Part shown: piece by piece, positions 1 through 64,000 of the stretch
How positions within the stretch are numbered: position 1 is the stretch's first letter
Layout: each line of letters begins with the position of its first letter
Source: Christensenellales bacterium
GTDB taxonomy: Bacteria; Bacillota; Clostridia; Christensenellales; UBA3700
NCBI GenBank assembly: GCA_051883395.1
Contig: JBJETQ010000002.1
Span: 16,456-80,455, forward strand
Direction: 5' to 3'
Length of the DNA stretch: 64,000 bases
Notes under the pieces: generated by a model
Told to the model about the DNA's origin: nothing
What the model saw: the letters and a program-made list of their open reading frames with translations, nothing else
Database searches by the model: none
Made by a program: the position numbers and the translations under genes

Positions 1-243
1 AATAGCCACTTCATGTTGCCTGTCGTCGTCCTTAACGTATGCTTTTGCCCAAGCAATCTGAGCGACAATCTCTCCGTCGTCTTCTATCACGTAATCAAGT
101 TCTTCAATAAAACATCTGTCTTTTCGCATCTTATTCAGTACCAGATGTTCAAAACACCCCGGTCTGTACACGTTCCAAAACGCTTCTCGCACCAGGTTTT
201 CAGTCTTTTTATAGTCTTCTTTTTTCTCTCTCCTGACAATCAT
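1..243 (-). CDS. GNAT family N-acetyltransferase, first 81 codons (gene runs off the window start)
   Basis: My own translation from ATG 243..241 gives MIVRREKKEDYKKTENLVREAFWNVYRPGCFEHLVLNKMRKDRCFIEELDYVIEDDGEIVAQIAWAKAY..., an open frame to position 1. RBS AAAAGGTGA lies 4 nt upstream. The N-terminus looks YhbS/GNAT-like. It is absent from the ORF track because no stop lies in the window. Confidence 0.6.
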   Translation of the reverse strand, partial: MIVRREKKEDYKKTENLVREAFWNVYRPGCFEHLVLNKMRKDRCFIEELDYVIEDDGEIVAQIAWAKAYVKDDDRQHEVAI

Positions 244-251
244 ATTTCACC

Positions 252-277
252 TTTTCTGCCTATACGTATCGACTTTT
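252..277 (-). repeat. Copy of the recurrent A-run/palindrome element (14/16 match to GTCGATACGTATCGAC)
   Basis: The sense (minus) strand reads AAAAGTCGATACGTATAGGCAGAAAA, 6 nt upstream of the GNAT RBS. Confidence 0.6.
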
Positions 278-304
278 AAAAACAAATCGACTTTTAAAAA
301 CAAA
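269..304. repeat. Perfect 18-bp tandem duplication (tcgacttttaaaaacaaa x2)
   Basis: Read directly: 269-286 and 287-304 are identical. The unit duplicates the right arm and flank of the palindrome element. Confidence 0.9.
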
Positions 305-323
305 CGGAACCTTGACGGTTCCG
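296..323 (-). terminator. Intrinsic terminator after the aminotransferase gene
   Basis: On the minus strand, stem CGGAACC/GGTTCCG with a 5-nt loop is followed by TTTGTTTTT, 6 nt after the stop at 329. Confidence 0.7.
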
Positions 324-328
324 CCCTG

Positions 329-1519
329 TTATATCAGTTTCATCTCTTTTGCCAGCTTTTCAAATTGTGCCATTGACCTGACAATCACGTCCTTTGCCAC
401 GCAATAAGCAATTCTCACGTAGCCTTTGCAACCAAAGCTGCTACCCGGCACCAATAACAAGTTGTATTTTTTTGCAATCTTACAAAATTCCTTGTCGTCG
501 TCAACGGGCGACTTGACAAATAGATAAAAAGCTCCCTGCGGTTTGACGTATTCAAAACCAAAACTGTCCAGTCCTTGCGTGAGCAGTTTTTTGTTTTCTT
601 CGTACACTCCCACTTCACAGGTTTCTTCAAGACATTTCTCAACCAGCTTTTGTTGGAGCGACGGAGCGTTGACAAAACCTAAAATTCTCGTCGCAACGTT
701 GCACGCAGCTATCAATTCTTCAAAATCGGCGCAACTATCCGGTATGAGTAAATATCCTATTCTCTCCCCAGGCAACGACAACGATTTACTGTAAGAATAT
801 CCCACGACAGTATTGTCGTACAAAGCAGGCAAAAACTCCACCTGCACTCCGTCGTAAGTAATCTCTCTGTACGGTTCGTCGCTTATCAGATATATTGTGC
901 TACCCCATTTGTCCTGTGCCTTCTTCAAAGTATCGGCAAGCGCCGTCAAAAATGATTTGTCGTACACCACGCCCGTAGGGTTGTTGGGAGAATTGATAAT
1001 TACGGCTTTCGTCTTAGCGCTTATCAACTTTTCCGCAACGCTCATATCAGGTACAAAGCTTGGCGCATTGGCAGGCACTTCAACAATTTTTCCGCCGAAG
1101 TTGTCTATGTAATTGCGATATTCGCCAAAGTACGGACAAAACACCATCACTTCGTCGCCGGGATTGAGCAAACTTTTCAACGCAACGTTCAATCCACCTG
1201 CCGCACCGACAGTCATAACTACGTTTTTCTCGTCGTAGTCGGTGCCGTATCTTTTATTAAAATAATCTGCAACTGCATTGCGGGTAGAAGAAAAGCCGCT
1301 GTTGTTCATATATCCGTGTAACTCGGACGGGTCAACGTCCGACGCAATGCGTACAATCTCCTGACCTATGCAGGCAGGCGGCTTGACGCTGGGGTTTCCT
1401 AGCGAAAAATCAAAAACGTTTTCCTTGCCGTACATTGCCGACAGTCTTTTGCCTTCTTCAAACATTTCTCTGATAGCAGATCCCGACTCTATCATTTTTT
1501 TCATTTTTTCACTTATCAT
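329..1519 (-). CDS. PLP-dependent aminotransferase, class I/II (aspartate/aromatic type)
   Basis: 396-aa ORF with FDFSLGNP near the N-terminus and the PLP-lysine motif SYSKSLSLPGERIGY. The ATG abuts the TAA of the upstream gene. Confidence 0.85.
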   Translation of the reverse strand: MISEKMKKMIESGSAIREMFEEGKRLSAMYGKENVFDFSLGNPSVKPPACIGQEIVRIASDVDPSELHGYMNNSGFSSTRNAVADYFNKRYGTDYDEKNVVMTVGAAGGLNVALKSLLNPGDEVMVFCPYFGEYRNYIDNFGGKIVEVPANAPSFVPDMSVAEKLISAKTKAVIINSPNNPTGVVYDKSFLTALADTLKKAQDKWGSTIYLISDEPYREITYDGVQVEFLPALYDNTVVGYSYSKSLSLPGERIGYLLIPDSCADFEELIAACNVATRILGFVNAPSLQQKLVEKCLEETCEVGVYEENKKLLTQGLDSFGFEYVKPQGAFYLFVKSPVDDDKEFCKIAKKYNLLLVPGSSFGCKGYVRIAYCVAKDVIVRSMAQFEKLAKEMKLI

Positions 1520-1996
1520 TTACTCTCTATAACCTTGTATAGTTATATCAAACCCCCTGTCGCTATAAGACAACGTTATACTTTTTATCATATTTTGTTT
1601 TGCGTCCAGACTTATGACAACGCTGACGTCAAGATTTTCTTTGCCGATAGCCAGCTTAGAATCTCTCAATTTGCCTTCAAAAAGGTATCCGTCCGCCGTC
1701 TTGGTATAATCTCCTTCAAGATTTGCACTTTTCCAGCTGAACTGCATCTGCTGATTGCTCTCGGCAATTTCCAGTTCCAAAGGATTATAAATTTCCCCCT
1801 TCACGTTGCTGTAAACCACCATATCGTCCTGCATTATTATCGTATCTACCCAACTAAAAGAATCTTCGCCAAGATTATCAAATGCACTTTGCATGGCTCT
1901 CGAATCTTTGGTTACTTCAAAAGTCAACACAGATGCGCTCACCATAACGGCTATTATCATGACAAAAAGCAACAACAATCTACCGTTAAATTTCAT
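1520..1996 (-). CDS. Hypothetical signal-anchored protein
   Basis: 158-aa ORF with the N-terminal hydrophobic segment LLLLFVMIIAVMVSASVL. It overlaps the upstream gene by 11 nt and abuts the downstream gene, so it is operonic. I recognise no family. Confidence 0.55.
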   Translation of the reverse strand: MKFNGRLLLLFVMIIAVMVSASVLTFEVTKDSRAMQSAFDNLGEDSFSWVDTIIMQDDMVVYSNVKGEIYNPLELEIAESNQQMQFSWKSANLEGDYTKTADGYLFEGKLRDSKLAIGKENLDVSVVISLDAKQNMIKSITLSYSDRGFDITIQGYRE

Positions 1997-3842
1997 TTTT
2001 CTTTCTCCTTATAACCAAAGCGGAAGCAACCCCAAGCGCAGCCGCACCCATCATATACTGCAAGCCTATCGCTCCCGACAAGCCGCATGCTTCCTGTGCA
2101 ACGTCGTTTGCCAATTGCTTATAGTCGCTGTATGCGGCTCTGAGTCTTTGCAGATATTCAACGTCCACGTTTTCTTCCATAGTACCTTCGGCAACGTAGC
2201 CAAGGCATCTTTCCACTTCCCGATATGCCGCCACGTCCTTAAATGAAAATCCCGATAAATCAATGTCCTTCATCATATCGTCAAATAGTACGGCGTCAAA
2301 ACCTGTACGTACGGTTTTGCTCAAAATCTTTTCCTTATGGTTTTCATCCCCCAGCAGTTTGACTCTCACCACGTACTCCTGCATAGGAAGCGCTGTTATC
2401 GTATTGCTATCCTGCCATTCTATTCCGTCTATGCTATATACCGTTTTTATATCGCCAAAGTCAGTCTCTATGACCAGAATTTTTATGTCATACAGCCGTA
2501 TTTCAAAATCGTCTATTGCATATTCCGCCTTATCGATATTGATATATGCATTGCTTTGGTTTATTTCAAACGAATAATTATCCTTATCCGCCCCGTAAAA
2601 TACGCAACTCAACTCATATCTTCCTGCGTTGCATGGCAAAACCGTACTTGCGTTGTATTGCACTTCTAAGCTTACGTCATCGCCATCTACTATTCCTGTC
2701 ATCACAGCCTGCGCAATATGCGTTTGACCGTCATATACGACGTTATTGTCAACGATATAATTTACCTGGGCGGGCTTTTTGGTTATCTCGATGCTCTCTT
2801 GTCTGGCGATATAATAGTTCGGATTGTCGCATGTCATCGACAATATATACGTTCCTACGGTCTTTATTTCACTCACAACCACGTCGTTGTATGTTATGAC
2901 CAGCTCGCAGTTAGCGGTATCTGTTTGCTCCGTTTGCATATTATACTTCCAGCCGCTCACTTCGCCCACAACGTTTTTTACCTGTCCGTCGTACTGCAAA
3001 TTCGAAGGAATAACATAATTGACGTTGAGTTCGCAAGGAATAATAGAAAATCTACCTTCACTATCATCAAAAATATAGTCATAGTTTGGATTGCTAACAG
3101 ACAATCCTATCTTATAGCTACCCACGTTTACAGGAGAGCCTTCCAATTCCACGTATGCGCCGTCGACGTACTGATAATAAACAAAACCATACAAATCTTC
3201 GGCAGAATCAGGCGCACTCGACACGTCGGCACTTACCGTAGGCCAAAAACTTTTTCCGTTGTACGTTTTGATTCTATTTGACTGGGACATCTGAACGTTT
3301 ATAACAAATTTCGTTATAGTCAATTGCACAGACGCTTTGCTCGGATCAATATAATAGTTTTCATTATCGATAGCTACATTAATCGTATATTCACCCGCTT
3401 TGCATGGCGGAGTTCCGTCGACTGTTGTTTTTTCATTTATAAAGCTACCGTCTACGTAGCTGATTTTATACCCCATATCATTACCTTCACTATCTTTAAA
3501 AGTAATGACATAGTCTATATCCACGTTGCTGTTAGGGTCATTCCACTTAATCTCAAACTTATACCATTGGTCGCTGACAACACCCTTATAACCAATGGAG
3601 TTATCGTCGTTCAACACGTGTTCGGTCTTGCCGGTAATTATATTATCCTCAGCCGCTATAAAAACAGGTTCAAGCTCTATGACAGGCTCCGCCGTCTGCA
3701 CGACAATTGAGTCAGATACGTCAACCGGCAAATTATCCGTCTGACTTAGGTTATTGCAGCCAAAACAAAGAACAGTTGCACTTATCAGTACAACAGCCAG
3801 CAAAATCAACAATAAACTTATGCTTTTTCTTTTGGTACTCAT
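1986..3842 (-). CDS. Cell-surface protein with repeated MBG-like domains and a C-terminal membrane anchor
   Basis: 618 aa. N-terminal signal-like LLLILLAVVLISATVLCFGC. Repeats carry Y(N/D)G ... NPNY motifs (TYNGKSFWP, LSVSNPNYDYIF, LQYDGQVKNV, MTCDNPNYYIA, VVYDGQTHIAQ, DKDNYSF). The C-terminus is GAAALGVASALVIRRKKNEI. Confidence 0.6.
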   Translation of the reverse strand: MSTKRKSISLLLILLAVVLISATVLCFGCNNLSQTDNLPVDVSDSIVVQTAEPVIELEPVFIAAEDNIITGKTEHVLNDDNSIGYKGVVSDQWYKFEIKWNDPNSNVDIDYVITFKDSEGNDMGYKISYVDGSFINEKTTVDGTPPCKAGEYTINVAIDNENYYIDPSKASVQLTITKFVINVQMSQSNRIKTYNGKSFWPTVSADVSSAPDSAEDLYGFVYYQYVDGAYVELEGSPVNVGSYKIGLSVSNPNYDYIFDDSEGRFSIIPCELNVNYVIPSNLQYDGQVKNVVGEVSGWKYNMQTEQTDTANCELVITYNDVVVSEIKTVGTYILSMTCDNPNYYIARQESIEITKKPAQVNYIVDNNVVYDGQTHIAQAVMTGIVDGDDVSLEVQYNASTVLPCNAGRYELSCVFYGADKDNYSFEINQSNAYINIDKAEYAIDDFEIRLYDIKILVIETDFGDIKTVYSIDGIEWQDSNTITALPMQEYVVRVKLLGDENHKEKILSKTVRTGFDAVLFDDMMKDIDLSGFSFKDVAAYREVERCLGYVAEGTMEENVDVEYLQRLRAAYSDYKQLANDVAQEACGLSGAIGLQYMMGAAALGVASALVIRRKKNEI

Positions 3843-3892
3843 ATTTTATATTATATATATTAATATTTTTTCTGTCAAGGCAGGTTAAAAGC

Positions 3893-4849
3893 TTAATACA
3901 CACAATTAATGGTATTTCCTGCCAAAAAGCTCTTAATATTATTACAAGCTTCTTTCAGCAATCTTTCCCTTGCGCTCACGCTCGCCCATGCTATATGCGG
4001 AGTAATGATAGCTTTGGGATGAGAAATAAGGCTGTTATTGGCAGTCGGCGGTTCGCATGCCGATACGTCTGCCGCATAACCTGCCAGTTTACCGCTGTCC
4101 AACGCCTGCACAACCGCATCTTCATCTACCAGACCGCCCCTTGCGGTATTTATTATCATAGCTCCGTCTTTCATACGCTCTATCGAACTTTTGTTTATTA
4201 TCTTAGCGCTGTCGGCATTGAGCGGACAATGCAGACTGATCACGTCGCAATTTTTCATTATATCGTCTATTTTGGCAAACTCGGCGTTCTCGTCCATGAC
4301 TTTTTTTCGATTGTACCCATACACTTTCATACCCAAAGCCTTTGCCGCCTTGGCTACGCAACGGCCAATCGAGCCATAACCTATCAGTCCTATACTCTTG
4401 CCATCCAGTTCTACAATCTCCTGCACTCTATAACAAAAGTCGGGGCATCTGGCCCAATCACCATTCTTTACAGAATCGCTGTGTTTGCCAACACCCATAC
4501 ACAATTCCAATAGCAGAGCAATAGTCAACTGTGCTACCGAAACCGAAGAATAGGCAGGCACGTTACAGACGGGAATATTGCGGCTCTTTGCATAAGATAT
4601 ATCCACTACGTCGTAGCCGGTAGAAAGCAGCCCTATATATTTGAGCCTGTCAAACTTTGACAACAAACTCTCGTCAAGTCTTACCTTGTTGTCCAATATT
4701 ATATCGGCGTCCTTAGCTCTTATTACAGCTTCTTCTCTGCTGCTGCGTGGGTACACGGTCAAATCTCCCAGTTCTTGCAGCTCGCCCCAGCTTATATCGC
4801 CAGGATTTACTGCGTTTCCGTCAAGCACAACGATTTTCAATTTATTCAT
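3893..4849 (-). CDS. D-isomer-specific 2-hydroxyacid dehydrogenase (glycerate/hydroxypyruvate reductase type)
   Basis: 318 aa with the NAD-binding motif GLIGYGSIGRCVAKAAKALGMKV, then NTARGGLVDE and ITPHIAWAS. RBS GGAGAGAG lies upstream. Confidence 0.85.
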   Translation of the reverse strand: MNKLKIVVLDGNAVNPGDISWGELQELGDLTVYPRSSREEAVIRAKDADIILDNKVRLDESLLSKFDRLKYIGLLSTGYDVVDISYAKSRNIPVCNVPAYSSVSVAQLTIALLLELCMGVGKHSDSVKNGDWARCPDFCYRVQEIVELDGKSIGLIGYGSIGRCVAKAAKALGMKVYGYNRKKVMDENAEFAKIDDIMKNCDVISLHCPLNADSAKIINKSSIERMKDGAMIINTARGGLVDEDAVVQALDSGKLAGYAADVSACEPPTANNSLISHPKAIITPHIAWASVSARERLLKEACNNIKSFLAGNTINCVY

Positions 4850-4859
4850 ACTCTCTCCG

Positions 4860-4885
4860 TTTTTGTCGATACGTATCGACTTTTT
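4860..4885 (-). repeat. Recurrent A-run/palindrome element, perfect copy
   Basis: The sense (minus) strand reads AAAAA GTCGATACGTATCGAC AAAAA, with a perfect 16-bp palindrome at 4865-4880. It starts directly after the TAA of the methyltransferase gene (4884) and ends 6 nt before the next RBS. Confidence 0.85.
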
Positions 4886-6260
4886 ACACTCTTAGATTCT
4901 TTCTCAATCCCTTAGGATAATGATTTTTTGCTTGCTGTCCGTCGCCCTTGCACCAGCCGCATGCAAAGCCGTCAACGCACACCAGTCCCCAACCCTTAAA
5001 GCCGCAATCAAGCGTATTGCCGTCAAAATACTGAAATATCTTATCGCCGTGCAAATCGCAGTTTATTATTCTTTTTGCCCATTGGGGTTGCAGATATATT
5101 GCCAAAGAATGCGACGGTTCGAATCTGTCCTTTTTAATCTCGCCAAGCTGCAGTCCGCATCTGAGTACCTTTACTCCTTTCAGCGTCGGCAATTGCTGTG
5201 GAACGGCATACAGATTATCCCCAAAAGCCGCCGTAGGAGACAGCTTTACGTTAAGGTTATCTTTTTGCCAATCGTCAAATACTTTTCTTTGCTTTGGCAA
5301 AACACACGGCAGAGAAAACGTTGCCTTCCTTTTTTCTTCGCCCTGCTTTTGCATCACGCAAAAAAAGTGTCCTTCTCCTTTAACTTTGTGCGGAAATATC
5401 CGCTGTGCCAGCACAATATCCTTTATCTTATCCTGAGTATTTTCAATCTTACAATCTTCAAACCTTACCATTGGCTCGACAATGCGCATATCGCAATGCC
5501 TGTTCAAAAATTGTTCAATGGTTTTCTCGTTTTCTTCTATCTCAAAAGTGCATGTGGAATAAACCATTTTTCCGCCGCATCCGAGCATCTTGTATGCACT
5601 ATCCAGTATTGCGCCTTGCCTTTGGGCGCAGGCGGCAACGCTTTCTTCGCTCCACTCGTCTATCGCTTGCGGATTTTTTCTGAACATTCCTTCTCCCGAA
5701 CATGGGGCGTCCACCACTATTTTGTCAAAATACTCCTTCCACTTGTCTTCCAGTTCGTAGGGAGAATTGTTGGTTACCACGGCATTGGGTATTCCCATTC
5801 TTTCGATATTTTGCGAAAGTATTTTTGCTCTTGACGGCACTATTTCGTTGGCAATCAACAGTCCGCTTCCTGCCAGTTTGCAGGCTATTTGCGTTGCTTT
5901 GCCGCCGGGAGCGGAACAAAGGTCCAGCACAACGTCTCCCGGTTCTACACCGAGCGCTTCCACCACGCTCATTGCGCTTGCTTCCTGAATATAATAAAGT
6001 CCTGCTTCGTGATAGGGGTGTTTGCCGGGTTTTTGTTCGTCGTCATAATAAAATCCGCTGTCGCACCAACCCACTTCATCGAGTTGACCTTTCCACAGCA
6101 GCTTCAACTCATTGGCAGACAATTTGAGAGTATTGACTCTCAACGAACAGTAATGAGCTTTGCAATAGCTCGCTTCAAAATCATAATATTCCTGAGCCAG
6201 CAAAGCCTTCATTCTCTCGACAAAAGCCGCAGGCAGCTTGGATATAATCACGCTTTCCAT
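4884..6260 (-). CDS. RNA cytosine-C5 methyltransferase, NOL1/NOP2/Sun (RsmB/RsmF-like)
   Basis: 458 aa with the SAM motif DLCSAPGGKATQ and the catalytic Cys motifs DAPCSGEGMFRK and VYSTCT. Confidence 0.85.
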   Translation of the reverse strand: MESVIISKLPAAFVERMKALLAQEYYDFEASYCKAHYCSLRVNTLKLSANELKLLWKGQLDEVGWCDSGFYYDDEQKPGKHPYHEAGLYYIQEASAMSVVEALGVEPGDVVLDLCSAPGGKATQIACKLAGSGLLIANEIVPSRAKILSQNIERMGIPNAVVTNNSPYELEDKWKEYFDKIVVDAPCSGEGMFRKNPQAIDEWSEESVAACAQRQGAILDSAYKMLGCGGKMVYSTCTFEIEENEKTIEQFLNRHCDMRIVEPMVRFEDCKIENTQDKIKDIVLAQRIFPHKVKGEGHFFCVMQKQGEEKRKATFSLPCVLPKQRKVFDDWQKDNLNVKLSPTAAFGDNLYAVPQQLPTLKGVKVLRCGLQLGEIKKDRFEPSHSLAIYLQPQWAKRIINCDLHGDKIFQYFDGNTLDCGFKGWGLVCVDGFACGWCKGDGQQAKNHYPKGLRKNLRV

Positions 6261-6389
6261 AACGCTATTATATCATACCGTCGGCTTAATTAAAATAATA
6301 AAAGTGGTTTTTTACAAAAAACATTCGCCAGCAGGCAAAGGTCCCTTGTTCAAGAGACCTTGCCTTGCACTTAGCAGCTTGATACAGAG

Positions 6390-6755
6390 TTATCTGAATC
6401 TTGGCATTTTCATTCTTGCGCCGTTCATAGGGTTTGTTTGTCTTACGTTACCGGAAGAAACGGTATTGGTTTCTCCCACGCTTTCTCCCCTGCTTTGGTC
6501 CACGAACGTAACGAATTTTACGTTGAAAATATCGCAGACTATGTATGCGTCTATGCTGGCTTGATACAGCACCAGCGTTTTGGAACCAACGGAATAAAGA
6601 ATTCCGCTTTTAGTTGTCAGGTTGTTGGTCCCTACCAAAAATTCCACGATTACGTAACTTCCCGTATTCATCGACAGTATTTCCTGAAAAGAGCCCCTAT
6701 AAATTTCGTTGCTCAAATCGCTGTCCGGCACTTGCACTTGATTGTTGTTTGGCAT
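6390..6755 (-). CDS. gerQ: Spore coat protein GerQ-like (putative)
   Basis: 121 aa. The C-terminal two thirds resemble the GerQ core pattern (FQEILSMNTGSYVIVEFLVG...SGILYSVGSKTLVLYQ...YIVCDIFNVKFVTF). It lies directly downstream of a CwlJ-type hydrolase, the known functional partner of GerQ. Confidence 0.5.
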   Translation of the reverse strand: MPNNNQVQVPDSDLSNEIYRGSFQEILSMNTGSYVIVEFLVGTNNLTTKSGILYSVGSKTLVLYQASIDAYIVCDIFNVKFVTFVDQSRGESVGETNTVSSGNVRQTNPMNGARMKMPRFR

Positions 6756-6770
6756 AATATAATCTCCTTT

Positions 6771-7199
6771 TTAAGTTAAATAATAAGATTCGGTAGGAAG
6801 ATAGAAACAATGGTCGCCTATTCTTATTCCGAAGACGCCGTTCTGATTGGGAAAATTATCCTTACAATACGGCGCATAGGGATTAAAATACCACAATGCT
6901 TCTGACACGATAGGCAATCTGCCGCCGTTGAGCGCCCACTCGGCAATATCGTAATGTATCTGTTCGGGAGTCATATTGTATATGTTTTGCGGATTATACT
7001 TTCCCCCGATAGTTTCTCTTGCGCAGTCAAACTGTACGGGCGCAAAAATAACGTCTTCCAAGGTATTTTGTCTGCCGTATTCTCCCCTGGTTTCTTCCAG
7101 CCTGTTGGCTATCACAGTTGCAACCGCTCTCATTCCGTCTTCACCTTCACCGCCGGCTTCGCATTGCAATATTCTTGCCAGTAGTTCTACGTCGCTCAT
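6771..7199 (-). CDS. cwlJ: Spore cortex-lytic cell wall hydrolase, SleB/CwlJ family
   Basis: LARILQCEAGGEGEDGMRAVATVIANR is the typical Hydrolase_2 N-terminus. The track ORF starts at GTG 7217. I prefer ATG 7199 (MSDVELL...), which is preceded by AAGGGAGGTG. Confidence 0.8.
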   Translation of the reverse strand: MSDVELLARILQCEAGGEGEDGMRAVATVIANRLEETRGEYGRQNTLEDVIFAPVQFDCARETIGGKYNPQNIYNMTPEQIHYDIAEWALNGGRLPIVSEALWYFNPYAPYCKDNFPNQNGVFGIRIGDHCFYLPTESYYLT

Positions 7200-7275
7200 A
7201 TTTTCACCTCCCTTCACTCTATGCAGTCAAAAGAGCGGAAGTTACAAAAAAATCGCCATACTCTTTGTATGACGA

Positions 7276-7300
7276 TTTGTTGATACGTATCGATTTTTTT
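7276..7300 (-). repeat. Recurrent A-run/palindrome element (14/16)
   Basis: The sense (minus) strand reads AAAAAAA TCGATACGTATCAAC AAA, 7 nt after the stop of the maturase gene (7308). Confidence 0.65.
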
Positions 7301-7307
7301 GATTGAT

Positions 7308-8396
7308 TTACTTTTTTTCTCCCGCAAAAACTCTGAAAAGCGGCAGACAAGCGTCAAAAAACTTCTGATAAGCCTGACAGTAATCTCTGTCTTCCCTGTT
7401 GCGCTTGCAACCGCCGCCCCTGCAAACAGGGTATAGGCGACATTTTTTGCACTTGTCGGGAAGCTTCAAAGATTCCTTAATAAATTCCGTCGCCTTTTTG
7501 CTATGCGCCAGAGCGTTGAAATCGCTGTCGTTGATATTGCCAAGCAGCCATTCGTCCAGGCAATAAAAGTCGCAAGGATAAACGTTGCCGTTGCCTTCCA
7601 CGACAAATTGATGCGAACAATGTCCGCACACTCCGCATTGTTCCACAGGATTGCCAAGATACAGATGCACCATATTATCCAGCAATCTTACGCTGGTATA
7701 ATCGTGTCTGACGTAATCTTTGACGTAAAGATTGAATAGCCTTATCAAAAAGTCGCCGTACTGTTCCACAGTCATATACAGCTCGCTCTCGCTCTTGTCG
7801 CCAAACGGTCTTAGACAAGGTATAAACTGCAAATATTTAAAGCCCTGCCCCGTCAGGTATCTGTACACTTCTTCAACGTGGTCGGCCGTCCAACCCGTCG
7901 TAACAATCAGAATATTAAAATCGACGGCATACTTTTCAAGAATATCGATTGCTTGTCTTACCTTAGGAAAGGTGTAGTCGAGATTTATGTCCAGTCTGAA
8001 TCTGTTGGCATTTTGGTCGCCGTCAAGACTTACCCCCAGCAAAAAACCGTTATCGGCAAAAAACTTTGCCCATTCTTCGTCAATCAAAGTTGCATTGGTC
8101 TGCAAACTGTAATAAATTTTGCTGCCGTTGGTATTGAGTTGTCTTACTTTTTCGACAAAATACCGAAACCACTCCTTGCCTGCAAACAGCGGTTCTCCAC
8201 CCTGAAAGGCAAAATATATACTCTCACCGCCGGCAAATTCAAGCGCTTTCGCTATTACGTTGTCGGTCGTATCGTTGCTCATTTTGCCATAGCTAAAACT
8301 TTCTCTCGAACCTGCAAGAGAATGATAAAAGCAGTATTTACATCTGAGATTGCACATGCTTGACGCAGGCTTCAACATTATCGATAACTGTGGCAT
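7308..8396 (-). CDS. Anaerobic sulfatase-maturating enzyme (radical SAM/SPASM)
   Basis: 362 aa with the radical-SAM motif CNLRCKYC near the N-terminus. SPASM cysteine clusters are CGVCGHCSH...YPCDFYC and CKKCRLYPVCRGGC. It lies directly downstream of a Cys-type sulfatase. Confidence 0.85.
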   Translation of the reverse strand: MPQLSIMLKPASSMCNLRCKYCFYHSLAGSRESFSYGKMSNDTTDNVIAKALEFAGGESIYFAFQGGEPLFAGKEWFRYFVEKVRQLNTNGSKIYYSLQTNATLIDEEWAKFFADNGFLLGVSLDGDQNANRFRLDINLDYTFPKVRQAIDILEKYAVDFNILIVTTGWTADHVEEVYRYLTGQGFKYLQFIPCLRPFGDKSESELYMTVEQYGDFLIRLFNLYVKDYVRHDYTSVRLLDNMVHLYLGNPVEQCGVCGHCSHQFVVEGNGNVYPCDFYCLDEWLLGNINDSDFNALAHSKKATEFIKESLKLPDKCKKCRLYPVCRGGGCKRNREDRDYCQAYQKFFDACLPLFRVFAGEKK

Positions 8397-8464
8397 ATTA
8401 GTCTCCGTTATGACAAAGGCGCATTGTCGGCTTGCGACAAATGCGCCCCTGTTGTCAGTCGGTA

Positions 8465-10633
8465 TTAATTGTTATAATATTCCGTCTTGATTGCACGTCT
8501 GTTTTCTTTCAGATTCTTCTTGACTTGTTCAAGAGTATCGGCATATTCCTTGCACAAATCAGGGAATACGTCTGCTCTTTGATAGCTCTCGGAAGTATCG
8601 TCAGTCAGGCACATAAACCAGTTCTTTCTCGTCTTGTCAAAGAATTCCGGATTGTCGTTTTTATAGCTCTTGATATATTTCCAAGTCAACAATTCGTTAT
8701 CTCTGATAAACGGCATCTCTGCATAATCGGCTTCGTTGCCCGTCTGAATAGCGTGGTCGGTAGTGGACGTATAGCCTACGACGCTTTCAAGCACGTGGTC
8801 TTTGGTAACGGTATATTGGATAGCTTCTACCTGTTCTCGCTTCATATGCAATATAGGATTGTCCTGTCCGTGTATATACACCGTGTTGGTATCGTCTTCC
8901 AGCAAAGGCATCATCGAAACGCCGTCGATATATCTGTCCACGTCGCTAGGCAAATATACTTCTTTGGCAGGGTTATCGCCCACCTTACCGGTAATGCCGC
9001 ACGCTTCAACGAGAGTAGGATACAAGTCTGCAAGAGTTGCAATCTGTTCTACCGTCTTGGCAACGCCTGGCGTTCCGCTGTTAAATCTACCTTCGGTATC
9101 TCCGTCCCATCTGATATAGAATGGCAGTTTCTGACCGGCATTGTAAGCGGAATACTTGCCGCCCCTAAGCTCGTTGGTAGAACCCTGCAAAGCAGGTCCG
9201 TTGTCGGAAGTAAATACGATTATGGTATCGTCCAATACCCCTTTGGTTTCCAACATTTCAAACAACTTGCCAAGATAATCGTCAAACTCCGTTACGCAGT
9301 CGGCGTAAATACCTGCGCCCGTACTACCCTGATAATCGTAGCCTGCATATACAGGAGCATGTGGCCATGGAGTTGCGTAATAAGCAAAGAATTGATTTCC
9401 TTCGTCTATCTCGTTTTCTATCCAGCTGGATATTTCGCTATGTATAAGTCCCGTTGCATTGCTTTGGTCAAGCTTTTCGGTACCCTGTACAATCTCGTAG
9501 CTTCCGTCCTTTTCCACGGAGTGATAGAACGGCGTCATATCGTTTACGTGGTGCGAACCGTAGAAGTAATCGAAACCTTGATTGGTAGGCAGGTATTGAC
9601 CGTAGTCGCCAAGGTGCCACTTACCGAAGCAGCCCGTACTGTATCCGGCAGCCTGGAATGTCTCTGCAATGGTAACTTCGTCTCCGAGCATACCGTCCAC
9701 GTTTGCGCCCAACTCAATGGAGTTGAATACTCTGGTAGTTGCCAAAGGACTGAACGAGTTGACGGTAGGATACATTACGTTGTCGGCGTAGCCCCTGTAA
9801 GGATAACGTCCCGTCATAAGTGCAAATCTTGCAGGCGAACATACGCTGTAAGAAGAATAGAAATTGTCAAAGTCAGTACCGTTGAGAGCAATACTATCAA
9901 TATTCGGAGTTTCAAAGGCAGGAGTCATACCGGCCTTACGGGCATTGTAACTCGTATCGCCGTAGCCAAGGTCGTCCATAAGAATAACAAGTACGTTAGG
10001 ACCGTTTTCATTTTTATTTACGTTGTCAAGATACTCGTCGTGTCCCTTGCTCATATCGAACACTCTTGGATTGGACCTGAGATTGGTTGTAAACACAAAC
10101 AAAACGCTCATACCCACCAACACTACCGATACTGCGCTGGTTATTCCGGTTTTGAGTTTGCCGCTCCACTTAGCTTTGTCCACGATAAGATACATGGTAA
10201 GCAAAAGCAAAAACGCAGGGCCGCAAATAACAATATTGCCGGCAAGTCGGGTCCAGAAGTTGCCTTCTCCCTGCCACAAAGGATGCTCGGAACTGATAAA
10301 TCCTGTCTTTCCGTCTCCTACAAGCGCACCCCAGCCGGCGTCTGCGCCGTTAAAAATAAAGTAAGTTGCAATACCGAAACTTACGGCAACATAACCTATC
10401 AGATACCACAGATAGAGCTTTCTTTTTACGATTACGCCCAGGCTGATAAGCACAGAACTTATAATCATGTAGATTGCTCCTATCAGGACGATGAGATTAA
10501 GGCCGATAATCCATTGCAACAACATCAACACAACGCCTATGCTGAACATAAGCAAAGGCAAAACCTTTTTGCCCTTGTCGAGTGTTACCGCTCTATAGGT
10601 CTTCTGCTCGATGTTTTCCATATTATCCTGCAT
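8465..10633 (-). CDS. Cys-type (formylglycine) sulfatase with an N-terminal 5-TM domain
   Basis: 722 aa. The first ~190 aa contain five hydrophobic helices. The catalytic domain has LVILMDDLGYGD and the FGly motif SVCSPARFALMTGRY (C-x-P-x-R). Confidence 0.85.
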   Translation of the reverse strand: MQDNMENIEQKTYRAVTLDKGKKVLPLLMFSIGVVLMLLQWIIGLNLIVLIGAIYMIISSVLISLGVIVKRKLYLWYLIGYVAVSFGIATYFIFNGADAGWGALVGDGKTGFISSEHPLWQGEGNFWTRLAGNIVICGPAFLLLLTMYLIVDKAKWSGKLKTGITSAVSVVLVGMSVLFVFTTNLRSNPRVFDMSKGHDEYLDNVNKNENGPNVLVILMDDLGYGDTSYNARKAGMTPAFETPNIDSIALNGTDFDNFYSSYSVCSPARFALMTGRYPYRGYADNVMYPTVNSFSPLATTRVFNSIELGANVDGMLGDEVTIAETFQAAGYSTGCFGKWHLGDYGQYLPTNQGFDYFYGSHHVNDMTPFYHSVEKDGSYEIVQGTEKLDQSNATGLIHSEISSWIENEIDEGNQFFAYYATPWPHAPVYAGYDYQGSTGAGIYADCVTEFDDYLGKLFEMLETKGVLDDTIIVFTSDNGPALQGSTNELRGGKYSAYNAGQKLPFYIRWDGDTEGRFNSGTPGVAKTVEQIATLADLYPTLVEACGITGKVGDNPAKEVYLPSDVDRYIDGVSMMPLLEDDTNTVYIHGQDNPILHMKREQVEAIQYTVTKDHVLESVVGYTSTTDHAIQTGNEADYAEMPFIRDNELLTWKYIKSYKNDNPEFFDKTRKNWFMCLTDDTSESYQRADVFPDLCKEYADTLEQVKKNLKENRRAIKTEYYNN

Positions 10634-10785
10634 AATTCCCTCCCGAAAATATAATTTTCATTATAATATGAATTATATCATACCGTTTATCAAAAATCAA
10701 CATATAATATTGCCGAAAGATAAATTATTACCGCTTTACATATCTATCGGTTTATGTTATAATAGGTCAAAGGTGTCCGCACAAA

Positions 10786-12213
10786 ATGGAACAGAGCAAA
10801 ATAAAAATAAGCATCGACGCTATGTCCGAAGCAATGACGCAAGGATTTTATAGCAATATATATCTGGTACTTATAGTGGCAATATCCATATTCGGCTTTG
10901 CATTGAAGGCTGAGTTGTTTGCCATGGGTACTCTCATCATACTGATGTCGGCGTGCCTTCTCTTTTGCAAAGACGCAACGCCGTCTTTTGTTACCTTCTG
11001 TTTTATTTGTATGATGCCGCTCAATTTCTACGGAGCTCAAATGGAAGACTTTTTCCATATGTGGTGGGTAGGAATTTTTCTTGTACCTTCGTTTATCATG
11101 CATCTGATACTCTACCCTGTTCCAAGAGTAAAAATGGGAGAGATGTTCTGGCCGATTGCCTTGTATGCGATTGCGCTGCTTGTGGGCGGAATAGGTTATA
11201 TCAGTCCCGAAGATTACTTCAAAATTCCTGCGCTGTATTATACCATCATGTTGGGACCCGGCATGCTGTGCTTCTATATCTTTTATCAGTCTTATATCCC
11301 GGACAAAACCGAGTCGGCAATCGACTATTTTTCAAGATCGATGGTTGCATTGGGAGTATTGATATTACTGATATGGGCGTCTCAGTATTTTATCGAAATC
11401 AAAGCAGGACGAGAAATAAGCATATTTTTTCCTTACCGTCAATTCAAAAACAATCTGGGCAATTATACTTTGCTCACTATGCCTTTTGCTTTCTATCTGT
11501 CTACAAAAAGAAAAAACATTACGTCTGCTGCTCTGTTTATAATAGGAATTCTTCAATATTCAGCCATAGTATTGTCGGCGTGCAGAGGCGGCACCGTTGC
11601 GGCAACCGTTCTCATGCCTTTCATTCTGGTATTTTGTTTTAAGGGTGCGAGCAAAACCAACCGCAAATTATTTGCCGTGTTATTCAGTATATTGGCGGTA
11701 GCTGCCATCATTTTGTTTATCTTCAACTTTGAAACGATTTACAACAAACTATTGGCGCTCATTTCCAACGGCTCGTCGGGCAGAGACAAACTGTATCAGG
11801 AAGCTTGGCGCAACTTCAAAGAACATCCTATCAACGGCGTGGGTATAGGTTATCTTAATCCCGAAGTATATCCGCTCAAAGATATGTCAATGTTCTGGTA
11901 TCATTCGACTTTCTTCCAGGTTATCGGCTCTATGGGACTTATCGGACTGGGCGCCTGGTTATATATGACTATCGTAAGGCTAAAAATATTATTCAAAAAA
12001 GATTACTTCAACATCTTTGCTTTGTTTGCATTTCTCGGTTTCGAAGCCTACTCCATGGTCAACACGGGCGACTTTTCGCCGTTGCCTTTCGTAACCATGC
12101 TGACGTTCATGCTGACTCTTTGTTCCAAGCACAACGCATTGCGCAAGGCTGAGCAAAGCCGCTCGGCTGCAAATGAGCCTTCACCGCTGATTGCACAAAT
12201 ATCAAATCAATAA
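10786..12213 (+). CDS. O-antigen ligase/Wzy_C-like polytopic membrane protein
   Basis: 475 aa with more than 10 hydrophobic segments. The loop SGRDKLYQEAWRNFKEHPINGVGIGY is typical of the O-antigen ligase family. Confidence 0.6.
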   Translation: MEQSKIKISIDAMSEAMTQGFYSNIYLVLIVAISIFGFALKAELFAMGTLIILMSACLLFCKDATPSFVTFCFICMMPLNFYGAQMEDFFHMWWVGIFLVPSFIMHLILYPVPRVKMGEMFWPIALYAIALLVGGIGYISPEDYFKIPALYYTIMLGPGMLCFYIFYQSYIPDKTESAIDYFSRSMVALGVLILLIWASQYFIEIKAGREISIFFPYRQFKNNLGNYTLLTMPFAFYLSTKRKNITSAALFIIGILQYSAIVLSACRGGTVAATVLMPFILVFCFKGASKTNRKLFAVLFSILAVAAIILFIFNFETIYNKLLALISNGSSGRDKLYQEAWRNFKEHPINGVGIGYLNPEVYPLKDMSMFWYHSTFFQVIGSMGLIGLGAWLYMTIVRLKILFKKDYFNIFALFAFLGFEAYSMVNTGDFSPLPFVTMLTFMLTLCSKHNALRKAEQSRSAANEPSPLIAQISNQ

Positions 12214-12252
12214 TAATTCAACAAGTCATTTTATGATTTTGTCAATCTTCAA

Positions 12253-12285
12253 TAAAAAAAGTGCGCCGCTGCGCACTTTTTATTT
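12253..12285. terminator. Bidirectional intrinsic terminator between convergent genes
   Basis: AAAAAAA-AGTGCGC-cgct-GCGCACT-TTTTTATTTTT. Confidence 0.8.
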
Positions 12286-13326
12286 TTATTCGTCATCTGC
12301 TATTGACTCAAACGTCTTAACGTCAATACCGAGCATATCCAACAACTCTTGCTGTTGCAGAACTTTCAATCTGCTATCGGGCTGACTTGCCAGTTTCTTT
12401 GCCATTTTGCTTCTATCGCATTCCTGCTCCCCTTGGACAAAATAATCGCTCTTGCCTACCTTGCTGCAATAAAATCCGCCACGACGCCTTATCTCCTGTG
12501 CCAAAAACATTGCCTTGCCAAAGTGGTTGTCTTCAATATCCTTACTCAGACAAAAATACTTTTCTTTCACTTTTTCGTTTTTTGGCAACCTTCGGTCTAT
12601 TTTAATTTTTCTCGCCACGTCGAGTATCTTTTTAGAACTGCTCTCCACGACAAAATTATTGACGATATTTCCGTCGTCCTTGACGGTATAAAAGGCGTTA
12701 GGGAGTTTTCCGAATATTCCGTCAAGATTCGTGTCGAATTCTTCGCACAGTTTTTTCATCACCGACATAGTAAGGTATGCGTCGTAATCGCTCCTGTGCA
12801 GGTCGGTAACTTCTATTCCGTACTTTTCGCAAAGCTTGCTCAGAGAACTTTCGTTTTTCTCCTTATGCAGCAGCTTATACAATACCTGAGTGTCATAAGC
12901 GTTGTAACCAAAAGTCGGCTTGTTATAGCGTTTACATTCCGACAAAACGAAATGTATATCGTTGATGACGGAATGTCCGAACACCAATTGGTCTAGATAG
13001 GTCAACAAATTTTTGATGGTAGGATAGTAATAATCAAAATCGGGCGACGCCAGAAACATATCCAACGGATAACTCAATTCTATATCTTCGCCTTCTTTAC
13101 GCCTGTTTTTGAGATGAAATTTGGTCTTTGGATTTATCAAAATGTCCTTTTGTTCTATTATCTCAAAATTTGTATCGGTGATAACGTAACCGAAACTACA
13201 AATTTTGCCGTGTCCGTTAAAACAATTGGCGCATTCTATGTCAAAAAATAAATATCTCACGGCAACCTTCCTTTGTCCTGCCACAAGTATAAACTTTTTC
13301 GACACATTTTTCAAGTACAAAACCAA
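12286..13326 (-). CDS. DEDDh-type 3'-5' exonuclease domain protein
   Basis: 346 aa with exo motifs YLFFDIECAN, FGHSVINDIHFV and HRSDYDAYLT (H-x4-D), plus a C-terminal extension of unknown function. Confidence 0.7.
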   Translation of the reverse strand: MVLYLKNVSKKFILVAGQRKVAVRYLFFDIECANCFNGHGKICSFGYVITDTNFEIIEQKDILINPKTKFHLKNRRKEGEDIELSYPLDMFLASPDFDYYYPTIKNLLTYLDQLVFGHSVINDIHFVLSECKRYNKPTFGYNAYDTQVLYKLLHKEKNESSLSKLCEKYGIEVTDLHRSDYDAYLTMSVMKKLCEEFDTNLDGIFGKLPNAFYTVKDDGNIVNNFVVESSSKKILDVARKIKIDRRLPKNEKVKEKYFCLSKDIEDNHFGKAMFLAQEIRRRGGFYCSKVGKSDYFVQGEQECDRSKMAKKLASQPDSRLKVLQQQELLDMLGIDVKTFESIADDE

Positions 13327-14412
13327 TTATTCTACATAAATTTTATCAATTCTTTTTCCTACCCTTGCCAGAAGCTCATATACGGAGCTATCGGAAATGC
13401 TCGCCAAATAATTCAAATCAACGTTGTCGCCCCACATTTCCGCCACGTCTCCGACGCATATTCCGTCTATTTCGCTTGCGTCTATCATACACATATCCAT
13501 GCAGACTCTGCCAACAATCGGTGCCTTTTTCCCCCTGATTTTCACTATGCCTTTATTTGACAACGCCAACGGATAGCCGTCGGCATAACCTATGGCAAGA
13601 GTAGCCAGCAGAGTATCCTTTTGCGCAATCCACGCTTCGTCGTATCCCACGGGCGTACCGGCAGCAACTGTCCTTAGCGATATTACTTTACTATACAAAC
13701 TCATAGCGGGAGCCAGCCGCCCATTACTGTCCCCGTAGCCGTACATTGCCATTCCTATACGCACAGCGTTACCCCATATCTCTCCGCCATTCAATACGTC
13801 GTCGGTCGCCGACAAGTGCAACACTCCCGTATTTATTCCCCTGCTTATCAATTGTTGAGTCCATCGTCTCAATTTTGATTTTTGCGCATACGTATCGATT
13901 TTTTTGCCGTCTTTTGTAGTGTTGATATGAGAAAAAATACCATAGATTTCCACGTTGTCGCTGTCGTTGACTTTTTCTATCAATTTGGTTGCTTCGTCTC
14001 CTATTTCGGCGCCCAGTCTGTTCATATTACAACACACCGCAACGTTGACTCTCGCCACCGTCTTCATTTGTTTTGCGGCAGCCGATATTTCATCGAGATT
14101 GCTTTGGTCCTGCACCGTCAGCACCATATTATATTCCACAGCTCGCCTGACGTCCCGACTCAACAGCGGCTCCAACACCAAAATATCATTTTTGATGTGA
14201 TTTTCAACAAGTTCAATTCCTTCGTCGCACGTTGCCACGCACAATGCGCTCACTTCCTTTTCAACAGCCCCGGACACGGCTACTGCGCCGTGTCCGTAAG
14301 CGTCTGCCTTTACCACTCCCATCACGTTTCTGACCGGCGTCGTTTTCTTTACGTATCTTAAGTTATTCACTATTCGGGCAAGGTCTATTGTAGCATAACA
14401 TCTATCCGTCAT
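13327..14412 (-). CDS. alr: Alanine racemase
   Basis: 361 aa with the PLP-lysine motif VVKADAYGHG and C-terminal VCMDMCMID. It overlaps dat by 11 nt. Confidence 0.9.
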   Translation of the reverse strand: MTDRCYATIDLARIVNNLRYVKKTTPVRNVMGVVKADAYGHGAVAVSGAVEKEVSALCVATCDEGIELVENHIKNDILVLEPLLSRDVRRAVEYNMVLTVQDQSNLDEISAAAKQMKTVARVNVAVCCNMNRLGAEIGDEATKLIEKVNDSDNVEIYGIFSHINTTKDGKKIDTYAQKSKLRRWTQQLISRGINTGVLHLSATDDVLNGGEIWGNAVRIGMAMYGYGDSNGRLAPAMSLYSKVISLRTVAAGTPVGYDEAWIAQKDTLLATLAIGYADGYPLALSNKGIVKIRGKKAPIVGRVCMDMCMIDASEIDGICVGDVAEMWGDNVDLNYLASISDSSVYELLARVGKRIDKIYVE

Positions 14413-15238
14413 ATCCCACCTGCTCTTTTATACGGTTCTGTATGTATTGTACAATCTCTTGCGACCTTCCGCCCACTTTCATTCCGTCAATACTTACAAC
14501 TCTCATACAAGGAGCGCCCGAACTGCAAACAATCACTTCATCGGCTTCATACAGCTCCGCAATTCCAAAATCTCTCTCCTGTACGTCCATACACATCTCT
14601 TTGCCAATCGCTCTGATTTTTTCTCGGCTCACGCCTTTGAGACAACTGCCATTGCATATAGGAAAGACAAGTTTGCCGCCTTTTACAAAGCCGATACTGC
14701 TGTGGCTGCACTCTCTTACTATTCCGTCTCTTATCAATACACATTCGTCTGCAAGACACCTTGCGGCATAATTGCTCGCCATGACGTTACACAACAGATT
14801 GAGCGACTTGACGTTGCACAGCTCGTGTCTTACATCTGTCATCGTAACCAATTTATACGGCAAGCTCATATCTTTGATTTTATGCGGTCTAATCATTATC
14901 CACAAGTTTGCCGCCATATCAGGTGCATACTCGTGTTTTCTCACGCCGCTCCCTCTCGAAATCTGAACGTAAATCTGCAAGTCCGAATCGTCCGCCAATT
15001 CAACGAGCCTGCAAATCGTTTCCGCCAAAAACTCCTTGTCAAAAGTCGGTTTTATACCCAATATCGAGCAACCTTCCCACAGCCTGTTCAGATGTTCTTC
15101 CAGCGCATAGGGTTTGCGCCCAAAGGCATAAGTAACTTCATACAGTCCGTCGCCAAAATAGCACGCCCTGTCAAGCATGGGAACCTGCATTTTATGCAAT
15201 TCGTCTATCCTGCCATTGTAATATCCTATTTCCTTCAT
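14402..15238 (-). CDS. dat: D-amino-acid (D-alanine) aminotransferase, class IV
   Basis: 278 aa with FGDGLYEV and the catalytic-Lys region VKSLNLLCNV, which matches the D-AAT pattern as I recall it. It is operonic with alr. Confidence 0.8.
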   Translation of the reverse strand: MKEIGYYNGRIDELHKMQVPMLDRACYFGDGLYEVTYAFGRKPYALEEHLNRLWEGCSILGIKPTFDKEFLAETICRLVELADDSDLQIYVQISRGSGVRKHEYAPDMAANLWIMIRPHKIKDMSLPYKLVTMTDVRHELCNVKSLNLLCNVMASNYAARCLADECVLIRDGIVRECSHSSIGFVKGGKLVFPICNGSCLKGVSREKIRAIGKEMCMDVQERDFGIAELYEADEVIVCSSGAPCMRVVSIDGMKVGGRSQEIVQYIQNRIKEQVGYDG

Positions 15239-15336
15239 ACAATCACCACAATATTATATGGCGGCAAATTGCTCTATATGAAAGCCCAATCAGCTGCACG
15301 ACAACTCCTATTTATCGTAAGTTATCAGTATTCCAC

Positions 15337-15367
15337 AAAAAAACGCTCCCCATTCAGGGAGCGTCGT
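15337..15367 (-). terminator. Intrinsic terminator
   Basis: On the minus strand, ACGCTCCC-tgaat-GGGGAGCGT is followed by TTTTTTT, 22 nt after the stop at 15390. Confidence 0.8.
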
Positions 15368-15389
15368 TTAGTCGTTTATCTGCCTATCT

Positions 15390-16748
15390 TCAAGCATTTA
15401 CTTTCTTTGCCTTTTTCTTTTCTTTATAATCGGTAACTATCATCGCAATAGCGAAAGCAACTATAATTGCCGCAATATCTGCCAACAATATCGTCTTGAC
15501 GCTAAGTCCGTCAATCGACACAGGTTGAGCGGCTTGCAATTTGACAACGGCATTTTTGAGATTTTCAACGTCGTTGAATTCCGCAATAGCAGCATTCAAT
15601 TTTTTGGTACTTTCTTCAAGCCCTGCCGCTATAGAACTTACCATACTATCGGCGGTCGCTATCATTTTTTCTTTATCTTGTGCAGAAGCAGTAGAAAATC
15701 CCGAAGAAGCTCCGTATCCTGCCTGCAACTCTTCTATATAGGTCAATCTCTTATTTGCCGCAGCCTTTTGCGATTCCAAATCAAGCAGTTTGTTGACCAA
15801 TGCAAAATAGTTGGAGTCGTCATAGTTGAGCGTGCCGTCCTGACTTACTTTAATATTGCCAAGTCCTTCGGCAAATTTGTCCAGGCTTGCGGTTGTCGTT
15901 GTAATCATACTTGTCAAAGAAGAAATCTCGCTCTGAGTTTCGTTCTTTATCTGTTGCAAATAAGCTACTTCGCTGGAAGTAGTCGATTGACTCGATTCCA
16001 CGCCTGTTTCGCTGGCATAAGCTTTGAGCGCAATCAACATAGTCTCGTTAGTCTGCAATTCAGCCACGATATCCGAAAAAGTCATTTTCGACTCAGTCGC
16101 TCTGAAAGAAGGGTTGACCGCCGACATAGACTCCGCAACTTTGATAGAGTTGTTCATATTGTTTTCCATTGTATCAATTGCCTGAATATAATTATATTTC
16201 TTGACCGTGTCGGCACTAATCGACTGAGCATAGTTGGTATAACTATATTTATCTTTATAATTTTTGATAAACACGTCGCATATATTATCGAGCAATTCCT
16301 GTGTTTTCTCTTTCGAAAGGCCTATACTCTTACAATTTGAAAGGGTAACGGTATATGAGAAAGAAGTATTCACCTGACTGGTATCGCTAGCGTCGAAGTC
16401 GGCAGTAACCGAAATAGCGGATATTACACTTGGCAACAGTTTAATTCTTTCTTCTTCGTTCAAACCTATATTTTCAAGAGCCTGATTTACAACGTAGGTC
16501 GATTTTATTTCGCCACTCGGGTCAAACTGAGTGTTCCAAGGCGACATTCCCTTGTTGGCATATTCGTTGGCAAACATAACCTTAGCGTTATAGCTGTAAC
16601 CCTTGGTTGCGACAGAAACTATACCGAGTACCGTAGTAAGCACAACAACTGCAATCAGGGCATATACCAATATCCTTACTCCTGCCTTTTTTAGCTTTTT
16701 CCATATCATCTTGAAAGTCAACTCAGAGTTGTCATTTATCTCATCCAT
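15390..16748 (-). CDS. Bitopic membrane protein, Wzz/polysaccharide co-polymerase-like (putative)
   Basis: 452 aa with TM helices near both termini (VRILVYALIAVVVLTTVLGIV and ILLADIAAIIVAFAIAMIV) flanking a long, probably coiled, extracytoplasmic region. The call rests on topology only. Confidence 0.4.
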   Translation of the reverse strand: MDEINDNSELTFKMIWKKLKKAGVRILVYALIAVVVLTTVLGIVSVATKGYSYNAKVMFANEYANKGMSPWNTQFDPSGEIKSTYVVNQALENIGLNEEERIKLLPSVISAISVTADFDASDTSQVNTSFSYTVTLSNCKSIGLSKEKTQELLDNICDVFIKNYKDKYSYTNYAQSISADTVKKYNYIQAIDTMENNMNNSIKVAESMSAVNPSFRATESKMTFSDIVAELQTNETMLIALKAYASETGVESSQSTTSSEVAYLQQIKNETQSEISSLTSMITTTTASLDKFAEGLGNIKVSQDGTLNYDDSNYFALVNKLLDLESQKAAANKRLTYIEELQAGYGASSGFSTASAQDKEKMIATADSMVSSIAAGLEESTKKLNAAIAEFNDVENLKNAVVKLQAAQPVSIDGLSVKTILLADIAAIIVAFAIAMIVTDYKEKKKAKKVNA

Positions 16749-16787
16749 CTAATTTTTCCTCCATGTGCAAGACGTGCCTATGAAAAT

Positions 16788-16816
16788 AATATAACATAAT
16801 TATATTATCTTGTCAA
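16788..16816 (-). promoter_or_regulatory. Sigma-A-type promoter for the Wzz-like gene
   Basis: The minus strand reads TTGACA-17 nt-TATATT. RBS GGAGGAAAAA lies before the ATG at 16748. Confidence 0.55.
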
Positions 16817-16855
16817 ACGCAATGCTTTGACATAACGTCTGATTTCCTGACAATT

Positions 16856-17464
16856 TTACTGACGATTTTTGGAAAATTCACATCCGCAATAATTCTGTCT
16901 GTAAAATCCCATCTGCCTACTTATGGCACAGGAACGTTTATACCCTTCTTTTTTCTTGAAGTCGTTCGGCAGATGCTTTACCCCGTAACGCTGTTGACAG
17001 CTTATACCTATTTCATTTAAAACGGCGCTGTCTTTATGTGGAGACACCGACAGCGTAGAAGCAAAATAATCGTAACCGTCCCGCTTGGCAATCTGTGCGG
17101 TAAAAGCCAGTCTCATAGCATAACAGGCTCTGCATCTTTCTCCGCCTTCCGGGCAGTTTTCTCTGCCTGCCGATATTTTATAAAAATCTGATTTTTGATG
17201 ACCTGTATCGAGTAATTTGACTTTTCCGTCATAGCTATCTACCAATCTCAATACTTCGTTTTTTCTAAGCAGATACTCCTGTTCGTCCGTAATATTCGGG
17301 TTGTAAAACAAAAGCGTAACGTCAAACGGTTCTGCCAGCAATTCAAGGCATGCTCCTGCACAGGGTGCGCAACAGACGTGCAACAATAGTCTGGGGCGTA
17401 TTCCCATTCTCGCATTGTTTTGTATGACGTCGGTCATTTGTTGGTAATAATTTTCTTTCATCAA
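16856..17464 (-). CDS. queH: Epoxyqueuosine reductase QueH (DUF208)
   Basis: 202 aa with LLLHVCCAPCAGACLE, TLSVSPHKDS and the C-terminal YRQNYCGCEFS. It overlaps the upstream gene by 4 nt. Confidence 0.85.
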   Translation of the reverse strand: MMKENYYQQMTDVIQNNARMGIRPRLLLHVCCAPCAGACLELLAEPFDVTLLFYNPNITDEQEYLLRKNEVLRLVDSYDGKVKLLDTGHQKSDFYKISAGRENCPEGGERCRACYAMRLAFTAQIAKRDGYDYFASTLSVSPHKDSAVLNEIGISCQQRYGVKHLPNDFKKKEGYKRSCAISRQMGFYRQNYCGCEFSKNRQ

Positions 17465-18618
17465 TACGCTTCTTCCAACAGATTGATAATAAAGGAATAA
17501 CTGAATTCTTCCGACTGTACGTCTGCGGCGGCTATGGTTTCTTCGGCAATCGAAGCAAAATCCGACTTTGCAATATTAAAGTCGCTCAGTCTGCTGTTAT
17601 AGTTTACCACATTGTCAATCTCGCTATACAGGCTTAGTATCTTATCCACAACCACTTTTACGTCGTCGTCGCTCGTATCGTCGTCATTGTCTACACATAT
17701 TCTCAGCTCTCCAAGAAGCTGCCTGTTGACATTGGTTCGTTCGATATAATGTCTGAACAATATTGCCATCACGTTTGCCTGATTGACTTTGTAGCGGTCG
17801 CTAATGACGTCGCTTAGCACCGCCAAAAAGTTCTTTTCTATCTGATAATAACCACAGCCTGCTATTACCACAGCCGACATTATCTCCCTGCGATGGTCCT
17901 TGTCTGCGTTTTGCAAAATACCTTTGACAAGGTGGTCCTGTATAATCTCTATTGCGGTCAGAGCATACGGCTTGGTATACAGTCTGTCCCCGCTTTTTAC
18001 GTAGCCGTCCACAGCCATAGCCAAAGCGTACAGTCCGTAAGACGCTACTGCTTTTGGCGGAGTAATATCCGTCATTCTTGAATCTACAACCACGGCGTCG
18101 CTCTGCGCATACACGCTGTCAAACTGATAGATAGTCTTGTGGTCAGGAGAATAAATTCTCACCTTGTTGGAACATTCTATACCGCTTGCATAATTGGTTG
18201 GTACGACAAACGTAGGAATCTTTTTTACTTCTATGCTGCTCAATTCTCTGCCTTCATAGTCGGATACGTTCATCGTTCCTTCACACAGCATGATTTTGCT
18301 TACCTTTCCTGCGCTCATCACCGCTTTTTTACCTAGCAAAATCAAACAGTCGCTTGCGCTTTTGTTAAATTCTCTCACCAATCTCTCGCAGTCGTCGCTT
18401 GTCGCAACGTCTCCGATAAGATGATCAATATAATTGATATTTACGTCGGTGCCGTCAAAAGCTTTCAACAAAATACTCTTATATCCCAGTCTTCTCGCCA
18501 TGTCGTCGCATACAAGCATAGGTCTGTCGCAACCGGCAAGTTTTATCTCGTAAGCAAGATTTTCCAGCGACTTTTCGCCTATGATAAATTTTATATTATT
18601 GTCAGAAATTTTAGCCAT
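17461..18618 (-). CDS. Fe-ADH/DHQS-fold protein with degenerate cofactor and metal motifs (probable pseudoenzyme)
   Basis: 385 aa, colinear with iron-containing alcohol dehydrogenases. GGGS is replaced by LLGKKAV, and the D/H metal ligand positions read YGLYALAMAVDGY and GCGYYQ...VNQAN. Confidence 0.6.
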   Translation of the reverse strand: MAKISDNNIKFIIGEKSLENLAYEIKLAGCDRPMLVCDDMARRLGYKSILLKAFDGTDVNINYIDHLIGDVATSDDCERLVREFNKSASDCLILLGKKAVMSAGKVSKIMLCEGTMNVSDYEGRELSSIEVKKIPTFVVPTNYASGIECSNKVRIYSPDHKTIYQFDSVYAQSDAVVVDSRMTDITPPKAVASYGLYALAMAVDGYVKSGDRLYTKPYALTAIEIIQDHLVKGILQNADKDHRREIMSAVVIAGCGYYQIEKNFLAVLSDVISDRYKVNQANVMAILFRHYIERTNVNRQLLGELRICVDNDDDTSDDDVKVVVDKILSLYSEIDNVVNYNSRLSDFNIAKSDFASIAEETIAAADVQSEEFSYSFIINLLEEAY

Positions 18619-18624
18619 ATTACC

Positions 18625-19812
18625 TCACCAACACATCTGTAAAATTTTGAGCATATCCTGCTTTTCGTACCATTTTGCCGTTGTCAACAACACGCTGTCG
18701 TCGCAAGCCAACTCGGCAATCTGTTCCAGAGATTCCTTTTTTATACCCATATCTTTGAGATTATACGGCAAGCCGTATTTTTCAAGTATCGCCTTGATAA
18801 AGCTGCACGCCTTTTCTACAAAGTATCCCGCACGCTCGTCTTTATCAATAGAATCAAACTGTTGTTTCGTTACCATATATTTAAGCAAAGTTGCATAGTC
18901 TTCGCTATCTTCGTCCAATCTCTGAGCCAGACAAACGGGGAATACTACCGCCAGCACAAGATTGTGATATGCCGTCGAGCAAGCGCAAACGGCGTTGGTC
19001 AAAGCGTGGCTCAGCCCGCCCAACGAGCTGGCAAGAGCCATGCCCGACAAGGCAGAACACTCCTGTATTTCTATACAGTTGTCTTCCGACAGCTTACCGT
19101 TTTCGACAAAGTTTTCAAGTATTTTGCTAATGATTTTGATAGAAAACAGAGCATAATTGTTGCTTATCGGATTGTATCTCTTATTAAGATAGGCTTCTGC
19201 GCTGTTTATCAACAGTTCCAGTCCGCCCAATACAAATCTGTCTTCCGGCAAAGAATTAACGAAAGCGGGGTCTAAAATACAAAAATCAGGTTGCATAATC
19301 TCCGACACAAACTCGTGTCTTGTCATTCCGTGTGGTTCAAGAATACTGGCCGTCTCGTTTATATCGCTACCGCCGCCGATAGTCGTGGCAACCACGCCGA
19401 AAGGAATATTTTCCTGTTTGCGGGCATAACCGCTTCCAAATAGCTGCGACAACTTTTTTGTTTTGGTAGCGACCATAAGTTTCAGACACTTTGCCGTATT
19501 GATAACGGAACCGCCGCCGCAGGCAATAATACTATCGCAACTATTGTCCTTAAACAACGTATAAGCTTCTTCTATCGTATCCACCGAAGAACCCCTGGGA
19601 ACGTTGACGTAGGTAGCGTTGATTCTCAGTCTGGTATTGGTGGCAACAATCTTTTTGATAACGTCAAGATACCCCAATTTTTTTATATTGCGGTCGGATA
19701 TTACCAAAATGTTTTTTGCGCCGAACGACACCATTTCTTTGGCAAGGTCTTCAATACAATCTTTGCCCGTAAGTATTTTGACTCTGTTTGAAAATTGATA
19801 AAACCTATTCAT
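18625..19812 (-). CDS. Fe-ADH family protein with a partly substituted metal site
   Basis: 395 aa. GGGSVIN replaces GGGSxxD. GGLELLINSAEAY has E and N at the usual D and H positions. GLSHAL and YHN retain the two later His residues. Confidence 0.7.
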   Translation of the reverse strand: MNRFYQFSNRVKILTGKDCIEDLAKEMVSFGAKNILVISDRNIKKLGYLDVIKKIVATNTRLRINATYVNVPRGSSVDTIEEAYTLFKDNSCDSIIACGGGSVINTAKCLKLMVATKTKKLSQLFGSGYARKQENIPFGVVATTIGGGSDINETASILEPHGMTRHEFVSEIMQPDFCILDPAFVNSLPEDRFVLGGLELLINSAEAYLNKRYNPISNNYALFSIKIISKILENFVENGKLSEDNCIEIQECSALSGMALASSLGGLSHALTNAVCACSTAYHNLVLAVVFPVCLAQRLDEDSEDYATLLKYMVTKQQFDSIDKDERAGYFVEKACSFIKAILEKYGLPYNLKDMGIKKESLEQIAELACDDSVLLTTAKWYEKQDMLKILQMCW

Positions 19813-20324
19813 AGCAAACCCCTGAACATCACTCTCGACTTGACGATAGCGGGCGCTACTTCCAGCGGCAACGACTCAGGCAAAGATTCTTTTCTTTGTC
19901 TGATGGAAGCCAGGTAGCTTTGCACTATCATCATCATTTTTATGTACTTTACAGCCAGAAGATTGTCGCCTATCGTGATAAGTCTGCCCTGCGTATATGC
20001 CTGAAAAAACGAAATCTGGTTTGCCAGGACAATTTCTTCGCTGGCAATATTTTTAAACATTATCTGCAAAGAATTGTTGGACGATATATAATCTATCACG
20101 ATTTTGCATTGCAATTCTCCGCCCACTTTCGTTATCAAAGCGGCATGATGTTTATCAAGCACTCCAATCACAAGGTCAAATCCGTCAGGCATTTCGTCAA
20201 AAATCTTTTTTACTCTGCCGTCGTATTTATAACACGCTTTGACTCCGCTAAGATAAACGTAAGAATTCAAAAGCGAAAGCGATTTTCTAATTCTCATCGG
20301 CTTTGCATAATACTTCTTATTCAT
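19809..20324 (-). CDS. SCP2 (sterol-carrier-like) domain protein
   Basis: The C-terminal half, FKNIASEEIVLANQISFFQAYTQGRLITIGDNLLAVKYIKMM, fits the SCP2 pattern. The track ORF starts at 20372. I prefer ATG 20324, preceded by AAGGAGAGAG. Confidence 0.5.
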   Translation of the reverse strand: MNKKYYAKPMRIRKSLSLLNSYVYLSGVKACYKYDGRVKKIFDEMPDGFDLVIGVLDKHHAALITKVGGELQCKIVIDYISSNNSLQIMFKNIASEEIVLANQISFFQAYTQGRLITIGDNLLAVKYIKMMMIVQSYLASIRQRKESLPESLPLEVAPAIVKSRVMFRGLL

Positions 20325-20470
20325 ACTCTCTCCTTGCTGTATATTATAACACAGCGCCCAAAAGATGTCCATATTATCAAAATTATATAACGCTTGTTTA
20401 CAATATTTTTACTTGCACCCGCTGCTCATAAACTCAACGAGTCTACACACAATATAAATAGTTTATTGTC

Positions 20471-20497
20471 AAAAAAGTCGATACGTGTAGCTAAAAA
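20471..20497 (+). repeat. Degenerate copy of the A-run/palindrome element (12/16)
   Basis: AAAAAAGTCGATACGTGTAGCTAAAAA. The left arm is intact and the right arm is decayed. It lies in a divergent intergenic region, 19 nt upstream of a small ORF. Confidence 0.45.
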
Positions 20498-20515
20498 TCA
20501 TTCAAAGGAGCAATT

Positions 20516-20677
20516 ATGAAAATTATCAAAACCAACTCAAAGCATAAAATCGGAAAACACGGAATAAAGATGCGCAAAAGTCTCGGCCTGACGTCGCCGT
20601 ACGACCCCAACGGCAGTTATACGGGAACTCCCCTATACAACGATTATACGCCAACGCAAGACGCAGACGATTTGTAA
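20516..20677 (+). CDS. Small hypothetical protein (53 aa), not in the ORF track
   Basis: My translation gives MKIIKTNSKHKIGKHGIKMRKSLGLTSPYDPNGSYTGTPLYNDYTPTQDADDL. A strong RBS, AAAGGAG, lies 5 nt before the ATG. I recognise no family. Confidence 0.4.
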   Translation: MKIIKTNSKHKIGKHGIKMRKSLGLTSPYDPNGSYTGTPLYNDYTPTQDADDL

Positions 20678-20729
20678 ACTGTGCCAAAACGCTTGCCAAA
20701 CCGTCGGAATTTGTGTTATATCTATCGTA

Positions 20730-20772
20730 CAGAAGGTTTTCGGTAAACACTTCTGAATAAAAAAACCGAGGT
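20730..20772 (+). promoter_or_regulatory. preQ1-I riboswitch
   Basis: CAGAAGGUUUUCGGUAAACACUUCUGAAUAAAAAAACCGAGG. P1 is CAGAAG/CUUCUG, with loop GGUUU...ACAC and an A-rich tail. The tail ACCGA can pair with loop UCGGU to form a pseudoknot that sequesters the GAGG SD 6 nt before the queT ATG. Confidence 0.75.
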
Positions 20773-20777
20773 ATTTT

Positions 20778-21341
20778 ATGAAAAAGTTTTCTACTCGTAT
20801 GCTTGCACGAGCAGGCATAATCGCAGCAATGTACGTCGCTCTTACCTTTTTGGTATTTCCTGTAGCGTCAGGCGCAATTCAATTTCGCATTTCCGAAGCG
20901 CTCACCATTCTTCCGCTCTTTTACGTCGAAGCCATACCCGCTCTTTTTGTCGGTTGTTTGCTATCCAACATTATCACGGGTTGCGTAATCGCCGACGTAA
21001 TCGTGGGCAGTCTGATAACTTTGGTATCGTCTTTGCTCACCTATCTGGTCGGCAGATATATCAAATCGACTGCTCTGAAAATAATACTCGGCGGATTGCC
21101 GCCTGTGCTTCTCAACGCATTCTTCCTGCCGCTTATATGGTACTTTGCATACGGCTCGTTAGAATACGTCTATATGATGCAGGTGCTTTTCCTGATAATA
21201 TCGCAAGGCGTTGTAATCTATCTGCTCGGCACGGCGGTTTATTTTGCAGTTGCAAGGCTGTGCGCAAAGGGAATCAAGGTCTTTATGACTACCGGCGTCG
21301 AAACCAACAACAAAGCTCCCGATACAGACGACAAAGCATAG
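20778..21341 (+). CDS. queT: Queuosine-precursor transporter QueT
   Basis: 187 aa. The N-terminus TRMLARAGIIAAMYVALTFLVFPVASGAIQFRISEALTILP is typical of QueT. It has a polytopic topology and a preQ1 riboswitch upstream. Confidence 0.8.
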   Translation: MKKFSTRMLARAGIIAAMYVALTFLVFPVASGAIQFRISEALTILPLFYVEAIPALFVGCLLSNIITGCVIADVIVGSLITLVSSLLTYLVGRYIKSTALKIILGGLPPVLLNAFFLPLIWYFAYGSLEYVYMMQVLFLIISQGVVIYLLGTAVYFAVARLCAKGIKVFMTTGVETNNKAPDTDDKA

Positions 21342-21349
21342 CGTTATCC

Positions 21350-21384
21350 AAAAAAACAAGCGGCGTCGAGCCGCTTGTTTTTGT
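21350..21384. terminator. Bidirectional intrinsic terminator
   Basis: AAAAAA-ACAAGCGGC-gtcga-GCCGCTTGT-TTTTGTT, between convergent queT and the aldo/keto reductase gene. Confidence 0.85.
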
Positions 21385-21386
21385 TA

Positions 21387-22388
21387 TCAATTGCCTGACA
21401 ATATGCTTTCTATCTTGTCAATTTCCTGATTGCTGAATTCGGTATTATCCAAAGCTTTGAGATTTTGCAGAAGTTGTTCTTTGCTACTCACGCCCACAAG
21501 CACGCTGGTAATAACCGGATTTCTCAATATCCAGCTTATAGCCATCTGCGCCAACGTCTGTCCCCTGTCAAAAGCTACCCTGCTTAGCTTGATAGCCTTG
21601 TCTATATTTTCGTTGCTGAATATTCTGTCCATAGTAAAGCCGTTTTTTGCACGTCTGCTGTCGGCAGGAATACCGTCGAAATACTTTTCGCTCAACAAAC
21701 CTTGCGCCAGGGGACTGAATGCGATACAGCCTATTCCCTTTTCGTCAAGCACGTCGCACAAGCTCGTTTCGCCCTTTTCTATCCACCTGTCAAGCATATT
21801 ATATCTGGCTTGATGAATGATAAAAGGCGTACCGTAGCTATCGAGCAATTCCGCCATCTGCAAAGTCTGCTCTGCGTTATAATTGGAAATTCCTACGTAC
21901 AACGCTTTACCTTGCTTGACAATCAGATCAAGTGCATGAGCCGTTTCTTCCAGCGGAGTGTTTGGGTCGGGTCTGTGATGATAAAATATATCCACGTAAT
22001 CTATTCCCATTCTTTTAAGGCTTTGGTCAAGACTGGCGACGAGATACTTCTTGCTTCCCCAATCGCCGTAAGGTCCTTCCCACATTGTATATCCTGCCTT
22101 TGTCGATATAATCAACTGGTCTCTGTATCCTTTGAGCGTATCAGCCAATATCCTACCAAAATTGCTCTCGGCGCTGCCGGGTAGCGGTCCGTAATTGTTG
22201 GCAAGGTCAAAGTGCGTAATTCCGTTGTCAAATGCCGTAGTGATGATACTTTTACATTCTTCAATATCGCTGTTCGTTCCGAAATTCTGCCATAGGCCAA
22301 GCGACATTTCAGGCAACTTCAATCCGCTGTTACCGCAATAATTGTACACCATTTTGCTATATCTGTCTTGCTGTGCCAGGTAGCTCAT
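21387..22388 (-). CDS. Aldo/keto reductase (YghZ/Tas-like)
   Basis: AKR pattern: GLWQNFG..., THFDLANNYGP, IISTKAG, VDIFYHHRPD. The track ORF extends to 22481. I prefer ATG 22388 (MSYLAQQ...), preceded by AAGGAGAAG, which also removes the overlap with radC. Confidence 0.85.
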   Translation of the reverse strand: MSYLAQQDRYSKMVYNYCGNSGLKLPEMSLGLWQNFGTNSDIEECKSIITTAFDNGITHFDLANNYGPLPGSAESNFGRILADTLKGYRDQLIISTKAGYTMWEGPYGDWGSKKYLVASLDQSLKRMGIDYVDIFYHHRPDPNTPLEETAHALDLIVKQGKALYVGISNYNAEQTLQMAELLDSYGTPFIIHQARYNMLDRWIEKGETSLCDVLDEKGIGCIAFSPLAQGLLSEKYFDGIPADSRRAKNGFTMDRIFSNENIDKAIKLSRVAFDRGQTLAQMAISWILRNPVITSVLVGVSSKEQLLQNLKALDNTEFSNQEIDKIESILSGN

Positions 22389-22398
22389 AATCTTCTCC

Positions 22399-23124
22399 TT
22401 ATATCTTATCCGATATGTTTTGGCTGTACATAAATTCGTAATATTTTTCTCTGAATTCTCCCAGTTTGCCGTCCTGTTCAAAGCTGTACACCTGTTGTTT
22501 TGCCACTATCAGATGGTCGACCAGTCTCACTCCCAACACTTCAAGAGCGGTAACCGCCCACTTCGTAAATTCTATATCGTTGACGCTGGGCTGAGCCACA
22601 CCGCTTGGGTGATTGTGCGCAATATATACGTTGGGAGCGGCGAGATTGTGGCACATAAGCACCATCTTTCTCGTCATAAGTTTGCAATCTTCTATATTTC
22701 CCTGACCTATCAGGCTCTTGTTTATAAGTCTGCCCTTGTTGTCCAGGGCAAGAAGATAGATAGCTTCGTAGTTAAGATCAGCAAGCAGAGTCCTGCAATA
22801 TTCCTTGATTCTGCCGTGCGTGGACAAGTCGGGTTTTGCACCGAACTTGCTGAGATTATACTTTTTGATAATCTGCGGAAGCGTTACTAGAAACAAAGCG
22901 GCGTTGGCAGTCATATTTGGCACTTCTTCCAGCATCTGACAATCTGATTCCAACACTCCCGACAACGAGCCGAACCGATTGATAAGCTCGTGCGCTATCG
23001 GGTTGGTATCCTTGCGTGGAATAAACGGATACAAAAGATATTCCAACACTTCGTGGTCCTGAAAATTTTCCATTCCTTCTTTAAGAACTCTTTCTCTCAT
23101 TCGCTCTCTATGATTGGTGTGCAT
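22399..23124 (-). CDS. radC: RadC-family JAB/MPN domain protein
   Basis: 241 aa with an N-terminal HhH-like region and the JAMM motif IAHNHPSGVAQPSVNDIEFT. Confidence 0.85.
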   Translation of the reverse strand: MHTNHRERMRERVLKEGMENFQDHEVLEYLLYPFIPRKDTNPIAHELINRFGSLSGVLESDCQMLEEVPNMTANAALFLVTLPQIIKKYNLSKFGAKPDLSTHGRIKEYCRTLLADLNYEAIYLLALDNKGRLINKSLIGQGNIEDCKLMTRKMVLMCHNLAAPNVYIAHNHPSGVAQPSVNDIEFTKWAVTALEVLGVRLVDHLIVAKQQVYSFEQDGKLGEFREKYYEFMYSQNISDKI

Positions 23125-25624
23125 CTTGGTTTTTCCTTTTTCTCTTTATCTTTATGCTGTTGGATATACTCTTTATTTTTGCGTTGATTTTATCTCCCCA
23201 CTTTTTGTCCAGTATCTCAATAACGGCGTATAGCGCCGCATGAACCGCAATTCCGCACAGTCCGCCTGCTATTGCGTAAGGCAGATGTCTGACCTGCAAT
23301 ATTTCCAGTCCGAAAAACAGGCTGTCCAGATAAGAAGCGTCGATACAGGCTGCGGAAAAAGTTATTGCAATCATAACTGCTATGACGGCGGTACGCAACT
23401 TGTTGAGCGGCATAGATATAATAACCAGCGCTCCGAAACTCGCCACAACCAGCGCAACGGTCAACATAGAATTGCGATAATTGCCTACGTTTTCCACCCC
23501 GACAAAGTCAATAGAACCGTTGATGGCATAGGTTACAAAAACCGCCACGCACAAGCCTATCGTTGCCGACAGACTGGCTTTGATTATGTTGTGCATAAAC
23601 CTTCCGCTGATACGTGCGTCATTCGGCTGAAAGGCGTATATATAGGTTGGCAGACCAATGACAAACATCTCCACCAGCATAATCTTCTTTGTATCAAACG
23701 GATAGCTCGGAGTATTGGTAACAAGCGTTATGATAGAAAAGGCAAAGGTCATAATCATAATAAAGATGGTCTTCATTATGTACAAGGCAGACACCTTTTC
23801 CATATTGTTGATTACTCTCCTGCCTTCTCTGACTATTGACGGCATAGAAGCGAAATCGTTGTTGAGCAGCACTATTCTCGATATATTGCGTGCCACTTCG
23901 TGCGCTCCCAAAAACGATATCGAACAGTTACTCTGTTTGAGCGCCTGTATATCGTTTACTCCGTCGCCAATCATTCCCACCACTTTGCCTTTATCCTGCA
24001 AAGCCGTTACTATCTCCTGTTTCTGCGACGGCGAAACTCTGCCAAATACCACCGTATCTTCGACATTGTCGGTCAAGCTTTCTGCCGCAACCGAACAATT
24101 GACGTATCTTTCGGCGTTTTTCACTCCTGCTTTCTGTGCTATGTAACTCACCGTTTCGGGGTTGTCGCCCGATATAATCTTGATGTCCACGTCGTTTTGA
24201 TTGAACCAGTCCAACGTTTCCTTGACGTTTTCTCTCAATCTGTCTTCCAGCGCAAACAGGGCAAGCGGTCTGGCAACGCTCTTGTCAGGCAAATCAATGC
24301 TGCCCTGCGCCGACGAGAGCATAATGGTTCTTCTGCCTACGGCGGCGTTGCTATGACAATATTCTTCTATATCTGCGTCGGGACACGCTACGTAATCTGG
24401 AGCGCCCAAAAAGTAGCATTTGTCTGCTATCCTTATTGCGCTGCACTTGCGCAAAGAAGAAAAGCTTCTCACTTCGTCGCATTCGGCTATCGGGCTGTTT
24501 TCAAAATACTCCGTCAAAGCCTTTGCGGTTGGTTTGCTGTCTTTGGTCCAATGGTTGATTGACGCCACAATGCAGTCTATATCTTCGTCGTCGACAAGTT
24601 TTCTTACGTCCGCCACCTTCATCTGACCGTCGGTAAGAGTACCGGTCTTGTCAAGCAACAGCGTATCCACCTGTGCCAGCATCTCAATAGAATAAATGTC
24701 CTGCGGCAACGCTCCCGTCTTGGAGAGTTTGAGAACGGAACCTGCCAACGCCGTGGAAGTAAGCATAAACATACCTACCGGCAACATACCCAATATCGAG
24801 CTTGCAACTGTGATTATCAGGTCTCTCCACTCGCCCGTCATTGTCAGTCTTTCCGACAAAAATATAAACACACCCAACACTACCAGCACGCAGCTGAGAC
24901 ACTTGATAATAAAGTTAAGCGTATTAAAAATCATAGATTCGGGCTTGTTAAACTTGCTTGCTACACGCAAAATCTTTTCGATATAGCAATCTTTGCCCAC
25001 TCTGTCGGCACGACATCTCGCTTCTCCTGCCACGATATGACTTCCTGCCAGAATAGCGTCTCCGACTTTCTTTCTTATAGGAATACTCTCTCCCGTCAAT
25101 ATAGACTCGTCTACTTCCATATATCCGTCGAGCAACACGCAGTCGACAGGTGCCTGCGCCCCTGCGCCCAACACCAGCACGTCGTCCAGCACAATCTGAG
25201 AACTGTCTATCTCGTCTTCCTTACCGTCTCTTATGACTTTTACGCCTGCCTTATATACCACCGTAAGACGAGAAACAGCCTTTTTGGCTTTGACTTCCTG
25301 CCATATTCCGATGATAATGTTGACCAAAATTATGCTGGTTGACAGAGTATAATCCCAAGCGCCTATGCTGCACAGTAAAATTACCAATGCTATACAAACT
25401 ATATTGCAAAAATTAAAAAGATTATCCGCCACTATACGCAGATAAGACTTGCTTTCCTTTTTGCTCTTGACGTTGGTCAGACGGTCGTTCTGCCTTGTTT
25501 CCACTTCCTGCGCAGTCAAACCTTTATCGGGGTCAGGAAAAAGTCTTTCGGCTTTTTTCAGCTTTTGGCTGTCCTTTTGTCTGCCTATTATACGGCTTAT
25601 TTTTTTGTACAAATCTCCCTTCAT
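23108..25624 (-). CDS. Cation-transporting P-type ATPase (P2, Ca2+/Mg2+ type)
   Basis: 838 aa with LTGESIPI, the phosphorylation motif LLDKTGTLTDG and the hinge GDGVNDIQALKQ, plus about 10 TM segments. Confidence 0.85.
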   Translation of the reverse strand: MKGDLYKKISRIIGRQKDSQKLKKAERLFPDPDKGLTAQEVETRQNDRLTNVKSKKESKSYLRIVADNLFNFCNIVCIALVILLCSIGAWDYTLSTSIILVNIIIGIWQEVKAKKAVSRLTVVYKAGVKVIRDGKEDEIDSSQIVLDDVLVLGAGAQAPVDCVLLDGYMEVDESILTGESIPIRKKVGDAILAGSHIVAGEARCRADRVGKDCYIEKILRVASKFNKPESMIFNTLNFIIKCLSCVLVVLGVFIFLSERLTMTGEWRDLIITVASSILGMLPVGMFMLTSTALAGSVLKLSKTGALPQDIYSIEMLAQVDTLLLDKTGTLTDGQMKVADVRKLVDDEDIDCIVASINHWTKDSKPTAKALTEYFENSPIAECDEVRSFSSLRKCSAIRIADKCYFLGAPDYVACPDADIEEYCHSNAAVGRRTIMLSSAQGSIDLPDKSVARPLALFALEDRLRENVKETLDWFNQNDVDIKIISGDNPETVSYIAQKAGVKNAERYVNCSVAAESLTDNVEDTVVFGRVSPSQKQEIVTALQDKGKVVGMIGDGVNDIQALKQSNCSISFLGAHEVARNISRIVLLNNDFASMPSIVREGRRVINNMEKVSALYIMKTIFIMIMTFAFSIITLVTNTPSYPFDTKKIMLVEMFVIGLPTYIYAFQPNDARISGRFMHNIIKASLSATIGLCVAVFVTYAINGSIDFVGVENVGNYRNSMLTVALVVASFGALVIISMPLNKLRTAVIAVMIAITFSAACIDASYLDSLFFGLEILQVRHLPYAIAGGLCGIAVHAALYAVIEILDKKWGDKINAKIKSISNSIKIKRKRKNQDAHQS

Positions 25625-27315
25625 CTTATCCCGACTATCTTGCCCTTTTCGATGTCAAAGCAAAATACCTTTTCTTCTTCGTTATGCGTATATCTTATTA
25701 TTACGTTATTTCCCGCCTTGTCGCAGGATATAATTCTGGCGCCGCTCAGACCTATGGTCTTTTCAAACAATTCTTTGCCCTTTTCGTCATATTCTCCCAC
25801 GTCGTCCGATACCAGGCGCACGCTACCTGCAAGGGCGTTGACCGTTGCCAATATTTCTCTCTGCTCGTCATTGAATTTCAGATTGCTTTTGCGAGCAAAA
25901 AACACGTCGGGGTCGAGAGCAAAGGCTCTGCCGTCAAGATGCCTGCGAAACAGAGTATTGTATATCGAATTTTTGGTACATACAATCTCCTGATTAGTAC
26001 ATTTCGTATAAAATTTTGGTTTGAATGACAAATCGACGTCGCAACCCGTGCGGCACATATCCACCAAGCCCCAACCCGAAGCAAGCGGCATACCGCAACC
26101 GAGAATAAGCTTGTCCCCCACACACTCTCTCAAAAACTCCATCGTTTCGTACATAATTCTGCCACGAGTCTTGTTGTTGCGTGGAATGATACAGGAAGAA
26201 TACAAAAAGTCGAGTTTGACCATATCGTATCCCCATTGGTTGACAATCACGTCAAATACGCCTTTGAGATAGTCTCTCACTTGCTGTTTTTCGATATCGA
26301 GTACGTATGCTCCGCCCCAGGCGACTCCGCCCAATACAGGCTTGCCGTCGGGCGCCGTAAGCAACCAATCTCTATGCTCCTTTACCACTTTGCTGTTGCG
26401 AGCCGCAAGCGTAGGCGCAAGCCACAACCCTGCTTTCATACCCTTTGAGTGAATGGCGTCGGCAAGATACTTCATTCCGTGCGGAAATTTTCTTTCTTTT
26501 ACACTCAACCAATCGCCCGTTGCCGATTGATAGCCGTCGTCTATCTGAAATATATCTATTTTGTCGCCGTAGATCGATATATTCTCCAAATCTCTCAACA
26601 GCTGCTGTTCGGTTATTTTGCCAAAATAATTGTACCAGCTGGTATATCCCGACAGCTTGTCCACTCTCGGTGCAGAAAGAGACAACATTCCGAAATATCT
26701 GTCGAATACGTCGTCATAACCACCCGATAGAACGACAACGTCTATTCCTTCGAACACGTCGCCCTTATCCAAAGTAATGCCTTCTACGTCCTTGGAGAGT
26801 TTTATGCGGTTACGATACGGCTCAAAGCCCACTATTGTAAAGGCATTTTTTTCGTTGAGAGAACCAACAAGATAATATTCGTCGTTGTTTCTCACGTAAC
26901 CGTAACTATATCCGTGAAAAAGCCCCGAAAGATTGGTATATTTGTGGAAACCATAGTCTCCCGACAACGCAGTAAATTTTTTGAAAGGAAAATGCTTACC
27001 GAGACCGAGCAATCCCTTTTCTTTATGAAAGACGCTGACTTCCATACTGGTCGTCCATGATTGATAGCCGTTGCAAAAGATTTTGTCGCTCGTATTGAAG
27101 GCATATTCATAACTCATAGCGCACTCCAAAAGCGAAAGCTTCTTCAATGCGCTTACCTTCATGACAATTCTGCCGTCATCACAATTTACGTCGATTTGCA
27201 GGTCGTTGTTGCTCACGCCCGTTATGTAAACGTTGTCGTCCTGCTCGTAAGTTATCCTTATTCTCAGATTTTCCATATAATACCTGTATTGTATAATAAC
27301 ATCTATGCGTCGCAA
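25621..27315 (-). CDS. Glycoside hydrolase family 36 alpha-galactosidase-like
   Basis: 564 aa with GYTSWYNYF, FQIDDGYQSATGDWL, GLWLAP, VKLDFLY and CGMPL. The start is uncertain: TTG 27315 or ATG 27276. It overlaps the ATPase start by 4 nt. Confidence 0.7.
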   Translation of the reverse strand: MRRIDVIIQYRYYMENLRIRITYEQDDNVYITGVSNNDLQIDVNCDDGRIVMKVSALKKLSLLECAMSYEYAFNTSDKIFCNGYQSWTTSMEVSVFHKEKGLLGLGKHFPFKKFTALSGDYGFHKYTNLSGLFHGYSYGYVRNNDEYYLVGSLNEKNAFTIVGFEPYRNRIKLSKDVEGITLDKGDVFEGIDVVVLSGGYDDVFDRYFGMLSLSAPRVDKLSGYTSWYNYFGKITEQQLLRDLENISIYGDKIDIFQIDDGYQSATGDWLSVKERKFPHGMKYLADAIHSKGMKAGLWLAPTLAARNSKVVKEHRDWLLTAPDGKPVLGGVAWGGAYVLDIEKQQVRDYLKGVFDVIVNQWGYDMVKLDFLYSSCIIPRNNKTRGRIMYETMEFLRECVGDKLILGCGMPLASGWGLVDMCRTGCDVDLSFKPKFYTKCTNQEIVCTKNSIYNTLFRRHLDGRAFALDPDVFFARKSNLKFNDEQREILATVNALAGSVRLVSDDVGEYDEKGKELFEKTIGLSGARIISCDKAGNNVIIRYTHNEEEKVFCFDIEKGKIVGIR

Positions 27316-27317
27316 GG

Positions 27318-27555
27318 GTCAATCATTTGCCCTTGCCTTTTCTATAAGCGCATTATTTTGCGACTATATAAGCAATCTGCGCCACCCTTTTGCTCCCGAG
27401 TAATTTTGTCTTCCACCAACCAAACTCTGCCGTCCTGAGCCGATAATTTCAGTCAATCATTTGCCCTTGCCTTTTCTATAAGCGCATTATTTTGCGACTA
27501 TATAAGCAATCTGCGCTGCCCTTATGCTCCCGAGCAATTTTGTCTTCCGCCAAGG
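27318..27555. repeat. Tandem duplication, period 134 bp, two copies (about 103 bp conserved per copy)
   Basis: The first 66 nt of each copy (gtcaatcatttgcccttgccttttctataagcgcattattttgcgactatataagcaatctgcgc) are identical at 27318 and 27452. The next ~37 nt differ at 5 positions, after which the copies diverge. Confidence 0.9.
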
Positions 27556-27570
27556 CTCAAAAACATTCAA

Positions 27571-27616
27571 AAAAGCCGATAAAAATCGGCTTTTTTGGCC
27601 GATTTTTTTATCGGCT
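27571..27616 (-). terminator. Double-hairpin intrinsic terminator after the 1417-aa gene
   Basis: The minus strand reads AGCCGAT-aaaaaaa-ATCGGC, then GCCGAT-ttttt-ATCGGC followed by TTTTTT. Confidence 0.75.
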
Positions 27617-27622
27617 ATTTTG

Positions 27623-30600
27623 TCAACTTATCGTCAGACCGGTATCTTCTACGTAGATAAATCCGCCATAGTTGCTACCGCTTATCAGCGTATTTCCGCT
27701 GTGTCTTACGCCGTAACCGTCCGCTTTGACTACGTTGTCAAGCACGTCCTTGATAGTCCACTTGATAGGAGTGTCCAATGTGAGTGAACCGACCTTTTCG
27801 ATACTTATGATTTCCGTTTCCATAATCTTGGTTTTGAGAGAATCTGTCGAATCGAACAACGTGGTGTCTCCTTCTTCTACGGTGCGGTTACTGTTGATGA
27901 TGTCTTGGAGAATCTTTTGCTGCTCGGCTGTCATATTGTTGAACATCAACGTAGTCGTGTATTCGGTTGAGTCAATATCGATAAATGCCGTAACGTCTAT
28001 ACTTTCAGGAAGCAAGGTCGTGGTCTTGCTCATAAGCCCCGAAGTCTTGATATTGAGTGTCAGCAACATATACGACTCACTCTCGAACGTCATACCACTA
28101 AAACCGTCTTTGACTGCCGTGGCATTGATATAGTCAGGATTGAACATCAAAACCTGCTTATAAGTTACGTCCGAAGTGCCAAGTCCCAAAGCCGACGATA
28201 CGCCGCTGCTACCGTCTTCATTGTCAAGCAACGCTGCCGCAATATTACGGTCGCTGATTTCCATAGCGACTTCTCCGTGTGGAAGCGGAGTTGCAACATA
28301 TTGTGCGCTGACCTGTTCCGACGACATCTTGTCGTCAATGGCATTGATATTATCCTGGCCGACGACGTCCGTAAGAGTGAACAACGCCTTCATCATACCT
28401 TGGAAATCTGCTTCGCTAGGTTTTACCCCGTCGCTGTAAATGTTTTTGATTGCCAGTCCGTATATAGTGGAGAAGGTAATCGTACCGCCCTGTGTGTTGG
28501 CATCGATATCTGTGGTGGAATACTCCATCTGAGTTCCTGCCGTCATTTCGCCGAGTTTGTTCTTGACCTTGTCGGAAGCGTCGGCATTGATGTCGTCAGG
28601 CGTTACAGTCTTATCTGCGACAATCTTGAAAAGATTGCAGAATACGTCCAAATCGGCATCGTCCATATCGTTGATGGTAAAGGCGGTACATACTTCGCTC
28701 GTACCTACTTTTGACAAGTCTACGTCTACGACAATTGCCACACCGCTTGGCAGCAGAGTCGCATATTTACCTGCGCTTTCGGAAGAAATATTTGCCGTAA
28801 ATACTATGCGCATCGTGCTGGCGGACGTTATGGTCAGACTTGTCATCGATACGTGTTCCAATCCTTCTGCACTTATCGTAACGTCTCCGCTGAGCAGACG
28901 GGCAAGTTCACCGCCGCTTGCTTGCGGTTTGAGAGCCACGCCGTCGTTGACGCTTCTGGTATCGGCAGCCATTGCCTGACCGTCTATCATCGTGGCATAC
29001 TTGGTTGTGATTGTGGTAATCTGCTCAGATACGTCGCCAGTTGTGTTTATCGGTGTTTTGAGATAATATTTACTGTTGATTTCTTCGGCAAATCTGCTCA
29101 TATCCGTTGCGATATTGCTTTGCGACAATTCTTCCGGAATCACGTTGACTTTTTGCAATACGCTTCTCAGTTCCACATTGGACGGTTTGGACAATTCTCC
29201 TGCGTAAATCTGACTGATTGCTATATCGAATACCGTAGTGTTGAGATTCATCACTCCGTCGCCAAACGTTATATCGATAGTTCTGTCGGCTACTATGTCA
29301 TCCATAAAGCCATAGATGTTGTCTTCGAGAGTTTGTCTTACTCCTTCTGCCGTAACTTCATTTCCGCCAAGTTTGGTAGCCACGCTGAAAAAGTTGTTCA
29401 TCTGCTCGGTGGTCATTCCGTCAATATCGAAACTTGCACAATCGACGTCGGCGCCTTCAAGCTTTTGTCTCAGCAACGCCGTATCTACCGTTACGTTGAC
29501 GTAAACCTGTCTTGGTAACAATACGGAATATTTAGCATTTTCGCCAGTCAGCTGTATCTCGCCGCTGAGTTGCATTGTCATCTGTGTTGCGGTGATACGG
29601 GTAGAAACTACCTTGATGTTTTTCATGACGCTGACAACGTTGTCGAGCTTTCCGCTGGACTGGATAAGAAATCCCAGTTCTTCCTGAGAGAGCGACGGTT
29701 TCAACTCGTCGATGTCGGTAGTATCGGTTGCCATTTTGTTGACGTCTATACTCGTCTCAAAGTTGTTTTTGATAGTAGTTACGCTGTTGAACAGAGCTGC
29801 ACCGTCGGAAGGGTCCAGCGTGTCGGTAGTGATATAGTATTTGTTTTCCAACTCGGTTACAAAGCCGACTGCGCCGACGCTTACGTTGACGGTATCTGCT
29901 TCAAAGGTATATGCCGCTTTCAACATGTCGTGCAATTGAGCGTCGTCGACAACAGGGTTATTGCTTTCGTCTTTGAGCATTCCCAGTCCCGTCGCCGTCT
30001 CGAATATCGACGGCAATATACAGCCTGTGCTTGTAAATTCTATATCCGTACCGAGTTTTTCGTTGATTTTGGTAAGATTTTCTCTCACGCTGTCTTCAAG
30101 TTTTGTAGTAAGCTCCGATATATTGAAAGAACTTACGTCGATGCCTAGTCCCGAACACAGTTTGTTGAGATTGTCAAGCAATTCCAACGTCTGCTCTTTG
30201 GTACAGTTGTTGATACAAATCTCCGTCTCTTTTTCGGCGTCGGTCAGACTTAGTCTTGCCTTGATAAATATTTGTTCAGGCAATATCTGCGGCGCAAATA
30301 TGGCAATAAGCGAACCTTCTTCCGCCTTGCCTGCAATACTCTCCAATACGTCGACTGCAATGACTACTTCCAGCATTCCTTCCGTCTGGTCATAGCTCAT
30401 ATTGAGTATCGTTATAGGAAAAGCCGACGCTTCGCTGCTGCCTGATGAGAGCTGACTGTTGAGCAAACCTGCCATAGCCAGATAGGACATCGAAACTTTG
30501 TGATTGTCGGCAATATAACTGCCGCTGTCGTAATTGAGCGTAGCAAGATTAATCTTTTCGAGCATAGCGTCGTCCTGCATCAAGCTCGTTACACTACTGA

Positions 30601-31876
30601 AAACGTTGTCGGTGGTGATAAGGTCGTCGCTGTTATCAAATCCGTATTTTGCAGTAAAGTCATCTATAAATTCTTCTACGTTCTGATTGCGCAACTGAGT
30701 GGTATATTGTGCAACGCCGACTGCGGTAGCATCAGGCAACTTGAAGTCCCTGATGAGATACAAAAACTGTGCTTCGCCCAAGTCTACGTCCAATACGTTC
30801 ATAAGCGCTTCCACAGGTTTCATATCACAACCGGAATCGACGAATGATATTGGTATTACTTCGTTGAGTTTGGCAACAACGTCTTTGACGGCATTGTTGA
30901 TTGTCTGCATTATTGGCACTTCTCCGCCCACCACATCGTTGAGCAGATTTACCAGTTTATCCATCAATTCTTTGTCAATCTGATTGATGACGACGCTTGC
31001 AGAACCGTTTTCGTCATTAGGTCTGACGTCCATGCTTACAAAAATCGTCTTTGGCAACAAACCCGACACAAACGAAGGTACGGAAGTGTTTTTCAACAGC
31101 TCGGGAGCCAGCGACGCCACGTCGATTTTGATGGTGAGAGTAAGAACTACGTCTTCCAGCTTTGCACCCGCCACGCTCTCAATGATAATCTGCGAAATAC
31201 TTACGTGTTGGAGATATTGCGCATATTGGGATATCGACGCAAGCGGAGACGACTGGTCTGTCTCTCCTTCGGCAGACTGTGTGATATAATATTGGAATAC
31301 GCTGTCTATCAAAGCGGCGAACTGTTTGTCTGTTACTTCGAGAATATTCTCCTCTCCGCTGTAAGTAGCCAATGAAGAAAAATCGAACTCTATACTTTTG
31401 AGAAGTGCGTCAAGAGCCTCGTTGCCGGTACCTTCGGGAGCAGATTCCGCCAAAACCATTGGCGTAGATTCTTCTTCTTCCGATTTGCTTGAAGACGCTG
31501 CGTCCAGTATGTCGATTATGTCAATATCGCTGTCTTCCGACAAATAGGTCTTTTTCTTGAATTCGGTATAAAAATCGTCCAAATCTGATTGGGAATACGG
31601 ATTGGTAACGATTTCGCTTTCGTTGGCTTTGTACAAAGAAGTCAATACGTTGAAGGCTTCGGATATACTAAGTCCTACCTTTGGCTCGACGTATTTTCCC
31701 CAAGCCCATATTCCGCCGCCTGCAATACCTGCTACAAGCACCACAAAAATTACTACCAAGGTAACGATACAAGATAAGCAACCGTGGCTTTTCTTTTCTC
31801 GCTTTGGCTCCTTTTTGTTCTTGCGTTTGTCGTTTGGCGTTACGTCGTCCAAATCTATTTTGTTTTTCTTTGCCAT
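27623..31876 (-). CDS. Giant single-pass membrane protein with five internal repeats of an unrecognised module
   Basis: 1417 aa. A Lys-rich N-terminus precedes one TM helix (CIVTLVVIFVVLVAGIAGGGIWAW). Five modules share a beta-like strand, then (L/I)LP-x3-(hydrophobic/polar alternation)-D, then (I/F)N(N/D)(M/C)(T/D)xE/D...L. RBS GGGAG lies 7 nt upstream. Confidence 0.8.
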   Translation of the reverse strand: MAKKNKIDLDDVTPNDKRKNKKEPKREKKSHGCLSCIVTLVVIFVVLVAGIAGGGIWAWGKYVEPKVGLSISEAFNVLTSLYKANESEIVTNPYSQSDLDDFYTEFKKKTYLSEDSDIDIIDILDAASSSKSEEEESTPMVLAESAPEGTGNEALDALLKSIEFDFSSLATYSGEENILEVTDKQFAALIDSVFQYYITQSAEGETDQSSPLASISQYAQYLQHVSISQIIIESVAGAKLEDVVLTLTIKIDVASLAPELLKNTSVPSFVSGLLPKTIFVSMDVRPNDENGSASVVINQIDKELMDKLVNLLNDVVGGEVPIMQTINNAVKDVVAKLNEVIPISFVDSGCDMKPVEALMNVLDVDLGEAQFLYLIRDFKLPDATAVGVAQYTTQLRNQNVEEFIDDFTAKYGFDNSDDLITTDNVFSSVTSLMQDDAMLEKINLATLNYDSGSYIADNHKVSMSYLAMAGLLNSQLSSGSSEASAFPITILNMSYDQTEGMLEVVIAVDVLESIAGKAEEGSLIAIFAPQILPEQIFIKARLSLTDAEKETEICINNCTKEQTLELLDNLNKLCSGLGIDVSSFNISELTTKLEDSVRENLTKINEKLGTDIEFTSTGCILPSIFETATGLGMLKDESNNPVVDDAQLHDMLKAAYTFEADTVNVSVGAVGFVTELENKYYITTDTLDPSDGAALFNSVTTIKNNFETSIDVNKMATDTTDIDELKPSLSQEELGFLIQSSGKLDNVVSVMKNIKVVSTRITATQMTMQLSGEIQLTGENAKYSVLLPRQVYVNVTVDTALLRQKLEGADVDCASFDIDGMTTEQMNNFFSVATKLGGNEVTAEGVRQTLEDNIYGFMDDIVADRTIDITFGDGVMNLNTTVFDIAISQIYAGELSKPSNVELRSVLQKVNVIPEELSQSNIATDMSRFAEEINSKYYLKTPINTTGDVSEQITTITTKYATMIDGQAMAADTRSVNDGVALKPQASGGELARLLSGDVTISAEGLEHVSMTSLTITSASTMRIVFTANISSESAGKYATLLPSGVAIVVDVDLSKVGTSEVCTAFTINDMDDADLDVFCNLFKIVADKTVTPDDINADASDKVKNKLGEMTAGTQMEYSTTDIDANTQGGTITFSTIYGLAIKNIYSDGVKPSEADFQGMMKALFTLTDVVGQDNINAIDDKMSSEQVSAQYVATPLPHGEVAMEISDRNIAAALLDNEDGSSGVSSALGLGTSDVTYKQVLMFNPDYINATAVKDGFSGMTFESESYMLLTLNIKTSGLMSKTTTLLPESIDVTAFIDIDSTEYTTTLMFNNMTAEQQKILQDIINSNRTVEEGDTTLFDSTDSLKTKIMETEIISIEKVGSLTLDTPIKWTIKDVLDNVVKADGYGVRHSGNTLISGSNYGGFIYVEDTGLTIS

Positions 31877-31900
31877 AAGCTATCTCCCATAAGCTATCTC
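31873..31900. repeat. Perfect 14-bp tandem duplication spanning the start codon of the giant gene
   Basis: ccataagctatctc occurs twice (31873-31886 and 31887-31900). On the minus strand this is GAGATAGCTTATGG x2, giving two ATGs 14 nt apart in different frames. Confidence 0.9.
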
Positions 31901-32103
31901 AAAGAGATTTTTCTATAATATAATATATTATACCACCGCTTGTGTGGTTTTTCAATATAAAAGGGACATATATTTTTTCGCGCGCTCGTTTATAATACGT
32001 GCAAACGCCCTATTTTGTTGATTATCGAAGACAAAATTTTTTTGAAAAAATATTAATAGAAGATCTTGGCTTATAAAGAATAAAGACGTAACAGAGTTGT
32101 AAT

Positions 32104-32531
32104 TGTTGCCTTTTGACACAGTATTACAACGTATATACGATACGAAGCTTGCTTGAAATACATAATACCACGGCTTGACGGCTCGGCTACGAGTAAAACG
32201 AGAAAATCGGCTAATTGGATTGAGATTGCCACGCTCGCATAGCTCGCTCGCAATGACGTAGCACTTGACGGTGGAGATGCGAGTAAGACAAGGAAAAAGG
32301 CAACTTTATCAAAGCATACGTACTAGGCGTACGTGAGCAAGAAAAGTTGCCTTTTGACACAGTATTGCGTGGTATATCCGTTGCCGACTTTTAAACAACT
32401 GCGTATTTAGACTTGATGGCTCTGATGCGAGTCAGGCGAGAAAAGCGGCAATTTTATCGACACGAGCGTACTTAGCGTACGTGAGTGAGAAAAATTGCCG
32501 CTTGACAAAGCATAACGACGCATATCCGCCG
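32104..32531. repeat. Array of degenerate ~90-150-bp repeat units containing long hairpins
   Basis: Units start with cttgaYgg at 32174, 32264 and 32412. The tail motif ttgacaNagNat...tatNcg occurs at 32113, 32355 and 32502. Long hairpins span 32296-32354 (AAAGGCAACTTT/AAAGTTGCCTTT) and 32443-32503 (AAGCGGCAATTTT/AAAATTGCCGCTT), each with an inner ACGTAC...GTACG stem. Confidence 0.8.
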
Positions 32532-35500
32532 TCAGAAATTGATAATGCCGCTGAACACTTCCACAGACGTACCCTTCAACAATACGCCGTCGTCGGTATA
32601 TCTGACTACCATATCGCCGCCTGATTGTTTGACGGTGATATCGGTATACTTTGGCAAGTAGCCGTTGAGAACTGCGCTGACCACTACCGCACAGCTTCCG
32701 CTGCCGCTGGCAAACGTTTCGCCGCAACCCTTGTCCCAGATACGAGCTTTGACGGTATGTCTGTCGATGACTTTTGCAAATTCGACGTTGGTTCGCTCTG
32801 GGAATATGCTGTCGTATTCCAGTTGGGAGCCGAGTTTGGATATATCTACGTTGTCAAGATGTTCTACAAACAATACGCAATGCGGATTGCCCATAGACAG
32901 GACGTTGAGCAGGTATTCCTTTCCGTCTACCGTGTAAGGAACGCCGATTGCGTTTTTGCCCGACAATTTGACAGGAATCTGCGCCGGTTTGAGTACCGGA
33001 GTACCCATATTGACGGTCATATACATAGCTTCTCCGTCCTGCGTCTTGATTTTGATGTCTCTGATGCCGGTAGGAGTTTCGACGGTGATGTCTAGTTTGT
33101 TGACTTTGCGGTTGTCGTAGAGATATTTTGCCACGCCGAACAAACCGTTGCCGCATACCGCTCCCTGCGAGCCGTCGCAGTTGAAAATACGCATTTTGGC
33201 ATCTGCTATCTCCGACTTTTCGATGAGAATAATGCCTTCCGCTCCCACTCCGAAATGTCTGTCGGACATTCTTACGGCAACGCCTTCCGGATTGTCTATG
33301 CTCACACCGTCCAGACAATCGAAGAAAATTCTGTCGTTGCCTGCGCTGTGCATTTTGACAAATTTGTGAGCCTGTTTGCCTTTGCGCAGCTTGTTGATGT
33401 CTACGAGTTCGGTATTATATTCGCTGTATCTGCTCATAAGACAGTTGGCAACGGCGTTGGCAGTATCTATTGACGTAAGACAAGGTATAGAACGTTCTAC
33501 CGCCTTTCTTCTTATCTTGACGCTATCACGGGTGGGAAGCTTGCCTTTGGAAGACGTGGAGATGATGTAATCTATCTTTCCGCTCTCGATGAGAGTAAGG
33601 TTGTTGTGTTCCATATTCTGATGTATTTTGTCCACCGTTACTACTTCCAAGCCCCTTTCTCTCAATACTCTTGCCGTTCCTTTGGTGGCGTAGAGAGTAT
33701 AGCCCAAATCTTCAAACTTCTGCGCAATATCTCCTATCTCCGCCTTGTCCTGATCTCGTACTGTGATGAATATTCCGCCCTTTTTCTTCATGCGGTATCC
33801 CGCCGCAACCAAACCTTTGAACAAAGCTTCTTCCAGCGTGTCAGCCAGTCCCAATACTTCTCCCGTTGACTTCATCTCAGGTCCTAACTGGGTATCTACG
33901 TTGACGAGCTTTGCAAATGAGAATACAGGAACTTTGACGGCAACGTAATTGGACTTAGGATACAGCCCTGTGCCGTAACCCATATCGGACAACTTTTCTC
34001 CAAGGATACATCTGGTGGCAAGGTCCACCATTGGCACGCCCGTTACCTTGCTGATATAAGGTATCGTACGTGAACTTCTTGGGTTAACTTCTATAACATA
34101 CAGTTCTTCTTCATAGATAAGGTATTGAATATTGACGAGTCCGACGGTATGCAGATTGATGGCAAGCATTTTGGAACACTCCACTATTCTTGCCAGCATT
34201 TCGTCGCTGAGATTCCAGGAAGGATAGACGGCAATCGAGTCTCCCGAGTGTATACCTGTTCTTTCGATGTGTTGCATTACTCCCGGAATAAGAATGTCTT
34301 CTCCGTCGCAAATTGCGTCTACTTCTATCTCCCGTCCCATAAGATATTTGTCTATAAGAACGGGGTTTTCTATCTTCTGAGAGAGTATTACGTCCATATA
34401 TTCGATGACGTCGGCGTCGGAATGGCAAACGCACATATTCTGACCGCCAAGCACGTATGACGGACGCAACAAGGTAGGATAACCTATCTTGTTGGCCACG
34501 TCCAAAGCTTCTTCTTTGGTCATTACTGTATAGCCGACAGGACGTTTGATTTGCAGTTTTTCAAGCAATTCGTCAAAGAGTTCTCTGTCTTCCGCCATAT
34601 CGATATATTCCGCCTGCGTGCCGAGAATTCTGATGTTTTTCTCCCTGAAAAGTTTGGTAAGTTTGATGGCTGTCTGACCGCCGAACGCAACCACCACGCC
34701 GTCCGGCTTTTCGGTGTTGATGATATTAAGCACGTCTTCGTTGGTAAGCGGCTCGAAGTAGAGTCTGTCTGCCGTGTCAAAGTCGGTTGATACGGTCTCG
34801 GGATTGTTGTTGACGATGACTACTTCGTATCCTTTGCGTTTGAGCGCCCATACGCAATGTACGGAAGCGTAGTCAAATTCTACGCCCTGACCTATACGGA
34901 TAGGACCGCTGCCGAAAACGATAACTTTCTTTTTGCCGTTGGAATGAGCTTTGATAAATTCTTCCGCTTCGTTTTCGCTGTCGTAGGTAGAATAGAAATA
35001 CGGCGTCTGCGCAGGAAACTCTGCGGCGCAGGTGTCAACCATTTTGTAAGAAGCATGGATAGGTCTGGTTATCTTTTTGCCGCTTATTCTTTCGATAGAA
35101 GAATCCAAAAATCCTATCTTTTTGGCTTGCAGATAGAGTTCGTCGTCAAGTTGTTGTGTGGCAAGCGCTCTTTCCATATCGATAATGTTGGCTATCTTGT
35201 TGAGAAACCATCTGTCTATTCTCGTCTTGGTGTGAATTTCGTTGACGGTTACTCCCCTTCTTAGCAATTCGTATATGACAAAAATACGTTCGTCGTCGCA
35301 AGAGAGCATTTTGTCCTGCAATTCCATATCGCTCATTGCCGCAATTTTTTTGTTGTAGAGAGTATCCATCGATATTTCCGCTCCCCTGACAGCCTTCATA
35401 AGCGCCTGCTCAAAGGAAGAACCGATGGACATTACTTCGCCCGTGGCTTTCATCTGAGTACCGAGTTGACGGCTGGCATAGAAGAATTTGTCAAACGGCC

Positions 35501-36578
35501 ACTTAGGAAATTTGACTACTATATAATCGACGCTTGGCTCGTTGCAGGCGTAAGTGCAACCCGTAACCGAGTTTCTGATTTCGTCAAGGGCGTATCCTAT
35601 GGCAATTTTGGTGGCAACCTTGGCTATCGGATAGCCCGTCGCTTTGCTGGCGAGCGCCGAACTGCGGCTCACTCTCGGATTGACTTCAATGACGGCATAC
35701 TGCATGCTGTCGGGGTGGAGAGCAAACTGAACGTTGCAACCGCCTTCGACTTTGAGTGCGTTGACTATTTTGAGAGCAGCGCTGCGCAACATTCCGAATT
35801 CTTTTTCGGACAAAGTAATTGCGGGAGCGACGACTATACTGTCGCCGGTGTGTACACCGACAGGGTCGACGTTTTCCATACTGCACACGGTGATGCAGTT
35901 GCCAAGAGAATCTCTGATGACTTCAAATTCTATCTCTTTCCAGCCGCTGATACACTTTTCGACCAATATCTGATGGATAGGGCTAAGGCGCAATCCGTTT
36001 TCTGCTATATCTTCAAATTCTTCCCTGTTGTGTGCAATGCCGCCGCCTGTGCCGCCTAACGTAAACGCAGGACGAATGATGACGGGATAACCGATTTGCT
36101 CTGCTACCATTACGCCGTCGTCCATAGTGTTGACGACTTCGGACGGAATGACGGGTTCATTGATTTGGGCAAGGGTATCCTTGAAACTCTGTCTGTCTTC
36201 CGCTCTGTCTATCGTCTCGGGATTAGCACCCAGAAGTCTGACTCCCATCTTGTCCAAAAAGCCTTCTTTTGCCAACTGCATGCTCAGCGTAAGCCCCGTC
36301 TGTCCGCCGAGAGTGGATAGCAGGCTGTCGGGACGTTCCTTTTCGATAATTCTTTTGACGGTGGTGAGAGTCAGCGGCTCGATATAAATTCTGTCTGCCA
36401 CCGCATTGTCGGTCTGAATTGTTGCCGGATTGGAATTGACAAGCACGACTTCGAGATTGTCTTCTTTGAGCGCACGACACGCCTGCGTTCCTGCGTAGTC
36501 AAATTCCGCCGCCTGTCCGATGACGATAGGTCCCGAACCGATAACCATTACTTTGTGTAAATCTTTGTTGAGTGGCAT
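32532..36578 (-). CDS. carB: Carbamoyl-phosphate synthase large subunit fused to a C-terminal DapF-like (diaminopimelate epimerase fold) domain
   Basis: 1348 aa. Residues 1 to ~1070 are colinear with CarB, with two ATP-grasp halves and an MGS-like tail ending NKLRKGKQA. The last ~277 aa (nt 32535-33368) carry DapF motifs FVKMHSAGND, NCDGSQGAVCGNG, SMGNPHCV and DKGCGETFASGSGSCA. Confidence 0.85.
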   Translation of the reverse strand: MPLNKDLHKVMVIGSGPIVIGQAAEFDYAGTQACRALKEDNLEVVLVNSNPATIQTDNAVADRIYIEPLTLTTVKRIIEKERPDSLLSTLGGQTGLTLSMQLAKEGFLDKMGVRLLGANPETIDRAEDRQSFKDTLAQINEPVIPSEVVNTMDDGVMVAEQIGYPVIIRPAFTLGGTGGGIAHNREEFEDIAENGLRLSPIHQILVEKCISGWKEIEFEVIRDSLGNCITVCSMENVDPVGVHTGDSIVVAPAITLSEKEFGMLRSAALKIVNALKVEGGCNVQFALHPDSMQYAVIEVNPRVSRSSALASKATGYPIAKVATKIAIGYALDEIRNSVTGCTYACNEPSVDYIVVKFPKWPFDKFFYASRQLGTQMKATGEVMSIGSSFEQALMKAVRGAEISMDTLYNKKIAAMSDMELQDKMLSCDDERIFVIYELLRRGVTVNEIHTKTRIDRWFLNKIANIIDMERALATQQLDDELYLQAKKIGFLDSSIERISGKKITRPIHASYKMVDTCAAEFPAQTPYFYSTYDSENEAEEFIKAHSNGKKKVIVFGSGPIRIGQGVEFDYASVHCVWALKRKGYEVVIVNNNPETVSTDFDTADRLYFEPLTNEDVLNIINTEKPDGVVVAFGGQTAIKLTKLFREKNIRILGTQAEYIDMAEDRELFDELLEKLQIKRPVGYTVMTKEEALDVANKIGYPTLLRPSYVLGGQNMCVCHSDADVIEYMDVILSQKIENPVLIDKYLMGREIEVDAICDGEDILIPGVMQHIERTGIHSGDSIAVYPSWNLSDEMLARIVECSKMLAINLHTVGLVNIQYLIYEEELYVIEVNPRSSRTIPYISKVTGVPMVDLATRCILGEKLSDMGYGTGLYPKSNYVAVKVPVFSFAKLVNVDTQLGPEMKSTGEVLGLADTLEEALFKGLVAAGYRMKKKGGIFITVRDQDKAEIGDIAQKFEDLGYTLYATKGTARVLRERGLEVVTVDKIHQNMEHNNLTLIESGKIDYIISTSSKGKLPTRDSVKIRRKAVERSIPCLTSIDTANAVANCLMSRYSEYNTELVDINKLRKGKQAHKFVKMHSAGNDRIFFDCLDGVSIDNPEGVAVRMSDRHFGVGAEGIILIEKSEIADAKMRIFNCDGSQGAVCGNGLFGVAKYLYDNRKVNKLDITVETPTGIRDIKIKTQDGEAMYMTVNMGTPVLKPAQIPVKLSGKNAIGVPYTVDGKEYLLNVLSMGNPHCVLFVEHLDNVDISKLGSQLEYDSIFPERTNVEFAKVIDRHTVKARIWDKGCGETFASGSGSCAVVVSAVLNGYLPKYTDITVKQSGGDMVVRYTDDGVLLKGTSVEVFSGIINF

Positions 36579-37636
36579 TATTTATTCTCCTTTGTCAAAT
36601 TGATAAATTGATCGTATATAAAATCGGTGGCAATCGGTCCGCCGTTGACGCCGGGCAGAAACTCGGTGGAGATTGCCCTGTAATCGTCGTATTGCAAACC
36701 TTCTACGCTTGCGTCGTTGACGTTGACGAAGGTAGGATGAAGCCCCTTTGCATCGCTTACGTCAATGTCGGTATTATGATTTTGATAAGTTACAAATAAG
36801 CGACCTGTATCGAGTTTTTTGGTAGGTTGATTGCCGTGATGTCCGTATTTCATTTCGACAATCTTTGCTCCGCATGACATTGCCATGAGCTTGTGTCCGA
36901 GACCTATGCCGAGCATAGGCAATTTTGTTCCTATCTGTCTGATGGTATCTATCACGCTTTCGCAATCTTTCACTCTATCGCTGCCTGCCGACCAGACTAC
37001 TCCGACAGGATTGCACACCATAATTTCCTGCACGCTACTGTCTGCCGACATTATTTTTACTTTCATGCCTTTATCTGCCAATGCTTCGGCTATATCGTAG
37101 GTCTCGCCCAAATCGACAAGACATACCGTTGCACCGCTGCCCATTTCTTTGCCTGCCTTGGCGCTCTTTTTGCTCGCCAGCGAAACCGTAGGAGTGTAAT
37201 TTTTCAACAGTTTCTCCTGTTCATTGTCAAGGCTTGGCGAAGTAGTGATGAGCGCATTGACGCAACCGTTGTCTCTGATGACTTTGGTGAGCATACGGGT
37301 ATCCACCCCCTTGAAACCGACTATTCCTTTGCTCTCCATAAAATTGTCGATAGCTCCGACGCTCCTGAAATTGGAAGGTTTGTCGCACACTTCTCTGACT
37401 ATTACGGCTTTGACGTGGCATTGTTTGCCTTCTACGTCGTCGTTGACGCCGAAATTGCCGAATGAAGGAAAAGTGCCGACAACGAATTGTCCCTGATAGC
37501 ATTCGTCAGTGAGCAACGTCATATCGCCGCCCATGGCGGTATTGAAAACAAGCTGTCCCACAACTTGTCTTTTTGCTCCGAAAGCCGTGCCTTCAAAGAC
37601 CTGGCCACTTGCAAGATACAAATAAAGTTTGTCCAT
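36578..37636 (-). CDS. carA: Carbamoyl-phosphate synthase small subunit homologue lacking the glutaminase catalytic triad
   Basis: 352 aa with a typical CarA N-domain (FNTAMGGDMTLLTDECYQGQFV...). The GATase region reads LGIGLGHK where GICLGHQ is expected, and STEFLPG where FQGHPE is expected. Its stop overlaps the carB ATG (TAATG). Confidence 0.8.
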   Translation of the reverse strand: MDKLYLYLASGQVFEGTAFGAKRQVVGQLVFNTAMGGDMTLLTDECYQGQFVVGTFPSFGNFGVNDDVEGKQCHVKAVIVREVCDKPSNFRSVGAIDNFMESKGIVGFKGVDTRMLTKVIRDNGCVNALITTSPSLDNEQEKLLKNYTPTVSLASKKSAKAGKEMGSGATVCLVDLGETYDIAEALADKGMKVKIMSADSSVQEIMVCNPVGVVWSAGSDRVKDCESVIDTIRQIGTKLPMLGIGLGHKLMAMSCGAKIVEMKYGHHGNQPTKKLDTGRLFVTYQNHNTDIDVSDAKGLHPTFVNVNDASVEGLQYDDYRAISTEFLPGVNGGPIATDFIYDQFINLTKENK

Positions 37637-37662
37637 ATATACCTCTCAAAAAATTATCAGAC

Positions 37663-37713
37663 ATAAAAAAAGAAGACTTCCAAAGCATATCCCAATGCCT
37701 TGCCCGTCTTCTT
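37663..37713 (-). terminator. Leader terminator (attenuator) upstream of carA
   Basis: The minus strand reads AAGAAGAC-gggc-AAGGCAT-tgggat-ATGCTTT-ggaa-GTCTTCTT followed by TTTTTAT. It lies between the predicted promoter and the carA ATG. Confidence 0.65.
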
Positions 37714-37762
37714 ACAGCATGTGCCGACTGTTGCGGCTTTTACTCTTGTAGGTTGGTCGCAT
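37712..37762 (-). promoter_or_regulatory. Candidate 16-codon leader ORF in the carA leader
   Basis: GGAG-5 nt-ATG CGA CCA ACC TAC AAG AGT AAA AGC CGC AAC AGT CGG CAC ATG CTG TAA, giving MRPTYKSKSRNSRHML with 3 Arg codons. The stop codon overlaps the 5' arm of the terminator. Confidence 0.35.
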
Positions 37763-37813
37763 AAAAACTCCGTCGTCCAGTTTGCCCGACTCCGTTGCCG
37801 AGCTGTTATTAAA

Positions 37814-37842
37814 ATGATACGACAATACTTGTCTGATGTCAA
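37814..37842 (-). promoter_or_regulatory. Sigma-A-type promoter for carAB
   Basis: The minus strand reads TTGACA-17 nt-TATCAT. Confidence 0.6.
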
Positions 37843-37886
37843 TCTAAAAACCGTAAAAAAATAATATTTATTTGGCTCATTTTAAA

Positions 37887-37914
37887 TGACATAAATGCGG
37901 TATTTTGGTATACT
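37887..37914 (+). promoter_or_regulatory. Sigma-A-type promoter for purF-asnA
   Basis: TGACAT-16 nt-TATACT with an extended -10 TG (TGGTATACT), about 30 nt upstream of the purF ATG. Confidence 0.55.
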
Positions 37915-37944
37915 AAAAGCGAATTTTATTTGCGGAGGGACATA

Positions 37945-39366
37945 ATGCAAAAGAGTGCGTCGGATAGACTTCATGAAGAATGCGGTATATTCGGTATATA
38001 CGACAAGGCTGAATCCGGCAATATCGCAAGCACGGTTTACTACGGTCTGTTTGCTCTGCAACATCGTGGTCAGGAAGCGGCAGGTATCGCCGTCAATCAC
38101 AACAGAGAAATCACTCTATTGAAAGGTCTCGGTCTGGTCAGCGACGTATTTAAACATCAGGACCTTGCTTCTGTGCAGGGCGAGATAGCTATCGGACACG
38201 TAAGATATAGTTCGGGTCCTTTTAAAGGAGTTGAAAACGCTCAGCCAATTACGGTAAATTATGCCAAAGGCAATCTTACCGTGGCTCACAACGGCAACAT
38301 TACCAACTCTCAGGCGCTGAGAACGGCTCTGGAAAATCAGGGTGCTATATTCCACTCAAACAACGACAGCGAGATAATATGCTATCTCATTGCAAGAGAG
38401 AGATTGAAATGCAAGACGATAGAAGAAGCCGTTGCCAACGTGGTTCCTATGCTAAAAGGAGCATTTTCGTTGCTTATTATGAGTCCTACCAAACTCATTG
38501 CTTTGAGAGACCCGCTTGGTATCAGACCGCTGTGCATGGGTTATATCAACGAAAGCGTGGTGTTCGCAAGCGAAACATGTGCTCTGGAAACGGTGGGAGC
38601 AAAGTTTGAAAGAGATATCAAGCCCGGCGAAATACTGGTAGTTGGCAAGGACGATATGTACAGCGATATGCGTTATGCCACCGACAAGTCGGCGCTGTGT
38701 ATTTTTGAACACGTCTATTTTGCAAGACCCGACAGCATCATCGATAATCAAAGCGTAAACGAAGCTCGCATGAACGCAGGCAAACTGCTGGCTATTCAGT
38801 ACCCTGTGGACGCAGACCTTGTAATTGGCGTTCCTGACAGCGGTCTGTGCAGCGCAATTGGTTATTCGGCACAGAGCGGTATTCCTTACGGTACGGGTCT
38901 GATTAAAAACAGATATATCGGCAGAACTTTTATTCAACCTACTCAGGCAATGAGAGAAAGAAGCGTAGCATTGAAACTCAACGCTTTGGAAAGCAACGTC
39001 AGGGGCAAGCGTATAGTGATGATTGACGACTCTATCGTAAGGGGAACTACCCTGAAAAATATCGTCAAGCTACTCAAAACGGCAGGTGCAACCGAAGTTC
39101 ACGTACGTATCAGTTCGCCTAAATTCCTGTACCCTTGTTTCTACGGTACAGATATTCCTGACAGAAGCTGCCTTGCCGCAGTAAAATGGACGGAAGATGA
39201 AATAAGACAAAATCTCAATGCCGATACATTGGGCTTTTTGAAACTAGAAAGTGTAAAAGATATTGCTCCTTGCTCCACCGCAGGTTTCTGCACAGCTTGC
39301 TTCGACGGCAAATATCCTTCTTGCGTGGACAATACAATAGATTCGCAATTTATTGACAAAATGTAG
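37945..39366 (+). CDS. purF: Amidophosphoribosyltransferase
   Basis: Ntn Cys after a short propeptide (MQKSASDRLHEE-CGIFGIY), the PRPP loop VMIDDSIVRGTT, and the C-terminal Cys cluster CTACFDGKYP. The track start is TTG 37930. I prefer ATG 37945, preceded by GGAGGG. Confidence 0.9.
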   Translation: MQKSASDRLHEECGIFGIYDKAESGNIASTVYYGLFALQHRGQEAAGIAVNHNREITLLKGLGLVSDVFKHQDLASVQGEIAIGHVRYSSGPFKGVENAQPITVNYAKGNLTVAHNGNITNSQALRTALENQGAIFHSNNDSEIICYLIARERLKCKTIEEAVANVVPMLKGAFSLLIMSPTKLIALRDPLGIRPLCMGYINESVVFASETCALETVGAKFERDIKPGEILVVGKDDMYSDMRYATDKSALCIFEHVYFARPDSIIDNQSVNEARMNAGKLLAIQYPVDADLVIGVPDSGLCSAIGYSAQSGIPYGTGLIKNRYIGRTFIQPTQAMRERSVALKLNALESNVRGKRIVMIDDSIVRGTTLKNIVKLLKTAGATEVHVRISSPKFLYPCFYGTDIPDRSCLAAVKWTEDEIRQNLNADTLGFLKLESVKDIAPCSTAGFCTACFDGKYPSCVDNTIDSQFIDKM

Positions 39367-39374
39367 GTGATTAT

Positions 39375-40355
39375 ATGTATCAATCTCAACTTAACCTTAT
39401 TCAGACAGAAATAGCAATCAAAACTATCAAAGACAACTTTGAAAAGTTCTTGGCAGGCAACCTTAATCTGACCCGTGTTTCCGCTCCGCTGTTCGTTCTC
39501 AACGATACAGGTCTCAACGACAATCTCAACGGAGTTGAACGCCCCGTAGGTTTTGACATCAAACAGACAGGCAAAAAAGCCGAAGTGGTACACTCCCTTG
39601 CCAAATGGAAAAGATACGCCCTTCATTATTACGGATTTGAAGTGGACAGCGGTCTTTATACCGATATGAACGCAATACGCCGTGATGAAATATGCGACGA
39701 AATACATTCTTTGTACGTCGACCAATGGGACTGGGAAAGAGTTATCAGCGAAGAAGAACGCAATCTTGACTTTCTCAAAGAAATTGTCGGCAAAATATAT
39801 AGCGCAATCTATTCTACCGCTACCGTCATCGAAAGCATGTATTCGCTAGAAAACTTTTTGCCTAAGCAAATAACATTTATTACTTCGCAGGAGCTGGAAG
39901 ATATTTATCCTGATCTCGAACCAAAAGAAAGAGAAAACGAACTGGCAAAGCAACTGGGAGCAATATTTATTATCGGTATTGGAGACGATCTTAAATCGGG
40001 CAAACCGCATGACAAACGTGCTCCCGACTATGACGACTGGGCTCTCAACGGCGACCTTATAGTCTGGTATCCACAGCTCAATCGTTCTGTTGAGCTGTCG
40101 TCCATGGGCATAAGAGTAAACAAAGAAGCCATGCTCTATCAACTCAATAAACTCGGCGCAAGCGACAGGCTGGAACTTCCTTTCCACAAGGCTTTGATGT
40201 CGGACGAATTGCCACTAACGATAGGCGGCGGTATAGGTCAATCCCGTCTGTGCATGGTTCTGCTGCACAAGGCGCATATAGGCGAAGTGCAAAACTCTAT
40301 ATGGCCGGACGAAATGATTGAAGATTGCAGGAGTAAAAACATATTTTTGCTGTAA
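39375..40355 (+). CDS. asnA: Aspartate-ammonia ligase (asparagine synthetase A)
   Basis: 326 aa. N-terminus LIQTEIAIKTIKDNFEKFLAGNLNLTRVSAPLFV and C-terminus GGGIGQSRLCMVLL are typical of AsnA. Confidence 0.85.
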   Translation: MYQSQLNLIQTEIAIKTIKDNFEKFLAGNLNLTRVSAPLFVLNDTGLNDNLNGVERPVGFDIKQTGKKAEVVHSLAKWKRYALHYYGFEVDSGLYTDMNAIRRDEICDEIHSLYVDQWDWERVISEEERNLDFLKEIVGKIYSAIYSTATVIESMYSLENFLPKQITFITSQELEDIYPDLEPKERENELAKQLGAIFIIGIGDDLKSGKPHDKRAPDYDDWALNGDLIVWYPQLNRSVELSSMGIRVNKEAMLYQLNKLGASDRLELPFHKALMSDELPLTIGGGIGQSRLCMVLLHKAHIGEVQNSIWPDEMIEDCRSKNIFLL

Positions 40356-40378
40356 AAGTCGATACGTATCGAAAAAAA
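40354..40378 (+). repeat. Recurrent A-run/palindrome element (15/16)
   Basis: AAAA GTCGATACGTATCGA AAAAAA, beginning inside the asnA TAA stop codon. Confidence 0.8.
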
Positions 40379-40384
40379 TTGAAA

Positions 40385-40411
40385 AGAGAAACGAAAGTTT
40401 CTCTTTTTTTT
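40385..40411 (+). terminator. Intrinsic terminator after asnA
   Basis: AGAGAAAC-gaaa-GTTTCTCT followed by TTTTTTT. Confidence 0.8.
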
Positions 40412-40484
40412 GATACAATCAGAAATACCACCCGAATAAGTGGGTGGTATTTGTGTTAGATTTTTATTAAGACGTTCTAAAAGA

Positions 40485-41741
40485 TTATTTCTTGACCAAA
40501 ACCTTTTTGAGACGAGCAAATCTTGGCAAGCCGTCTTCGAGCGGAGCTTTGCAATCGCCTTGAATGAGTGGCAAAGCGTAATCAACGTAGTCTTGCGAAA
40601 GCATTGTGCCGTCGTTGATAATCCACTCGGCAGGAATCTTCTTTTCGGTGTTGGCAGCCTTAGAAAGACCTACTACGCCGATTTTGCACTTATATTTGCC
40701 GTTTGCGCCCGTTGCTCTTTTGAGTACGACCATCTTGTCGGTGGTGCCTTTGACAGCATACTTAACTGCGGCTGCGCCCGACTTGAATGCTTCTTCTACG
40801 TCCACCTTGGAAGCAAGGTGTGCGCCGCATCTTTGCATAAGGCTGAATTCGATTGCTCTGGTCTTGTGTCCGAATTTCTCTTTGCACAGGTTGCTGAGTG
40901 CTGCGCCTACACCGCCGAGTTGAGCGTGTCCGAAACTATCTTTTGCAATGTTCTTGTTGAGAGTTTCTGCGATAAGTTCGCCGTTTTCGTTGGCGATACC
41001 TTCGGAGATGGCAATCATACATTTGCCGTTGTTCTCTGCAAGTTTTTTCTCTACGTCGGCAAGGAATTTGTCGGTGTTGAAAGGAACTTCCGGGAGATAA
41101 ATGAGGTCAGGTCCCAGTCCTTTGTAGTTTGCCAAAGAAGCTGCTGCGGTCAACCAACCTGCATGTCTGCCCATGATTTCTACTACCGTAATCATTGGGG
41201 TATCGTAAACGTTGGCGTCAAGTTTGAGTTCCATCATTGTAGTAGCAACGTACTTGGCTGCGGAAGCATATCCAGGACAATGGTCGGTACCGAAAAGGTC
41301 GTTGTCGATGGTCTTAGGTACGCCCATAACTCTCATTTCCCAATCGTTCTTTTTCATGAACTTACTGATTTTGTTGCAAGTATCCATAGAATCGTTGCCA
41401 CCGTTGTAGAAGAAGTATCTGATGTTGTATTTTTTGAATACTTCGAGCAATCTTCTGTAATCGGTGTCGTCCTTTTTGACGTCTTTGAGCTTGTATCTTA
41501 CCGAACCCAAAGCAGACGAAGGAGTATTTTTGAGAAGCATAAGTTCGCTCATGTCTTCTTGGGACATGTCGTAAAATTCTTCGTCAAGTACACCCTTGAT
41601 GCCGTGTGCGGCTCCGTAAACTGCGGTAATGCAGTCTTGTTTGAGTGCTTCGGTAAATACGCCCGCAGCACTTGCGTTGATAACGGATGATGGTCCGCCC
41701 GATTGACCGAACATCAATGCTCCTACCAATTTCTTTTCCAT
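40485..41741 (-). CDS. pfp: Pyrophosphate-dependent phosphofructokinase (diphosphate-fructose-6-phosphate 1-phosphotransferase)
   Basis: 418 aa with GQSGGPSSVINAS, GGNDS in place of the ATP-type GGDG, and PKTIDNDL, whose Lys is typical of PPi-PFKs. Confidence 0.75.
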   Translation of the reverse strand: MEKKLVGALMFGQSGGPSSVINASAAGVFTEALKQDCITAVYGAAHGIKGVLDEEFYDMSQEDMSELMLLKNTPSSALGSVRYKLKDVKKDDTDYRRLLEVFKKYNIRYFFYNGGNDSMDTCNKISKFMKKNDWEMRVMGVPKTIDNDLFGTDHCPGYASAAKYVATTMMELKLDANVYDTPMITVVEIMGRHAGWLTAAASLANYKGLGPDLIYLPEVPFNTDKFLADVEKKLAENNGKCMIAISEGIANENGELIAETLNKNIAKDSFGHAQLGGVGAALSNLCKEKFGHKTRAIEFSLMQRCGAHLASKVDVEEAFKSGAAAVKYAVKGTTDKMVVLKRATGANGKYKCKIGVVGLSKAANTEKKIPAEWIINDGTMLSQDYVDYALPLIQGDCKAPLEDGLPRFARLKKVLVKK

Positions 41742-41761
41742 AAGTAAACCTCCAAAAATAA

Positions 41762-42730
41762 TTAACTTCCTAATATTGTCGCTGTCTTATACAGCTCTTT
41801 GTTGAACACTCTCGGCATAGCCAACGCTTCGCTGATGTCGTCGTCTATGATTTGATTGTTGCGTATACCGACTACTCTACCGCCCTTGTCGGCTTTGAGT
41901 ACGTCAACTGCCCTTACGGCAAATTTGGCGGCAAGCATACGGTCCTGCATAGATGGCGCACCGCCCCTTTGGATATATCCGAGCGTCGTCGTCTTGATGC
42001 TTCCTTCAACTCCTTTTTCTTTGAGCTGAGCTTTGAGTTCTTCCGCCTTGCAGACGCCTTCGGCAAGTACGATGATGTCGGAAGTCTTGCCTAGCCTTTG
42101 ATTGCGTCTTATTCCCTTGACGACGTTGTCGATGTTGAACTCAACTTCCGGTACGAGTATAAGCTCAGCGCCACCGCCAATACCGGAATATAGTGCGATA
42201 TCACCGCATTTTCTGCCCATAACTTCGATTATACACACACGGTCGTGGGACGTCATGGTGTCTCTGAGATTGTTGATTGCTCCGAGAACGGTGTTGCAGG
42301 TAGTATCAAAGCCAAGCGTAAAATCGGTATATGCAAGGTCGTTGTCAATAGTACCCGGAATACCCACCGTCTTGACGCCGAACATATCGTACAGGTCTTT
42401 TGCGCCCCTGAAACTTCCGTCGCCGCCAATGACGACAAGTCCTTCGATGCCATAGTCGTCAAGAGCGTCTACCGCCCTTGCCATAACTTCCTTCTGGACA
42501 AACTCCGGACATCTTGCCGTTTTGAGCATTGTGCCGCCACGCTGAATGATGTCGGACACGCTACGTTTGTTCATCATGTTGATGCTGCCTTGAAGTAAGC
42601 CTACGTATCCTTGATTGATGCCGTAAACTTCAAGTCCTTGGTCAATGGCGTATCTGGTAACCGCTCTTATGCAAGCGTTCATACCCGGAGCGTCGCCACC
42701 GCTCGTCAAAACTCCTATTTTTCTCATCAT
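41762..42730 (-). CDS. pfkA: ATP-dependent 6-phosphofructokinase
   Basis: 322 aa with RKIGVLTSGGDAPGMNACIRAV, VVIGGDGSFRGA and PGTIDNDL. Its start overlaps the stop of the upstream TRAP-like gene (ATGATGA). Confidence 0.9.
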   Translation of the reverse strand: MMRKIGVLTSGGDAPGMNACIRAVTRYAIDQGLEVYGINQGYVGLLQGSINMMNKRSVSDIIQRGGTMLKTARCPEFVQKEVMARAVDALDDYGIEGLVVIGGDGSFRGAKDLYDMFGVKTVGIPGTIDNDLAYTDFTLGFDTTCNTVLGAINNLRDTMTSHDRVCIIEVMGRKCGDIALYSGIGGGAELILVPEVEFNIDNVVKGIRRNQRLGKTSDIIVLAEGVCKAEELKAQLKEKGVEGSIKTTTLGYIQRGGAPSMQDRMLAAKFAVRAVDVLKADKGGRVVGIRNNQIIDDDISEALAMPRVFNKELYKTATILGS

Positions 42731-42957
42731 TCTTCTCCGCAGGTCAACTGTCCGTATTTTGTCAGAACAGTTGCTTTACCCCTGATTTTCATAGCAGAAA
42801 TATTTTCTGTAAACTGTACCAAAAGCACTTCGTTTTTGTTGATGCTCTCGGTATGCTGAGGTTTGGTACCGTCCCCTCTAGTCAAGCCTATAATCTGAAC
42901 GTTGTTTTCCAACGCTTTGACCGCTACGTATTCTCCACCGACAAACTGATTGTCCAT
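42727..42957 (-). CDS. mtrB: TRAP (trp RNA-binding attenuation protein, MtrB) homologue
   Basis: 76 aa: ...EYVAVKALENNVQIIGLTRGDGTKPQHTESINKNEVLLVQFTENISAMKIRGKATVLTKYG... It aligns over about 69 positions, at roughly 45% identity, with B. subtilis MtrB as I recall it ([54 protein letters not shown]). RBS AGAGGTGA lies upstream. Confidence 0.8.
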   Translation of the reverse strand: MDNQFVGGEYVAVKALENNVQIIGLTRGDGTKPQHTESINKNEVLLVQFTENISAMKIRGKATVLTKYGQLTCGEE

Positions 42958-43019
42958 ACTTCACCTCTTTTCACATAATTCTAACATATTTTTTTGATAA
43001 TTACTACTTTTTTATATAA

Positions 43020-46000
43020 TTATTCTTTAATTAATATATTTTCGGCGCCAACAATATCCTTTATCTGATTGATTACGTTGTCCCGACAGGCTATTTTTTC
43101 GTCAAGACGATACAACTTTCCGTCAAACTGTATGATTACGCCCGATTTGCCGGGAGCTTTCTGACATACAGACCTGACCATTCCGTATTGTCCCATATTG
43201 ACAATTTTGACGTAAACACGCTTTTCGTTGTTGTCCTGCTTCTTTTCTTCGGGTTTGCTCTCTCCCACCGATACGAAACCTTTGTTGTCCCAGTCGTTGA
43301 CTTCGGTTACGGCAATGGATACCCTGTCGTTGTTGGTATTTATTCTGCCCTTTATTTTGACAATTATATCGTCTTTGAGTACGTCGATATATTTGCCAAG
43401 AACGGTAGGAAAAAATACCAGTTCGACAGTTGCATACAAATCTTCAAGTTCCGCATACGCCATAAGTTTACCCTTTTTGGTAACGCTCTTTTTGAAATGG
43501 CTCAGCATTCCGCCCAAAACGACTTCTTTGTCGGAATACCTGGCTATCAATTCGTCTCTTTCGTTGATTACGCCTTCTTCGCCTTCTTCGTCTTCGCTTG
43601 CCGCAGTAAGCAAAGGAGCAATGAGTGAAAGATTGAAATCAAACTGTTCAAAAGCCTGACGATATTGTTCCAACGGGTGTCCCGTCATATATATATTCAG
43701 AACTTCCTTTTCGTAAGCGTACTTCTGACGGGAATCAAGCTCGTTGAGCTTTGGCACGTCGTCTTCTTGCGTGTTGTCTTCTCCCAGCAGGTCGAACAAA
43801 CTCATCTGTCCGTCGCAATGTTTCTTTTTGGAATTGTTGTAGGTAGCGAGCAGATTTTCGTAACATGCCAGCAATGACGCTCTGGTATGTCCGAAACAGT
43901 CGAATGCACCGCCCTTGATAAGCGCTTCGAACATACGCTTGTTGATAGTGCCTGCCGGCAACCTGTTGAGCAAATCTCCTATCGATTTGAATTCGCCGTT
44001 TTCGTTGCGCTCTCTGACAAGCACTTCCATAGCCGCTTGTCCTACGTTTTTGATACCGCCCAGTCCGAATCTTATAGAATCGTCCTTTGCCCTGAAAATA
44101 TAATCGCTCTTGTTGATGTCAGGCGGCAACACGGTCTTGCCCTTTTCTCTCAAAAACGTGAGATATTTTGCTATTTCGTCGGCTTTGGTGATGCGATTGT
44201 TGATGACGGCGGCAACCAACTCTACCAGATAATATCTCTTGATGTAGCCCGTTTCGTACGCAAGAACGGCATACGCCGCAGCGTGCGACTTGTTGAAAGC
44301 ATACTTGGCAAAGCTCTCCATATCGTCGAATATCTTGCTTGCAACTTCGGCAGGTACGCCCCTTTTTACCGCTCCGTCAACGGCTAGTTCGTGCTTCTGA
44401 ATAACTTCGCCCAGCTCGTTGCGGATTTCTTGCTTTTCAGGACAACCGTTGATGAAAATGTCCTTTTCCTTTTTCATCACGTCGACCTTCTTTTTGCCCA
44501 TTGCACGACGCAGAATGTCGGCTCTGCCCAGCGTGTAACCTGCAAGCTGTTGCACTACTTGCATAACTTGTTCCTGATATACCAGACAGCCGTACGTCAT
44601 GTTGAGAATAGGCTCCAACAAAGGATGGTCGTATCTGATATTTTCGGGATTATGCTTGGCGCTGACATAGGCTGGAATACTGTCTATAGGACCCGGCCTG
44701 AAAAGCGAAATGCCCGCTATGATATCTTCAAGACATTCCGGTTGGAGCTGCATCATAAAGTTTTTCATGCCGGCAGATTCCAACTGGAACACGGCGTCGG
44801 TTTCACCCGAACTGATGAGCTTGTAGACTTCCGGGTCTTCGTAACCCAGCTTGTCAAAATCAATCTCTACACCGTAATTTTCTTTGATATATTGTTTGGC
44901 TTTGCTCAAATCGGTAAGTGTGGTAAGTCCCAAAAAGTCCATTTTGAGCATGCCCAATTCTTCTACTTCGTCCTTCTGGAATTGAGTGGTGATATCGTTG
45001 CCGTTTCTCTGCAAAGGAACGTAATCGGATATTATTTCCTTACATATTACCACACCTGCTGCGTGCTTGGAACAGTTGCGTGGCATACCTTCGATTTTGA
45101 GAGCCATGTCGATAACCCGTCGCATCTCGTCGTCGTTTTCGTACAGCTCGATAACTTCGGGACATTTGCTGGCTTCCAATTCGGCTCTTTTCTTTTCTCT
45201 CTCATCGGGGTCTTTGATGTCGTCCACACTCACCCTGCCCAGCACCATATCGAGAGTAAGCCCCGGCGTGTTTGGAATGGCTTTGGTGGTCTTGGTTACC
45301 TTGTCAAGACTGACATTCATCACTCTGGCGACGTCCTTGATGGCTCCCTTGGCTTTCATCGTGCCGAGAGCGAGAATCTGACATACCTTTTCTTTGCCAT
45401 ATCTGCGTATAACGTAATCGATGACTTCCCCACGTCTGTCCATACAGAAATCTACGTCAAAATCGGGGGCGGACACACGCTCAGGATTGAGAAATCTTTC
45501 AAAGAGCAGATTGTATTTCAATGGGTCGACGTTGGTGATATGTATAGCATAGGCTATGATACTGCCTACGCCGCTGCCCCTGCCTGCACCCACAGGTATC
45601 CCCTGTCCACGAGCATAGTTGATAAAGTCCCACACTATAAGATAGTATTCGTCAAAGCCCATACGGTGTATGATTCCCAGCTCGTATTCCGCTCTCTCGA
45701 TAATATCTTCTCTCAATGGGTCGCCATAACGCTTTTTGAGTCCGTCGTAGGCAAGTTTGCGTAAAAATTGCTCGGGAGTAGAACCGTCGTCAGGCTTGTA
45801 AGGCGGCATAAGGTCTTGCTTTTTTATCTCGATGTTGCACTTTTCCATTACTTCGACGGTGTTGGTTACCGCTTCGGGACACCAACTGAAAAGCTGCATC
45901 ATCTCGTCGTAATCTTTGAGATAAAACTGGTCGCTGTCAAATCTCATTCTGTCAACGTCGTCGAGTTTTTTGCCCGTCTGGATACACAAAAGCGTGTCGT

Positions 46001-46685
46001 GCATCTCTGCGTCCGACTGCTCGATATAATGCACGTCGTTGGTCGCCACGACTTTGACTCCTATTTCTTTGGCAAGTTTGACCAGCAAAGGATTGATTTT
46101 CTTTTCTTCCGCTATTCCGTGGTCCTGAATTTCGATGTAAAAATCGCCTTCGTCAAATATAGATTTGAGCATAAGTGCGTATTGTTTGGCACTCTCATAG
46201 TCGCCTGCAACCAGATATGACGATATCGTTCCCGAAAGACAGCCAGAAAGACAAATAACGCCTTTGGCATGCTGTCTGAGAAGTTCGATATCTATTCTCG
46301 GTTTGTAATAAAAACCTTCAACATATGCCAAAGAATCCATCTTGACTATGTTGCGATAGCCTTCTGTGGTTTTTGCAAGCAAAACAAGGTGGTATCTCTT
46401 TTTGTCTTCCTTGTGCATGTCGTCGCACACATAAAATTCGCAACCTATAATAGGTTTGATACCCTTCTGTCTGGCAGCCTTGTAAAAGGTAAAAGCTCCG
46501 AACATGTTGCCGTGGTCGGTAAGAGCGCAACCCGGCATCTGCTTATCAAGACAAGCCGCAAGCAAAGGCGACTTTTTGCCTTTGGTTATTCTTGCCGCAC
46601 CGTCAAGCAAACTGTACTCGCTGTGCAAATGCAAATGCACAAAGGGTTTGACAACTCTCTTGCCGCTATCTTTTTCATCTGCCAT
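43020..46685 (-). CDS. dnaE: DNA polymerase III alpha subunit
   Basis: 1221 aa with an N-terminal PHP domain (FVHLHLHSEYSLLDGA), a polymerase core (GRGSGVGSIIAY, PDFDVDF) and an OB fold near the C-terminus. Confidence 0.95.
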   Translation of the reverse strand: MADEKDSGKRVVKPFVHLHLHSEYSLLDGAARITKGKKSPLLAACLDKQMPGCALTDHGNMFGAFTFYKAARQKGIKPIIGCEFYVCDDMHKEDKKRYHLVLLAKTTEGYRNIVKMDSLAYVEGFYYKPRIDIELLRQHAKGVICLSGCLSGTISSYLVAGDYESAKQYALMLKSIFDEGDFYIEIQDHGIAEEKKINPLLVKLAKEIGVKVVATNDVHYIEQSDAEMHDTLLCIQTGKKLDDVDRMRFDSDQFYLKDYDEMMQLFSWCPEAVTNTVEVMEKCNIEIKKQDLMPPYKPDDGSTPEQFLRKLAYDGLKKRYGDPLREDIIERAEYELGIIHRMGFDEYYLIVWDFINYARGQGIPVGAGRGSGVGSIIAYAIHITNVDPLKYNLLFERFLNPERVSAPDFDVDFCMDRRGEVIDYVIRRYGKEKVCQILALGTMKAKGAIKDVARVMNVSLDKVTKTTKAIPNTPGLTLDMVLGRVSVDDIKDPDEREKKRAELEASKCPEVIELYENDDEMRRVIDMALKIEGMPRNCSKHAAGVVICKEIISDYVPLQRNGNDITTQFQKDEVEELGMLKMDFLGLTTLTDLSKAKQYIKENYGVEIDFDKLGYEDPEVYKLISSGETDAVFQLESAGMKNFMMQLQPECLEDIIAGISLFRPGPIDSIPAYVSAKHNPENIRYDHPLLEPILNMTYGCLVYQEQVMQVVQQLAGYTLGRADILRRAMGKKKVDVMKKEKDIFINGCPEKQEIRNELGEVIQKHELAVDGAVKRGVPAEVASKIFDDMESFAKYAFNKSHAAAYAVLAYETGYIKRYYLVELVAAVINNRITKADEIAKYLTFLREKGKTVLPPDINKSDYIFRAKDDSIRFGLGGIKNVGQAAMEVLVRERNENGEFKSIGDLLNRLPAGTINKRMFEALIKGGAFDCFGHTRASLLACYENLLATYNNSKKKHCDGQMSLFDLLGEDNTQEDDVPKLNELDSRQKYAYEKEVLNIYMTGHPLEQYRQAFEQFDFNLSLIAPLLTAASEDEEGEEGVINERDELIARYSDKEVVLGGMLSHFKKSVTKKGKLMAYAELEDLYATVELVFFPTVLGKYIDVLKDDIIVKIKGRINTNNDRVSIAVTEVNDWDNKGFVSVGESKPEEKKQDNNEKRVYVKIVNMGQYGMVRSVCQKAPGKSGVIIQFDGKLYRLDEKIACRDNVINQIKDIVGAENILIKE

Positions 46686-47616
46686 TGTATTCTTCCTCCA
46701 TAGTGATAATCTTTTTTAATGCCCTTGCCACGCTCGATTTGCTCATGCCTATACGCTGAGCAAGCGCCCCCATACTCTCCGTGCAATCTTCCATTCTCGC
46801 CATGGCTACCTTATACAGCACAGGGTCGACAGCTTGCAGATTTACCTTGGAAGTCAACCTTTCGACGGCAAGCATATATTTTGAATTGGCAAGGGTGATT
46901 TTGTCGGCGTTTGCCGCAAAAACGTTGGCTTGTCTGTTGATGTTGTTGTTGACTTCTCTTTTGATTAAAATATCGTTGAGCCGCATGGCACATTCGCCTG
47001 CCTTGATAAATGCGAAAAAGTCGCATATCGTTTCGCTGTTTTTGGTATATACTCCGTATGACGAACCCCTGTCGGCAAAACTGAAATGCAGTCCGCATTG
47101 CGCCGTTACGTCTACTATGGTACGGGCTAGATCTTCCTGCAATATGTTGAATTCGAGATGATAACCGCCACGACTGTCTATGTCGTCGGGTATGTATACG
47201 CTGCCTACCGTGAGAAAAACTCCCTGCATAAATGACGATACGTTTTGTCTGTTGGTGAGCAGGCGAGTAATCGACTCGGCACTTTCCAACACCAGATTGT
47301 CTCCGTCAAAATGCGATACGTTCATGGCTCTGAGCATATCGTTGGTGTCGTGAGAATCGACTTTGAGAGTATATACTTCGGATATTGCCGTATTGTATTC
47401 AAGGTCTATACGACAATTGAAAATCTGTTGGAGCAGCTGCATGGCTTTGAGCGCTATCCTGTCGCTCTTGAATTCATATTCCAAAGCGATTGCGTTTTTG
47501 TAGACTGCCACCGAGCCTGCACATTTTGTAAGCGCACACGCAAAAGCGATACCAGCCTTGCCGCCGATATCTATATTTTCGATATATTCTTCTCTTACCT
47601 GCTCGGTATAATTCAT
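46675..47616 (-). CDS. whiA: DNA-binding protein WhiA
   Basis: 313 aa with the expected length and architecture: a degenerate LAGLIDADG-like core plus the C-terminal HTH MSKSSVARALKKI. It overlaps the dnaE start. Confidence 0.75.
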   Translation of the reverse strand: MNYTEQVREEYIENIDIGGKAGIAFACALTKCAGSVAVYKNAIALEYEFKSDRIALKAMQLLQQIFNCRIDLEYNTAISEVYTLKVDSHDTNDMLRAMNVSHFDGDNLVLESAESITRLLTNRQNVSSFMQGVFLTVGSVYIPDDIDSRGGYHLEFNILQEDLARTIVDVTAQCGLHFSFADRGSSYGVYTKNSETICDFFAFIKAGECAMRLNDILIKREVNNNINRQANVFAANADKITLANSKYMLAVERLTSKVNLQAVDPVLYKVAMARMEDCTESMGALAQRIGMSKSSVARALKKIITMEEEYNGR

Positions 47617-48383
47617 TTGTTCTTCCTTGACCTGAATTGCGGAATTTTGTGATTGCAGTTGGCTATCCTGTCGGCAGGAACGTCAAACTTCTGAATAAGT
47701 TGAAGCGCATAGTCCCATTTTGCCACGTTGCACACCTTATGTGCGTCGCTGTTGACAATAAAAATTGCGTCGGTGGACAACAAATCTTCCATAGCTTTGT
47801 CGTCAGGCGTACTGTGCCTTGACGATAGCTCGACGTACGTTCCGTAATCTGCACAGACCTTGCCCAATTCCTTGTAATCTACGTCCAGACGAAAGCCGGG
47901 ATGTGTGATGACGTCGATTGGGTGTCTTTTGACTGCGTTGACGTAAGCTTTGGTATTGTCAGCTATCTGACGTGAAGAAGCGGGTGCTACGTAGTGCGTT
48001 ATACCGTTGAACACCAGCGAGCGATAGTATCTCATTTTTGCAGGTTTGGCTGTAAGATGAAAGCCTGCCAGCACGACGTCAAGCTTGTCCATATCTTCGT
48101 CGCTCAGGTCTATCTCGCCTTCCAGTCCTATGATATTGCTCTCGATGCCGAACAAAATTTTGCAGTCCTGTACAATTGACTGCACGTTGTCTATATCCTT
48201 TCTTATTACGTCAAACTTGCTGCGATGTACGCCTACGAGCGGATGGTTGATTGCGTGGTCTGTGATTGCAATGCAATCCAATCCCACTTCCGCCGCACGC
48301 AAAGCGTTGTCAAGCACGCTTCCCTTGCCGTGAGAATAGCGTGTATGCGTATGAAAATCACTTGTTATTTCTATCTTTTGCAT
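47613..48383 (-). CDS. PHP-domain phosphoesterase
   Basis: 256 aa with DFHTHTRYSHG, ITDHA and later His/Asp motifs of the PHP family. Confidence 0.75.
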   Translation of the reverse strand: MQKIEITSDFHTHTRYSHGKGSVLDNALRAAEVGLDCIAITDHAINHPLVGVHRSKFDVIRKDIDNVQSIVQDCKILFGIESNIIGLEGEIDLSDEDMDKLDVVLAGFHLTAKPAKMRYYRSLVFNGITHYVAPASSRQIADNTKAYVNAVKRHPIDVITHPGFRLDVDYKELGKVCADYGTYVELSSRHSTPDDKAMEDLLSTDAIFIVNSDAHKVCNVAKWDYALQLIQKFDVPADRIANCNHKIPQFRSRKNK

Positions 48384-48413
48384 TGACTTATCCTCGCACG
48401 TATATTATGCGCA

Positions 48414-49289
48414 TTATTTTAATATACGTACTTCATATTCTAAATCAATTGAGTCGCATTTGTCAACCTGCTCTTTGACTTTATTCGAAAGCTCTACAAA
48501 ATCGGCAGAAGTTGCTCCGCCTACGTTGATGATAAAATTGGCGTGTTTTTCCGAAACCATAGCTCCGCCTATTCTGTATCCCTTCATTCCTGCCCTTTCG
48601 ATAAAGTAGCCTGCCGACAAGCCGGGCGGATTTTTGAATACGCTGCCTAAACTCGCCCCTTTGGGCTGGCTTTTTTCTCTTTTGGAGTCATAATACTTTT
48701 GTCTGGCACTCACGTCCACGGGCGACGACACGTCAAGGCGCAACTGCGCTCCCAAAATCACGCCGTTGCCAAAATCAGCATTGCGATACCCCCATTGAAT
48801 CTCGTTGCGTCCCAGCGTGCGCACTTCGCCGTCTTTCCACACGTCAACGCTGTAAATCACGTCGGCAATCTCTGCGCCGAAAGCTCCTGCGTTCATAGCT
48901 ATAGCTCCACCCAAAGTTGCAGGTATTCCGTGGAGCCGCTCCAATCCGCTAAGTCCACGCAATCTGCATTCCGTCGCCAACGTGGCAAGAGCTGCGCCGC
49001 AAGACGCATATATCGTATCGTCGTCCACGACAAACGTAGAAGCCTTTTTTGTACAGACGACTATTTTGCGATATTTGCTGTCGGGAAAAAGCACGTTGGT
49101 ACAGTTGCCGACTACGACGTAATCTTTGCCGCACATATAAAGATAATTGAGTGCGCTCACCAACCCTTTGATAGAAGTGGGATAGATGACGTTTTCTATT
49201 CTTCCCCCGGACTTGAACGACGACATGTTTTTTTGGTTCTGGGATATGACGCACTCCTGGCGTTTGAGCCTGTCTATATTGAAGTCCAT
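48414..49289 (-). CDS. murB: UDP-N-acetylenolpyruvoylglucosamine reductase
   Basis: 291 aa with an FAD-binding domain (VVGNCTNVLF, GIPATLGGAIAMNAGAFG) and C-terminal SLGSVFKNP...FIINVG. Confidence 0.9.
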   Translation of the reverse strand: MDFNIDRLKRQECVISQNQKNMSSFKSGGRIENVIYPTSIKGLVSALNYLYMCGKDYVVVGNCTNVLFPDSKYRKIVVCTKKASTFVVDDDTIYASCGAALATLATECRLRGLSGLERLHGIPATLGGAIAMNAGAFGAEIADVIYSVDVWKDGEVRTLGRNEIQWGYRNADFGNGVILGAQLRLDVSSPVDVSARQKYYDSKREKSQPKGASLGSVFKNPPGLSAGYFIERAGMKGYRIGGAMVSEKHANFIINVGGATSADFVELSNKVKEQVDKCDSIDLEYEVRILK

Positions 49290-49371
49290 ATATCACGATA
49301 TGCCGACAAAACTTTTAAAATGACAATCTCGCACGGCGCACCGCTGGTCTGGCAATCTCACAATAATCTGT

Positions 49372-49409
49372 ACAAAATAAAAGATACCGACTCGAATCAA
49401 TCGGTATCT
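49372..49409 (-). terminator. Intrinsic terminator after lysC
   Basis: On the minus strand, AGATACCGA-ttgattcgag-TCGGTATCT is followed by TTTTATTTT. Confidence 0.8.
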
Positions 49410-49437
49410 GCTTTGACAATACGTCAATTATTTTTTG

Positions 49438-49461
49438 TTTTTATCGACCTGTATCGACTTT
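49438..49461 (-). repeat. Degenerate copy of the A-run/palindrome element (12/16)
   Basis: The sense (minus) strand reads (TG)AAAGTCGATACAGGTCGATAAAAA, starting within the lysC stop codon. Confidence 0.45.
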
Positions 49462-50783
49462 CAGCGATTTTTGAATTCGTTGTAAATTGCGTTGATAGCG
49501 TTTTCGTAATCGCCTGTTGCCACAGCTACGATAATGTTGAGTTCGCTGCTACCTTGGTCTATCATTCTGATATTGATATTTGCCTTGGCAAGCGCTCCGC
49601 ACAGTCTTGCGGCAGTACCCGGATTGTACGACATACCGTGTCCGACCGTTGCAATAAGGCTGACTCCCGTCTTGATTTCGATATTGTCGGGATTGACGGT
49701 CTTTTTTATTCTGTCGATAATGACGTCTTCCTTGCCTGCAAGCTCGCTGTCTGCTACGACGATTGACAGCGTGTCTATACCGCTTGGCATGTGTTCAAAC
49801 GACACGTTGTAATATTCGAATACCGACAACACTCTCCTGGCAAAACCAAGTTCGGAGTTCATCATTGACTTTTCTATAAATACGATACTATATCCCTTTT
49901 TGCCAGCTATACCCGTGATATTTGATTCTTTGATTTTTTCCGCAGGAACTTGCGAAACAATCATTGTACCCTTGGCCTCAGGCATGAACGTATTGCGGAT
50001 ATTGATAGGTATATTGCTGATTCTCACAGGAAAAATCGACTCGGGATGCAATACGTTTGCGCCCATGTAAGACAACTCTCTGAGTTCTCTGTAAGAGAGC
50101 ATTTCGATAGGAGCAGGGTTGTTGACAATTCTTGGGTCAGAAGTCAAAAAGCCGCTGACGTCAGTCCAGTTTTCATAGATGCTTGCGCCTACGGCACGTG
50201 CAATTACTGCACCGCTGACGTCGCTGCCGCCACGGCTGAACGTGTGAACGTTGCCGTTTTCGTCAGCACCGAAAAAGCCCGGAATAACTGCCCTTTCTAC
50301 TTCTTTGAGAACCTGACTTACCTTTTGATTGGTAAGCTCCGCCTCAAATTCTCCCCTGTCGGAAAATACGAATATATCCTTGGCGTCAATAAACGTATAG
50401 CCAAGTTTCTTGGCAAAGATGACTGCGCTGAGATATTCTCCACGAGATGCGCAAAATTCGGAACTACGAAATTTGAGCATTTCTTCTTCTGCCTTGTCAA
50501 GATATGACTCAATGTCAAAATCAAGACCGAGATCCTGCACGATTTCTCTGAATCTTATACGGATTTTGTCAAACGTAGCTTTGCACTCTCCGTTGATTTC
50601 TATATCGTGATAGCACGCATACAAAAGGTCGGTTACTTTGTGGTCCTGCGAATTTCTTTTGCCGGGAGCAGAAACCACAACATATCTGCGGCTGTCGTCA
50701 GATTCTACAATCTTTGCAGATTGGCTTATAGCTTTGGCATCAGCCATCGACGTACCGCCGAATTTTACTACTTTAATTTTCAT
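49461..50783 (-). CDS. lysC: Aspartate kinase
   Basis: MKIKVVKFGGTSMAD, followed by a kinase core and C-terminal ACT domains. The track ORF starts at 50858. I prefer ATG 50783, preceded by GGAGAAG. Confidence 0.9.
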   Translation of the reverse strand: MKIKVVKFGGTSMADAKAISQSAKIVESDDSRRYVVVSAPGKRNSQDHKVTDLLYACYHDIEINGECKATFDKIRIRFREIVQDLGLDFDIESYLDKAEEEMLKFRSSEFCASRGEYLSAVIFAKKLGYTFIDAKDIFVFSDRGEFEAELTNQKVSQVLKEVERAVIPGFFGADENGNVHTFSRGGSDVSGAVIARAVGASIYENWTDVSGFLTSDPRIVNNPAPIEMLSYRELRELSYMGANVLHPESIFPVRISNIPINIRNTFMPEAKGTMIVSQVPAEKIKESNITGIAGKKGYSIVFIEKSMMNSELGFARRVLSVFEYYNVSFEHMPSGIDTLSIVVADSELAGKEDVIIDRIKKTVNPDNIEIKTGVSLIATVGHGMSYNPGTAARLCGALAKANINIRMIDQGSSELNIIVAVATGDYENAINAIYNEFKNR

Positions 50784-50836
50784 TTTCTTCTCCAAATTGT
50801 CAGATTGCGTTACAATCTTGCTATTTTCACTCACAT

Positions 50837-50865
50837 ATTGTACATTGTGTCGACACAATTGGCAA
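50837..50865 (-). promoter_or_regulatory. lysC promoter with an embedded perfect 16-bp palindrome (candidate operator)
   Basis: The minus strand reads TTGCCA-17 nt-TACAAT. The spacer is ATTGTGTCGACACAAT plus G, with the perfect palindrome at 50844-50859. Confidence 0.55.
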
Positions 50866-50935
50866 GCAAATTAAAACATATTAAATTCAAATACTTTTAT
50901 TTTGTGCCTGTTTTTGCGCCGACAAAAGCCTGCAT

Positions 50936-50962
50936 AAGCAAAAAAACGGATATCGTCTATCC
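50936..50962 (-). terminator. Intrinsic terminator downstream of the DUF1015 gene
   Basis: On the minus strand, CGGATA-gacga-TATCCG is followed by TTTTTTT. A second hairpin, ATGCCGTCG/CGACGGCAT, lies at 50978-51008. Confidence 0.65.
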
Positions 50963-51026
50963 GCTCTTTGCCCGTTATATAATATGAATGCCGTCGAAAA
51001 ATAGTTTACCGACGGCATAGACTTGT

Positions 51027-52250
51027 TTATTTGATTTTTCTTGCTTCCATATAATAGCGTTTGTCTTCGGCGTGTCCCATAGAAAACGATTTGCGTGGCA
51101 ATACTCCCCTTCTTGCAACGTATCCGAACAGACTCTGCTTGGATATGGTAGGCATAAAGATTGCTACGGCGTCGTTTTGACGTGCCACTTGCAGAGTGTA
51201 TTCGTCGCCGTGAACGTAATCAATAGCAACGTCCCGATGCTCTACAAGATAATCGTCTATGGCTTGCTGTACGTCGGCTATTGCGTCGCTCGGAGACGAA
51301 TTGACTTTTAGAACAAACTCCTGTCCCCTGTATACAGCCTTAATACTATTCTCTCCTTGCAATCTCTCCTGCAAATAGTTGATAAAATCTAATCCGGCAT
51401 TGAATACAACCCTGTGAATAGGACTGAATTCAAGCGACTTGTCGTGCAGATTGACAAGCTCGCAGAGCGCATATCTTGCAGGATGACGTGCCGCCTGTTC
51501 CGCTGTGAGCGACTTCTTTATTTCTCTCCAACATTCCTTTGCCGTTGCCAGCGAATGATTGCCGTCTCCTACGACAAACATAAGTCCGCTTTCGACCCCA
51601 TATCTGAGTTTAGCCTGCTGTTTGTCGGCAAACTTTTCCAATTTTTCCATTATGGCTTTGCTGTCGTTGACACGATAGCCACACAACCTGCCGCCGCCCA
51701 TATTTAGCTCGAAGTCGTATAGCTTTTGCAATTTTTCCCTGTTGGCATACAAACCGCCTATAATCTCGTCATTCTCGTCGTCCATAAGCAACATGATGTG
51801 CGGAACTTCGATACTTGCGCCCCTTCTTACTTCTATGCGTGCCGGCAATCTTTCTACCACAGTCTTTTCGGTAGCCTTGATGAGCGCTTCGTTGTGTGGA
51901 GTGTAGTCGTAATCTTCCAGGTCGACTGCTATCATCAGACCTAAACGACGTCTGCCGTCGGCAATTTGTCTCTCGACAAGAATAAAGTCTTCGACGGTCT
52001 CAAACACGTCGTTATCAACGTATTTGCTCATTGTGGCGTTGATTGCCGCCGTGCGCTCCTTTTTGTCCTGTCTGTCAAGATATACTTCGGGATAAATGAG
52101 TCGCAAGGTGCTGCATGCGTCGCCTACGTACTCGTCAAGACGTTGCCAATATTCAGGCTGGGACGTAAACTGGTCGCAGGCAATAACCGCCCATTTGGAA
52201 TAGTCAACGCCGCAACGTGGCAAAAGAATCTCAGGTATAACGACTGTCAT
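51027..52250 (-). CDS. DUF1015 family protein
   Basis: 407 aa whose overall pattern (KATEKTVVERLPARIEV..., GDGNHSLATAK) resembles DUF1015. Its start overlaps the cdaA stop by 4 nt. Confidence 0.55.
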   Translation of the reverse strand: MTVVIPEILLPRCGVDYSKWAVIACDQFTSQPEYWQRLDEYVGDACSTLRLIYPEVYLDRQDKKERTAAINATMSKYVDNDVFETVEDFILVERQIADGRRRLGLMIAVDLEDYDYTPHNEALIKATEKTVVERLPARIEVRRGASIEVPHIMLLMDDENDEIIGGLYANREKLQKLYDFELNMGGGRLCGYRVNDSKAIMEKLEKFADKQQAKLRYGVESGLMFVVGDGNHSLATAKECWREIKKSLTAEQAARHPARYALCELVNLHDKSLEFSPIHRVVFNAGLDFINYLQERLQGENSIKAVYRGQEFVLKVNSSPSDAIADVQQAIDDYLVEHRDVAIDYVHGDEYTLQVARQNDAVAIFMPTISKQSLFGYVARRGVLPRKSFSMGHAEDKRYYMEARKIK

Positions 52251-53077
52251 AAGAACTTCCTCTCTCTCTTTTTCTCTCTGGTAGGGTGCGACAAAATTCC
52301 GTATGCCATTTTGATTTCTTCAAGCAATTTTTCCGGAGTCATATATCTCTTGATTTGTCCTGCCTTGACGGTGCTTATGATGCCCGTCTCTTCGCTGACT
52401 ACGATAGAGAATACGTCGGTTTCTTCCGTAACGCCGATAGCCGCCCTGTGTCTGGTACCCAAATCTTTGGCAATATCCACTTCCTGCGACAGCGGCAAAA
52501 AGCAAGCCGCCGACAATATCTTGTCGCCTTTGATAATTACCGCCCCGTCATGAAGCGGACCTTTGGTGCTGAATATGCTCTCTATAAGTCCTGCCGAAAC
52601 GTTGGCTCCCAGCGCTGTTCCGGTATCGAGCAAATGAGAAGGTATCGTGTTTTTGACAATTATTATCAACGCACCGATGTCGTTTTTTGCCATGTTCTGA
52701 CAAGCCTTGACTATCTCGCCTGCCGACTGAATCAAACTTTCTTCGCTGAGATTGTAATCGAGTTTGTTGTCCATCTTGCCGTGAGCCAGCCTGCTGATGA
52801 TGACTTTGAAATCAGACTGATATACGACGACAAAAGTAACGATAAGAAATATCGTCCAGTAGTCGAGAATCTTTTGAGTCATGTGCAGAAATCCGTTGCC
52901 CACCAGATATGCCGCAATATCTACTCCGATATAAACCAGCATGTGGAACGCCCAGAAAATCGCCATTCTTAGACTGTTCCTTTTTTGAAAAAATACGATA
53001 AAAAATACCGAAATCAACAAAAAGGCTATCAGGTCAAGCAGCGACCACCATTTAAAATTTTCAAAAAATTCCGTCAT
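52247..53077 (-). CDS. cdaA: Diadenylate cyclase CdaA (membrane-anchored DAC domain)
   Basis: Three N-terminal TM helices, then GALIIIVKN..., GPLHDGAVIIKGDKILSAACFLPLS and LGTRHRAAIGVTEETD. I prefer ATG 53077 (RBS GGAGGG) over the track's TTG 53119. Confidence 0.9.
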   Translation of the reverse strand: MTEFFENFKWWSLLDLIAFLLISVFFIVFFQKRNSLRMAIFWAFHMLVYIGVDIAAYLVGNGFLHMTQKILDYWTIFLIVTFVVVYQSDFKVIISRLAHGKMDNKLDYNLSEESLIQSAGEIVKACQNMAKNDIGALIIIVKNTIPSHLLDTGTALGANVSAGLIESIFSTKGPLHDGAVIIKGDKILSAACFLPLSQEVDIAKDLGTRHRAAIGVTEETDVFSIVVSEETGIISTVKAGQIKRYMTPEKLLEEIKMAYGILSHPTREKKRERKFL

Positions 53078-53115
53078 AAACCCTCCATTATCTATCGTTA
53101 GTTTGCTATTGAATA

Positions 53116-54480
53116 TCAAAATCCGTCGAATACGCCGTCAGATTTGTCGTTTTTGTCTGTGCCGTTGTTGCCACTATCGTCAGGAGTATCAAAACCGAAT
53201 ACGTCGATAGGCTTTTGTGGCTCGGCTACCTTTTTCATGGCAAGATATTTGTCCTTGTCGTCGTTGACAAGCTTGCGCACTTTGAGCATTATCAACAATA
53301 GAGCAACCAGTATTATCATCTTAGGCGCTACCGTCAGTACGCTGTTGGTAACGCTTGACTGTGCAAGACGGGACGGCATCTGTTCCTTGGAATTTTGCAA
53401 AGCCTGAACAAGCGTGTCGCCTTCCTGAGTCAACGCAAGATATACTACGTTGATTATGCTGTCAAAACTACTCTTTATCTTTTCTTCTCCCACTCGCTCT
53501 ACCATGTTGGCAAAGGTATCGGCAGGAGTTTGCAACAAACTTTCCTTGCCGTCCATCTCCACTCTGCCGGAGTTGCCCGTTTTGTCCCAGTTGAAACTGG
53601 TAATGGTCAACGTAGGCACTCCTTCGTTCATCAGATACATATTGTTGCTGAGCATTCCCACGTGAAAATAGTTGTACAGTCCGTTGTCAAAAAGACTTGC
53701 CTGACCGACTTTTTTATCTTTTGGCACCGACTTGAAATCGAGCGAATTGACCTTGGCAAGCTCGTCGAAAAAGCTGCCGTAGTCGGTCGATTTGTCTATG
53801 GTATAGAGATAGTTGTAATCTCCGCCGATGATATTGGATATGTCGATTGACAGCAATATATCCTTCTTGTATTGCTCGCTCATATCTTTTACCATTTGTT
53901 CGGCTCCGTTGTAGTTGACAGTTGAACAACCCAAAAAGGCTATGGTAATATCGAAATCAAACTCGTGCTGGCTGAGCAATCTGCTGATGACCAGCAAAGC
54001 CGCAATGCTTGCTCCGCTCTCGTACGAGCCGTCCGCACCCGTGGATATGCCTGAGTAAGAATAGCGGTTGTCGTATTGAGCCGTCAGCAAAATTCTTTCC
54101 TTACTCTCCGATTGGGCGGGCTTGTCAAATATTACGTTGTAACTGCTGCCCGAATACACTCTGTCAGAACCGTCAAGATAATAGTTGAAGCGCTGAATAC
54201 CTGCAACCGAATTGCTCTCCACGTCCTTAGGCGTATACCCCCAGTCGCTAAGTTTTTGTGCAAGATATTTTGCAAATTCCAAGTCATTGCCTGTATCGGC
54301 AGACCTGTCTGCATATCCGGGAGTTGCAAACAGTTCCAGATATTGGTAGGCTTCTTCTCCCACGCTTACCGTCTGTCCCTGCGTCAGGTCAAACGAAACG
54401 GCGCTGCAACCGACGGCGCAGAACGCCACGACGGCAACGATAAGCGATATAACTGTAATCATAAGTCTTGTTTTATTCAT
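53116..54480 (-). CDS. Lipoprotein with a degenerate M28-peptidase-like domain and a C-terminal TM helix (putative)
   Basis: MNKTRLMITVISLIVAVVAFCAVGCS is a lipobox-like signal. LTAQYDNRY...GADGSYESGASIAALLVISRLL resembles M28 (HxD...GAxDnxSG) with the ligand positions substituted. The start at 54480 is preceded by AGGTGG. Confidence 0.45.
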   Translation of the reverse strand: MNKTRLMITVISLIVAVVAFCAVGCSAVSFDLTQGQTVSVGEEAYQYLELFATPGYADRSADTGNDLEFAKYLAQKLSDWGYTPKDVESNSVAGIQRFNYYLDGSDRVYSGSSYNVIFDKPAQSESKERILLTAQYDNRYSYSGISTGADGSYESGASIAALLVISRLLSQHEFDFDITIAFLGCSTVNYNGAEQMVKDMSEQYKKDILLSIDISNIIGGDYNYLYTIDKSTDYGSFFDELAKVNSLDFKSVPKDKKVGQASLFDNGLYNYFHVGMLSNNMYLMNEGVPTLTITSFNWDKTGNSGRVEMDGKESLLQTPADTFANMVERVGEEKIKSSFDSIINVVYLALTQEGDTLVQALQNSKEQMPSRLAQSSVTNSVLTVAPKMIILVALLLIMLKVRKLVNDDKDKYLAMKKVAEPQKPIDVFGFDTPDDSGNNGTDKNDKSDGVFDGF

Positions 54481-54487
54481 ACGCCAC

Positions 54488-55030
54488 CTACACAAATATA
54501 ACGACGAGTATTATTGGAAAAAGCGTCGAACTGAATACGAAAGGCATCATATCCTTGCCGTGTTTTTTGTATAAAAGCCAATACATAACGCCAAAAACGC
54601 CAAGTTTGCAAATAAGACTTACAAGCGGACTTCCTACGCTACGAGCCAACGGATAATACGTCCATATTATCTCAGCCACTCCCAAAACAATGGCAATGAT
54701 TATGGCGCATATCTCCACCAGCCTTACGTGCCAGTCGGAGTCGAATTGTCTGCCGAAAAAGTCAAGATTATGTCCCAACGAGCGCAATACGGAGCGTTCG
54801 AGAAACATATATATCGCATAGAAAATTGCCGCCGATAACAAAGGCATCACTACGGAAAACAACATCGTTGCGTACGATGAAGATACCAGACTGAGCAGTT
54901 GTTGTCCTTCTGACGTGTATGGCAAAATATTGCTGAAAGAACGTATGCTCCACCAGGAAGAAAACACAAGACTCAAAGCCAAAATAACTTTGAGCAAGGC
55001 ATTGATCGTTTTGTTTTTGTCTACCGCCAT
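54488..55030 (-). CDS. Hypothetical polytopic membrane protein
   Basis: 180 aa with 4-5 hydrophobic helices. It is tightly packed between holA and the lipoprotein gene. Confidence 0.55.
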   Translation of the reverse strand: MAVDKNKTINALLKVILALSLVFSSWWSIRSFSNILPYTSEGQQLLSLVSSSYATMLFSVVMPLLSAAIFYAIYMFLERSVLRSLGHNLDFFGRQFDSDWHVRLVEICAIIIAIVLGVAEIIWTYYPLARSVGSPLVSLICKLGVFGVMYWLLYKKHGKDMMPFVFSSTLFPIILVVIFV

Positions 55031-55031
55031 A

Positions 55032-56018
55032 TTAACTCCTTTTTGCTATCAGTCGGGTTATTGCAATCGAAAGAGCCGACTCCTCCACAATTTGTCCGCT
55101 TTTAAATTTATATTCCAGCCGAGCCAGCTCGTCGACTATTTTTTTGAGATAAGGAACGTATCCTTGTTTTGCCGACTTGTTTTTGGCTATGATACTCTTG
55201 TTGACCTGCAAAGCCTTGTTGCTCATATCCAACGTCCTGCATATTATTTCGTCGTCGGCATTGGTATTGGAAATAAGAAAACTTTTGCGGAACGACGTCG
55301 TAATCACGTTGAGAAGCGCCGACGGTTTTTCGCCTTTTTTGAGAAGAAAGTCCCATATTTCCAATGCCTTCTGGCTATCTCCCCTTTGTACCGCATTGCT
55401 AAGCTCAAAAATTTTGGTTTCTACGTCGACGGGAGTAATACCTTCGACGTCTTCAACGGTGATTTTTCTCTCCTTCAAGCAGTACATGGTCAATTTGTCT
55501 GTTTCGTTGATGATTTTGCCCAGATCGCTGTCGCAAAATTCAACCAACTTATATATAGCGCTCTTGTCGGCAGTATATCCTTTTTTTGTCAATATTTCTC
55601 CCACGTAGGCGCAGAGTTCAGATTTCTCCGCCTTGTTGCAATTGACAAAAATAGCGTAATCTTTGATGCAATCGAATGTCTTGCCGCAATCTTTGAAAAC
55701 AAGTATACAATCTTCGTTAGGGTTTTCGGCATAGTCGGAAATATTTGCTCTTTCTCTGTCAGAGAGCGTCTTTTGATAGTCGCTGCAAACGATAATCTTT
55801 TTGCCACCGAACAGACTTACCATGTTGGCGTTGGCTAAAATTTCTCCCAAGTCAAAGTCGCCGTCATAACTGAAAACGCCGTCTTCCCTGTCGGCAGGTT
55901 CAAGAGTGTTTTTGAGCGCATTGATGACGTAAGTTTTGAGCATAGAATCGTTGCCGTCCAGAAAATAAATCGTTCCTGCGCCGTATTTGAGTTTTTCATC
56001 TATTTCAAATGCTCTCAT
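55032..56018 (-). CDS. holA: DNA polymerase III delta subunit
   Basis: 328 aa in the conserved comEC-holA order, with a delta-like N-domain (IYFLDGNDSMLKTYVINALK). Confidence 0.8.
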   Translation of the reverse strand: MRAFEIDEKLKYGAGTIYFLDGNDSMLKTYVINALKNTLEPADREDGVFSYDGDFDLGEILANANMVSLFGGKKIIVCSDYQKTLSDRERANISDYAENPNEDCILVFKDCGKTFDCIKDYAIFVNCNKAEKSELCAYVGEILTKKGYTADKSAIYKLVEFCDSDLGKIINETDKLTMYCLKERKITVEDVEGITPVDVETKIFELSNAVQRGDSQKALEIWDFLLKKGEKPSALLNVITTSFRKSFLISNTNADDEIICRTLDMSNKALQVNKSIIAKNKSAKQGYVPYLKKIVDELARLEYKFKSGQIVEESALSIAITRLIAKRS

Positions 56019-58142
56019 CTAACCAACAAAACCCCAAGTATAGTCTTTTATTATATTATCATTTTTTATGCGGAATGTAAATTGGGAAGACACATAATTT
56101 TTCATTCCTTTTACATATCCGTCTCCGCCTACGCAATATTGCCCGTCAGAAGCCACGTAATCGGACGGTGGATCGAGCAAAATTTGCGAGAAACCATCAT
56201 AAGTAGAAAGCGTAGTTGCCGTAATTCGTATTTGTCCTATACATATACTCGAAGTATATGGTTCTGAAACGTCAACGAACACGTCGCCGTAGTAACCGCA
56301 ACCTGACAGATTGACGTCATCTATCGCAAAAAAGGTTCCGTCGCCAAACAGATGAAGATTGTCGCATTGCCAGTATTGCATACAATAAGTAAGATAATTT
56401 GCATTCGAAGAAGTATAAGACGACGGCTGAGTAATTACGACGGCGTCAATGTTGTCCAGTCTTCTCAGACAATAATATTTGTCAACAAGTTCTCTGCCGT
56501 AACTGCTTAGCTGACCTTTGACGAGCAAAACGGCATAGCCGTCTTTGGTAGTAACCAGAGCATAAGCGTTGCTTCCGTCGTCAAAAGTATCTATTGTAGC
56601 CCGATAGCCCTTGGAGTCGACGACGTTGATAATGCTATTGATAAAACAGACCGCCGCCATAACGCTTATCAGGACAATTTTTGGTTTTTGTTCGGCAAGG
56701 CAATAGTCGGAGATGAAAAACAAAAACGCAAAGTACGGCGCAAAGACGTACCACGCCGACGAAAAGTCCAATATCAACGCCTGACACGCCGCACTCAACT
56801 TGACAAAAGAGATTATGCCGTTGAAAGCCAAGGCAACAAAGGACGCCAGCAATTTGAATGGTGCAAAAAATCCTGCCATAACCGTAAGAAGAAGCATGAC
56901 GGGAAACAATACGGAAATAATCGGAAGAACTACCAGATTTGCCACGATGCAGATAAGCGATATTTGTCCGAAATACATCATGGTAATCGGTAATAGTCCG
57001 ACGTTGACGGCAATAGTCAGAGCTAGCAGCGAACCTATGGTTTTGTTGATTTTGCACAGAAGTCTGCTCAATGGCGCATATAGAGTCATGATACCAACTA
57101 CCGCTCCGAAACTCATAAGAAAACCCAAATCGAACAGCCACAGCGGTCTTATGATAAGTAAAATCAATGCGCCGAGACTGACGGTGGACATAAAATCGTT
57201 GCGCCAGCCAAAAGATGTTGCCACAAGCCCGATAGCTATCATCAAGGTAGCTCTCAATGTGGACGGAGACCAGCCTGTAAGATAACAAAAAAATATCAAA
57301 AAACCGATACATATCGAAGATTTGAAAATTTTATGAATAGGAATTTTGGAGACAATCAACATTATTGCCGCAGCTATTATTCCTACGTGTAAACCCGACA
57401 CCGCAAACAGGTGCGCTGTACCTGTGGCACGAAACGAATTGACTATGTCCGCATCGAGAGAATTGCTGTTGCCAAAGGTCATTGAAAATATAAATTCCGC
57501 CGTGTCGCTATTGCAACAATTGTTGAGAGAAGATTTGAAAAACAGTTGTATCTTTTCGTAAAGTTTGAGATTGTTGGAAACGACGGATAAAGAACCGTCG
57601 CAATAATATGCTTTGTAGCGGAAGTCGTCGTTGAAACGGGACATCGAGTAGCTGTCGGTTATCGCCGCCCGGTATGGATAAACGTCTGCCGTAAGTTCGA
57701 CTCTGTCGCCTAAGTACAACTGTACGTCGGGCGGGAGTGTAAAGCGCAATAAGATTTTGCCTTGCTTTTCTGCCTCGCCGATGCTTACGTCTTCAAGTAC
57801 AAGCTGGCAATAATCGTCAAGAATTATTTTGCCGTCGGCGTCAAAATTGTTGTCTGTGCTTATCCTACCGCTTACTGCCAGTCCCTGACCTTCTATCGGC
57901 TGGCTCGTAGGATTGATGCAAAAGTACGTAATCGTCATTGAAAGACATATAGCCACGCACGACAGCGCCAGCAAGGTTCGCCGCTTGATTTTGGAATAAA
58001 AAATTGCCAGACACAACAGCATGAGAGCAATGACGGCGACAACCGCCACGGCAACCTTGCCGCCAAATCCGGCAATAAGTATCCCGGCAACGAATGCCAA
58101 CGTTATCGTTGGCAAAGGTCGTATGTTGAAAAGTTTTTTCAT
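56019..58142 (-). CDS. comEC: ComEC/Rec2 DNA internalisation channel protein
   Basis: 707 aa with the competence domain motif FRATGTAHLFAVSGLHVGI and many TM helices. In the C-terminal ~240 aa the metallo-beta-lactamase motifs are not recognisable. Confidence 0.85.
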   Translation of the reverse strand: MKKLFNIRPLPTITLAFVAGILIAGFGGKVAVAVVAVIALMLLCLAIFYSKIKRRTLLALSCVAICLSMTITYFCINPTSQPIEGQGLAVSGRISTDNNFDADGKIILDDYCQLVLEDVSIGEAEKQGKILLRFTLPPDVQLYLGDRVELTADVYPYRAAITDSYSMSRFNDDFRYKAYYCDGSLSVVSNNLKLYEKIQLFFKSSLNNCCNSDTAEFIFSMTFGNSNSLDADIVNSFRATGTAHLFAVSGLHVGIIAAAIMLIVSKIPIHKIFKSSICIGFLIFFCYLTGWSPSTLRATLMIAIGLVATSFGWRNDFMSTVSLGALILLIIRPLWLFDLGFLMSFGAVVGIMTLYAPLSRLLCKINKTIGSLLALTIAVNVGLLPITMMYFGQISLICIVANLVVLPIISVLFPVMLLLTVMAGFFAPFKLLASFVALAFNGIISFVKLSAACQALILDFSSAWYVFAPYFAFLFFISDYCLAEQKPKIVLISVMAAVCFINSIINVVDSKGYRATIDTFDDGSNAYALVTTKDGYAVLLVKGQLSSYGRELVDKYYCLRRLDNIDAVVITQPSSYTSSNANYLTYCMQYWQCDNLHLFGDGTFFAIDDVNLSGCGYYGDVFVDVSEPYTSSICIGQIRITATTLSTYDGFSQILLDPPSDYVASDGQYCVGGDGYVKGMKNYVSSQFTFRIKNDNIIKDYTWGFVG

Positions 58143-58163
58143 TGGTAACAGCCGATGAGTAAC

Positions 58164-58694
58164 TTATTTGCAAAATCTTTTGTTGTATTCTTCGATAGAA
58201 TCGAGAATTACCTTTCTGGCGTCGTCCTTATGGTACATTTCCAGCACCGTCATCGTCTTGCCTTCAAGCTGCTTGTAAACGCCGAAAAAGTGTTTGATTT
58301 CGCTGATGATGTGTGGTGGAAGTTCAGATATATCCTTGTAACAATTCCACGTTGGTTCTTTGAACGGAACGGCGATTATTTTGATATCTTCCCTGCCGTC
58401 GTCTATCATCGAAATATGTCCTATCGGATAGCATCTGACCAACGACAAAGGTGCGATTTTTTCTGAACAAAGCACCAGTACGTCAAGCGGGTCGCCGTCA
58501 TCGGCATAGGTGCGTGGTATAAAGCCATAGTTGGCAGGATAGTGAGTGGACGTGTATAACACTCTGTCCAAAATCAACATTCCCGTTTCCTTATCTACTT
58601 CGTATTTGTTTTTGCCGCCCTTTTCTATCTCGATGCAACACAAAAAATCGTCGGGTTGAACTCTTTCTGCCCTTATGTCATGCCATACGTTCAT
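58164..58694 (-). CDS. ppa: Inorganic pyrophosphatase, family I
   Basis: 176 aa with IEIEKGGKNKYEVDKETG, YPANYGFIPRTYADDGDPLDVLVL. Confidence 0.9.
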   Translation of the reverse strand: MNVWHDIRAERVQPDDFLCCIEIEKGGKNKYEVDKETGMLILDRVLYTSTHYPANYGFIPRTYADDGDPLDVLVLCSEKIAPLSLVRCYPIGHISMIDDGREDIKIIAVPFKEPTWNCYKDISELPPHIISEIKHFFGVYKQLEGKTMTVLEMYHKDDARKVILDSIEEYNKRFCK

Positions 58695-58805
58695 AATCTA
58701 CCTCCATACATCTCGATTATACAATATTTTACAAAATAAATCTATACCTTTGGCGACAAAAAACGCATAATAATAAAAATTAGTCAAAAAATTTGCTATA
58801 AATAA

Positions 58806-58834
58806 TTGATTTTGCCCTGTCGTTGTGATAATAT
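58806..58834 (+). promoter_or_regulatory. Promoter for the tRNA-Leu pair
   Basis: TTGATT-17 nt-TAATAT, ending about 14 nt before the mature tRNA 5' end. Confidence 0.5.
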
Positions 58835-58848
58835 TGTTATGCAAATAA

Positions 58849-58935
58849 GCCGAAGTGGTGGAATTGGCAGACGCGCCGGACTCAAAATCCGGTGATGGCG
58901 ACATCGTGCGGGTTCAAGTCCCGCCTTCGGCACCA
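58849..58935 (+). tRNA. tRNA-Leu (anticodon CAA)
   Basis: Cloverleaf read by eye: acceptor GCCGAAG/CTTCGGC, anticodon stem CCGGA/TCCGG with loop CTCAAAA, a long variable arm, T-loop GGTTCAAGTCC, and an encoded CCA. Confidence 0.9.
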
Positions 58936-58937
58936 CC

Positions 58938-58975
58938 ACAGGGAAGCACATTGCTATTGTACTTCCCTGTTTTAT
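58938..58975 (+). terminator. Terminator-like hairpin between the two tRNA genes
   Basis: ACAGGGAAG-(14 nt)-CTTCCCTGT followed by TTTTAT. Confidence 0.45.
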
Positions 58976-58985
58976 AAAGACATAC

Positions 58986-59074
58986 GCAGATGTGGCGGAA
59001 TTGGCAGACGCGCTAGATTCAGGTTCTAGTGAAAGCTTTTTTTCATATGGGTTCAAGTCCCTTCATCTGCACCA
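58986..59074 (+). tRNA. tRNA-Leu (anticodon CAG)
   Basis: Acceptor GCAGATG/CATCTGC, anticodon stem CTAGA/TCTAG with loop TTCAGGT, a long variable arm, T-loop TTCAAGT and an encoded CCA. There is one T-T mismatch in the T stem. Confidence 0.8.
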
Positions 59075-59082
59075 ACACCTTA

Positions 59083-59107
59083 AAACCCCCGAAAATGGGG
59101 GTTTTTG
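59083..59107 (+). terminator. Intrinsic terminator after the tRNA genes
   Basis: AAACCCCC-gaaaat-GGGGGTTT followed by TTGTATT. Confidence 0.75.
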
Positions 59108-59275
59108 TATTGAAATGAAATTTAACTGCCGACTTGTGACGTTGTTACTAAATACTGAGTAGTCTCATCTGTGGTGCAGATAAATATTGGTAAATTATAA
59201 GAAAAATATCTCCATATATTGCTTTTGAAAATCAACTATACTATAATGATTGTATTCCATTCGGGAGAGATATTT

Positions 59276-60031
59276 ATGCTTGACAAAATAGTGTTTCTGA
59301 CTGCGCTGGGAGTTGGCGGAGCTACCGTCATAGGCGCAGTTATCGGGCTGATATTCAAAAACATATCTCATAAATTTTCTGATATTGTGCTGGCGTTTGC
59401 TTCCGGAATTATGCTGTCGGCGGCGGTGCTGGGATTGATATTGCCTTCTTTGGAATACGGTGGCAAGTACGGAATTCTCATAACGCTGGCAGGAATATTT
59501 GCAGGCGCTATATGTCTCAACCTTATGGACAAGTTTATTCCGCACGTTCATAATGCCGAAGACCTGGCGGAAGACGAAGAACTAAGCACAAGACGCAAGG
59601 TAATGTTGTTTGTGCTTGCCATTGCCATACATAATCTGCCCGAAGGAATAGCCGCAGGAGTTGGCTTTGGCACGGGAGACCATACGCAAGCGCTGATGAT
59701 AGCCGGCGGTATTGCGTTGCAGAACATACCCGAAGGAATGATTGTCATTGGTCCGATGCTTGCCTGCGGAATGAGTCGCAAAAAGGCTTTTTTGTATGCC
59801 TTTTTGACGGGAGTGGTAGAGATTGTCGGCACTTTTATCGGTTACTTTGCCGTTTCTATCGCCACGGCTGTACTGCCTTTTGCGCTTGCCTTTGCAGGCG
59901 GCACGATGCTATACGTGGTGAGCGACGAGATGATACCCGAAACACACTCTCACGGACACGAGAGAGGGGCGACGTATGCCCTGTTGATTGGCTTTTGCAT
60001 AATGCTGGTTGCCGACGTATTGTTGGGATAG
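59276..60031 (+). CDS. ZIP family divalent-metal transporter (ZupT-like)
   Basis: HNLPEGIAAG and QNIPEGMIV motifs with about 8 TM helices. I prefer ATG 59276 (RBS GGGAGAGA) over the track start 59219. A TTGCTT-17 nt-TATAAT promoter lies at 59219-59247. Confidence 0.85.
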   Translation: MLDKIVFLTALGVGGATVIGAVIGLIFKNISHKFSDIVLAFASGIMLSAAVLGLILPSLEYGGKYGILITLAGIFAGAICLNLMDKFIPHVHNAEDLAEDEELSTRRKVMLFVLAIAIHNLPEGIAAGVGFGTGDHTQALMIAGGIALQNIPEGMIVIGPMLACGMSRKKAFLYAFLTGVVEIVGTFIGYFAVSIATAVLPFALAFAGGTMLYVVSDEMIPETHSHGHERGATYALLIGFCIMLVADVLLG

Positions 60032-60040
60032 GAGATGACT

Positions 60041-60781
60041 ATGAGTCTGCCAATACAAAGAATAATGACCAAGCTCGACGATTATCTGAGCAAAAACGAC
60101 TATCAATCTGCCGAAAAGCATCTGCTCTATTGGCTGAGCGAAGCAGGCGAACAGCCCGACGTGCTGTTTTTGCACAACGAATTGATTGGCTTGTATCGGA
60201 AAACAGGCAAAAAGCAACAGACCTTGGAACACGTAGATAAAGCCCTTGAACTGGTTGAAAAGTACGATAAATCGGAAATGATTGACGGAGCGACTACCTA
60301 TCTTAACTGCGCCACAGCCTACAAAGCTTTCGGTATGGCTCAATTGTCTGTTCCGCTATTTGAAAAGGCCAGGGTGATATACGAATCTCAGCTCTCCCCC
60401 GACGACCCGAGAATCGCAGGTTTGTACAACAATACAGCCTTGGCTCTGGTTGACTTGCAACAATTTGACCGGGCAGAACAATTATATCATAAGGCAATCG
60501 ACATTCTCAGCGACGCACCACGGGGAGCGTTGGACCAGGCAATCAGCTATCTCAACATAGCTACTATGTACGAGACCCAATACGGACTGGAAAAAGGCGA
60601 AGAAAAGATAAACGAATGTCTTGAAATTGCGTCTCAACTACTGGATAAACACAAGGAAGATAATGACGGATATTATGCCTTTGTGTGCGAAAAATGTGCG
60701 ACGGTATTTGGCTATTACGGCTGGGTAATATACGAAAAACAACTAGAAAAAAGGTATACTGCAATTTATGAAAGGGATTGA
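60041..60781 (+). CDS. Tetratricopeptide-repeat protein
   Basis: About 246 aa with repeated A-x3-Y/F...A helix pairs (TPR-like: ATAYKAFGM..., LYNNTALALVDLQQFDRAEQLYHKAIDI). I prefer the second ATG (60041) for its GGAG spacing. Confidence 0.65.
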   Translation: MSLPIQRIMTKLDDYLSKNDYQSAEKHLLYWLSEAGEQPDVLFLHNELIGLYRKTGKKQQTLEHVDKALELVEKYDKSEMIDGATTYLNCATAYKAFGMAQLSVPLFEKARVIYESQLSPDDPRIAGLYNNTALALVDLQQFDRAEQLYHKAIDILSDAPRGALDQAISYLNIATMYETQYGLEKGEEKINECLEIASQLLDKHKEDNDGYYAFVCEKCATVFGYYGWVIYEKQLEKRYTAIYERD

Positions 60782-61703
60782 ATTGGCAAGAAAATTCTAT
60801 ATGGAGTACGGAAAATCCATGCTGGCGCAAATGGACGACGATATTGTCTCAAAACTCTGCGTTGGTGTGGTAGGAAGCGGCTCGGAGTGTTACGGCTACG
60901 ACGACGAAGTGTCGCAGGACCACGATTTCGGACCCGGCTTTTGCATTTTTGTACCCGATGAACTCGATTCCAGACAAATATTTGCATTGGAAAGAGCTTA
61001 CTGCTCCCTTCCGAGAGAATTTGAAGGCTACAAGCGAAGCATAGTTTGCCCCGTGGGCGGCAACAGGCAGGGCGTATTGAAAATAAGCGAATTTCTTGCG
61101 CAAAAAATCGGCTTCGACAATGCCGATTTGACAATACAACAATGGTTCTACGCCCCCGAATACGGCTTGGCTGAATGTGTAAACGGGGAAATATTTGAAG
61201 ACAATTGCGGTCTTATGACCGACGTGAGAAACAAACTGCGATATTATCCCGACGACGTGAGAATAAAAAAGCTTGCCGGCAATCTGCTGATTATGGCTCA
61301 GGCAGGTCAATATAATTATTACAGATGCATCAAAAGAAAGGAAACGGGTGCGGCGCAACTTGCCGTTGCGGAGTTTGTAAAAAGCACAATGCAGACGGTG
61401 TTTTTGCTCAACAGGCGATATATGCCTTATTACAAATGGTCTTTCAGAGCAATGAAAGACTTGCCTGAACTGGCGTCGTTGAGCAAGCAGGCAGAATATC
61501 TGTTGTCAAGCCCCAACGACGAAGCCGAAACAATTAAAAAACAAGCCGTAATAGAACAAATATGTCGGGAAGTTTCGACGGAATTGCAGCGACAAGGACT
61601 TGGAGAAAAAGATTGCTATGAATTGGAAAGACAGGCATACGCCGTCAACGACAAAGTAAAAGACAACGTGATAAGAACAAAAAACGTGCTGTGGGCGATA
61701 TAA
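60768..61703 (+). CDS. DUF4037 (nucleotidyltransferase-like) domain protein
   Basis: 311 aa. N-terminus GIELARKFYMEYGKSML...VGVVGSGSECYGYDDEVSQDHDFGPGFCIFV matches the DUF4037 pattern as I recall it. Confidence 0.6.
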   Translation: MKGIELARKFYMEYGKSMLAQMDDDIVSKLCVGVVGSGSECYGYDDEVSQDHDFGPGFCIFVPDELDSRQIFALERAYCSLPREFEGYKRSIVCPVGGNRQGVLKISEFLAQKIGFDNADLTIQQWFYAPEYGLAECVNGEIFEDNCGLMTDVRNKLRYYPDDVRIKKLAGNLLIMAQAGQYNYYRCIKRKETGAAQLAVAEFVKSTMQTVFLLNRRYMPYYKWSFRAMKDLPELASLSKQAEYLLSSPNDEAETIKKQAVIEQICREVSTELQRQGLGEKDCYELERQAYAVNDKVKDNVIRTKNVLWAI

Positions 61704-61769
61704 AATGCCATAAGTGATGTACAATCTGACAATAAATAAATTTGACAGCGTCAAATAAAATACAAATTA

Positions 61770-61802
61770 AAAATACAGACTCTGAATGAGTCTGTATTTT
61801 AT
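61770..61802. terminator. Bidirectional intrinsic terminator
   Basis: AAAA-ATACAGACTC-tgaat-GAGTCTGTAT-TTTATT, between convergent genes. Confidence 0.85.
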
Positions 61803-61818
61803 TCTTGTATACGCTTGA

Positions 61819-62094
61819 TTATTCACTTATCTTATCGTCGGGCGGAGTGAGCGATTTGGCTTGTTTTTCTGCTCTCTTTGCGGCTTTTCTCTGCTCTTTT
61901 TCCGCCTTTGCGGCAGCCTTTTTTGCTGCTCTTTCGTCTGCGGTTGCGTTGCGATTGGCAATTACGTTGTCGGTGGCGTCGGAAATCTTTTGCAGAATGT
62001 AAACGGCAAGCATAATGATAATGATGGCGATAAATATTGCCAGCATACCCTTCCAGAATACGTCAAGTCCTTTCATAACGGTATCTTTGTCCAT
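61819..62094 (-). CDS. OadG-like small membrane subunit with a Lys/Ala-rich tail
   Basis: 91 aa with an N-terminal TM helix (MLAIFIAIIIIMLAVYIL), as in decarboxylase gamma subunits. It lies directly downstream of the beta subunit. Confidence 0.6.
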   Translation of the reverse strand: MDKDTVMKGLDVFWKGMLAIFIAIIIIMLAVYILQKISDATDNVIANRNATADERAAKKAAAKAEKEQRKAAKRAEKQAKSLTPPDDKISE

Positions 62095-62104
62095 ATTTTC
62101 CTCC

Positions 62105-63208
62105 TTACAGCAGAATGCTAAGCACTACGCCGCCTGCAATGGCAGAAGCGATTTGTCCCGACACGTTGCATCCTATCGAGTGCATCAACAAGTGATTTTG
62201 CGGGTCGGCTTCCAGTCCCATTTTGTGGACTATTCTTGCCGACATCGGAAATGCCGATATTCCTGCCGCACCTATCATAGGATTGATTTTCTTTTTGCTG
62301 AATATATTCATAATCTTTGCAAGCATAACTCCCGCAACGGTATCAAATACAAATGCACACAGTCCCAGTCCCATTATCATAAGCGTCTCTACTCTCAGGA
62401 AGTATTCCGCCTTCATCTGCGACGCAATCGTCAGCCCCAACAAAAGAGTTATCAGATTGGCAAGTACCTTCTGAGCCGTCTCCGACAGATTGTCTAGCAC
62501 TCCGCATTCTCTGATAAGATTGCCGAACATCAGACAGCCGACAAGCGATATTGACATAGGAGCAATAATGCCCGCAATGATTGTTACTACGATAGGGAAA
62601 AGTATTTTTGTAAGTTTGCTCACCTTTTTTGGATTGTATTCCATACGTATTTTGCGTTCTTTTTCCGTCGTGATGAGTTTGATGACGGTAGGCTGAATAA
62701 TAGGTACGAGAGCCATATATGAATATGCCACCACCGTAATTGCGCCAAGATATTTGCTGCCCAGAGCATTGGCAACGAAAATCGAAGTAGGTCCGTCCGC
62801 CGCACCTATTATACCGATAGACGCCGCATCTGCTATGTCAAACCCAAGCAGCGTTGCCAGAACGATGGTCGCAAAAATTCCGAATTGAGCGCCGGCGCCG
62901 AAAATAAATAGCTTGGGGTTGGAAAGCAGCGGTCCGAAGTCAATCATAGCGCCTATACCGATAAACAGCAACAGCGGAAAGGCTTCCGCACCGTCTATTC
63001 CTATGTTGAACAACCAACCTATGATGCCGTCGCTGTCCGCCAGCGTTGACAAAGGAAGGTTGACCAGTATTGCGCCAAAGCCCATTGGCAAAAGCAACGC
63101 AGGCTCCATTTCTTTGACGATTGCAAGTACGATAAGCACAAGTCCGATAATTATCATCACCACTTGTTGCCACGTTATTGCAGATATTCCTTCAATCAAA
63201 AACTCCAT
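62105..63208 (-). CDS. Na+-translocating decarboxylase beta subunit (OadB/GcdB/MmdB family)
   Basis: 367 aa. N-terminus ITWQQVVMIIIGLVLIVLAIVKEMEPALLLPMGFGAILVNLP and the polytopic pattern are typical of the family. Confidence 0.85.
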   Translation of the reverse strand: MEFLIEGISAITWQQVVMIIIGLVLIVLAIVKEMEPALLLPMGFGAILVNLPLSTLADSDGIIGWLFNIGIDGAEAFPLLLFIGIGAMIDFGPLLSNPKLFIFGAGAQFGIFATIVLATLLGFDIADAASIGIIGAADGPTSIFVANALGSKYLGAITVVAYSYMALVPIIQPTVIKLITTEKERKIRMEYNPKKVSKLTKILFPIVVTIIAGIIAPMSISLVGCLMFGNLIRECGVLDNLSETAQKVLANLITLLLGLTIASQMKAEYFLRVETLMIMGLGLCAFVFDTVAGVMLAKIMNIFSKKKINPMIGAAGISAFPMSARIVHKMGLEADPQNHLLMHSIGCNVSGQIASAIAGGVVLSILL

Positions 63209-63235
63209 ATACTTCTCCTTATATGAAATAGATTT

Positions 63236-63279
63236 TAAACAAAAAGACTATATTCTGCCTTGATGCAAAATATAGTCTT
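63236..63279 (-). terminator. Leader terminator (attenuator) upstream of the decarboxylase beta gene
   Basis: On the minus strand, AAGACTATATT-ttgcatcaaggcag-AATATAGTCTT is followed by TTTGTTT. It lies between the predicted promoter and the ATG at 63208. Confidence 0.6.
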
Positions 63280-63375
63280 GCTAATTGTGATTGAACCAGA
63301 AAGTTGACTTCCAGGTTGTTGGCTCAACCGCATATCGCTATGCCAGCTACTCCCTATATATTTGATTGTATAATT

Positions 63376-63404
63376 ATATTACCAATAATATGACGCAAAG
63401 TCAA
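63376..63404 (-). promoter_or_regulatory. Promoter for the decarboxylase beta/gamma genes
   Basis: The minus strand reads TTGACT-17 nt-TAATAT with an extended -10 TG (TGGTAATAT). This gives a leader of about 160 nt. Confidence 0.55.
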
Positions 63405-63437
63405 TCGTATATAACAAATTTGTCCCGACGTCTTTAC

Positions 63438-63466
63438 TTGACCACACCGCCTTTACGCTATATAAT
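63438..63466 (+). promoter_or_regulatory. Near-consensus sigma-A promoter
   Basis: TTGACC-17 nt-TATAAT, ending 6 nt upstream of the small-ORF ATG, which implies a very short leader. Confidence 0.6.
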
Positions 63467-63472
63467 ATTGGT

Positions 63473-63643
63473 ATGGAAAACAAAGAAATATACGTGGTAC
63501 AAGAAATTTGCGGCGACTATGCCGTGTTGAGAGCCGAAAACGGCGACCTGTTGGATATAAGCGTCTTTTTGTTGCCTTACGACCTGATGATTGGCGACAA
63601 ACTGGAATGCGTCAACATGCTGGAATATCGTAAAATCCAATAA
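63473..63643 (+). CDS. Small protein, DUF3006-like (56 aa), not in the ORF track
   Basis: My translation gives MENKEIYVVQEICGDYAVLRAENGDLLDISVFLLPYDLMIGDKLECVNMLEYRKIQ. The pattern I..V..I.gd.AvLe.e.G....i....LP......GD resembles DUF3006. Confidence 0.5.
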   Translation: MENKEIYVVQEICGDYAVLRAENGDLLDISVFLLPYDLMIGDKLECVNMLEYRKIQ

Positions 63644-63663
63644 AAAGTCGATACGTATCGCAA
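63642..63663 (+). repeat. Recurrent A-run/palindrome element (14/16)
   Basis: AAAAA GTCGATACGTATCG CAA, beginning inside the TAA stop of the small ORF. Confidence 0.75.
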
Positions 63664-63674
63664 TTTTAGTATTT

Positions 63675-63710
63675 AGGGCAGATACCGCATGGTATCTGCC
63701 CTTGACTTTT
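63675..63710. terminator. Hairpin terminator between convergent genes
   Basis: AGGGCAGATACC-gcat-GGTATCTGCCCT followed by TGACTTTT. Confidence 0.6.
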
Positions 63711-64000
63711 ACAACAAGCTCTTGTAGAGCGCAATAATGTCTTCTTTGGTAGGGTCCTTAGGATTGCCAGGTCTGCAAGCGTCATCCATAGCCGACTGCG
63801 CAAGGAAGTCGATGTCTTCTTCTTTGACGATAGCTTTGAGATCTTGCGGAATTCCTACGTCTATCGAAAGTTGTCTGACTGCGTCGACAGCAGCCTTGCG
63901 ATATTCTTCCTGAGTCATATCGTCTACGCCCTGTACGCCCATAGCACGAGCTATTTCTCTATACTTTTCTCCCGTTGCTTCGGCATTGTATGCCATAACG
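63709..64000 (-). CDS. Iron-containing alcohol dehydrogenase, C-terminal ~96 codons (FucO/lactaldehyde reductase-like; gene continues past the window end)
   Basis: ...YNAEATGEKYREIARAMGVQGVDDMTQEEYRKAAVDAVRQLSIDVGIPQDLKAIVKEEDIDFLAQSAMDDACRPGNPKDPTKEDIIALYKSLL is colinear with the E. coli FucO C-terminus as I recall it. The frame is open to the window edge. Confidence 0.8.
   Translation of the reverse strand, partial: VMAYNAEATGEKYREIARAMGVQGVDDMTQEEYRKAAVDAVRQLSIDVGIPQDLKAIVKEEDIDFLAQSAMDDACRPGNPKDPTKEDIIALYKSLL

Follow-up and report, generated by a model that had tools for sequence, protein, structure and literature searches.

Background

What does a short palindrome do when it recurs within A-runs at the ends of genes that share no common function? 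The question arises from a 64-kb stretch of DNA (the window) that belongs to a Christensenellales metagenome-assembled genome (MAG). Christensenellales abound in the gut and have been linked to host health, and to our knowledge their gene-expression signals are almost entirely uncharacterised. A first-pass annotation of the window had listed eight copies of the element, oriented with the flanking genes, and had proposed an RNA hairpin, an operator for a dimeric protein or an uptake sequence. Here we revisit these copies and compare them with those of related genomes.

Results

The eight copies are all present on the strands and at the positions first reported (Table 1). Searching the window for TCGATACGTATCGA with up to three mismatches retrieved 10 matches against 2.55 expected, and none of 100 shuffled sequences reached 10, which bears out the claim that the repeats go beyond chance. 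The exact 14-mer occurs twice (4866 and 40359), and 10-mers from the motif rank among the most over-represented words of the window. About two to three of the matches with three mismatches (57304 and 58703) are no more than chance would give.

Table 1. Copies of the palindromic motif in the window, with their gene context, adjoining canonical terminators and counterparts in related genomes
Position (strand)	Type	Sequence	Gene context	Adjoining terminator	Counterpart in related genomes
252..277 (-)	degenerate copy	AAAAG-TCGATACGTATAGG-CAGAAAA	15 nt upstream of acetyltransferase ATG; preceded by a partial tandem duplicate of 18 nt (AAAAGTCGAT) at 278-296	326-302, of the aminotransferase gene; copy lies downstream	only in genomes with the acetyltransferase gene
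4860..4885 (-)	perfect copy	AAAAAG-TCGATACGTATCGA-CAAAAA	occupies the 34-nt junction from the stop of an rsmF-like gene (4884-4886) to the RBS/ATG of a 2-hydroxyacid dehydrogenase gene (4849)	scan of 4865-4880: only the antisense (+) strand passes	
7276..7300 (-)	degenerate copy	AAAAAAA-TCGATACGTATCAA-CAAAT	7 nt past the stop of an anaerobic sulfatase maturase gene	7278-7250; copy overlaps its A-tract	orthologous relics in L181 and L183, decay further advanced
13879..13905 (-)	motif-like stretch	AAAAAAA-TCGATACGTATGCG-CAAAAA	within the alr coding sequence		similar stretch in the alr gene of L114
20471..20497 (+)	degenerate copy	AAAAAAG-TCGATACGTGTAGC-TAAAAA	between divergent genes, 24 nt ahead of the start (ATG) of a conserved 53-aa ORF (20516-20677)		perfect palindrome in L114
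40354..40378 (+)	copy	TAAAAG-TCGATACGTATCGA-AAAAAAA	joined to the stop codon of asnA, which converges with pfp	40382-40407, separate and bidirectional, after the copy	
49438..49461 (-)	relic	GAAAG-TCGATACAGGTCGA-TAAAAAC	joined to the stop (TGA) of the aspartate kinase gene	49409-49382, after the copy and followed by murB	relic with the same altered centre in L120
63642..63663 (+)	1-mismatch copy	AAAAAG-TCGATACGTATCGC-AATTTT	directly 3' of the stop of a 56-aa ORF (63473-63643)	63675-63702, after the copy	

Throughout the clade, the unit consists of an A-run, G, TCGATACGTATCGA, C, and either a T-run or an A-run. Its perfect palindrome, in which two TCGA half-sites are spaced by 10 bp, gives a perfect 6-bp stem (50% GC, three G-C pairs) with GTCG as its head. 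The unit is 16-26 bp long and has no internal segment; together with flanks that are not exact direct repeats, this led us to reject a MITE. Copies occur singly, a doublet organisation was not seen, and isolated half-sites showed no enrichment when it was sought. DNA sampled without bias contained about one copy per 8-17 kb. No Rfam 15 covariance model matched any copy at its gathering score, nor did any at E values of up to 1, and the motif sequence was not found in the literature searched. Viral contigs contained only two matches, and a phage origin was rejected on these grounds.

The copy inside alr is present as annotated, but its membership in the motif family is doubtful, and it may be a chance or coding similarity. 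We also rejected an in-frame insertion into this gene, of the kind known as Rickettsia RPEs, because the stretch shows no insertion when compared to solved alanine racemases.

Comparison with relatives supported a lineage-specific element: about ten related genomes, with AsnA identities of at least 88%, also carry the motif, and the next relatives lack it. A genome scan gave 114 matches, about 34 of them in seven related assemblies and the others as singletons in unrelated taxa; three more related genomes (L117, L121 and L122) were reached via AsnA homologues. Relatives with 70-73% AsnA identity presented no motif after asnA, nor across the 18-21 kb around it. The matches outside the clade are chance singletons, and the motif family is restricted to one narrow group of uncultured gut Christensenellales. 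The variant TCAATACGTATTGA, seen once (in L117), was considered as the dialect of a sister lineage and rejected, since none of its 55 metagenome matches had the A/T-run frame or canonical copies alongside. It is a one-off double CpG change.

At the level of gene context, seven of the eight window copies are intergenic (p about 1e-6 to 1e-8). Five of these seven start within 15 nt past a stop codon (p = 3e-4; genes ending at 4884, 7308, 40355, 49461 and 63643), and the copy at 20471..20497 is the sole clear one in a 5' region. Nearly all of the 46 sites found in the clade loci at up to two mismatches are intergenic as well, with a stop codon 3-5 nt from the motif at 18 of them; copies in coding DNA are rare and doubtful in both data sets. 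The stop adjacency first described for the window stood for most intergenic copies, but as a fixed distance it did not. At the junction between rsmF and the 2-hydroxyacid dehydrogenase gene, where orthologs in four genomes carry the motif, the gap from stop codon to motif goes from 3 to 51 nt between genomes, and the gap from motif to start codon is steady at 16-19 nt. About 25 orthologous groups divide into about 16 co-directional, seven convergent and two divergent ones; for the convergent sites at 40354 and 63642, the sense strand can be defined only relative to the adjacent upstream gene. The neighbouring genes lack a common function (pcrA|ligA, ispE|spoIIR, rsmF|2-HADH, asnA, aspK|murB, a ferritin-like gene and a flavoprotein, among others), and those in the window include amino-acid genes (asnA, aspartate kinase, aminotransferase).

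All strong copies in the window have A-runs on both sides in gene orientation. The annotation had described the element as A…A and not A…T, which is right for this window and does not extend to the related genomes: these have 23 A…T, 16 A…A and no T…A copies, with AAAAAG-palindrome-CTTTTT as the commonest form. T-run copies are found at operon ends or between convergent genes and nowhere else, and A-run copies either fill tight operon junctions or have a separate terminator after them. With sites sorted by hand into groups and contexts, tight operon junctions comprised six of the 12 A…A groups versus none of the 13 A…T groups (Fisher p = 0.005). The downstream flank of the motif depends on its context.

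The window contains separate canonical terminators beside five of the copies, in agreement with the first description. That the element is not simply a terminator is also true there, given the downstream A-runs and the terminators alongside. A hairpin followed by a T-run, the feature of intrinsic terminators, is missing from the window copies and is seen as a pattern only in the A…T copies of relatives. About half of these A…T copies have a separate canonical terminator at most 110 nt away, so they are not required for termination there. In many cases the element interrupts the A-tract of a terminator that was there before it, and a generic terminator of the window (12256-12281) also has the AAAAAG…CTTTTT frame.

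Conservation was assessed on orthologous copies. The core of the asnA copy is invariant in six genomes, CpG-decayed in two and absent from two more distant relatives. In most of those six genomes the terminator directly downstream differs in sequence, and the adjoining intergenic DNA is hardly alignable among them. About ten further orthologous groups are common to two to four species with both flanks syntenic, and several orthologous groups besides the asnA copy are perfect in three to four species. Orthologous decayed copies lie at the aspK/murB, anSME and rsmF junctions. The altered centre of the aspK/murB relic is common to the window and L120, so its decay predates the split of the two species. 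The changes in decayed copies are mainly CpG transitions, and decay has affected over half of the orthologous instances in unbiased samples. The spread of the family predates the divergence of these species, and selection on the sequence itself keeps some copies unchanged; others are decaying relics. Moreover, the gene-proximal arm is preferentially retained: degenerate copies present 12 changes in this (sense 5') arm versus 35 in the distal one (p = 0.001), a stronger form of the orientation originally claimed.

Regarding mobility, no presence/absence polymorphism was seen that would indicate it. For RAYT/IS200-type transposases, tblastn of IS200 TnpA and E. coli RAYT (reconstructed query sequences) against about 0.42 Mb of sequence around motif copies from the clade gave nothing below E = 0.1. 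In one related genome (L043), two motif copies and a direct repeat of about 40 bp surround a module of two genes, and the DNA downstream of asnA is variable between genomes. A recombination or cassette site was nevertheless rejected as a general explanation, since about ten orthologous groups are syntenic on both sides.

When folded in silico, the perfect A…A copy reached -6.7 kcal/mol and most imperfect window copies only 0 to -1.7 kcal/mol, with the exception of the relic at 49444 (-5.5 kcal/mol, via different pairing). The A…T form reached -10.4 kcal/mol with an 11-bp stem. Variant copies paired no better than shuffled controls, with essentially no compensatory change. The stem-loop of the motif is thus predicted to be weak, and this weakness and the lack of covariation make a function as RNA structure no more than a candidate. 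The RNA hairpin put forward in the annotation fared poorly for the same reasons.

Discussion

We tentatively propose (probability about 0.42) that the motif is a REP-like, lineage-specific family of extragenic palindromes in transcribed gene flanks, which has a putative sequence-specific partner and would terminate transcription only when a T-run follows. Its copies would occupy presumably transcribed flanks: past stop codons, between cistrons before the next ribosome-binding site, or beside canonical terminators. The transcript of a T-run copy would fold into a stem-loop of 11 bp, extended by A/U pairs, with a U-tract behind it, and could act as a weak bidirectional intrinsic terminator. Wherever termination would do harm, the A-flanked version, which does not terminate, would be the only one to persist, and its survival would lead to the A…A pattern that always appeared on the sense strand in the window. 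Since the sequence is constant rather than the structure, a sequence-specific partner is suggested, possibly a protein whose target is the sense-strand half AAAAGUCGAUACGU of the RNA or, in DNA, the palindrome. If REPs are a guide, the role could be the stability of mRNA 3'/5' ends or the insulation of cistrons.

In its behaviour the motif appears to resemble the repeated extragenic palindromes of other bacteria. REP/BIME sequences of Enterobacteria and Pseudomonas are also short palindromic units that occur many times per genome and hardly ever within genes; they lie in transcribed 3' flanks or in the spacers between cistrons, are rare in promoters (transcription being presumed for our motif), and have a family sequence conserved within the lineage. 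They are not terminators alone, and their roles include mRNA 3'-end protection and the binding of proteins (gyrase, IHF). However, our motif is shorter, perfectly palindromic and AT-flanked, whereas REPs are GC-rich with an imperfect stem. Its GTCG head lacks GT[AG]G, it occurs as single copies rather than BIME/REPIN doublets, many of its copies have a terminator-like A…T frame, and its host is a lineage of Clostridia. No RAYT was found either in the 0.42 Mb of clade DNA searched with the reconstructed queries.

Bidirectional intrinsic terminators resemble the A…T copies, which have exactly their frame, reach -10.4 kcal/mol when folded and lie at operon ends or between convergent genes. Ordinary terminators conserve structure and not sequence, whereas this motif is invariant in sequence while the neighbouring terminators drift. 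It also differs from them in its 6-bp stem with three G-C pairs, in window copies without a sense-direction T-run, and in that half of the A…T copies adjoin another terminator. The mycobacterial TRIT is a sequence-conserved palindromic 3'-UTR motif found after many unrelated genes, often convergent ones, whose own terminator activity is doubtful. Our motif is similar as a palindrome recurring downstream of unrelated genes, often between convergent ones, and differs in sequence, length and phylum.

Sequence constancy would be explained equally well at the DNA level, by a protein-binding palindrome with A/T-tract flanks, a reading that we consider somewhat unlikely. The 16-bp palindrome and its phased A/T tracts would be bound by a putative clade-specific dimeric DNA-binding protein: a nucleoid-associated one, a gyrase/IHF-like one as at enterobacterial BIMEs, or a Noc/ParB-like one. 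Such a site would be tolerated only outside promoters and coding DNA, and the A-or-T flank would be a side constraint against intra-operon terminators. The two symmetric TCGA half-sites, conservation in sequence and not in structure, a distal flank that takes A or T tracts and never gives T…A, copies beside unrelated genes across the genome, and the scarcity of copies in divergent promoter regions all agree with it. Yet a symmetric dimer site should not favour one arm according to gene orientation, as the 12 versus 35 changes do; fusion to stop codons and the constant spacing to the next start are left unexplained, and the decay of over half of the unbiased orthologous instances also counts against it.

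The motif could also be a selfish or neutral relic without host function, which would have spread through gene-adjacent A-rich tracts in the clade ancestor and would now be decaying, its apparent conservation being due to gene conversion or slow decay. We regard this as unlikely. Many relics shared between species, their CpG transitions, the absence of covariation and the split A-tracts of pre-existing terminators point in this direction, and so does the aminotransferase junction, where the motif occurs only with the extra acetyltransferase/AraC genes. Against it, the asnA copy is identical in six genomes despite the poorly alignable DNA next to it, other groups are perfect in three to four species, flank type tracks operon context, and neither an insertion polymorphism nor, in the 0.42 Mb searched with reconstructed queries, a transposase was found.

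A strand-specific tag of cistron boundaries in mRNA, whose linear AAAAGUCGAUACGU rather than its hairpin would be recognised by a clade-specific protein or RNase, seems rather improbable to us. Placed past stop codons and 15-25 nt before the next start, the tag would set points of cutting or stabilisation in polycistronic transcripts. It would account for the retention of the proximal arm, for sequence conservation without covariation and for the constant spacing to start codons.

Even less likely is a DNA uptake signal like the Neisseria DUS or the Pasteurellaceae USS, one of the roles proposed at first, and we give it very little credence. We know of no case of sequence-specific DNA uptake in Firmicutes, and the comEC gene located in the window is not diagnostic, being nearly universal. 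The similarities are a conserved sequence restricted to one lineage and A/T-rich flanks, with the sequence forming the stem of terminator-like hairpins, frequent at operon ends. USS and DUS are known to make up terminator hairpins, and USS generally have at least 1,000 copies per genome (Kingsford et al. 2007, PMC1852404). At one copy per 8-17 kb, the density of our motif is at least 10-fold lower; genes are nearly free of it, isolated half-sites are not enriched, and copy orientation follows the genes. Moreover, the motif is one self-complementary unit, whereas DUS/USS hairpins are made of two inverted copies of an asymmetric signal.

Finally, the operator of a regulon, for instance of aspartate-family amino-acid genes, is close to refuted: despite a palindrome of operator size and the amino-acid neighbours in the window, the clade-wide neighbours are unrelated, the sites lie past stops, between convergent genes or 15-25 nt before starts, where a promoter would not fit, and the density is far above that of a local regulator. 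The dimeric-protein operator of the annotation, in its classical sense, is unlikely given the unrelated neighbours and the avoided promoter regions. Other candidates were dropped by inspection: a Spo0A 0A-box (TGTCGAA) fits only where a T-run precedes the G, LacI/cre-type operators mismatch in the half-site, an ECF-type -10 element (CGTATC) lacks a conserved -35, and a -1 frameshift site would have no spacer and overlap the stop codon. Pairing to the 16S rRNA 3' end was discarded in the same way.

Conclusions

A symmetric element can look oriented in a single genome, as here with A…A on the sense strand, when only a filtered subset of its forms is present there; the filter would be selection against intra-operon termination. 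If the motif is merely a decaying REP-like repeat, its interest is chiefly descriptive. As a sequence-invariant element of cistron and operon boundaries, it would serve as a clade marker and as an aid for annotating transcription units in MAGs of these gut bacteria, and it might help to find a factor that binds RNA or DNA in a sequence-specific way.

Results

All eight copies of the 16-bp palindrome listed in the first-pass annotation were found at their positions and strands (see table). As claimed there, the repeat exceeds chance: with up to three mismatches to TCGATACGTATCGA, the window held 10 matches against 2.55 expected, a total not attained in any of 100 shuffles (of the 3-mismatch matches, two or three are at chance level). 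The exact 14-mer occurs twice, and 10-mers of the motif rank among the window's most over-represented words. On a gene map built from simple codon usage and NCBIfam/Pfam names, seven of the eight copies are intergenic. Five of these seven start within 15 nt past a stop codon (p = 3e-4), which bears out the reported proximity to stops, and separate canonical terminators are indeed present beside five copies. The copy inside alr is doubtful: in comparison with solved alanine racemases, it does not correspond to an insertion.

Coordinates of the features in the window and in loci from related genomes (L numbers)
Feature	Window (strand)	Related loci
Intergenic palindrome copies	252-277 (-), 4860-4885 (-), 7276-7300 (-), 20471-20497 (+), 40354-40378 (+), 49438-49461 (-), 63642-63663 (+)	
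Palindrome copy inside alr	13879-13905 (-)	
Tandem duplicate of TTTTTAAAAGTCGAT, 18 nt apart	252-296 (-)	
Generic terminators with AAAAAG…CTTTTT frame	12256-12281	
Conserved 53-aa ORF, DPNGSYTGT…QDADDL	20516-20677 (+)	L114 7888-7998
QueT transporter gene	20778-21341	
564-aa gene	25621-27315	
102-nt direct repeats	27318-27419, 27452-27553	
~95-nt repeat, three window units	32084-32528	L018 7665-7938, L092 7705-7808, L065 1996-2054, L079 3348-3424, L100 6832-6886
77-aa gene with TrpBP-domain orthologues	42727-42957 (-)	
Motif-like variant in comEC	57299-57317	
Motif-like variant in HAD-type hydrolase gene		L124 7214-7233, L181 18119-18138
Candidate structured 5' UTR	63238-63357 (-)	
Variable island downstream of asnA copy		L043 4383-5952; L121, L122 10982-12640; L123 10982-20981

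A species-level scan (one genome per species, query AAGTCGATACGTATCG) gave at least 114 loci. Among the matches listed, seven related assemblies, labelled Christensenellales or 'uncultured Clostridia', contributed about 34; the remaining ones were singletons in unrelated phyla, at chance-level expectation. Several loci of the related assemblies have orthologous counterparts in the window (76-87% nucleotide identity). Viral contigs held only two matches, and a phage-borne origin was rejected on this basis. A compensated 'dialect', TCAATACGTATTGA, was also discarded, its metagenome matches being chance-like.

The site past the asnA stop was tracked through AsnA homologues, and thus without ascertainment by the motif. 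The core was perfect in six genomes with AsnA 93-100% identical to the window's, present and decayed via CpG-to-CpA changes in two at 88-89%, and absent in two at 70-73%, where a canonical terminator directly follows the stop and the 18-21 kb examined contained no copy. Therefore, the family is confined to a narrow clade and is older than the divergence of the clade's species. In the six genomes the motif is invariant, and the terminator directly downstream differs in sequence in most; selection at asnA targets the motif's sequence and not the hairpin alone.

About ten more orthologous groups are common to 2-4 species with synteny on both sides, on which grounds a recombination or cassette site was rejected as a general role. 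Decay was also seen: the aspK/murB relic has an altered centre that the window and L120 share, and the anSME copy was decayed in all three genomes compared. At the rsmF junction in four genomes, the window copy is perfect, one is altered at the centre only, and two lack the distal arm. Fusion to the stop codon is frequent (a stop is 3-5 nt away at 18 of 46 clade sites), not fixed: at rsmF the stop-to-motif distance is 3, 3, 11 and 51 nt, and the distance from motif to ATG is steady at 16-19 nt. The asnA site has an extra 5-6 nt spacer in the two more distant genomes. For two groups (20471 with its L114 orthologue, and L117:1944) the site is in a divergent 5' region, and the aminotransferase-junction motif occurs only in genomes that also have the downstream acetyltransferase/AraC genes.

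Changes in the copies are mostly CpG transitions, and they fall unevenly: 12 in the gene-proximal arm vs. 35 in the distal one (p = 0.001, a few copies being oriented by their better half). A hand tally of gene-context-oriented copies only kept the bias, at about 9 vs. 28. This retention of the proximal arm supports the earlier proposal of an oriented element. The suggested RNA-hairpin role gained no support from covariation: across 24 distinct aligned copies, stem pairing held in 78.5% of cells vs. 79.4% in shuffles, and a double change affected one stem pair only. The copies had no match among described RNA families.

In gene orientation, the palindrome of the strong window copies has an A-run on either side. 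Across the clade, sites with at most one mismatch comprised 23 of class A…T (AAAAAG-palindrome-CTTTTT, a 26-bp palindrome), 16 of class A…A (or T…T on the opposite strand), none of class T…A, and two outside these classes. Thus, the statement that flanks are A…A and not A…T holds for the strong window copies and fails for the family; it describes a window trait. Flank class follows gene context. With orthologous groups as units, grouped and assigned to contexts by hand, tight operon junctions (next start codon about 15-46 nt away) accounted for 6 of 12 A…A groups, for instance rsmF/2-hydroxyacid dehydrogenase, pcrA/ligA, and ispE/spoIIR, and for 0 of 13 A…T groups (Fisher p = 0.005). The A…T copies occupy the space between convergent genes or positions far upstream of the following gene, and their AAAAAG…CTTTTT frame also occurs in generic window terminators.

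Folding energy was -10.4 kcal/mol for the A…T form (11-bp stem), -6.7 kcal/mol for the perfect A…A form, 0 to -1.7 kcal/mol for most imperfect window copies, and -5.5 kcal/mol, through a different pairing, for the 49444 relic. About half of the copies, of both classes, have a second terminator-like hairpin within 110 nt; therefore, the element is often redundant as a terminator. Where a canonical terminator comes next, the motif's 3' A-run doubles as the A-tract of that bidirectional terminator, which partly explains the A…A flanks.

Other repeats and genes nearby

The tandem duplicate directly upstream of the 252-277 copy repeats the 5' part of the element, as a small local duplication. Two unrelated coding regions contain a motif-like variant, AAAAAACCGATACATATCG[G/A], with palindromic arms (CCGATA…TATCGG) in the hydrolase gene; these may be family members or chance matches.

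The long spacer that follows carB holds units of another dispersed repeat family, each about 95 nt. A unit has a long inverted repeat inside it (GGCAACTTTT…AAAGTTGCC) and no Rfam match; the family recurs in several relatives, often within 50-300 nt of a palindrome copy. A pair of 102-nt direct repeats (95% identity, 134 nt apart) lies in the spacer downstream of a 1417-aa gene and upstream of the 564-aa gene.

A variable island directly follows the asnA copy. Three genomes carry an inserted two-gene module (a 190-aa protein and an XRE-type HTH membrane protein), bordered in L043 by two motif copies within a ~40-bp direct repeat; L123 carries instead a Hachiman-like HamA/helicase pair, an Abi_2 protein, and an integrase.

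The 53-aa ORF, without a Pfam match, lies upstream of the QueT gene, whose leader showed no preQ1 riboswitch. A possible structured 5' UTR precedes the Na+-translocating decarboxylase beta-subunit gene: this leader gave a sub-threshold Rfam match to the Streptococcus sRNA SSRC10 (41 bits vs. gathering score 56, E = 3e-4) and a weaker one to yybP-ykoY. The 77-aa gene, flanked by a PFK paralogue and dnaE, has orthologues with the TrpBP domain (PF02081) of the TRAP/MtrB tryptophan RNA-binding attenuation protein, best known from Bacillus.

Discussion

Our preferred reading, held tentatively at a probability of about 0.4, is a lineage-specific, REP-like family of extragenic palindromes in transcribed gene flanks. 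It is clade-restricted and ancient, mixes selection with decay, has context-dependent flanks, and retains its proximal arm. T-flanked copies would terminate transcription weakly in both directions. Within operons, or where a real terminator follows, the A-flanked version, which does not terminate, would be the only one to persist, and its survival would produce the sense-strand A…A pattern. A putative sequence-specific partner would keep the motif sequence constant.

A palindrome bound by protein at the DNA level would also account for the sequence constancy; it leaves the strand asymmetry unexplained, and we consider it a less probable reading. A decaying repeat without function is unlikely, being contradicted by the six-genome asnA invariance beside drifting terminators. 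Less likely again is a 'cistron-boundary tag' in mRNA that would be strand-specific and recognised as a linear sequence. The DNA-uptake signal suggested earlier is improbable: the motif occurs about once per 8-17 kb, compared with 1,000 or more USS per genome (PMC1852404), is near-absent from genes, shows no enrichment of isolated half-sites, and has oriented copies. An operator for a regulon is hardly credible, as neighbour genes are unrelated and sites lie past stops, between convergent genes, or too near start codons for a promoter.

Among known systems, enterobacterial REP elements are among the closest in working. However, the motif family lacks the GT[AG]G head, and a limited RAYT/IS200 transposase search of 0.42 Mb of clade DNA, with IS200 TnpA and E. 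coli RAYT as queries, detected none. Terminators containing DUS/USS, as sequence-conserved hairpins, are also among the closest, but the density here is too low for USS, and the window copies lack a terminator's T-run in the sense direction. Mycobacterial TRITs are also sequence-conserved terminator hairpins to which the family can be likened. The motif sequence was not found in the searchable literature. These are short interspersed extragenic palindromes at gene ends, of a kind not described before in the host lineage.

Follow-up and report, generated by a model that had tools for sequence, protein, structure and literature searches.

A carB-dapF fusion gene from a Christensenellales lineage in which the DapF-fold domain has serine at the second catalytic cysteine column

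The carA and carB-dapF locus

We found that the window, the 64-kb stretch of DNA analysed here, from a gut Clostridia bacterium, carries a carB-dapF fusion ORF on the minus strand (32532..36578), which runs uninterrupted for 1348 aa and ends in a TGA stop codon at 32532-32534. Profile searches against Pfam and NCBIfam identify a full CarB that continues in frame into a DapF domain of full length, and the motifs FVKMHSAGND, SMGNPHCV, ELVDINKLRKGKQA, NCDGSQGAVCGNG and DKGCGETFASGSGSCA were all located in the translation. The CarB portion (aa 1-1050; 33429..36578, minus strand) comprises two pre-ATP-grasp/ATP-grasp halves, an oligomerisation domain and an MGS-like allosteric domain (PF25596 twice, PF02786 twice, PF02787 and PF02142), and matches NF003671 with 1476.7 bits (cutoff 599) over model positions 1-1049 of 1058 and TIGR01369 with 1451.4 bits (cutoff 1027). 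Its omega of 0.013-0.027 is what suggests that the predicted CarB is active in carbamoyl-phosphate synthesis. The CarB C-terminal tail and junction follow (aa 1051-1071, YSEYNTELVDINKLRKGKQAH; 33366..33428, minus strand), for which the in-frame DNA was read directly, and then the DapF-fold domain (aa 1072-1348; 32535..33365, minus strand). Directly upstream lies carA (36578..37636, minus strand), whose 352-aa product is the small, glutamine amidotransferase subunit of the same synthase (PF00988 and PF00117; NF009475, 307.8 bits, cutoff 221), with its stop codon and the carB start sharing 1 nt (..aataaATGcca..). The fusion gene is surrounded by carA, a purF-like gene, asnA and an uncharacterised ORF of 1417 aa. 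By consensus match only, a sigma-70-like promoter sequence is found upstream of carA (37814..37842, minus strand; TTGACA-17-TATCAT, 11/12), and a weak terminator-like hairpin extends from the stop codon of the fusion ORF (32513..32534, minus strand), the number of such hairpins being that expected from shuffling.

An identical 1348-aa protein is present in NCBI as 'MAG: carbamoyl-phosphate synthase large subunit [Christensenellales bacterium]'. Nine species-representative MAGs carry an intact fusion ORF of 1343-1348 aa, and the 90% cluster of the window protein holds 50 member sequences, with an identical active-site signature in 15 of the 15 inspected. An earlier note had described a continuous ORF beginning with a complete CarB, and had proposed a check for a lost stop codon or indel at the junction; the recurrence of the intact ORF in nine MAGs, together with the 50-member cluster, indicates that the CarB-DapF junction is no assembly error, and both parts of that description are borne out.

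The fusion architecture has a length of about 1345-1349 aa, and we observe the same in-frame junction, from the CarB tail into DapF strand 1, in L001-L009, in P0236 and in more than 100 partial proteins. The fusion is spread over more than 100 protein clusters, drawn from genomes of Ruminococcus, Oscillospiraceae and Christensenellales, and both cysteines are present in most copies. The NCBI entries are labelled 'carbamoyl-phosphate synthase large subunit' or 'diaminopimelate epimerase, partial', and our literature search found no paper on a CarB-DapF fusion. Long-read frameshifts break up P0086, an N-run interrupts P0123, and P0001 is a recombinase/CarB chimera. The earlier note knew of no described fusion of this kind and added that a common, already annotated architecture would remove the novelty; the CarB-DapF architecture is widespread in Clostridia and has already been deposited many times, so the fusion itself is not novel, and the distinctive element is the window clade with its altered active site. 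In R. bicirculans the canonical fusion gene lies directly upstream of dapL (TIGR03542, 507 bits). The search for relatives and for a separate dapF, which had also been proposed, recovered the fusion in these clusters and found no second dapF within the 64-kb window or ~150 kb of related loci.

The DapF-fold domain and its active site

The C-terminal domain matches TIGR00652 over aa 1072-1346 with 229-234 bits (cutoff 114.65) and PF01678 with 162 bits in two repeats, and a phmmer match to 2otn scores 208 bits. Its fold is predicted by AF2 with pLDDT >90, and a Foldseek search with the model returns 9mro (TM 0.91, rmsd 1.9 A) and 3ejx (TM 0.90). The sole low-confidence stretch is the CarB tail and junction, with pLDDT <50 at model residues 122-128 (protein ~1051-1057). 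A confident CarB-DapF interface is not given by the AF2 model (pTM 0.68, low-pLDDT tail), and physical integration of the domain thus appears unsupported at the level of the model.

Residue-level alignments were made against four solved DapFs (2otn, 9mro, 8qzy and 3ejx). The cysteine of the CGNG column is kept: Cys1142 (TGC; 33153..33155, minus strand), followed by Gly-Asn, corresponds to Cys73 of H. influenzae DapF, the first of the catalytic pair. It is maintained, as indicated by synonymous TGC/TGT variation inside the clade. At the column of the second catalytic cysteine, Cys217, which is Cys in 100% of 343 canonical DapFs, we find Ser1291 (AGC; 32706..32708, minus strand), the domain reading 'fasgsgsca' against 'qacgtgaca' in the alignment. 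This codon is AGC in the window and in L001-L007, a single nucleotide step from TGC. The earlier note had read the pair in the same way, and the inspection of the aligned catalytic columns that it suggested bears this out.

Further changes surround the pair. Asp1282-Lys1283 (32730..32735, minus strand) stand in place of Glu208-Arg209, which are 100% and 99.7% conserved, respectively, among the 343 canonical DapFs, and both changes keep the charge. We take the Glu208-Arg209 pair to bind the distal end of DAP, from H. influenzae DapF-aziDAP structures. Arg1083 replaces the aromatic of the GND(F/Y) motif (GNDR; 33330..33332, minus strand), and there are two clade-specific new cysteines, both with TGC/TGT variation: Cys1134 beside Asn64 (FN-C-DGS; 33177..33179, minus strand), fixed in the window, L001-L006 and P0001, and Cys1285 in the DKG-C-GET loop (32724..32726, minus strand), six residues ahead of Ser1291 and fixed in the clade. 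To our knowledge, these positions, 65 and 211, are absent from the ligand-contacting residues described for DapF. Asn11, Asn64, Asn157, Asn190 and His159 are all present in the window domain; Asn157 is Glu in L005/L006, where E208S is accompanied by N157E, as if the acidic group had been relocated. Where the earlier note saw every DapF landmark, the quoted motifs are indeed present, but Glu208-Arg209 reads Asp-Lys, GND(F/Y) reads GNDR, and 10 of the 59 near-invariant columns (at least 95% conserved in the 343 canonical DapFs) are altered. The altered columns lie nearly all on two catalytic helix/loop segments, and every fold-defining Gly/Pro/aromatic column is intact. The signature F13R, x65C, E208D/S, R209K, x211C, C217S is fixed in all ~17 distinct sequences of the window clade.

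Divergence, selection and cysteine loss among fused domains

The DapF domain of the window clade shares 53-55% identity with that of its nearest canonical relative, P0123, as against 85% for the CarB tail. Canonical pairs at 85-90% CarB-tail identity share 71-80% in the DapF domain; at 70-75% CarB-tail identity the DapF identity is 63% for canonical fusions and 49% for the window clade, whose DapF part lies 14-22 points below the identity expected from CarB divergence. Within the clade the DapF-domain omega is 0.012-0.053, compared to 0.030 in one canonical fused pair and 0.059 in another, and there is no length change or stop at dS >2. These patterns point to a burst of divergence, followed by purifying selection equal to that on canonical fused DapFs.

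Other fused lineages lack Cys73 or both cysteines, with Ala, Gly or Asp seen at Cys73. In L008/L009 (Cys73 to Ala) the DapF-domain omega is 0.045, and the cysteine-free L007 lineage, in which Cys73 and Cys217 have both become Ser and N64G, N75S, N157D and N190D are also present, shows 6 nonsynonymous versus 24 synonymous differences (omega 0.065; neutral expectation 78% nonsynonymous, p=2.4e-11). Judged by these substitution rates, selection on fused DapF domains appears independent of the cysteine dyad, and since sister lineages with Ala at Cys73 or no cysteine are equally constrained, constraint is no proof of catalysis. In samples gathered with a fused-variant query, loss of a catalytic cysteine is commoner in fused (19/147) than in stand-alone domains (4/219; p=3e-5), with an odds ratio of 6-10 after de-replication (p<=0.002) and with 5/21 versus 4/115 in 50%-identity representatives (p=0.005).

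Possible roles of the domain and comparison with known systems

Together, carA and the fusion gene are predicted to make a normal carbamoyl-phosphate synthase that depends on glutamine, and its large subunit would owe its C-terminal DapF fold to an old carB-dapF gene fusion widespread in Clostridia. Most carriers, such as Ruminococcus bicirculans, keep all catalytic and DAP-binding residues, and their domain is presumably a working DAP epimerase. In the Christensenellales lineage of the window the two-thiol pair is broken (Cys217 to Ser) and Glu208/Arg209 are altered to Asp/Lys, so that, judging from the mutant literature on this fold, the domain has most probably lost normal DAP epimerase function; in DapF-fold racemases, Cys-to-Ser changes greatly lower turnover and the open form tends to persist (PMC11602996). 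Because the domain is well folded and as strongly constrained as canonical copies, and related lineages keep it under selection with the other cysteine lost or with none, the selected role is most likely non-catalytic. We tentatively prefer a domain retained to serve the synthase structurally, in oligomerisation or as a ligand sensor, the choice among these being speculative. In favour of this reading, the wall of cultured Christensenella species contains LL-DAP and not meso-DAP (PMC7937921), so that in such a lineage the epimerase would be needed only for lysine synthesis. Several observations run against this reading. Continued enzymatic use would also give the omega seen in canonical domains, the AF2 model offers no confident CarB-DapF interface, and no second dapF was found in the loci covered. 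Moreover, Cys73, His159 and Asn11/64/157/190 are kept, the 208/209 changes conserve charge, Arg13 and the new cysteines 65 and 211 are fixed, and E208S goes with N157E in L005/L006; these residues suggest a working pocket that has been reshaped, more than one left idle. The earlier note had suggested that the domain is inactivated or regulatory, or that it carries out another chemistry; these alternatives are kept here, but its carbamoylated substrate finds no support, and the domain matches DcsC at only 111 bits versus 150-208 bits for true DapFs.

A neofunctionalised enzyme with one thiol is doubtful but deserves consideration: a pocket reshaped by Ser217, Arg13, Asp208/Lys209 and the new Cys65 and Cys211 would bind a DAP-like alpha-amino acid, and Cys73 would act as the single base in a one-base reaction such as unidirectional epimerisation, alpha-proton exchange or beta-elimination/dehydration. 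The targeted active-site changes are fixed and conserved over ~20% domain divergence with all backbone-binding Asn, His159 and Cys73 retained, and a burst of divergence followed by constraint is what a shift in function usually leaves behind. Natural precedents may be seen in analogous cofactor-independent racemases, since the Cys/Thr Asp/Glu racemase of pathogenic E. coli works in one direction and Cys-to-Ser mutants of glutamate racemase carry out stereospecific elimination (PMC8142540); the fold is also common to 3-hydroxyproline dehydratases (6r76, 4k7g; Foldseek), and substrate switches have occurred repeatedly among DapF homologues (HisR, CntK, DcsC). However, the neighbours (carA, the purF-like gene, asnA and the 1417-aa ORF) point to no candidate substrate or partner, and the sister fusions with Ala at Cys73 or without cysteines are equally constrained.

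That the domain is still the cell's DAP epimerase, within a bifunctional CPS/DapF protein like the canonical relatives, we consider unlikely. Ser217 would then be a poor second acid/base helped by Arg13, or Cys1285 or Cys1134 would replace Cys217, and it fits that C217S became fixed together with two new cysteines. A TIGR00652 score of 229 bits, well over the cutoff, purifying selection matching canonical domains, the retained Asn ligands, His159 and Cys73, the preserved charge at 208/209 and the failure to find another dapF, either in the window or in the ~150 kb of sequence from related loci, speak for the same reading. Koo et al. reportedly found in 2000 that Ser mutants of H. influenzae DapF keep small residual epimerase activity and Ala mutants none. 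Nevertheless, Cys217, Glu208 and Arg209 are 100%, 100% and 99.7% conserved in the 343 canonical DapFs, and a domain catalysing the same reaction would hardly change all three; turnover is greatly lowered by Cys-to-Ser in this fold, positions 65 and 211 lie outside the DapF ligand contacts known to us, and lineages with Ala, Gly or Asp at Cys73 or free of cysteine persist, which cannot be epimerases. It is highly improbable that the domain is an inert decaying remnant, or that the fusion or its serine is an artefact of a lost stop codon, frameshift, sequencing error or chimeric assembly. The gene is error-prone in metagenome assemblies, as in P0086, P0123 and P0001, but at least 8 independent MAGs share with the window both the intact ORF and the Ser codon, and the signature is identical in all 15 cluster members inspected; the DapF-domain omega of 0.04-0.05 is far under 1, neither length change nor stop has arisen at dS >2, and GC content is alike in the two parts of the gene (0.474 and 0.492). 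Recurrence in independent MAGs and low omega refute a remnant or artefact as far as sequence data allow.

Among known systems, the window protein resembles the canonical CarB-DapF fusions of Ruminococcus, Oscillospiraceae and other Clostridia (P0236, 1349 aa, MGI6497870.1; R. bicirculans P0181/P0187), which have the same architecture and length, carA immediately upstream, a shared junction (…ELVDIN…R…K-F-x-K-M…) and a CarB tail 70-85% identical, but keep Cys73, Cys217, Glu208, Arg209 and GNDY where the window clade has its six-residue signature. With stand-alone DapFs (2otn, 9mro, 3ejx, 1gqz) the window domain has in common full-length homology, the two-lobed fold, Cys73-Gly-Asn, GNPH and Asn11/64/157/190, whereas the tether to CarB, Ser at Cys217, Asp/Lys at Glu208/Arg209 and Arg after GND set it apart. 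Engineered H. influenzae DapF C217S (PDB 2q9j) has the same substitution in the same column and fold, and the C67S and C209S mutants of the histidine racemase HisR are strongly impaired (PMC11602996); these are single substitutions made in the laboratory, the rest of the site being wild-type, whereas the serine of the window is natural, fixed, accompanied by changes in nine more near-invariant columns and under purifying selection. Natural one-cysteine members of the racemase fold (Cys/Thr Asp/Glu racemase; 3-hydroxyproline dehydratases 6r76 and 4k7g) likewise have a hydroxyl residue for one catalytic Cys, and their chemistry is unidirectional or eliminative (PMC8142540), but they are different families at 13-16% identity, with a fold-level likeness (Foldseek) that serves as analogy only. 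HisR and CntK, both histidine racemases, and DcsC, an O-ureidoserine racemase (7vdy), illustrate how readily the DapF fold is retargeted via distal-site residues; they keep both cysteines, whereas the window domain keeps one of the catalytic pair and stands much nearer to true DapFs than to any of the three. Finally, the E. coli DapF-RppH complexes (6d13, 6vck), in which DapF acts as a non-catalytic partner of RppH, are a precedent for the DapF fold as a protein-binding or regulatory module, although RppH-bound DapF is a separate, catalytically competent protein and the window domain is covalently fused to CarB and catalytically altered.

The fusion gene and its occurrence

The open reading frame at 32532..36578 on the minus strand comprises 1348 codons followed by TGA, and its reading in the earlier note as a continuous CarB-DapF fusion, with the first catalytic cysteine of DapF kept and the second replaced by serine, is confirmed by Pfam and NCBIfam models and by residue alignments to four solved DapFs. 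Residues 1-1050 form a complete CarB by Pfam and NCBIfam (NF003671, 1476.7 bits, cutoff 599), with both pre-ATP-grasp/ATP-grasp halves, the oligomerisation domain and the MGS-like allosteric domain, and residues 1072-1346 form a complete DapF (TIGR00652, 229 bits, cutoff 114.65). In the alignments, Cys1142 of the C-G-N-G motif takes the first catalytic position, Cys73 in the H. influenzae numbering used here for DapF, and Ser1291 (codon AGC) takes the second, Cys217. Immediately upstream lies carA (36578..37636, minus strand), whose stop codon shares one base with the carB ATG; a promoter-like site is located upstream of carA, and the operon appears to be carA-carB/dapF. An AF2 model of residues 930-1348 has a pLDDT of 89 overall and above 90 in the DapF part, with low confidence confined to the CarB C-terminal tail (about residues 1051-1057), and it superposes on ligand-bound DapFs (9mro, TM 0.91, rmsd 1.9 Å; 3ejx, TM 0.90). 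The pTM is 0.68, and therefore the relative orientation of CarB and DapF is not fixed by the model.

Full-length fusions were found in nine GTDB species-representative MAGs (L001-L009) as intact ORFs of 1343-1348 aa, and P0236 (1349 aa, Oscillospiraceae) is a full-length fusion with a canonical, two-cysteine DapF. The accessions of the nine MAGs are JBJETT01, CAMBZZ01, JBJETR01, CALGRX01, CAMFVQ01, CAAGRV01, JAVXBP01, UQEY01 and CAVKLC01. NCBI lists the exact protein of the window (MGN0770996.1) under the name 'MAG: carbamoyl-phosphate synthase large subunit [Christensenellales bacterium]', and its 90% cluster has 50 members. The identical architecture in the nine MAGs and this cluster rules out an assembly artefact or a lost stop codon at the junction, for which a check had been proposed, and the ORF stands. 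All 120 of the best 120 matches to the junction-spanning last 419 residues carry CarB-tail and DapF domains, and their sources are Ruminococcus (including R. bicirculans), Oscillospiraceae, Ruminococcaceae and Clostridia MAGs. The novelty suggested for the fusion was thus not borne out, the architecture being widespread in Clostridia and deposited many times. Many matches are named 'diaminopimelate epimerase, partial' in NCBI and others 'carbamoyl-phosphate synthase large subunit' in JGI, and the DapF domain is absent from the names given to full-length fusion proteins. In the open literature we found no description of a CarB-DapF fusion, no paper on 'diaminopimelate epimerase' with C217S or C73S, and no bacterial DapF pseudoenzyme. 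The architecture is known from databases yet apparently undescribed, and so, it appears, are the conserved clade with Cys/Ser and the wider pattern in which cysteines are lost repeatedly while selection continues.

All 120 best matches are shorter than 735 aa, and the causes traced were contig ends, long-read frameshifts and a scaffold gap of N-runs recurring near CarB residues 600-615. A separate short MGS+DapF architecture was ruled out for the 'partial' fusions, which reflect contig ends or long-read frameshifts. A genuine division of carB into two genes was considered for the lineage of P0123, the nearest canonical relative of the window clade, as a source of the 731-734-aa proteins and rejected, because the apparent split is a frame shift caused by the N-run gap, and the true frame is continuous. 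As at L013:4560-4640 and in L014, both of this lineage, assemblies of the gene are repeatedly broken or carry N-runs around CarB residues 600-615; the break is close to the repeat shared by the two CarB halves (NSNPATIQTD... and NNNPETVSTD...), and many database proteins of 722-734 aa beginning M(S/N)II.TEKP are false 'CarB C-half + DapF' gene calls from broken assemblies, for which NCBI uses the name 'diaminopimelate epimerase, partial'.

Active-site changes and selection

Most fused DapF domains are canonical (CGNG ... ERGxGETxACGTGACA). The window, L001-L006 and P0001 share a fixed signature of F13R, x65C, E208D (Ser in L005/L006), R209K, x211C and C217S, which was also present in every inspected member of clusters 1 and 2. 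In 343 canonical two-Cys DapFs, 59 columns reach a conservation of 95% or more; this window clade retains 49 of them, including essentially all fold-defining Gly, Pro and aromatic positions, and the 10 altered columns fall nearly all in two catalytic helix/loop segments, in which MCGNGxRC becomes VCGNGLFG and ERGxGETxACGTGA becomes DKGCGETFASGSGS. The window domain keeps Cys73, His159 and all Asn ligands, and its 208/209 changes are charge-conserving. In L005/L006, E208S occurs together with N157E, turning GNPH into GEPH (residues 1231 and 1282, window numbering); this pair may move the acidic group to another place in the pocket, and such a move, if real, would be a hint of continuing selection for ligand binding.

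Canonical enzymes have an invariant Glu208 and Arg209, and in the aziDAP complexes these residues hold the distal stereocentre. Because these two residues are changed and Cys-to-Ser substitution strongly impairs racemases of the DapF fold (PMC11602996), we infer from sequence that the window domain is not a normal DAP epimerase. The fusion protein has every tested CarB-family feature and fits the CarB-DapF architecture, and both sequence and fold place its C-terminal domain in the DapF superfamily; since Cys217 and Glu208/Arg209, two features that define the catalytic site, are missing from this domain, annotation as diaminopimelate epimerase would be inappropriate.

At equal CarB-tail divergence, the window-clade DapF is much more diverged than that of canonical fusions, with DapF identities of 53-55% versus 71-80% at 85-90% CarB-tail identity, and of 49% versus 63% at 70-75%. 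Constraint on the altered domain matches that on presumably active ones. Unsaturated pairs of the window clade (dS 0.3-0.7) have an omega of 0.012-0.053 in DapF and 0.013-0.019 in CarB, the corresponding values being 0.030 and 0.042 for the canonical pair P0181/P0211, and 0.059 and 0.026 for the canonical pair P0123/P0122. The window domain is clearly not decaying, a decaying pseudo-domain being ruled out by omega values of 0.04-0.05.

Cysteine loss extends to other fused lineages. Cys73 is replaced by Ala in L008/L009 (omega 0.045 in DapF, 0.023 in CarB) and their 79-member cluster, and by A, A, G, S and D in P0238, P0239, P0240, P0241 and P0242, respectively. Both cysteines are lost in P0245 (A/Y) and in P0229 and P0233 (S/A), whose sequences are identical. 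Furthermore, L007 and its cluster of several Clostridia MAGs (cluster 3; L007:1605-5645 and L017:301-4341) have Ser at both columns, together with N64G, N75S, N157D and N190D, so that four DAP-binding residues are substituted. Omega in this lineage is 0.065 in DapF and 0.034 in CarB, with 6 nonsynonymous versus 24 synonymous differences against a neutral expectation of 78% nonsynonymous (p=2.4e-11). Judged by its residues, the L007/L017 DapF is a clear pseudoenzyme domain on CarB. P0123, the window clade and L007 form one group at 100% bootstrap, within which the CarB-tail NJ bootstrap is split 49.5% versus 46% on whether C217S had a single origin in the ancestor of the window clade and L007. 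In samples collected using a fused-variant query, which qualifies the enrichment, loss of a catalytic cysteine is commoner in fused than in standalone domains (19/147 vs 4/219; odds ratio 6-10 after de-replication, p<=0.002; 5/21 vs 4/115 among 50% representatives).

A mirror image of the window was observed in P0307 (692 aa), P0383 (666 aa) and P0331 (1046 aa) from the representative search, in which the CarB-like N-terminal part is shortened and degenerate (NF003671, 55 and 399 bits, cutoff 599) and has lost the glycine-rich loop following MPLN..KKVL, and the DapF part is fully canonical with two cysteines (249 and 227 bits). Going by these model scores, the CarB half decays while DapF stays in some fusion lineages.

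Neighbouring genes and other fusions

In R. bicirculans, DapL, the LL-diaminopimelate aminotransferase (L010:1792-2997; TIGR03542, 507 bits), is encoded directly downstream of the canonical fusion, which fits a working epimerase, and this gene order points to a carB / dapF-dapL neighbourhood as the source of the fusion. P0123-lineage fusions are followed by pyrG, with a 4-nt overlap. No second dapF was found by tblastn in the window or in the L001-L009 loci, and no dapL, lysA or ddh among the 41 window ORFs scanned; the aminotransferase at 329-1519 was rejected as DapL, being PRK06836-type.

A purF-like gene and asnA are located divergently upstream of carA-carB/dapF. Downstream of the fusion, at a distance of about 650 nt, a 1417-aa ORF matching no Pfam or NCBIfam model (27623-31876, minus strand) is kept in position and length in L001 (12258-16505, 1415 aa). 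Elsewhere the window encodes aspartate kinase, murB, alanine racemase and a D-amino-acid transaminase-like gene, as well as three minus-strand ORFs without a Pfam match (452, 187 and 180 aa; 15390-16748, 19809-20372 and 54488-55030), the first of which also lacks an NCBIfam match. Almost full overlap on opposite strands is seen for two ORFs, each longer than 720 aa: the minus-strand one (8465-10633) encodes a sulfatase/LTA-synthase-like protein (PF00884), and the plus-strand one (8432-10654) is probably a shadow ORF. Tandem minus-strand phosphofructokinase genes encode 418 aa (40485-41741) and 322 aa (41762-42730), the former matching PF00365 much more weakly (206 vs 353 bits). The only Rfam gathering-threshold matches in the window are two tandem tRNA-Leu genes (58849-59074, plus strand; anticodons CAA and CAG), and Rfam gave no riboswitch or attenuator near the operon.

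Additionally, several unusual proteins were observed among the matches. In P0001 (441 aa, ENA, 3374-bp contig), a serine-recombinase N-terminus (PF00239) runs in frame into a window-type CarB tail at 'GKIDYIISTSS'. This protein is probably an assembly chimera formed through a short peptide or k-mer common to both parts, genuine insertion of a recombinase being the lesser possibility. In P0240 (512 aa), a possible chimera or rearrangement, the first 130 residues of an ornithine carbamoyltransferase are joined to a CarB tail and a DapF in which Cys73 is Gly. P0297 (776 aa) is a DapF-MurE fusion (NF001126, 515 bits), and P0250 and P0335 (687 aa) have an uncharacterised N-terminal region of about 400 residues followed by a canonical DapF.

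Possible roles of the fused domain

Automatic annotation labels the fusions plain CarB and their fragments 'DapF, partial', and as a consequence metabolic reconstructions of gut Clostridia may go wrong on dapF, overlooking the sole dapF of organisms with canonical fusions or crediting an epimerase where the copy cannot work normally (window clade, L007, L008/L009). The fusions form a natural series from both cysteines to either one to none, with every measured stage under purifying selection, and offer a way to trace how a fused domain turns into a pseudoenzyme or gains a new function, and what the DapF fold brings to CPS.

An artefact or inert remnant is effectively excluded. Since fused domains are selected with either or both cysteines missing, the simplest common explanation is a role without two-base chemistry, and that fusion gave the DapF fold such a role is a plausible reading, which we put forward tentatively. 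The domain could give structural or oligomerisation support to CPS, or could sense a ligand beside its allosteric domain. DapF is dimeric, and we take the E. coli RppH-DapF complex (6d13) to be a precedent for DapF as a protein partner. Cultured Christensenella species have LL-DAP in the cell wall (PMC7937921); if such a wall were present here, the epimerase would be needed only for lysine synthesis and could be dispensable. It is doubtful, but conceivable, that the domain is specifically a regulator of CPS by sensing a DAP-like amino acid or by oligomerisation, or else that its reshaped Cys/Ser pocket, which has gained an Arg and two cysteines, carries out an undescribed one-base reaction. 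A regulator would couple cell-wall/lysine precursor status to pyrimidine/arginine precursor supply, and the independent, repeated cysteine losses in fused copies would in that case be the trace of a transition from enzyme to pseudoenzyme throughout a family of Clostridia.

The pocket of the window clade itself also fits readings in which catalysis persists. A residual or rewired DAP epimerase would agree with its targeted, fixed remodelling, seen in the retained Cys73, His159 and Asn ligands, the charge-conserving 208/209 changes, Arg13 and the two new cysteines, and we consider it improbable. Slightly less improbable, and still unlikely, is a one-thiol enzyme with new chemistry, with which this remodelling would also agree. 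The result is moderately surprising for racemase, pseudoenzyme or CPS specialists and is directly testable: a Cys/Ser DapF that is natural and fixed and carries compensating changes offers racemase enzymology a ready test of one-base chemistry, and a one-thiol enzyme of this kind would be analogous to the natural Cys/Thr racemases and 3-hydroxyproline dehydratases (PMC8142540).

Follow-up and report, generated by a model that had tools for sequence, protein, structure and literature searches.

In the textbook view, bacterial carbamoyl-phosphate synthetases (CPSs) are glutamine-dependent, and an ammonia-using CPS that keeps a dead glutaminase has so far been described mainly in animals, as the urea-cycle enzyme CPS I. 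Human CPS1 retains a folded glutaminase-like moiety in which the catalytic Cys is replaced by Ser294, and it uses free ammonia; its ancestral ammonia tunnel is altered, and an alternative path for NH3 has been proposed (PMC4655335). As of 2021, all bacterial CPSs known were glutamine-dependent, and what spoke for an ammonium-dependent form was limited to hints from genetics (PMC8121099). CarB2 (BT3866) of the gut anaerobe B. thetaiotaomicron was proposed to be an ammonium-dependent CPS (Liu et al. 2021, PMC8121099), and the carAB and dapLF genes of this species share one ammonium-regulated locus, linking CPS and DAP synthesis (PMC8121099). In the literature that we searched for a bacterial triad-less CarA/PyrAA or an ammonia-dependent bacterial CPS, the CarB2 proposal was the only match.

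The window analysed here, a 64 kb stretch of DNA from a Christensenellales bacterium, carries carA' (36578..37636, minus strand), a full-length CarA homologue of 352 aa in which a CPSase small-chain domain is followed by a class-I GATase-like domain that appears dead from its sequence and predicted fold. The first-pass annotation had described the N-terminal domain as normal, and Pfam bears this out, with CPSase_sm_chain (PF00988) matched at aa 6-130 over profile positions 1-126 of 126 (E = 1.6e-39) and class-I GATase (PF00117) at aa 173-346 (E = 5e-25), which is the full-length architecture of the CarA structural family. The protein passes the NF009475 profile 'carbamoyl phosphate synthase small subunit' (307.8 bits, cut-off 221) and falls below the cut-off of the TIGR01368 'glutamine-hydrolyzing' equivalog (299.9 bits, cut-off 307.35). 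Its AlphaFold model (pLDDT 94.2, pTM 0.92) was matched by Foldseek both to E. coli CarA (TM 0.91) and to human CPS1, over the glutaminase-like moiety that is dead in that enzyme (TM 0.84-0.87). The fold and the N-terminal domain, the part that docks on CarB in the E. coli CPS, are retained in the predicted structure.

The catalytic triad has been lost as a whole. In E. coli CarA numbering, the nucleophile Cys269 is replaced by Gly245 (codon 36902..36904, minus strand) in the elbow LGIGLGHKL, and His353 and Glu355 are replaced by Leu327 and Gly329 in the HPE segment EFLPGVNGGP, where Leu327-Pro328-Gly329 (36650..36658, minus strand) stand at the sites of His353-Pro354-Glu355. Three independent alignments agree on these substitutions (phmmer against the E. 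coli CarA chains 1c30_B/1cs0_B, MAFFT with 77 homologues, and MAFFT with 150 cluster representatives), and none of them reveals a triad residue displaced to another site within the elbow or the HPE segment. The triad loss first annotated is thereby confirmed, with both motifs exactly as written, and the profile-alignment check proposed along with it finds the residues gone and not merely displaced. Five of the seven glutamine-binding or oxyanion positions (S47, G241, G243, Q273, N311, G313 and F/Y314) are replaced as well, S47 by C46, G243 by D220, Q273 by K249, G313 by N288 and F314 by T289; G218 (G241) and N286 (N311) are kept. By its triad, its binding residues and its TIGR01368 score, CarA' does not qualify as a glutamine-hydrolyzing small subunit (EC 6.3.5.5), and the loss of glutaminase chemistry predicted in the first-pass annotation would be more thorough than proposed there, since the glutamine-binding residues are also replaced. 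Cys46 was considered as a substitute nucleophile and rejected: in E. coli CarA structures Ser47 presumably contacts the alpha-carboxylate end of glutamine, so a Cys at this site would be wrongly placed to attack.

The disappearance of the whole triad and several binding residues, and an evolutionary rate several-fold higher than that of CarB (within the clade, 51-74% identity in the GATase-like domain vs 91-95% in CarB), could mean that carA' is a decaying pseudogene or an annotation or assembly artefact. We consider this extremely unlikely. The ORF is uninterrupted, at 352-356 aa, in every clade locus across independent assemblies, which represent at least seven species-level lineages (six GTDB species genomes and the window). 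A protein identical to CarA' is present in a Christensenellales MAG at NCBI, and an independent Logan assembly contains it as well, so it is not an assembly artefact. The dead GATase-like domain is under purifying selection, its dN/dS of 0.12-0.15 in unsaturated pairs being far below 1; the corresponding values are 0.035-0.063 for the N-domain and 0.015-0.018 for carB. The overlap of the stop codon with the next start codon and the 5' leader are both conserved. Decay, which had been named at the outset as a possible objection, is effectively refuted by the dN/dS, the intact ORFs and the confident model, and the coupling to an intact CarB likewise speaks for a maintained gene.

CarA' and CarB are encoded by distinct ORFs that share a single base in the sequence TAATG (36576..36580, minus strand). 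The translational coupling to a CarB-DapF fusion that had been read from this motif is real and common to all clade loci. The fusion ORF carB::dapF (32532..36578, minus strand) encodes 1348 aa, of which aa 1-~1060 (33399..36578, minus strand) form the CarB part, with 1476.7 bits against NF003671. By alignment to E. coli CarB (1bxr_A) this is a canonical large subunit, in which the active sites of both ATP-grasp domains and the tunnel-gate residues C232/A251/A314 are conserved. In the UMP/IMP site K954, T974, T977 and K993 are conserved and most, not all, of the site residues are kept, which suggests that the allosteric domain may respond to nucleotides and not to N-acetylglutamate.

The DapF domain at aa ~1072-1348 of the fusion (32535..33365, minus strand) still scores above the TIGR00652 cut-off (229 bits, cut-off 114.65). 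We take the catalytic pair of DapF to be Cys73 and Cys217 in H. influenzae numbering. Alignments to solved DapFs place the first Cys at Cys1142 ('VCGNG') and Ser1291 (codon 32706-32708, minus strand) at the site of the second ('ASGSGSC' vs 'ACGTGAC'), so that the domain lacks the full pair. Ser occupies this site in every clade locus, and 118 of the 120 nearest DapF homologues are Cys/Cys; the loss of the second Cys is specific to the window's clade and was overlooked in the first-pass annotation. The dN/dS of the domain is 0.012-0.046. The literature searched contained no data on DapF C73S/C217S mutants. Given this change, the complex may have been remodelled beyond a simple ammonia-dependent CPS, and, more speculatively, the CarA triad loss taken together with the DapF Cys-to-Ser change, which is under strong purifying selection, might mean that a CPS-DAP nitrogen module was rewired in a coordinated way for life at high ammonia. 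A search of the window for ddh, as a test of such a high-ammonia module, found none. A class-I aminotransferase at 329-1519 was considered as a dapL candidate and discarded, as it falls well short of the cut-offs for LL-DAP aminotransferase.

We regard it as probable that CarA' serves as a scaffold, without catalysis of its own, in a CPS using free ammonia, and the logic of CPS I, in which a dead glutaminase moiety is kept while free ammonia is used, appears to be the best available explanation. CarA' would assemble with the functional, DapF-fused CarB into a carbamoyl-phosphate synthetase and may be kept for stability, activation or tunnel architecture. As glutamine hydrolysis would be impossible for CarA', the absent glutaminase chemistry points to free NH3 from the ammonia-rich gut as the nitrogen substrate, which would enter by a route other than the old CarA' active site. 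For ammonia the Km of the E. coli CPS is very high, and efficient use of NH3 may therefore need adaptations in CarB, of which none was identified. NH3 is still used by E. coli CarB alone and by tunnel-blocked E. coli mutants (PMC4655335, PMC8121099), and ammonium is abundant in the gut (PMC8121099).

Sister lineages show from what state the clade departed. In L017 (UMGS1387), L018 (Christensenellaceae), L020 and L021, all Clostridia, the same operon with the same CarB-DapF fusion and with genes overlapping or closely abutting encodes a canonical Cys-His-Glu CarA, with CarB at 62-72% identity. These operons combine the CarA triad with a Cys/Cys DapF, whereas the window's clade has neither the triad nor the second DapF Cys. 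Since the same operon carries a canonical triad in the sister lineages, carA' is an orthologue by position whose chemistry has been lost, and not an added paralogue. This speaks against the possibility that the CPS with the dead CarA is an ammonia-specialised or auxiliary enzyme, working beside a canonical CarAB that depends on glutamine and is encoded in another part of the genome. Two CPS sets are common in Bacillota, the genome is seen here over 64 kb only and MAGs are incomplete, and canonical Cys-His-Glu CarAs make up about one quarter of the nearest 150 cluster representatives. B. thetaiotaomicron is proposed to use two CPS forms, CarAB and CarB2, according to ammonium supply (PMC8121099). 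A second canonical CPS elsewhere in the clade genomes could supply most of the carbamoyl phosphate. Against it, the window contains no further carA or carB, nor do the ±10 kb flanks of any of the 36 related loci, and other lineages have the triad-less carA within the pyrimidine operon itself, in the order pyrB-pyrC-carA'-carB(-pyrK-pyrD-pyrF) (L005, L006, L023 and L033). An auxiliary role is possible and, in our judgement, somewhat unlikely; it is compatible with the scaffold reading of the enzyme itself and would change its importance, as the glutaminase loss would then have little physiological consequence.

The case is not isolated, a point that the first-pass annotation had overlooked: triad-less CarAs form a very large and diverse group to which carA' belongs. 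The Cys is absent in about 110 of the nearest 150 CarA clusters at 50% identity, and in lineage L019 the triad-less carA adjoins argJ. When 109 dead representatives were compared with 37 canonical ones, conservation of the N-domain was about equal (0.54 vs 0.57), and that of the GATase domain was relaxed, at 0.47 vs 0.60, with losses specific to the catalytic and glutamine-binding positions. Most triad-less CarAs other than those of the clade lack the Cys and the His but retain G241, N311, H312 and Y314 for the most part, and Q273 in about half of the cases. A neighbour-joining tree of ~150 CarA representatives is star-like, without clear branching, and canonical groups nest among dead ones; this nesting and the variety of residues found in place of the Cys (G, D, N, A, E or S) disfavour a single origin of all triad-less CarAs, and repeated loss of the triad is favoured by these sequence comparisons. 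Within the fused-operon group, two or more losses are supported by the position of L019, which is nearer to the canonical sister lineages than it is to the clade of the window.

What remains of the ammonia tunnel and the glutamine pocket allows two further readings to be weighed. In the clade, the tunnel-lining residues M36, G292, N294, G359 and P360 are kept, as is the small subunit itself, and nitrogen might be delivered in trans, with another amidotransferase or deaminase docking on CarA'-CarB and channelling NH3 into the old tunnel, a possibility raised in the first-pass annotation. However, the A309 position is Tyr in the clade and, of the four clade representatives compared, three have a deletion at G293. 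These changes argue against an open ancestral tunnel and by analogy recall the blocked one of human CPS1. Moreover, the surroundings of the clade loci contain no conserved gene that could encode such a partner, and we know of no precedent, which makes delivery in trans very improbable. The vestigial pocket might instead bind another small molecule and regulate CarB allosterically, or form a dedicated ammonia entry port, in place of being an inert scaffold. Clade-invariant positions account for 9 of 12 in the pocket vs 69 of 172 in the rest of the domain (one-sided Fisher p = 0.02), a preference that could reflect a new ligand-binding role instead of a purely structural one; C46, D220, N288 and L327 are new fixed residues, and the pocket residues largely kept by most other triad-less CarAs point the same way. 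Yet the elbow and the oxyanion strand belong to the fold core and may be conserved structurally, the sample is small, with effectively three lineages, and the sequence suggests no ligand, so we rate such a role as improbable, though less so than delivery in trans.

The 5' leader of carA' has conserved features of its own. A promoter-like site, TTGACA-17-TATCAT (37814..37842, minus strand; 11/12 matches, by consensus match only), lies upstream of the leader. It is followed by a uORF of 16 codons with its own Shine-Dalgarno sequence (MRPTYKSKSRNSRHML*; 37712..37762, minus strand), whose stop codon abuts the stem of a conserved terminator-like hairpin with a U-run (37665..37712, minus strand; MFE -49.6 kcal/mol, z -2.84), a putative attenuator. 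A uORF of 16-17 codons occupies the same position in 8/8 clade loci and would encode a leader peptide, and the hairpin carries a compensatory change in one locus (L004). A search of the leader against Rfam gave no match except a chance miRNA hit (E = 0.43), and a riboswitch or other known RNA was rejected on that basis.

On the plus strand, divergent to carA', lie purF (37930-39366; TIGR01134, 498 bits) and asnA, encoding an aspartate-ammonia ligase (39375-40355; TIGR00669, 360 bits). Their back-to-back position had been described correctly, and we treat the block (37930..40355) as context outside the enzyme. The idea built on it, that the locus is tuned to ammonia, fared less well. AsnA is ammonia-dependent and the purF-asnA synteny is conserved within the clade, but the N-terminal nucleophile of PurF is still there, Cys18 aligning with Cys1 of the mature B. 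subtilis enzyme, and PurF is therefore a glutamine amidotransferase. As a neighbour retains its glutaminase Cys, the idea is weak, and it was over-read in that the same carA-carB::dapF operon of the sister lineages adjoins arginine genes instead.

We tentatively entertain the broader possibility, which we hold with less confidence than the scaffold role itself, that in many uncultured gut Clostridia, and in some Bacilli and Bacteroidota as well, a biosynthetic CPS has become ammonia-dependent repeatedly and in independent events, with the dead glutaminase as scaffold. If true, CPS I would have a counterpart that is widespread among prokaryotes, and the glutamine-only view of bacterial CPSs would be overturned. 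With about three quarters of the nearest clusters triad-less, and with such genes lying in pyr and arg operons in gut anaerobes, models of nitrogen flow in the gut microbiome (ammonia vs glutamine) and the annotation of EC 6.3.5.5 could be altered. The dead but conserved CarA' with its intact CarB is a concrete case that can be cloned to test for an ammonia-dependent CPS in bacteria, and helps to ask what the small subunit does beyond glutamine hydrolysis, be it stability, CarB activation or tunnel architecture. Its recurrence makes triad-less CarA a clean natural experiment on the retention of pseudoenzyme subunits in multi-enzyme complexes.

Compared with known systems, the enzyme resembles E. 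coli CarAB (EC 6.3.5.5; TIGR01368/TIGR01369) in its two genes, its folds and the catalytic and tunnel-gate residues of CarB, and differs from it in that CarA' lacks Cys269, His353, Glu355, S47, G243, Q273, G313 and F314 and that CarB is fused to DapF. B. thetaiotaomicron CarB2 (BT3866) is an orphan large subunit without a small subunit, whereas here a dead small subunit is kept and coupled; both are proposals from genetics or sequence. The enzyme is also like vertebrate mitochondrial CPS I (EC 6.3.4.16; human CPS1 5dou/5dot), which keeps an inactive glutaminase-like moiety, as CarA' appears to do by its sequence and predicted fold. Vertebrate CPS I is one fused polypeptide without a DapF domain and absolutely requires N-acetylglutamate, whereas CarA' is a separate, translationally coupled small subunit and CarB carries a C-terminal DapF domain and keeps UMP/IMP-type residues. 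Human CPS1 lost only the Cys, and CarA' has lost all three triad residues together with binding residues. The glutaminase loss in CarA' is evolutionarily independent of CPS I, and CarA'-CarB would be its two-subunit bacterial analogue.

The carA' gene (window 36578..37636, minus strand) encodes a CarA homologue of 352 aa, whose N-terminal CPSase small-chain domain is complete (PF00988, E 1.6e-39, profile positions 1-126 of 126), as the first-pass annotation had proposed, and whose second domain is that of a class-I glutamine amidotransferase (PF00117, E 5e-25). The loss of the entire glutaminase triad claimed by the same annotation was borne out by phmmer comparison with E. coli CarA (1c30_B, 1cs0_B), in which 'lgiGlghKl' lies opposite 'fgiCLGHQL' and 'eflpgvnggp' opposite 'qgHpEaspgp', and two MAFFT alignments, one with 77 database homologues and one with 150 cluster representatives, gave the same register. 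Gly245, Leu327 and Gly329 occupy the positions of E. coli Cys269, His353 and Glu355, and further replacements outside the triad are S47 to Cys46, G243 to Asp220, Q273 to Lys249, G313 to Asn288 and F314 to Thr289. The identical protein is recorded in an NCBI 'Christensenellales bacterium' MAG and in an independent Logan assembly, so an assembly artefact is not the explanation. CarA' scores 299.9 on the 'glutamine-hydrolyzing' equivalog TIGR01368, just under the curated cut-off of 307.35, and is captured by the NF009475 'carbamoyl phosphate synthase small subunit' profile. Judged by sequence, it is a member of the CarA structural family that lacks the features by which the glutamine-hydrolyzing enzyme is defined. 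Class-I amidotransferases that lack the Cys nucleophile form no gamma-glutamyl thioester; because CarA' lacks it, its hydrolysis of glutamine is excluded with high confidence.

The annotation had named decay into a pseudogene as an alternative, which is ruled out by the conserved reading frames and overlap, the low dN/dS and a confident predicted fold. Relatives with 72-74% and 52-53% identity (P0002-P0008; loci L001-L004 and L008-L016) all have Gly/Leu/Ser-or-Gly at the triad and share the 1-nt overlap of carA' with the downstream 1348-aa CarB-DapF ORF, a stop/start overlap (TAATG) that was correctly described at first pass. A divergent purF-asnA pair lies upstream in every clade relative with enough upstream sequence. 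A genome scan found six GTDB species-level genomes of the clade, each of them a gut-derived MAG with a Christensenellales or Clostridia label. Nei-Gojobori dN/dS, calculated from unsaturated pairs (dS 0.24-0.6), was 0.015-0.018 for carB, 0.012-0.046 for the dapF domain, 0.035-0.063 for the carA' N-terminal domain and 0.12-0.145 for its GATase-like domain; the dead, i.e., triad-less, domain is about 8-fold more relaxed than carB, yet clearly under purifying selection. Within the clade CarB is 91-95% identical versus 51-74% for the GATase-like domain, whereas in sisters whose triad is canonical CarA GATase and CarB diverge at similar rates (0.53-0.65 vs 0.62-0.78). The AlphaFold2 model of CarA' (70-sequence alignment) has a mean pLDDT of 94.2, pTM of 0.92 and no disordered segment, and its best Foldseek match is E. 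coli CarA over both domains (TM 0.91), with the inactive glutaminase-like part of human CPS1 next (TM 0.84-0.87).

The partner subunit is the CarB part of the fusion (32532..36578, minus strand), which scores 1476.7 bits on NF003671 and aligns with E. coli CarB over the full length. Conserved in this alignment are the motifs of both ATP-grasp active sites, the residues that gate the ammonia tunnel (C232, A251 and A314), those of the second site (E761, H788, E841 and N843) and those of the UMP/IMP site (K954, T974, T977 and K993), numbered as in the E. coli literature. Because these elements are conserved, the large subunit looks like a working CPS subunit with nucleotide-type allostery.

The CarB-DapF fusion predates the triad loss and has a wider distribution. 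Cys-His-Glu CarA and a DapF that keeps its second Cys occur with it in Clostridiales UMGS1387 (L017, DapF motif ACGTGAC, neighbours argD, argF and purA), Christensenellaceae (L018, neighbours argG and argF), Clostridia (L020) and Eubacteriales (L021). Since the sisters' fused operon contains canonical carA, the window gene is its positional orthologue with lost chemistry and not obviously an extra paralogue. Ca. Scatosoma (L019, neighbour argJ) has a dead Gly-Met-Glu CarA and a DapF with the second Cys, and is less distant from the canonical sisters than from the window's clade (Christensenellales/Clostridia; Gly-Leu-(Gly/Ser), DapF Ser, divergent purF and asnA), which implies at least two triad losses inside the fused-operon type. 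Outside the dead-CarA clade, such fusions (1339-1353 aa; L017-L021) are widespread among MAGs of Christensenellaceae and other Clostridia, and arginine genes usually adjoin them (argD/argF, argG/argF, argJ). The class-I/II aminotransferase gene directly after the fusion in L017 could encode DapL; in B. thetaiotaomicron, carAB and dapLF share one ammonium-regulated locus (Liu et al. 2021, PMC8121099).

The DapF domain fused to CarB (32535-33365, minus strand, within ORF 32532-36578) keeps the first catalytic Cys, and Ser1291 (codon 32706-32708, minus strand) replaces the second Cys of all solved DapFs, the motif being 'ASGSGSC' versus 'ACGTGAC'. Every member of the window's clade has the substitution, and the canonical fused sisters lack it; among the nearest 120 DapF homologues, 118 are Cys/Cys and the sole other Cys/Ser case is a fragment that belongs to the window's clade. 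Purifying selection on the domain is strong (dN/dS about 0.04), and it may be an epimerase that is slowed or altered in function. The Cys to Ser change and the CarA triad loss occur together in one operon.

Triad loss extends beyond this clade. When 1.84 billion cluster representatives were searched exhaustively with phmmer, only 37 of the 150 nearest 50%-identity clusters had Cys-His-Glu; the Cys is absent in 109, replaced by Gly in 90 and mostly by Asp, Asn or Ala in the rest, and in these 109 representatives the His position is near-random (commonest residue 14%). The named members are uncultured 'Clostridia bacterium' MAGs. N-terminal domain conservation is about equal in dead and canonical CarA (0.54 vs 0.57), and the GATase domain is relaxed in the dead ones (0.47 vs 0.60). 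In E. coli CPS the N-terminal domain of CarA docks on CarB. Dead CarAs have specifically released the triad together with S47, Q273, K202 and a few further positions; glycines of the fold core, H272, H312 and G292 are still conserved. Triad-less genes hold genuine biosynthetic operon slots: pyrB-pyrC-carA'-carB in an Erysipelotrichaceae MAG (L005, Gly-Gln-Glu), pyrC-carA'-carB on a metagenome contig (L006, Asp-Gln-Asp), pyrB-pyrC-carA'-carB-pyrK-pyrD-pyrF in the cultured Oceanobacillus rekensis PT-11 (L023, Gly-Gln-Glu), pyrC-carA'-carB-pyrK-pyrD-pyrF in a Rikenellaceae MAG (L033, Glu-Asn-Glu), and unfused carA'-carB pairs in Clostridia and Acutalibacteraceae MAGs (L007, Gly-Thr-Leu; L034, Gly-Glu-Asn). 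The CarA/PyrAA of O. rekensis, a Bacillaceae isolate, lies at 9980-11101 of L023 (NZ_MTBQ01000003.1), and the related O. polygoni (L025) has Cys-His-Glu, unlike O. rekensis. Strain PT-11 is a tractable organism for testing a dead-glutaminase CPS. The Bacillota-style operon of L033 (SUZW01000005.1, CarA 9923-11071), on a contig binned as Bacteroidota, could reflect horizontal transfer or a binning error. A neighbour-joining tree of CarA did not separate a single from a multiple origin of triad loss; repeated loss is favoured because the replacement residues vary and canonical groups are nested.

The best-supported reading is that CarA' would be a retained subunit, with no catalysis of its own, in a CPS that would take up free NH3. 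Stability, the activation of CarB or the geometry of the tunnel may be what keeps it in place. E. coli CarB on its own is an ammonium-dependent CPS (PMC8121099), and E. coli CPS mutants with a blocked or perforated tunnel keep normal ammonia-dependent activity (PMC4655335). In human CPS1 the glutaminase-like domain is retained though dead (Cys to Ser294), and the ancestral tunnel is closed off at the Gly293 equivalent; an alternative external NH3 path was proposed (PMC4655335). All members of the window's clade have Tyr at the tunnel-lining A309 position, one residue is deleted at G293 in 3/4 representatives compared, and P358 is Gly, which is compatible with a closed ancestral tunnel. The former glutamine pocket is preferentially invariant within the clade (9/12 positions vs 69/172, p = 0.02) and may have a new role. 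A further, canonical carA was found neither in the 64-kb window nor within +/-10 kb of any locus compared; if one exists elsewhere in the genome, the dead-CarA CPS would be a specialised second enzyme and not the sole CPS. The gut origin of the clade MAGs, whose labels include HGM, UMGS, Hadza and roe-deer rectum, fits a high-ammonia niche, and Liu et al. argued that gut ammonium sets the switch between glutamine-dependent CarAB and ammonium-dependent orphan CarB2 in B. thetaiotaomicron (PMC8121099). The further suggestion that the locus itself is tuned to ammonia found no support. AsnA is a true aspartate-ammonia ligase, but PurF (498 bits on TIGR01134) keeps Cys18, aligned to Cys1 of mature B. 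subtilis PurF, so the cell still uses glutamine as amide donor right beside carA', and the purF-asnA adjacency is limited to the window's clade, the sister operons lying among arginine genes.

The 5' leader of carA' (37665-37762, minus strand) contains a conserved terminator-like hairpin with a U-run, in which L004 shows a compensatory change (GAAGAC/GTCTTC to GAATAC/GTATTC). Directly before it lies a conserved uORF of 16-17 codons (window peptide MRPTYKSKSRNSRHML), the stop codon of which abuts the stem; synonymous substitutions between species suggest that the peptide itself is constrained. A promoter-like site (37814-37842, minus strand) lies upstream of these elements. The leader matches no Rfam family and looks like a leader-peptide or translation-coupled attenuator, with Arg or UTP as the possible signal. 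Across the whole window, only two tRNA genes (58849-58932 and 58986-59071, plus strand) matched an Rfam family above its gathering score. Directly downstream of carB::dapF, a 1417-aa ORF (27623-31876, minus strand) has a lysine-rich N-terminus and, after it, a hydrophobic stretch, and its orthologues have no recorded Pfam hit; a large ORF holds this slot across the clade (1415-1702 aa in L001, L004, L008, L011 and L013). Two adjoining phosphofructokinase-like genes, judged from translations only, encode a 418-aa protein that may be PPi-dependent (40485-41741, minus strand) and a 322-aa protein of PfkA type (41762-42730, minus strand); a 416-aa ORF opposite the first (40440-41690, plus strand) is almost certainly spurious antisense. 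The 452-aa ORF at 15390-16748 (minus strand) matched no Pfam family at E <= 1e-5.

A literature search, with most subscription journals outside its scope, found no description of a natural triad-less bacterial CarA/PyrAA, and an earlier mention is possible. NCBI names such proteins 'carbamoyl phosphate synthase small subunit' without 'glutamine-hydrolyzing', hence its annotation pipeline already sorts them apart by score. The closest functional analogue of the CarA'-CarB enzyme is CPS I, but the enzyme falls outside that family: it lost the triad independently, has two separate subunits and carries an allosteric domain of UMP/IMP type. B. thetaiotaomicron CarB2 is different again, as it lacks a small subunit altogether.
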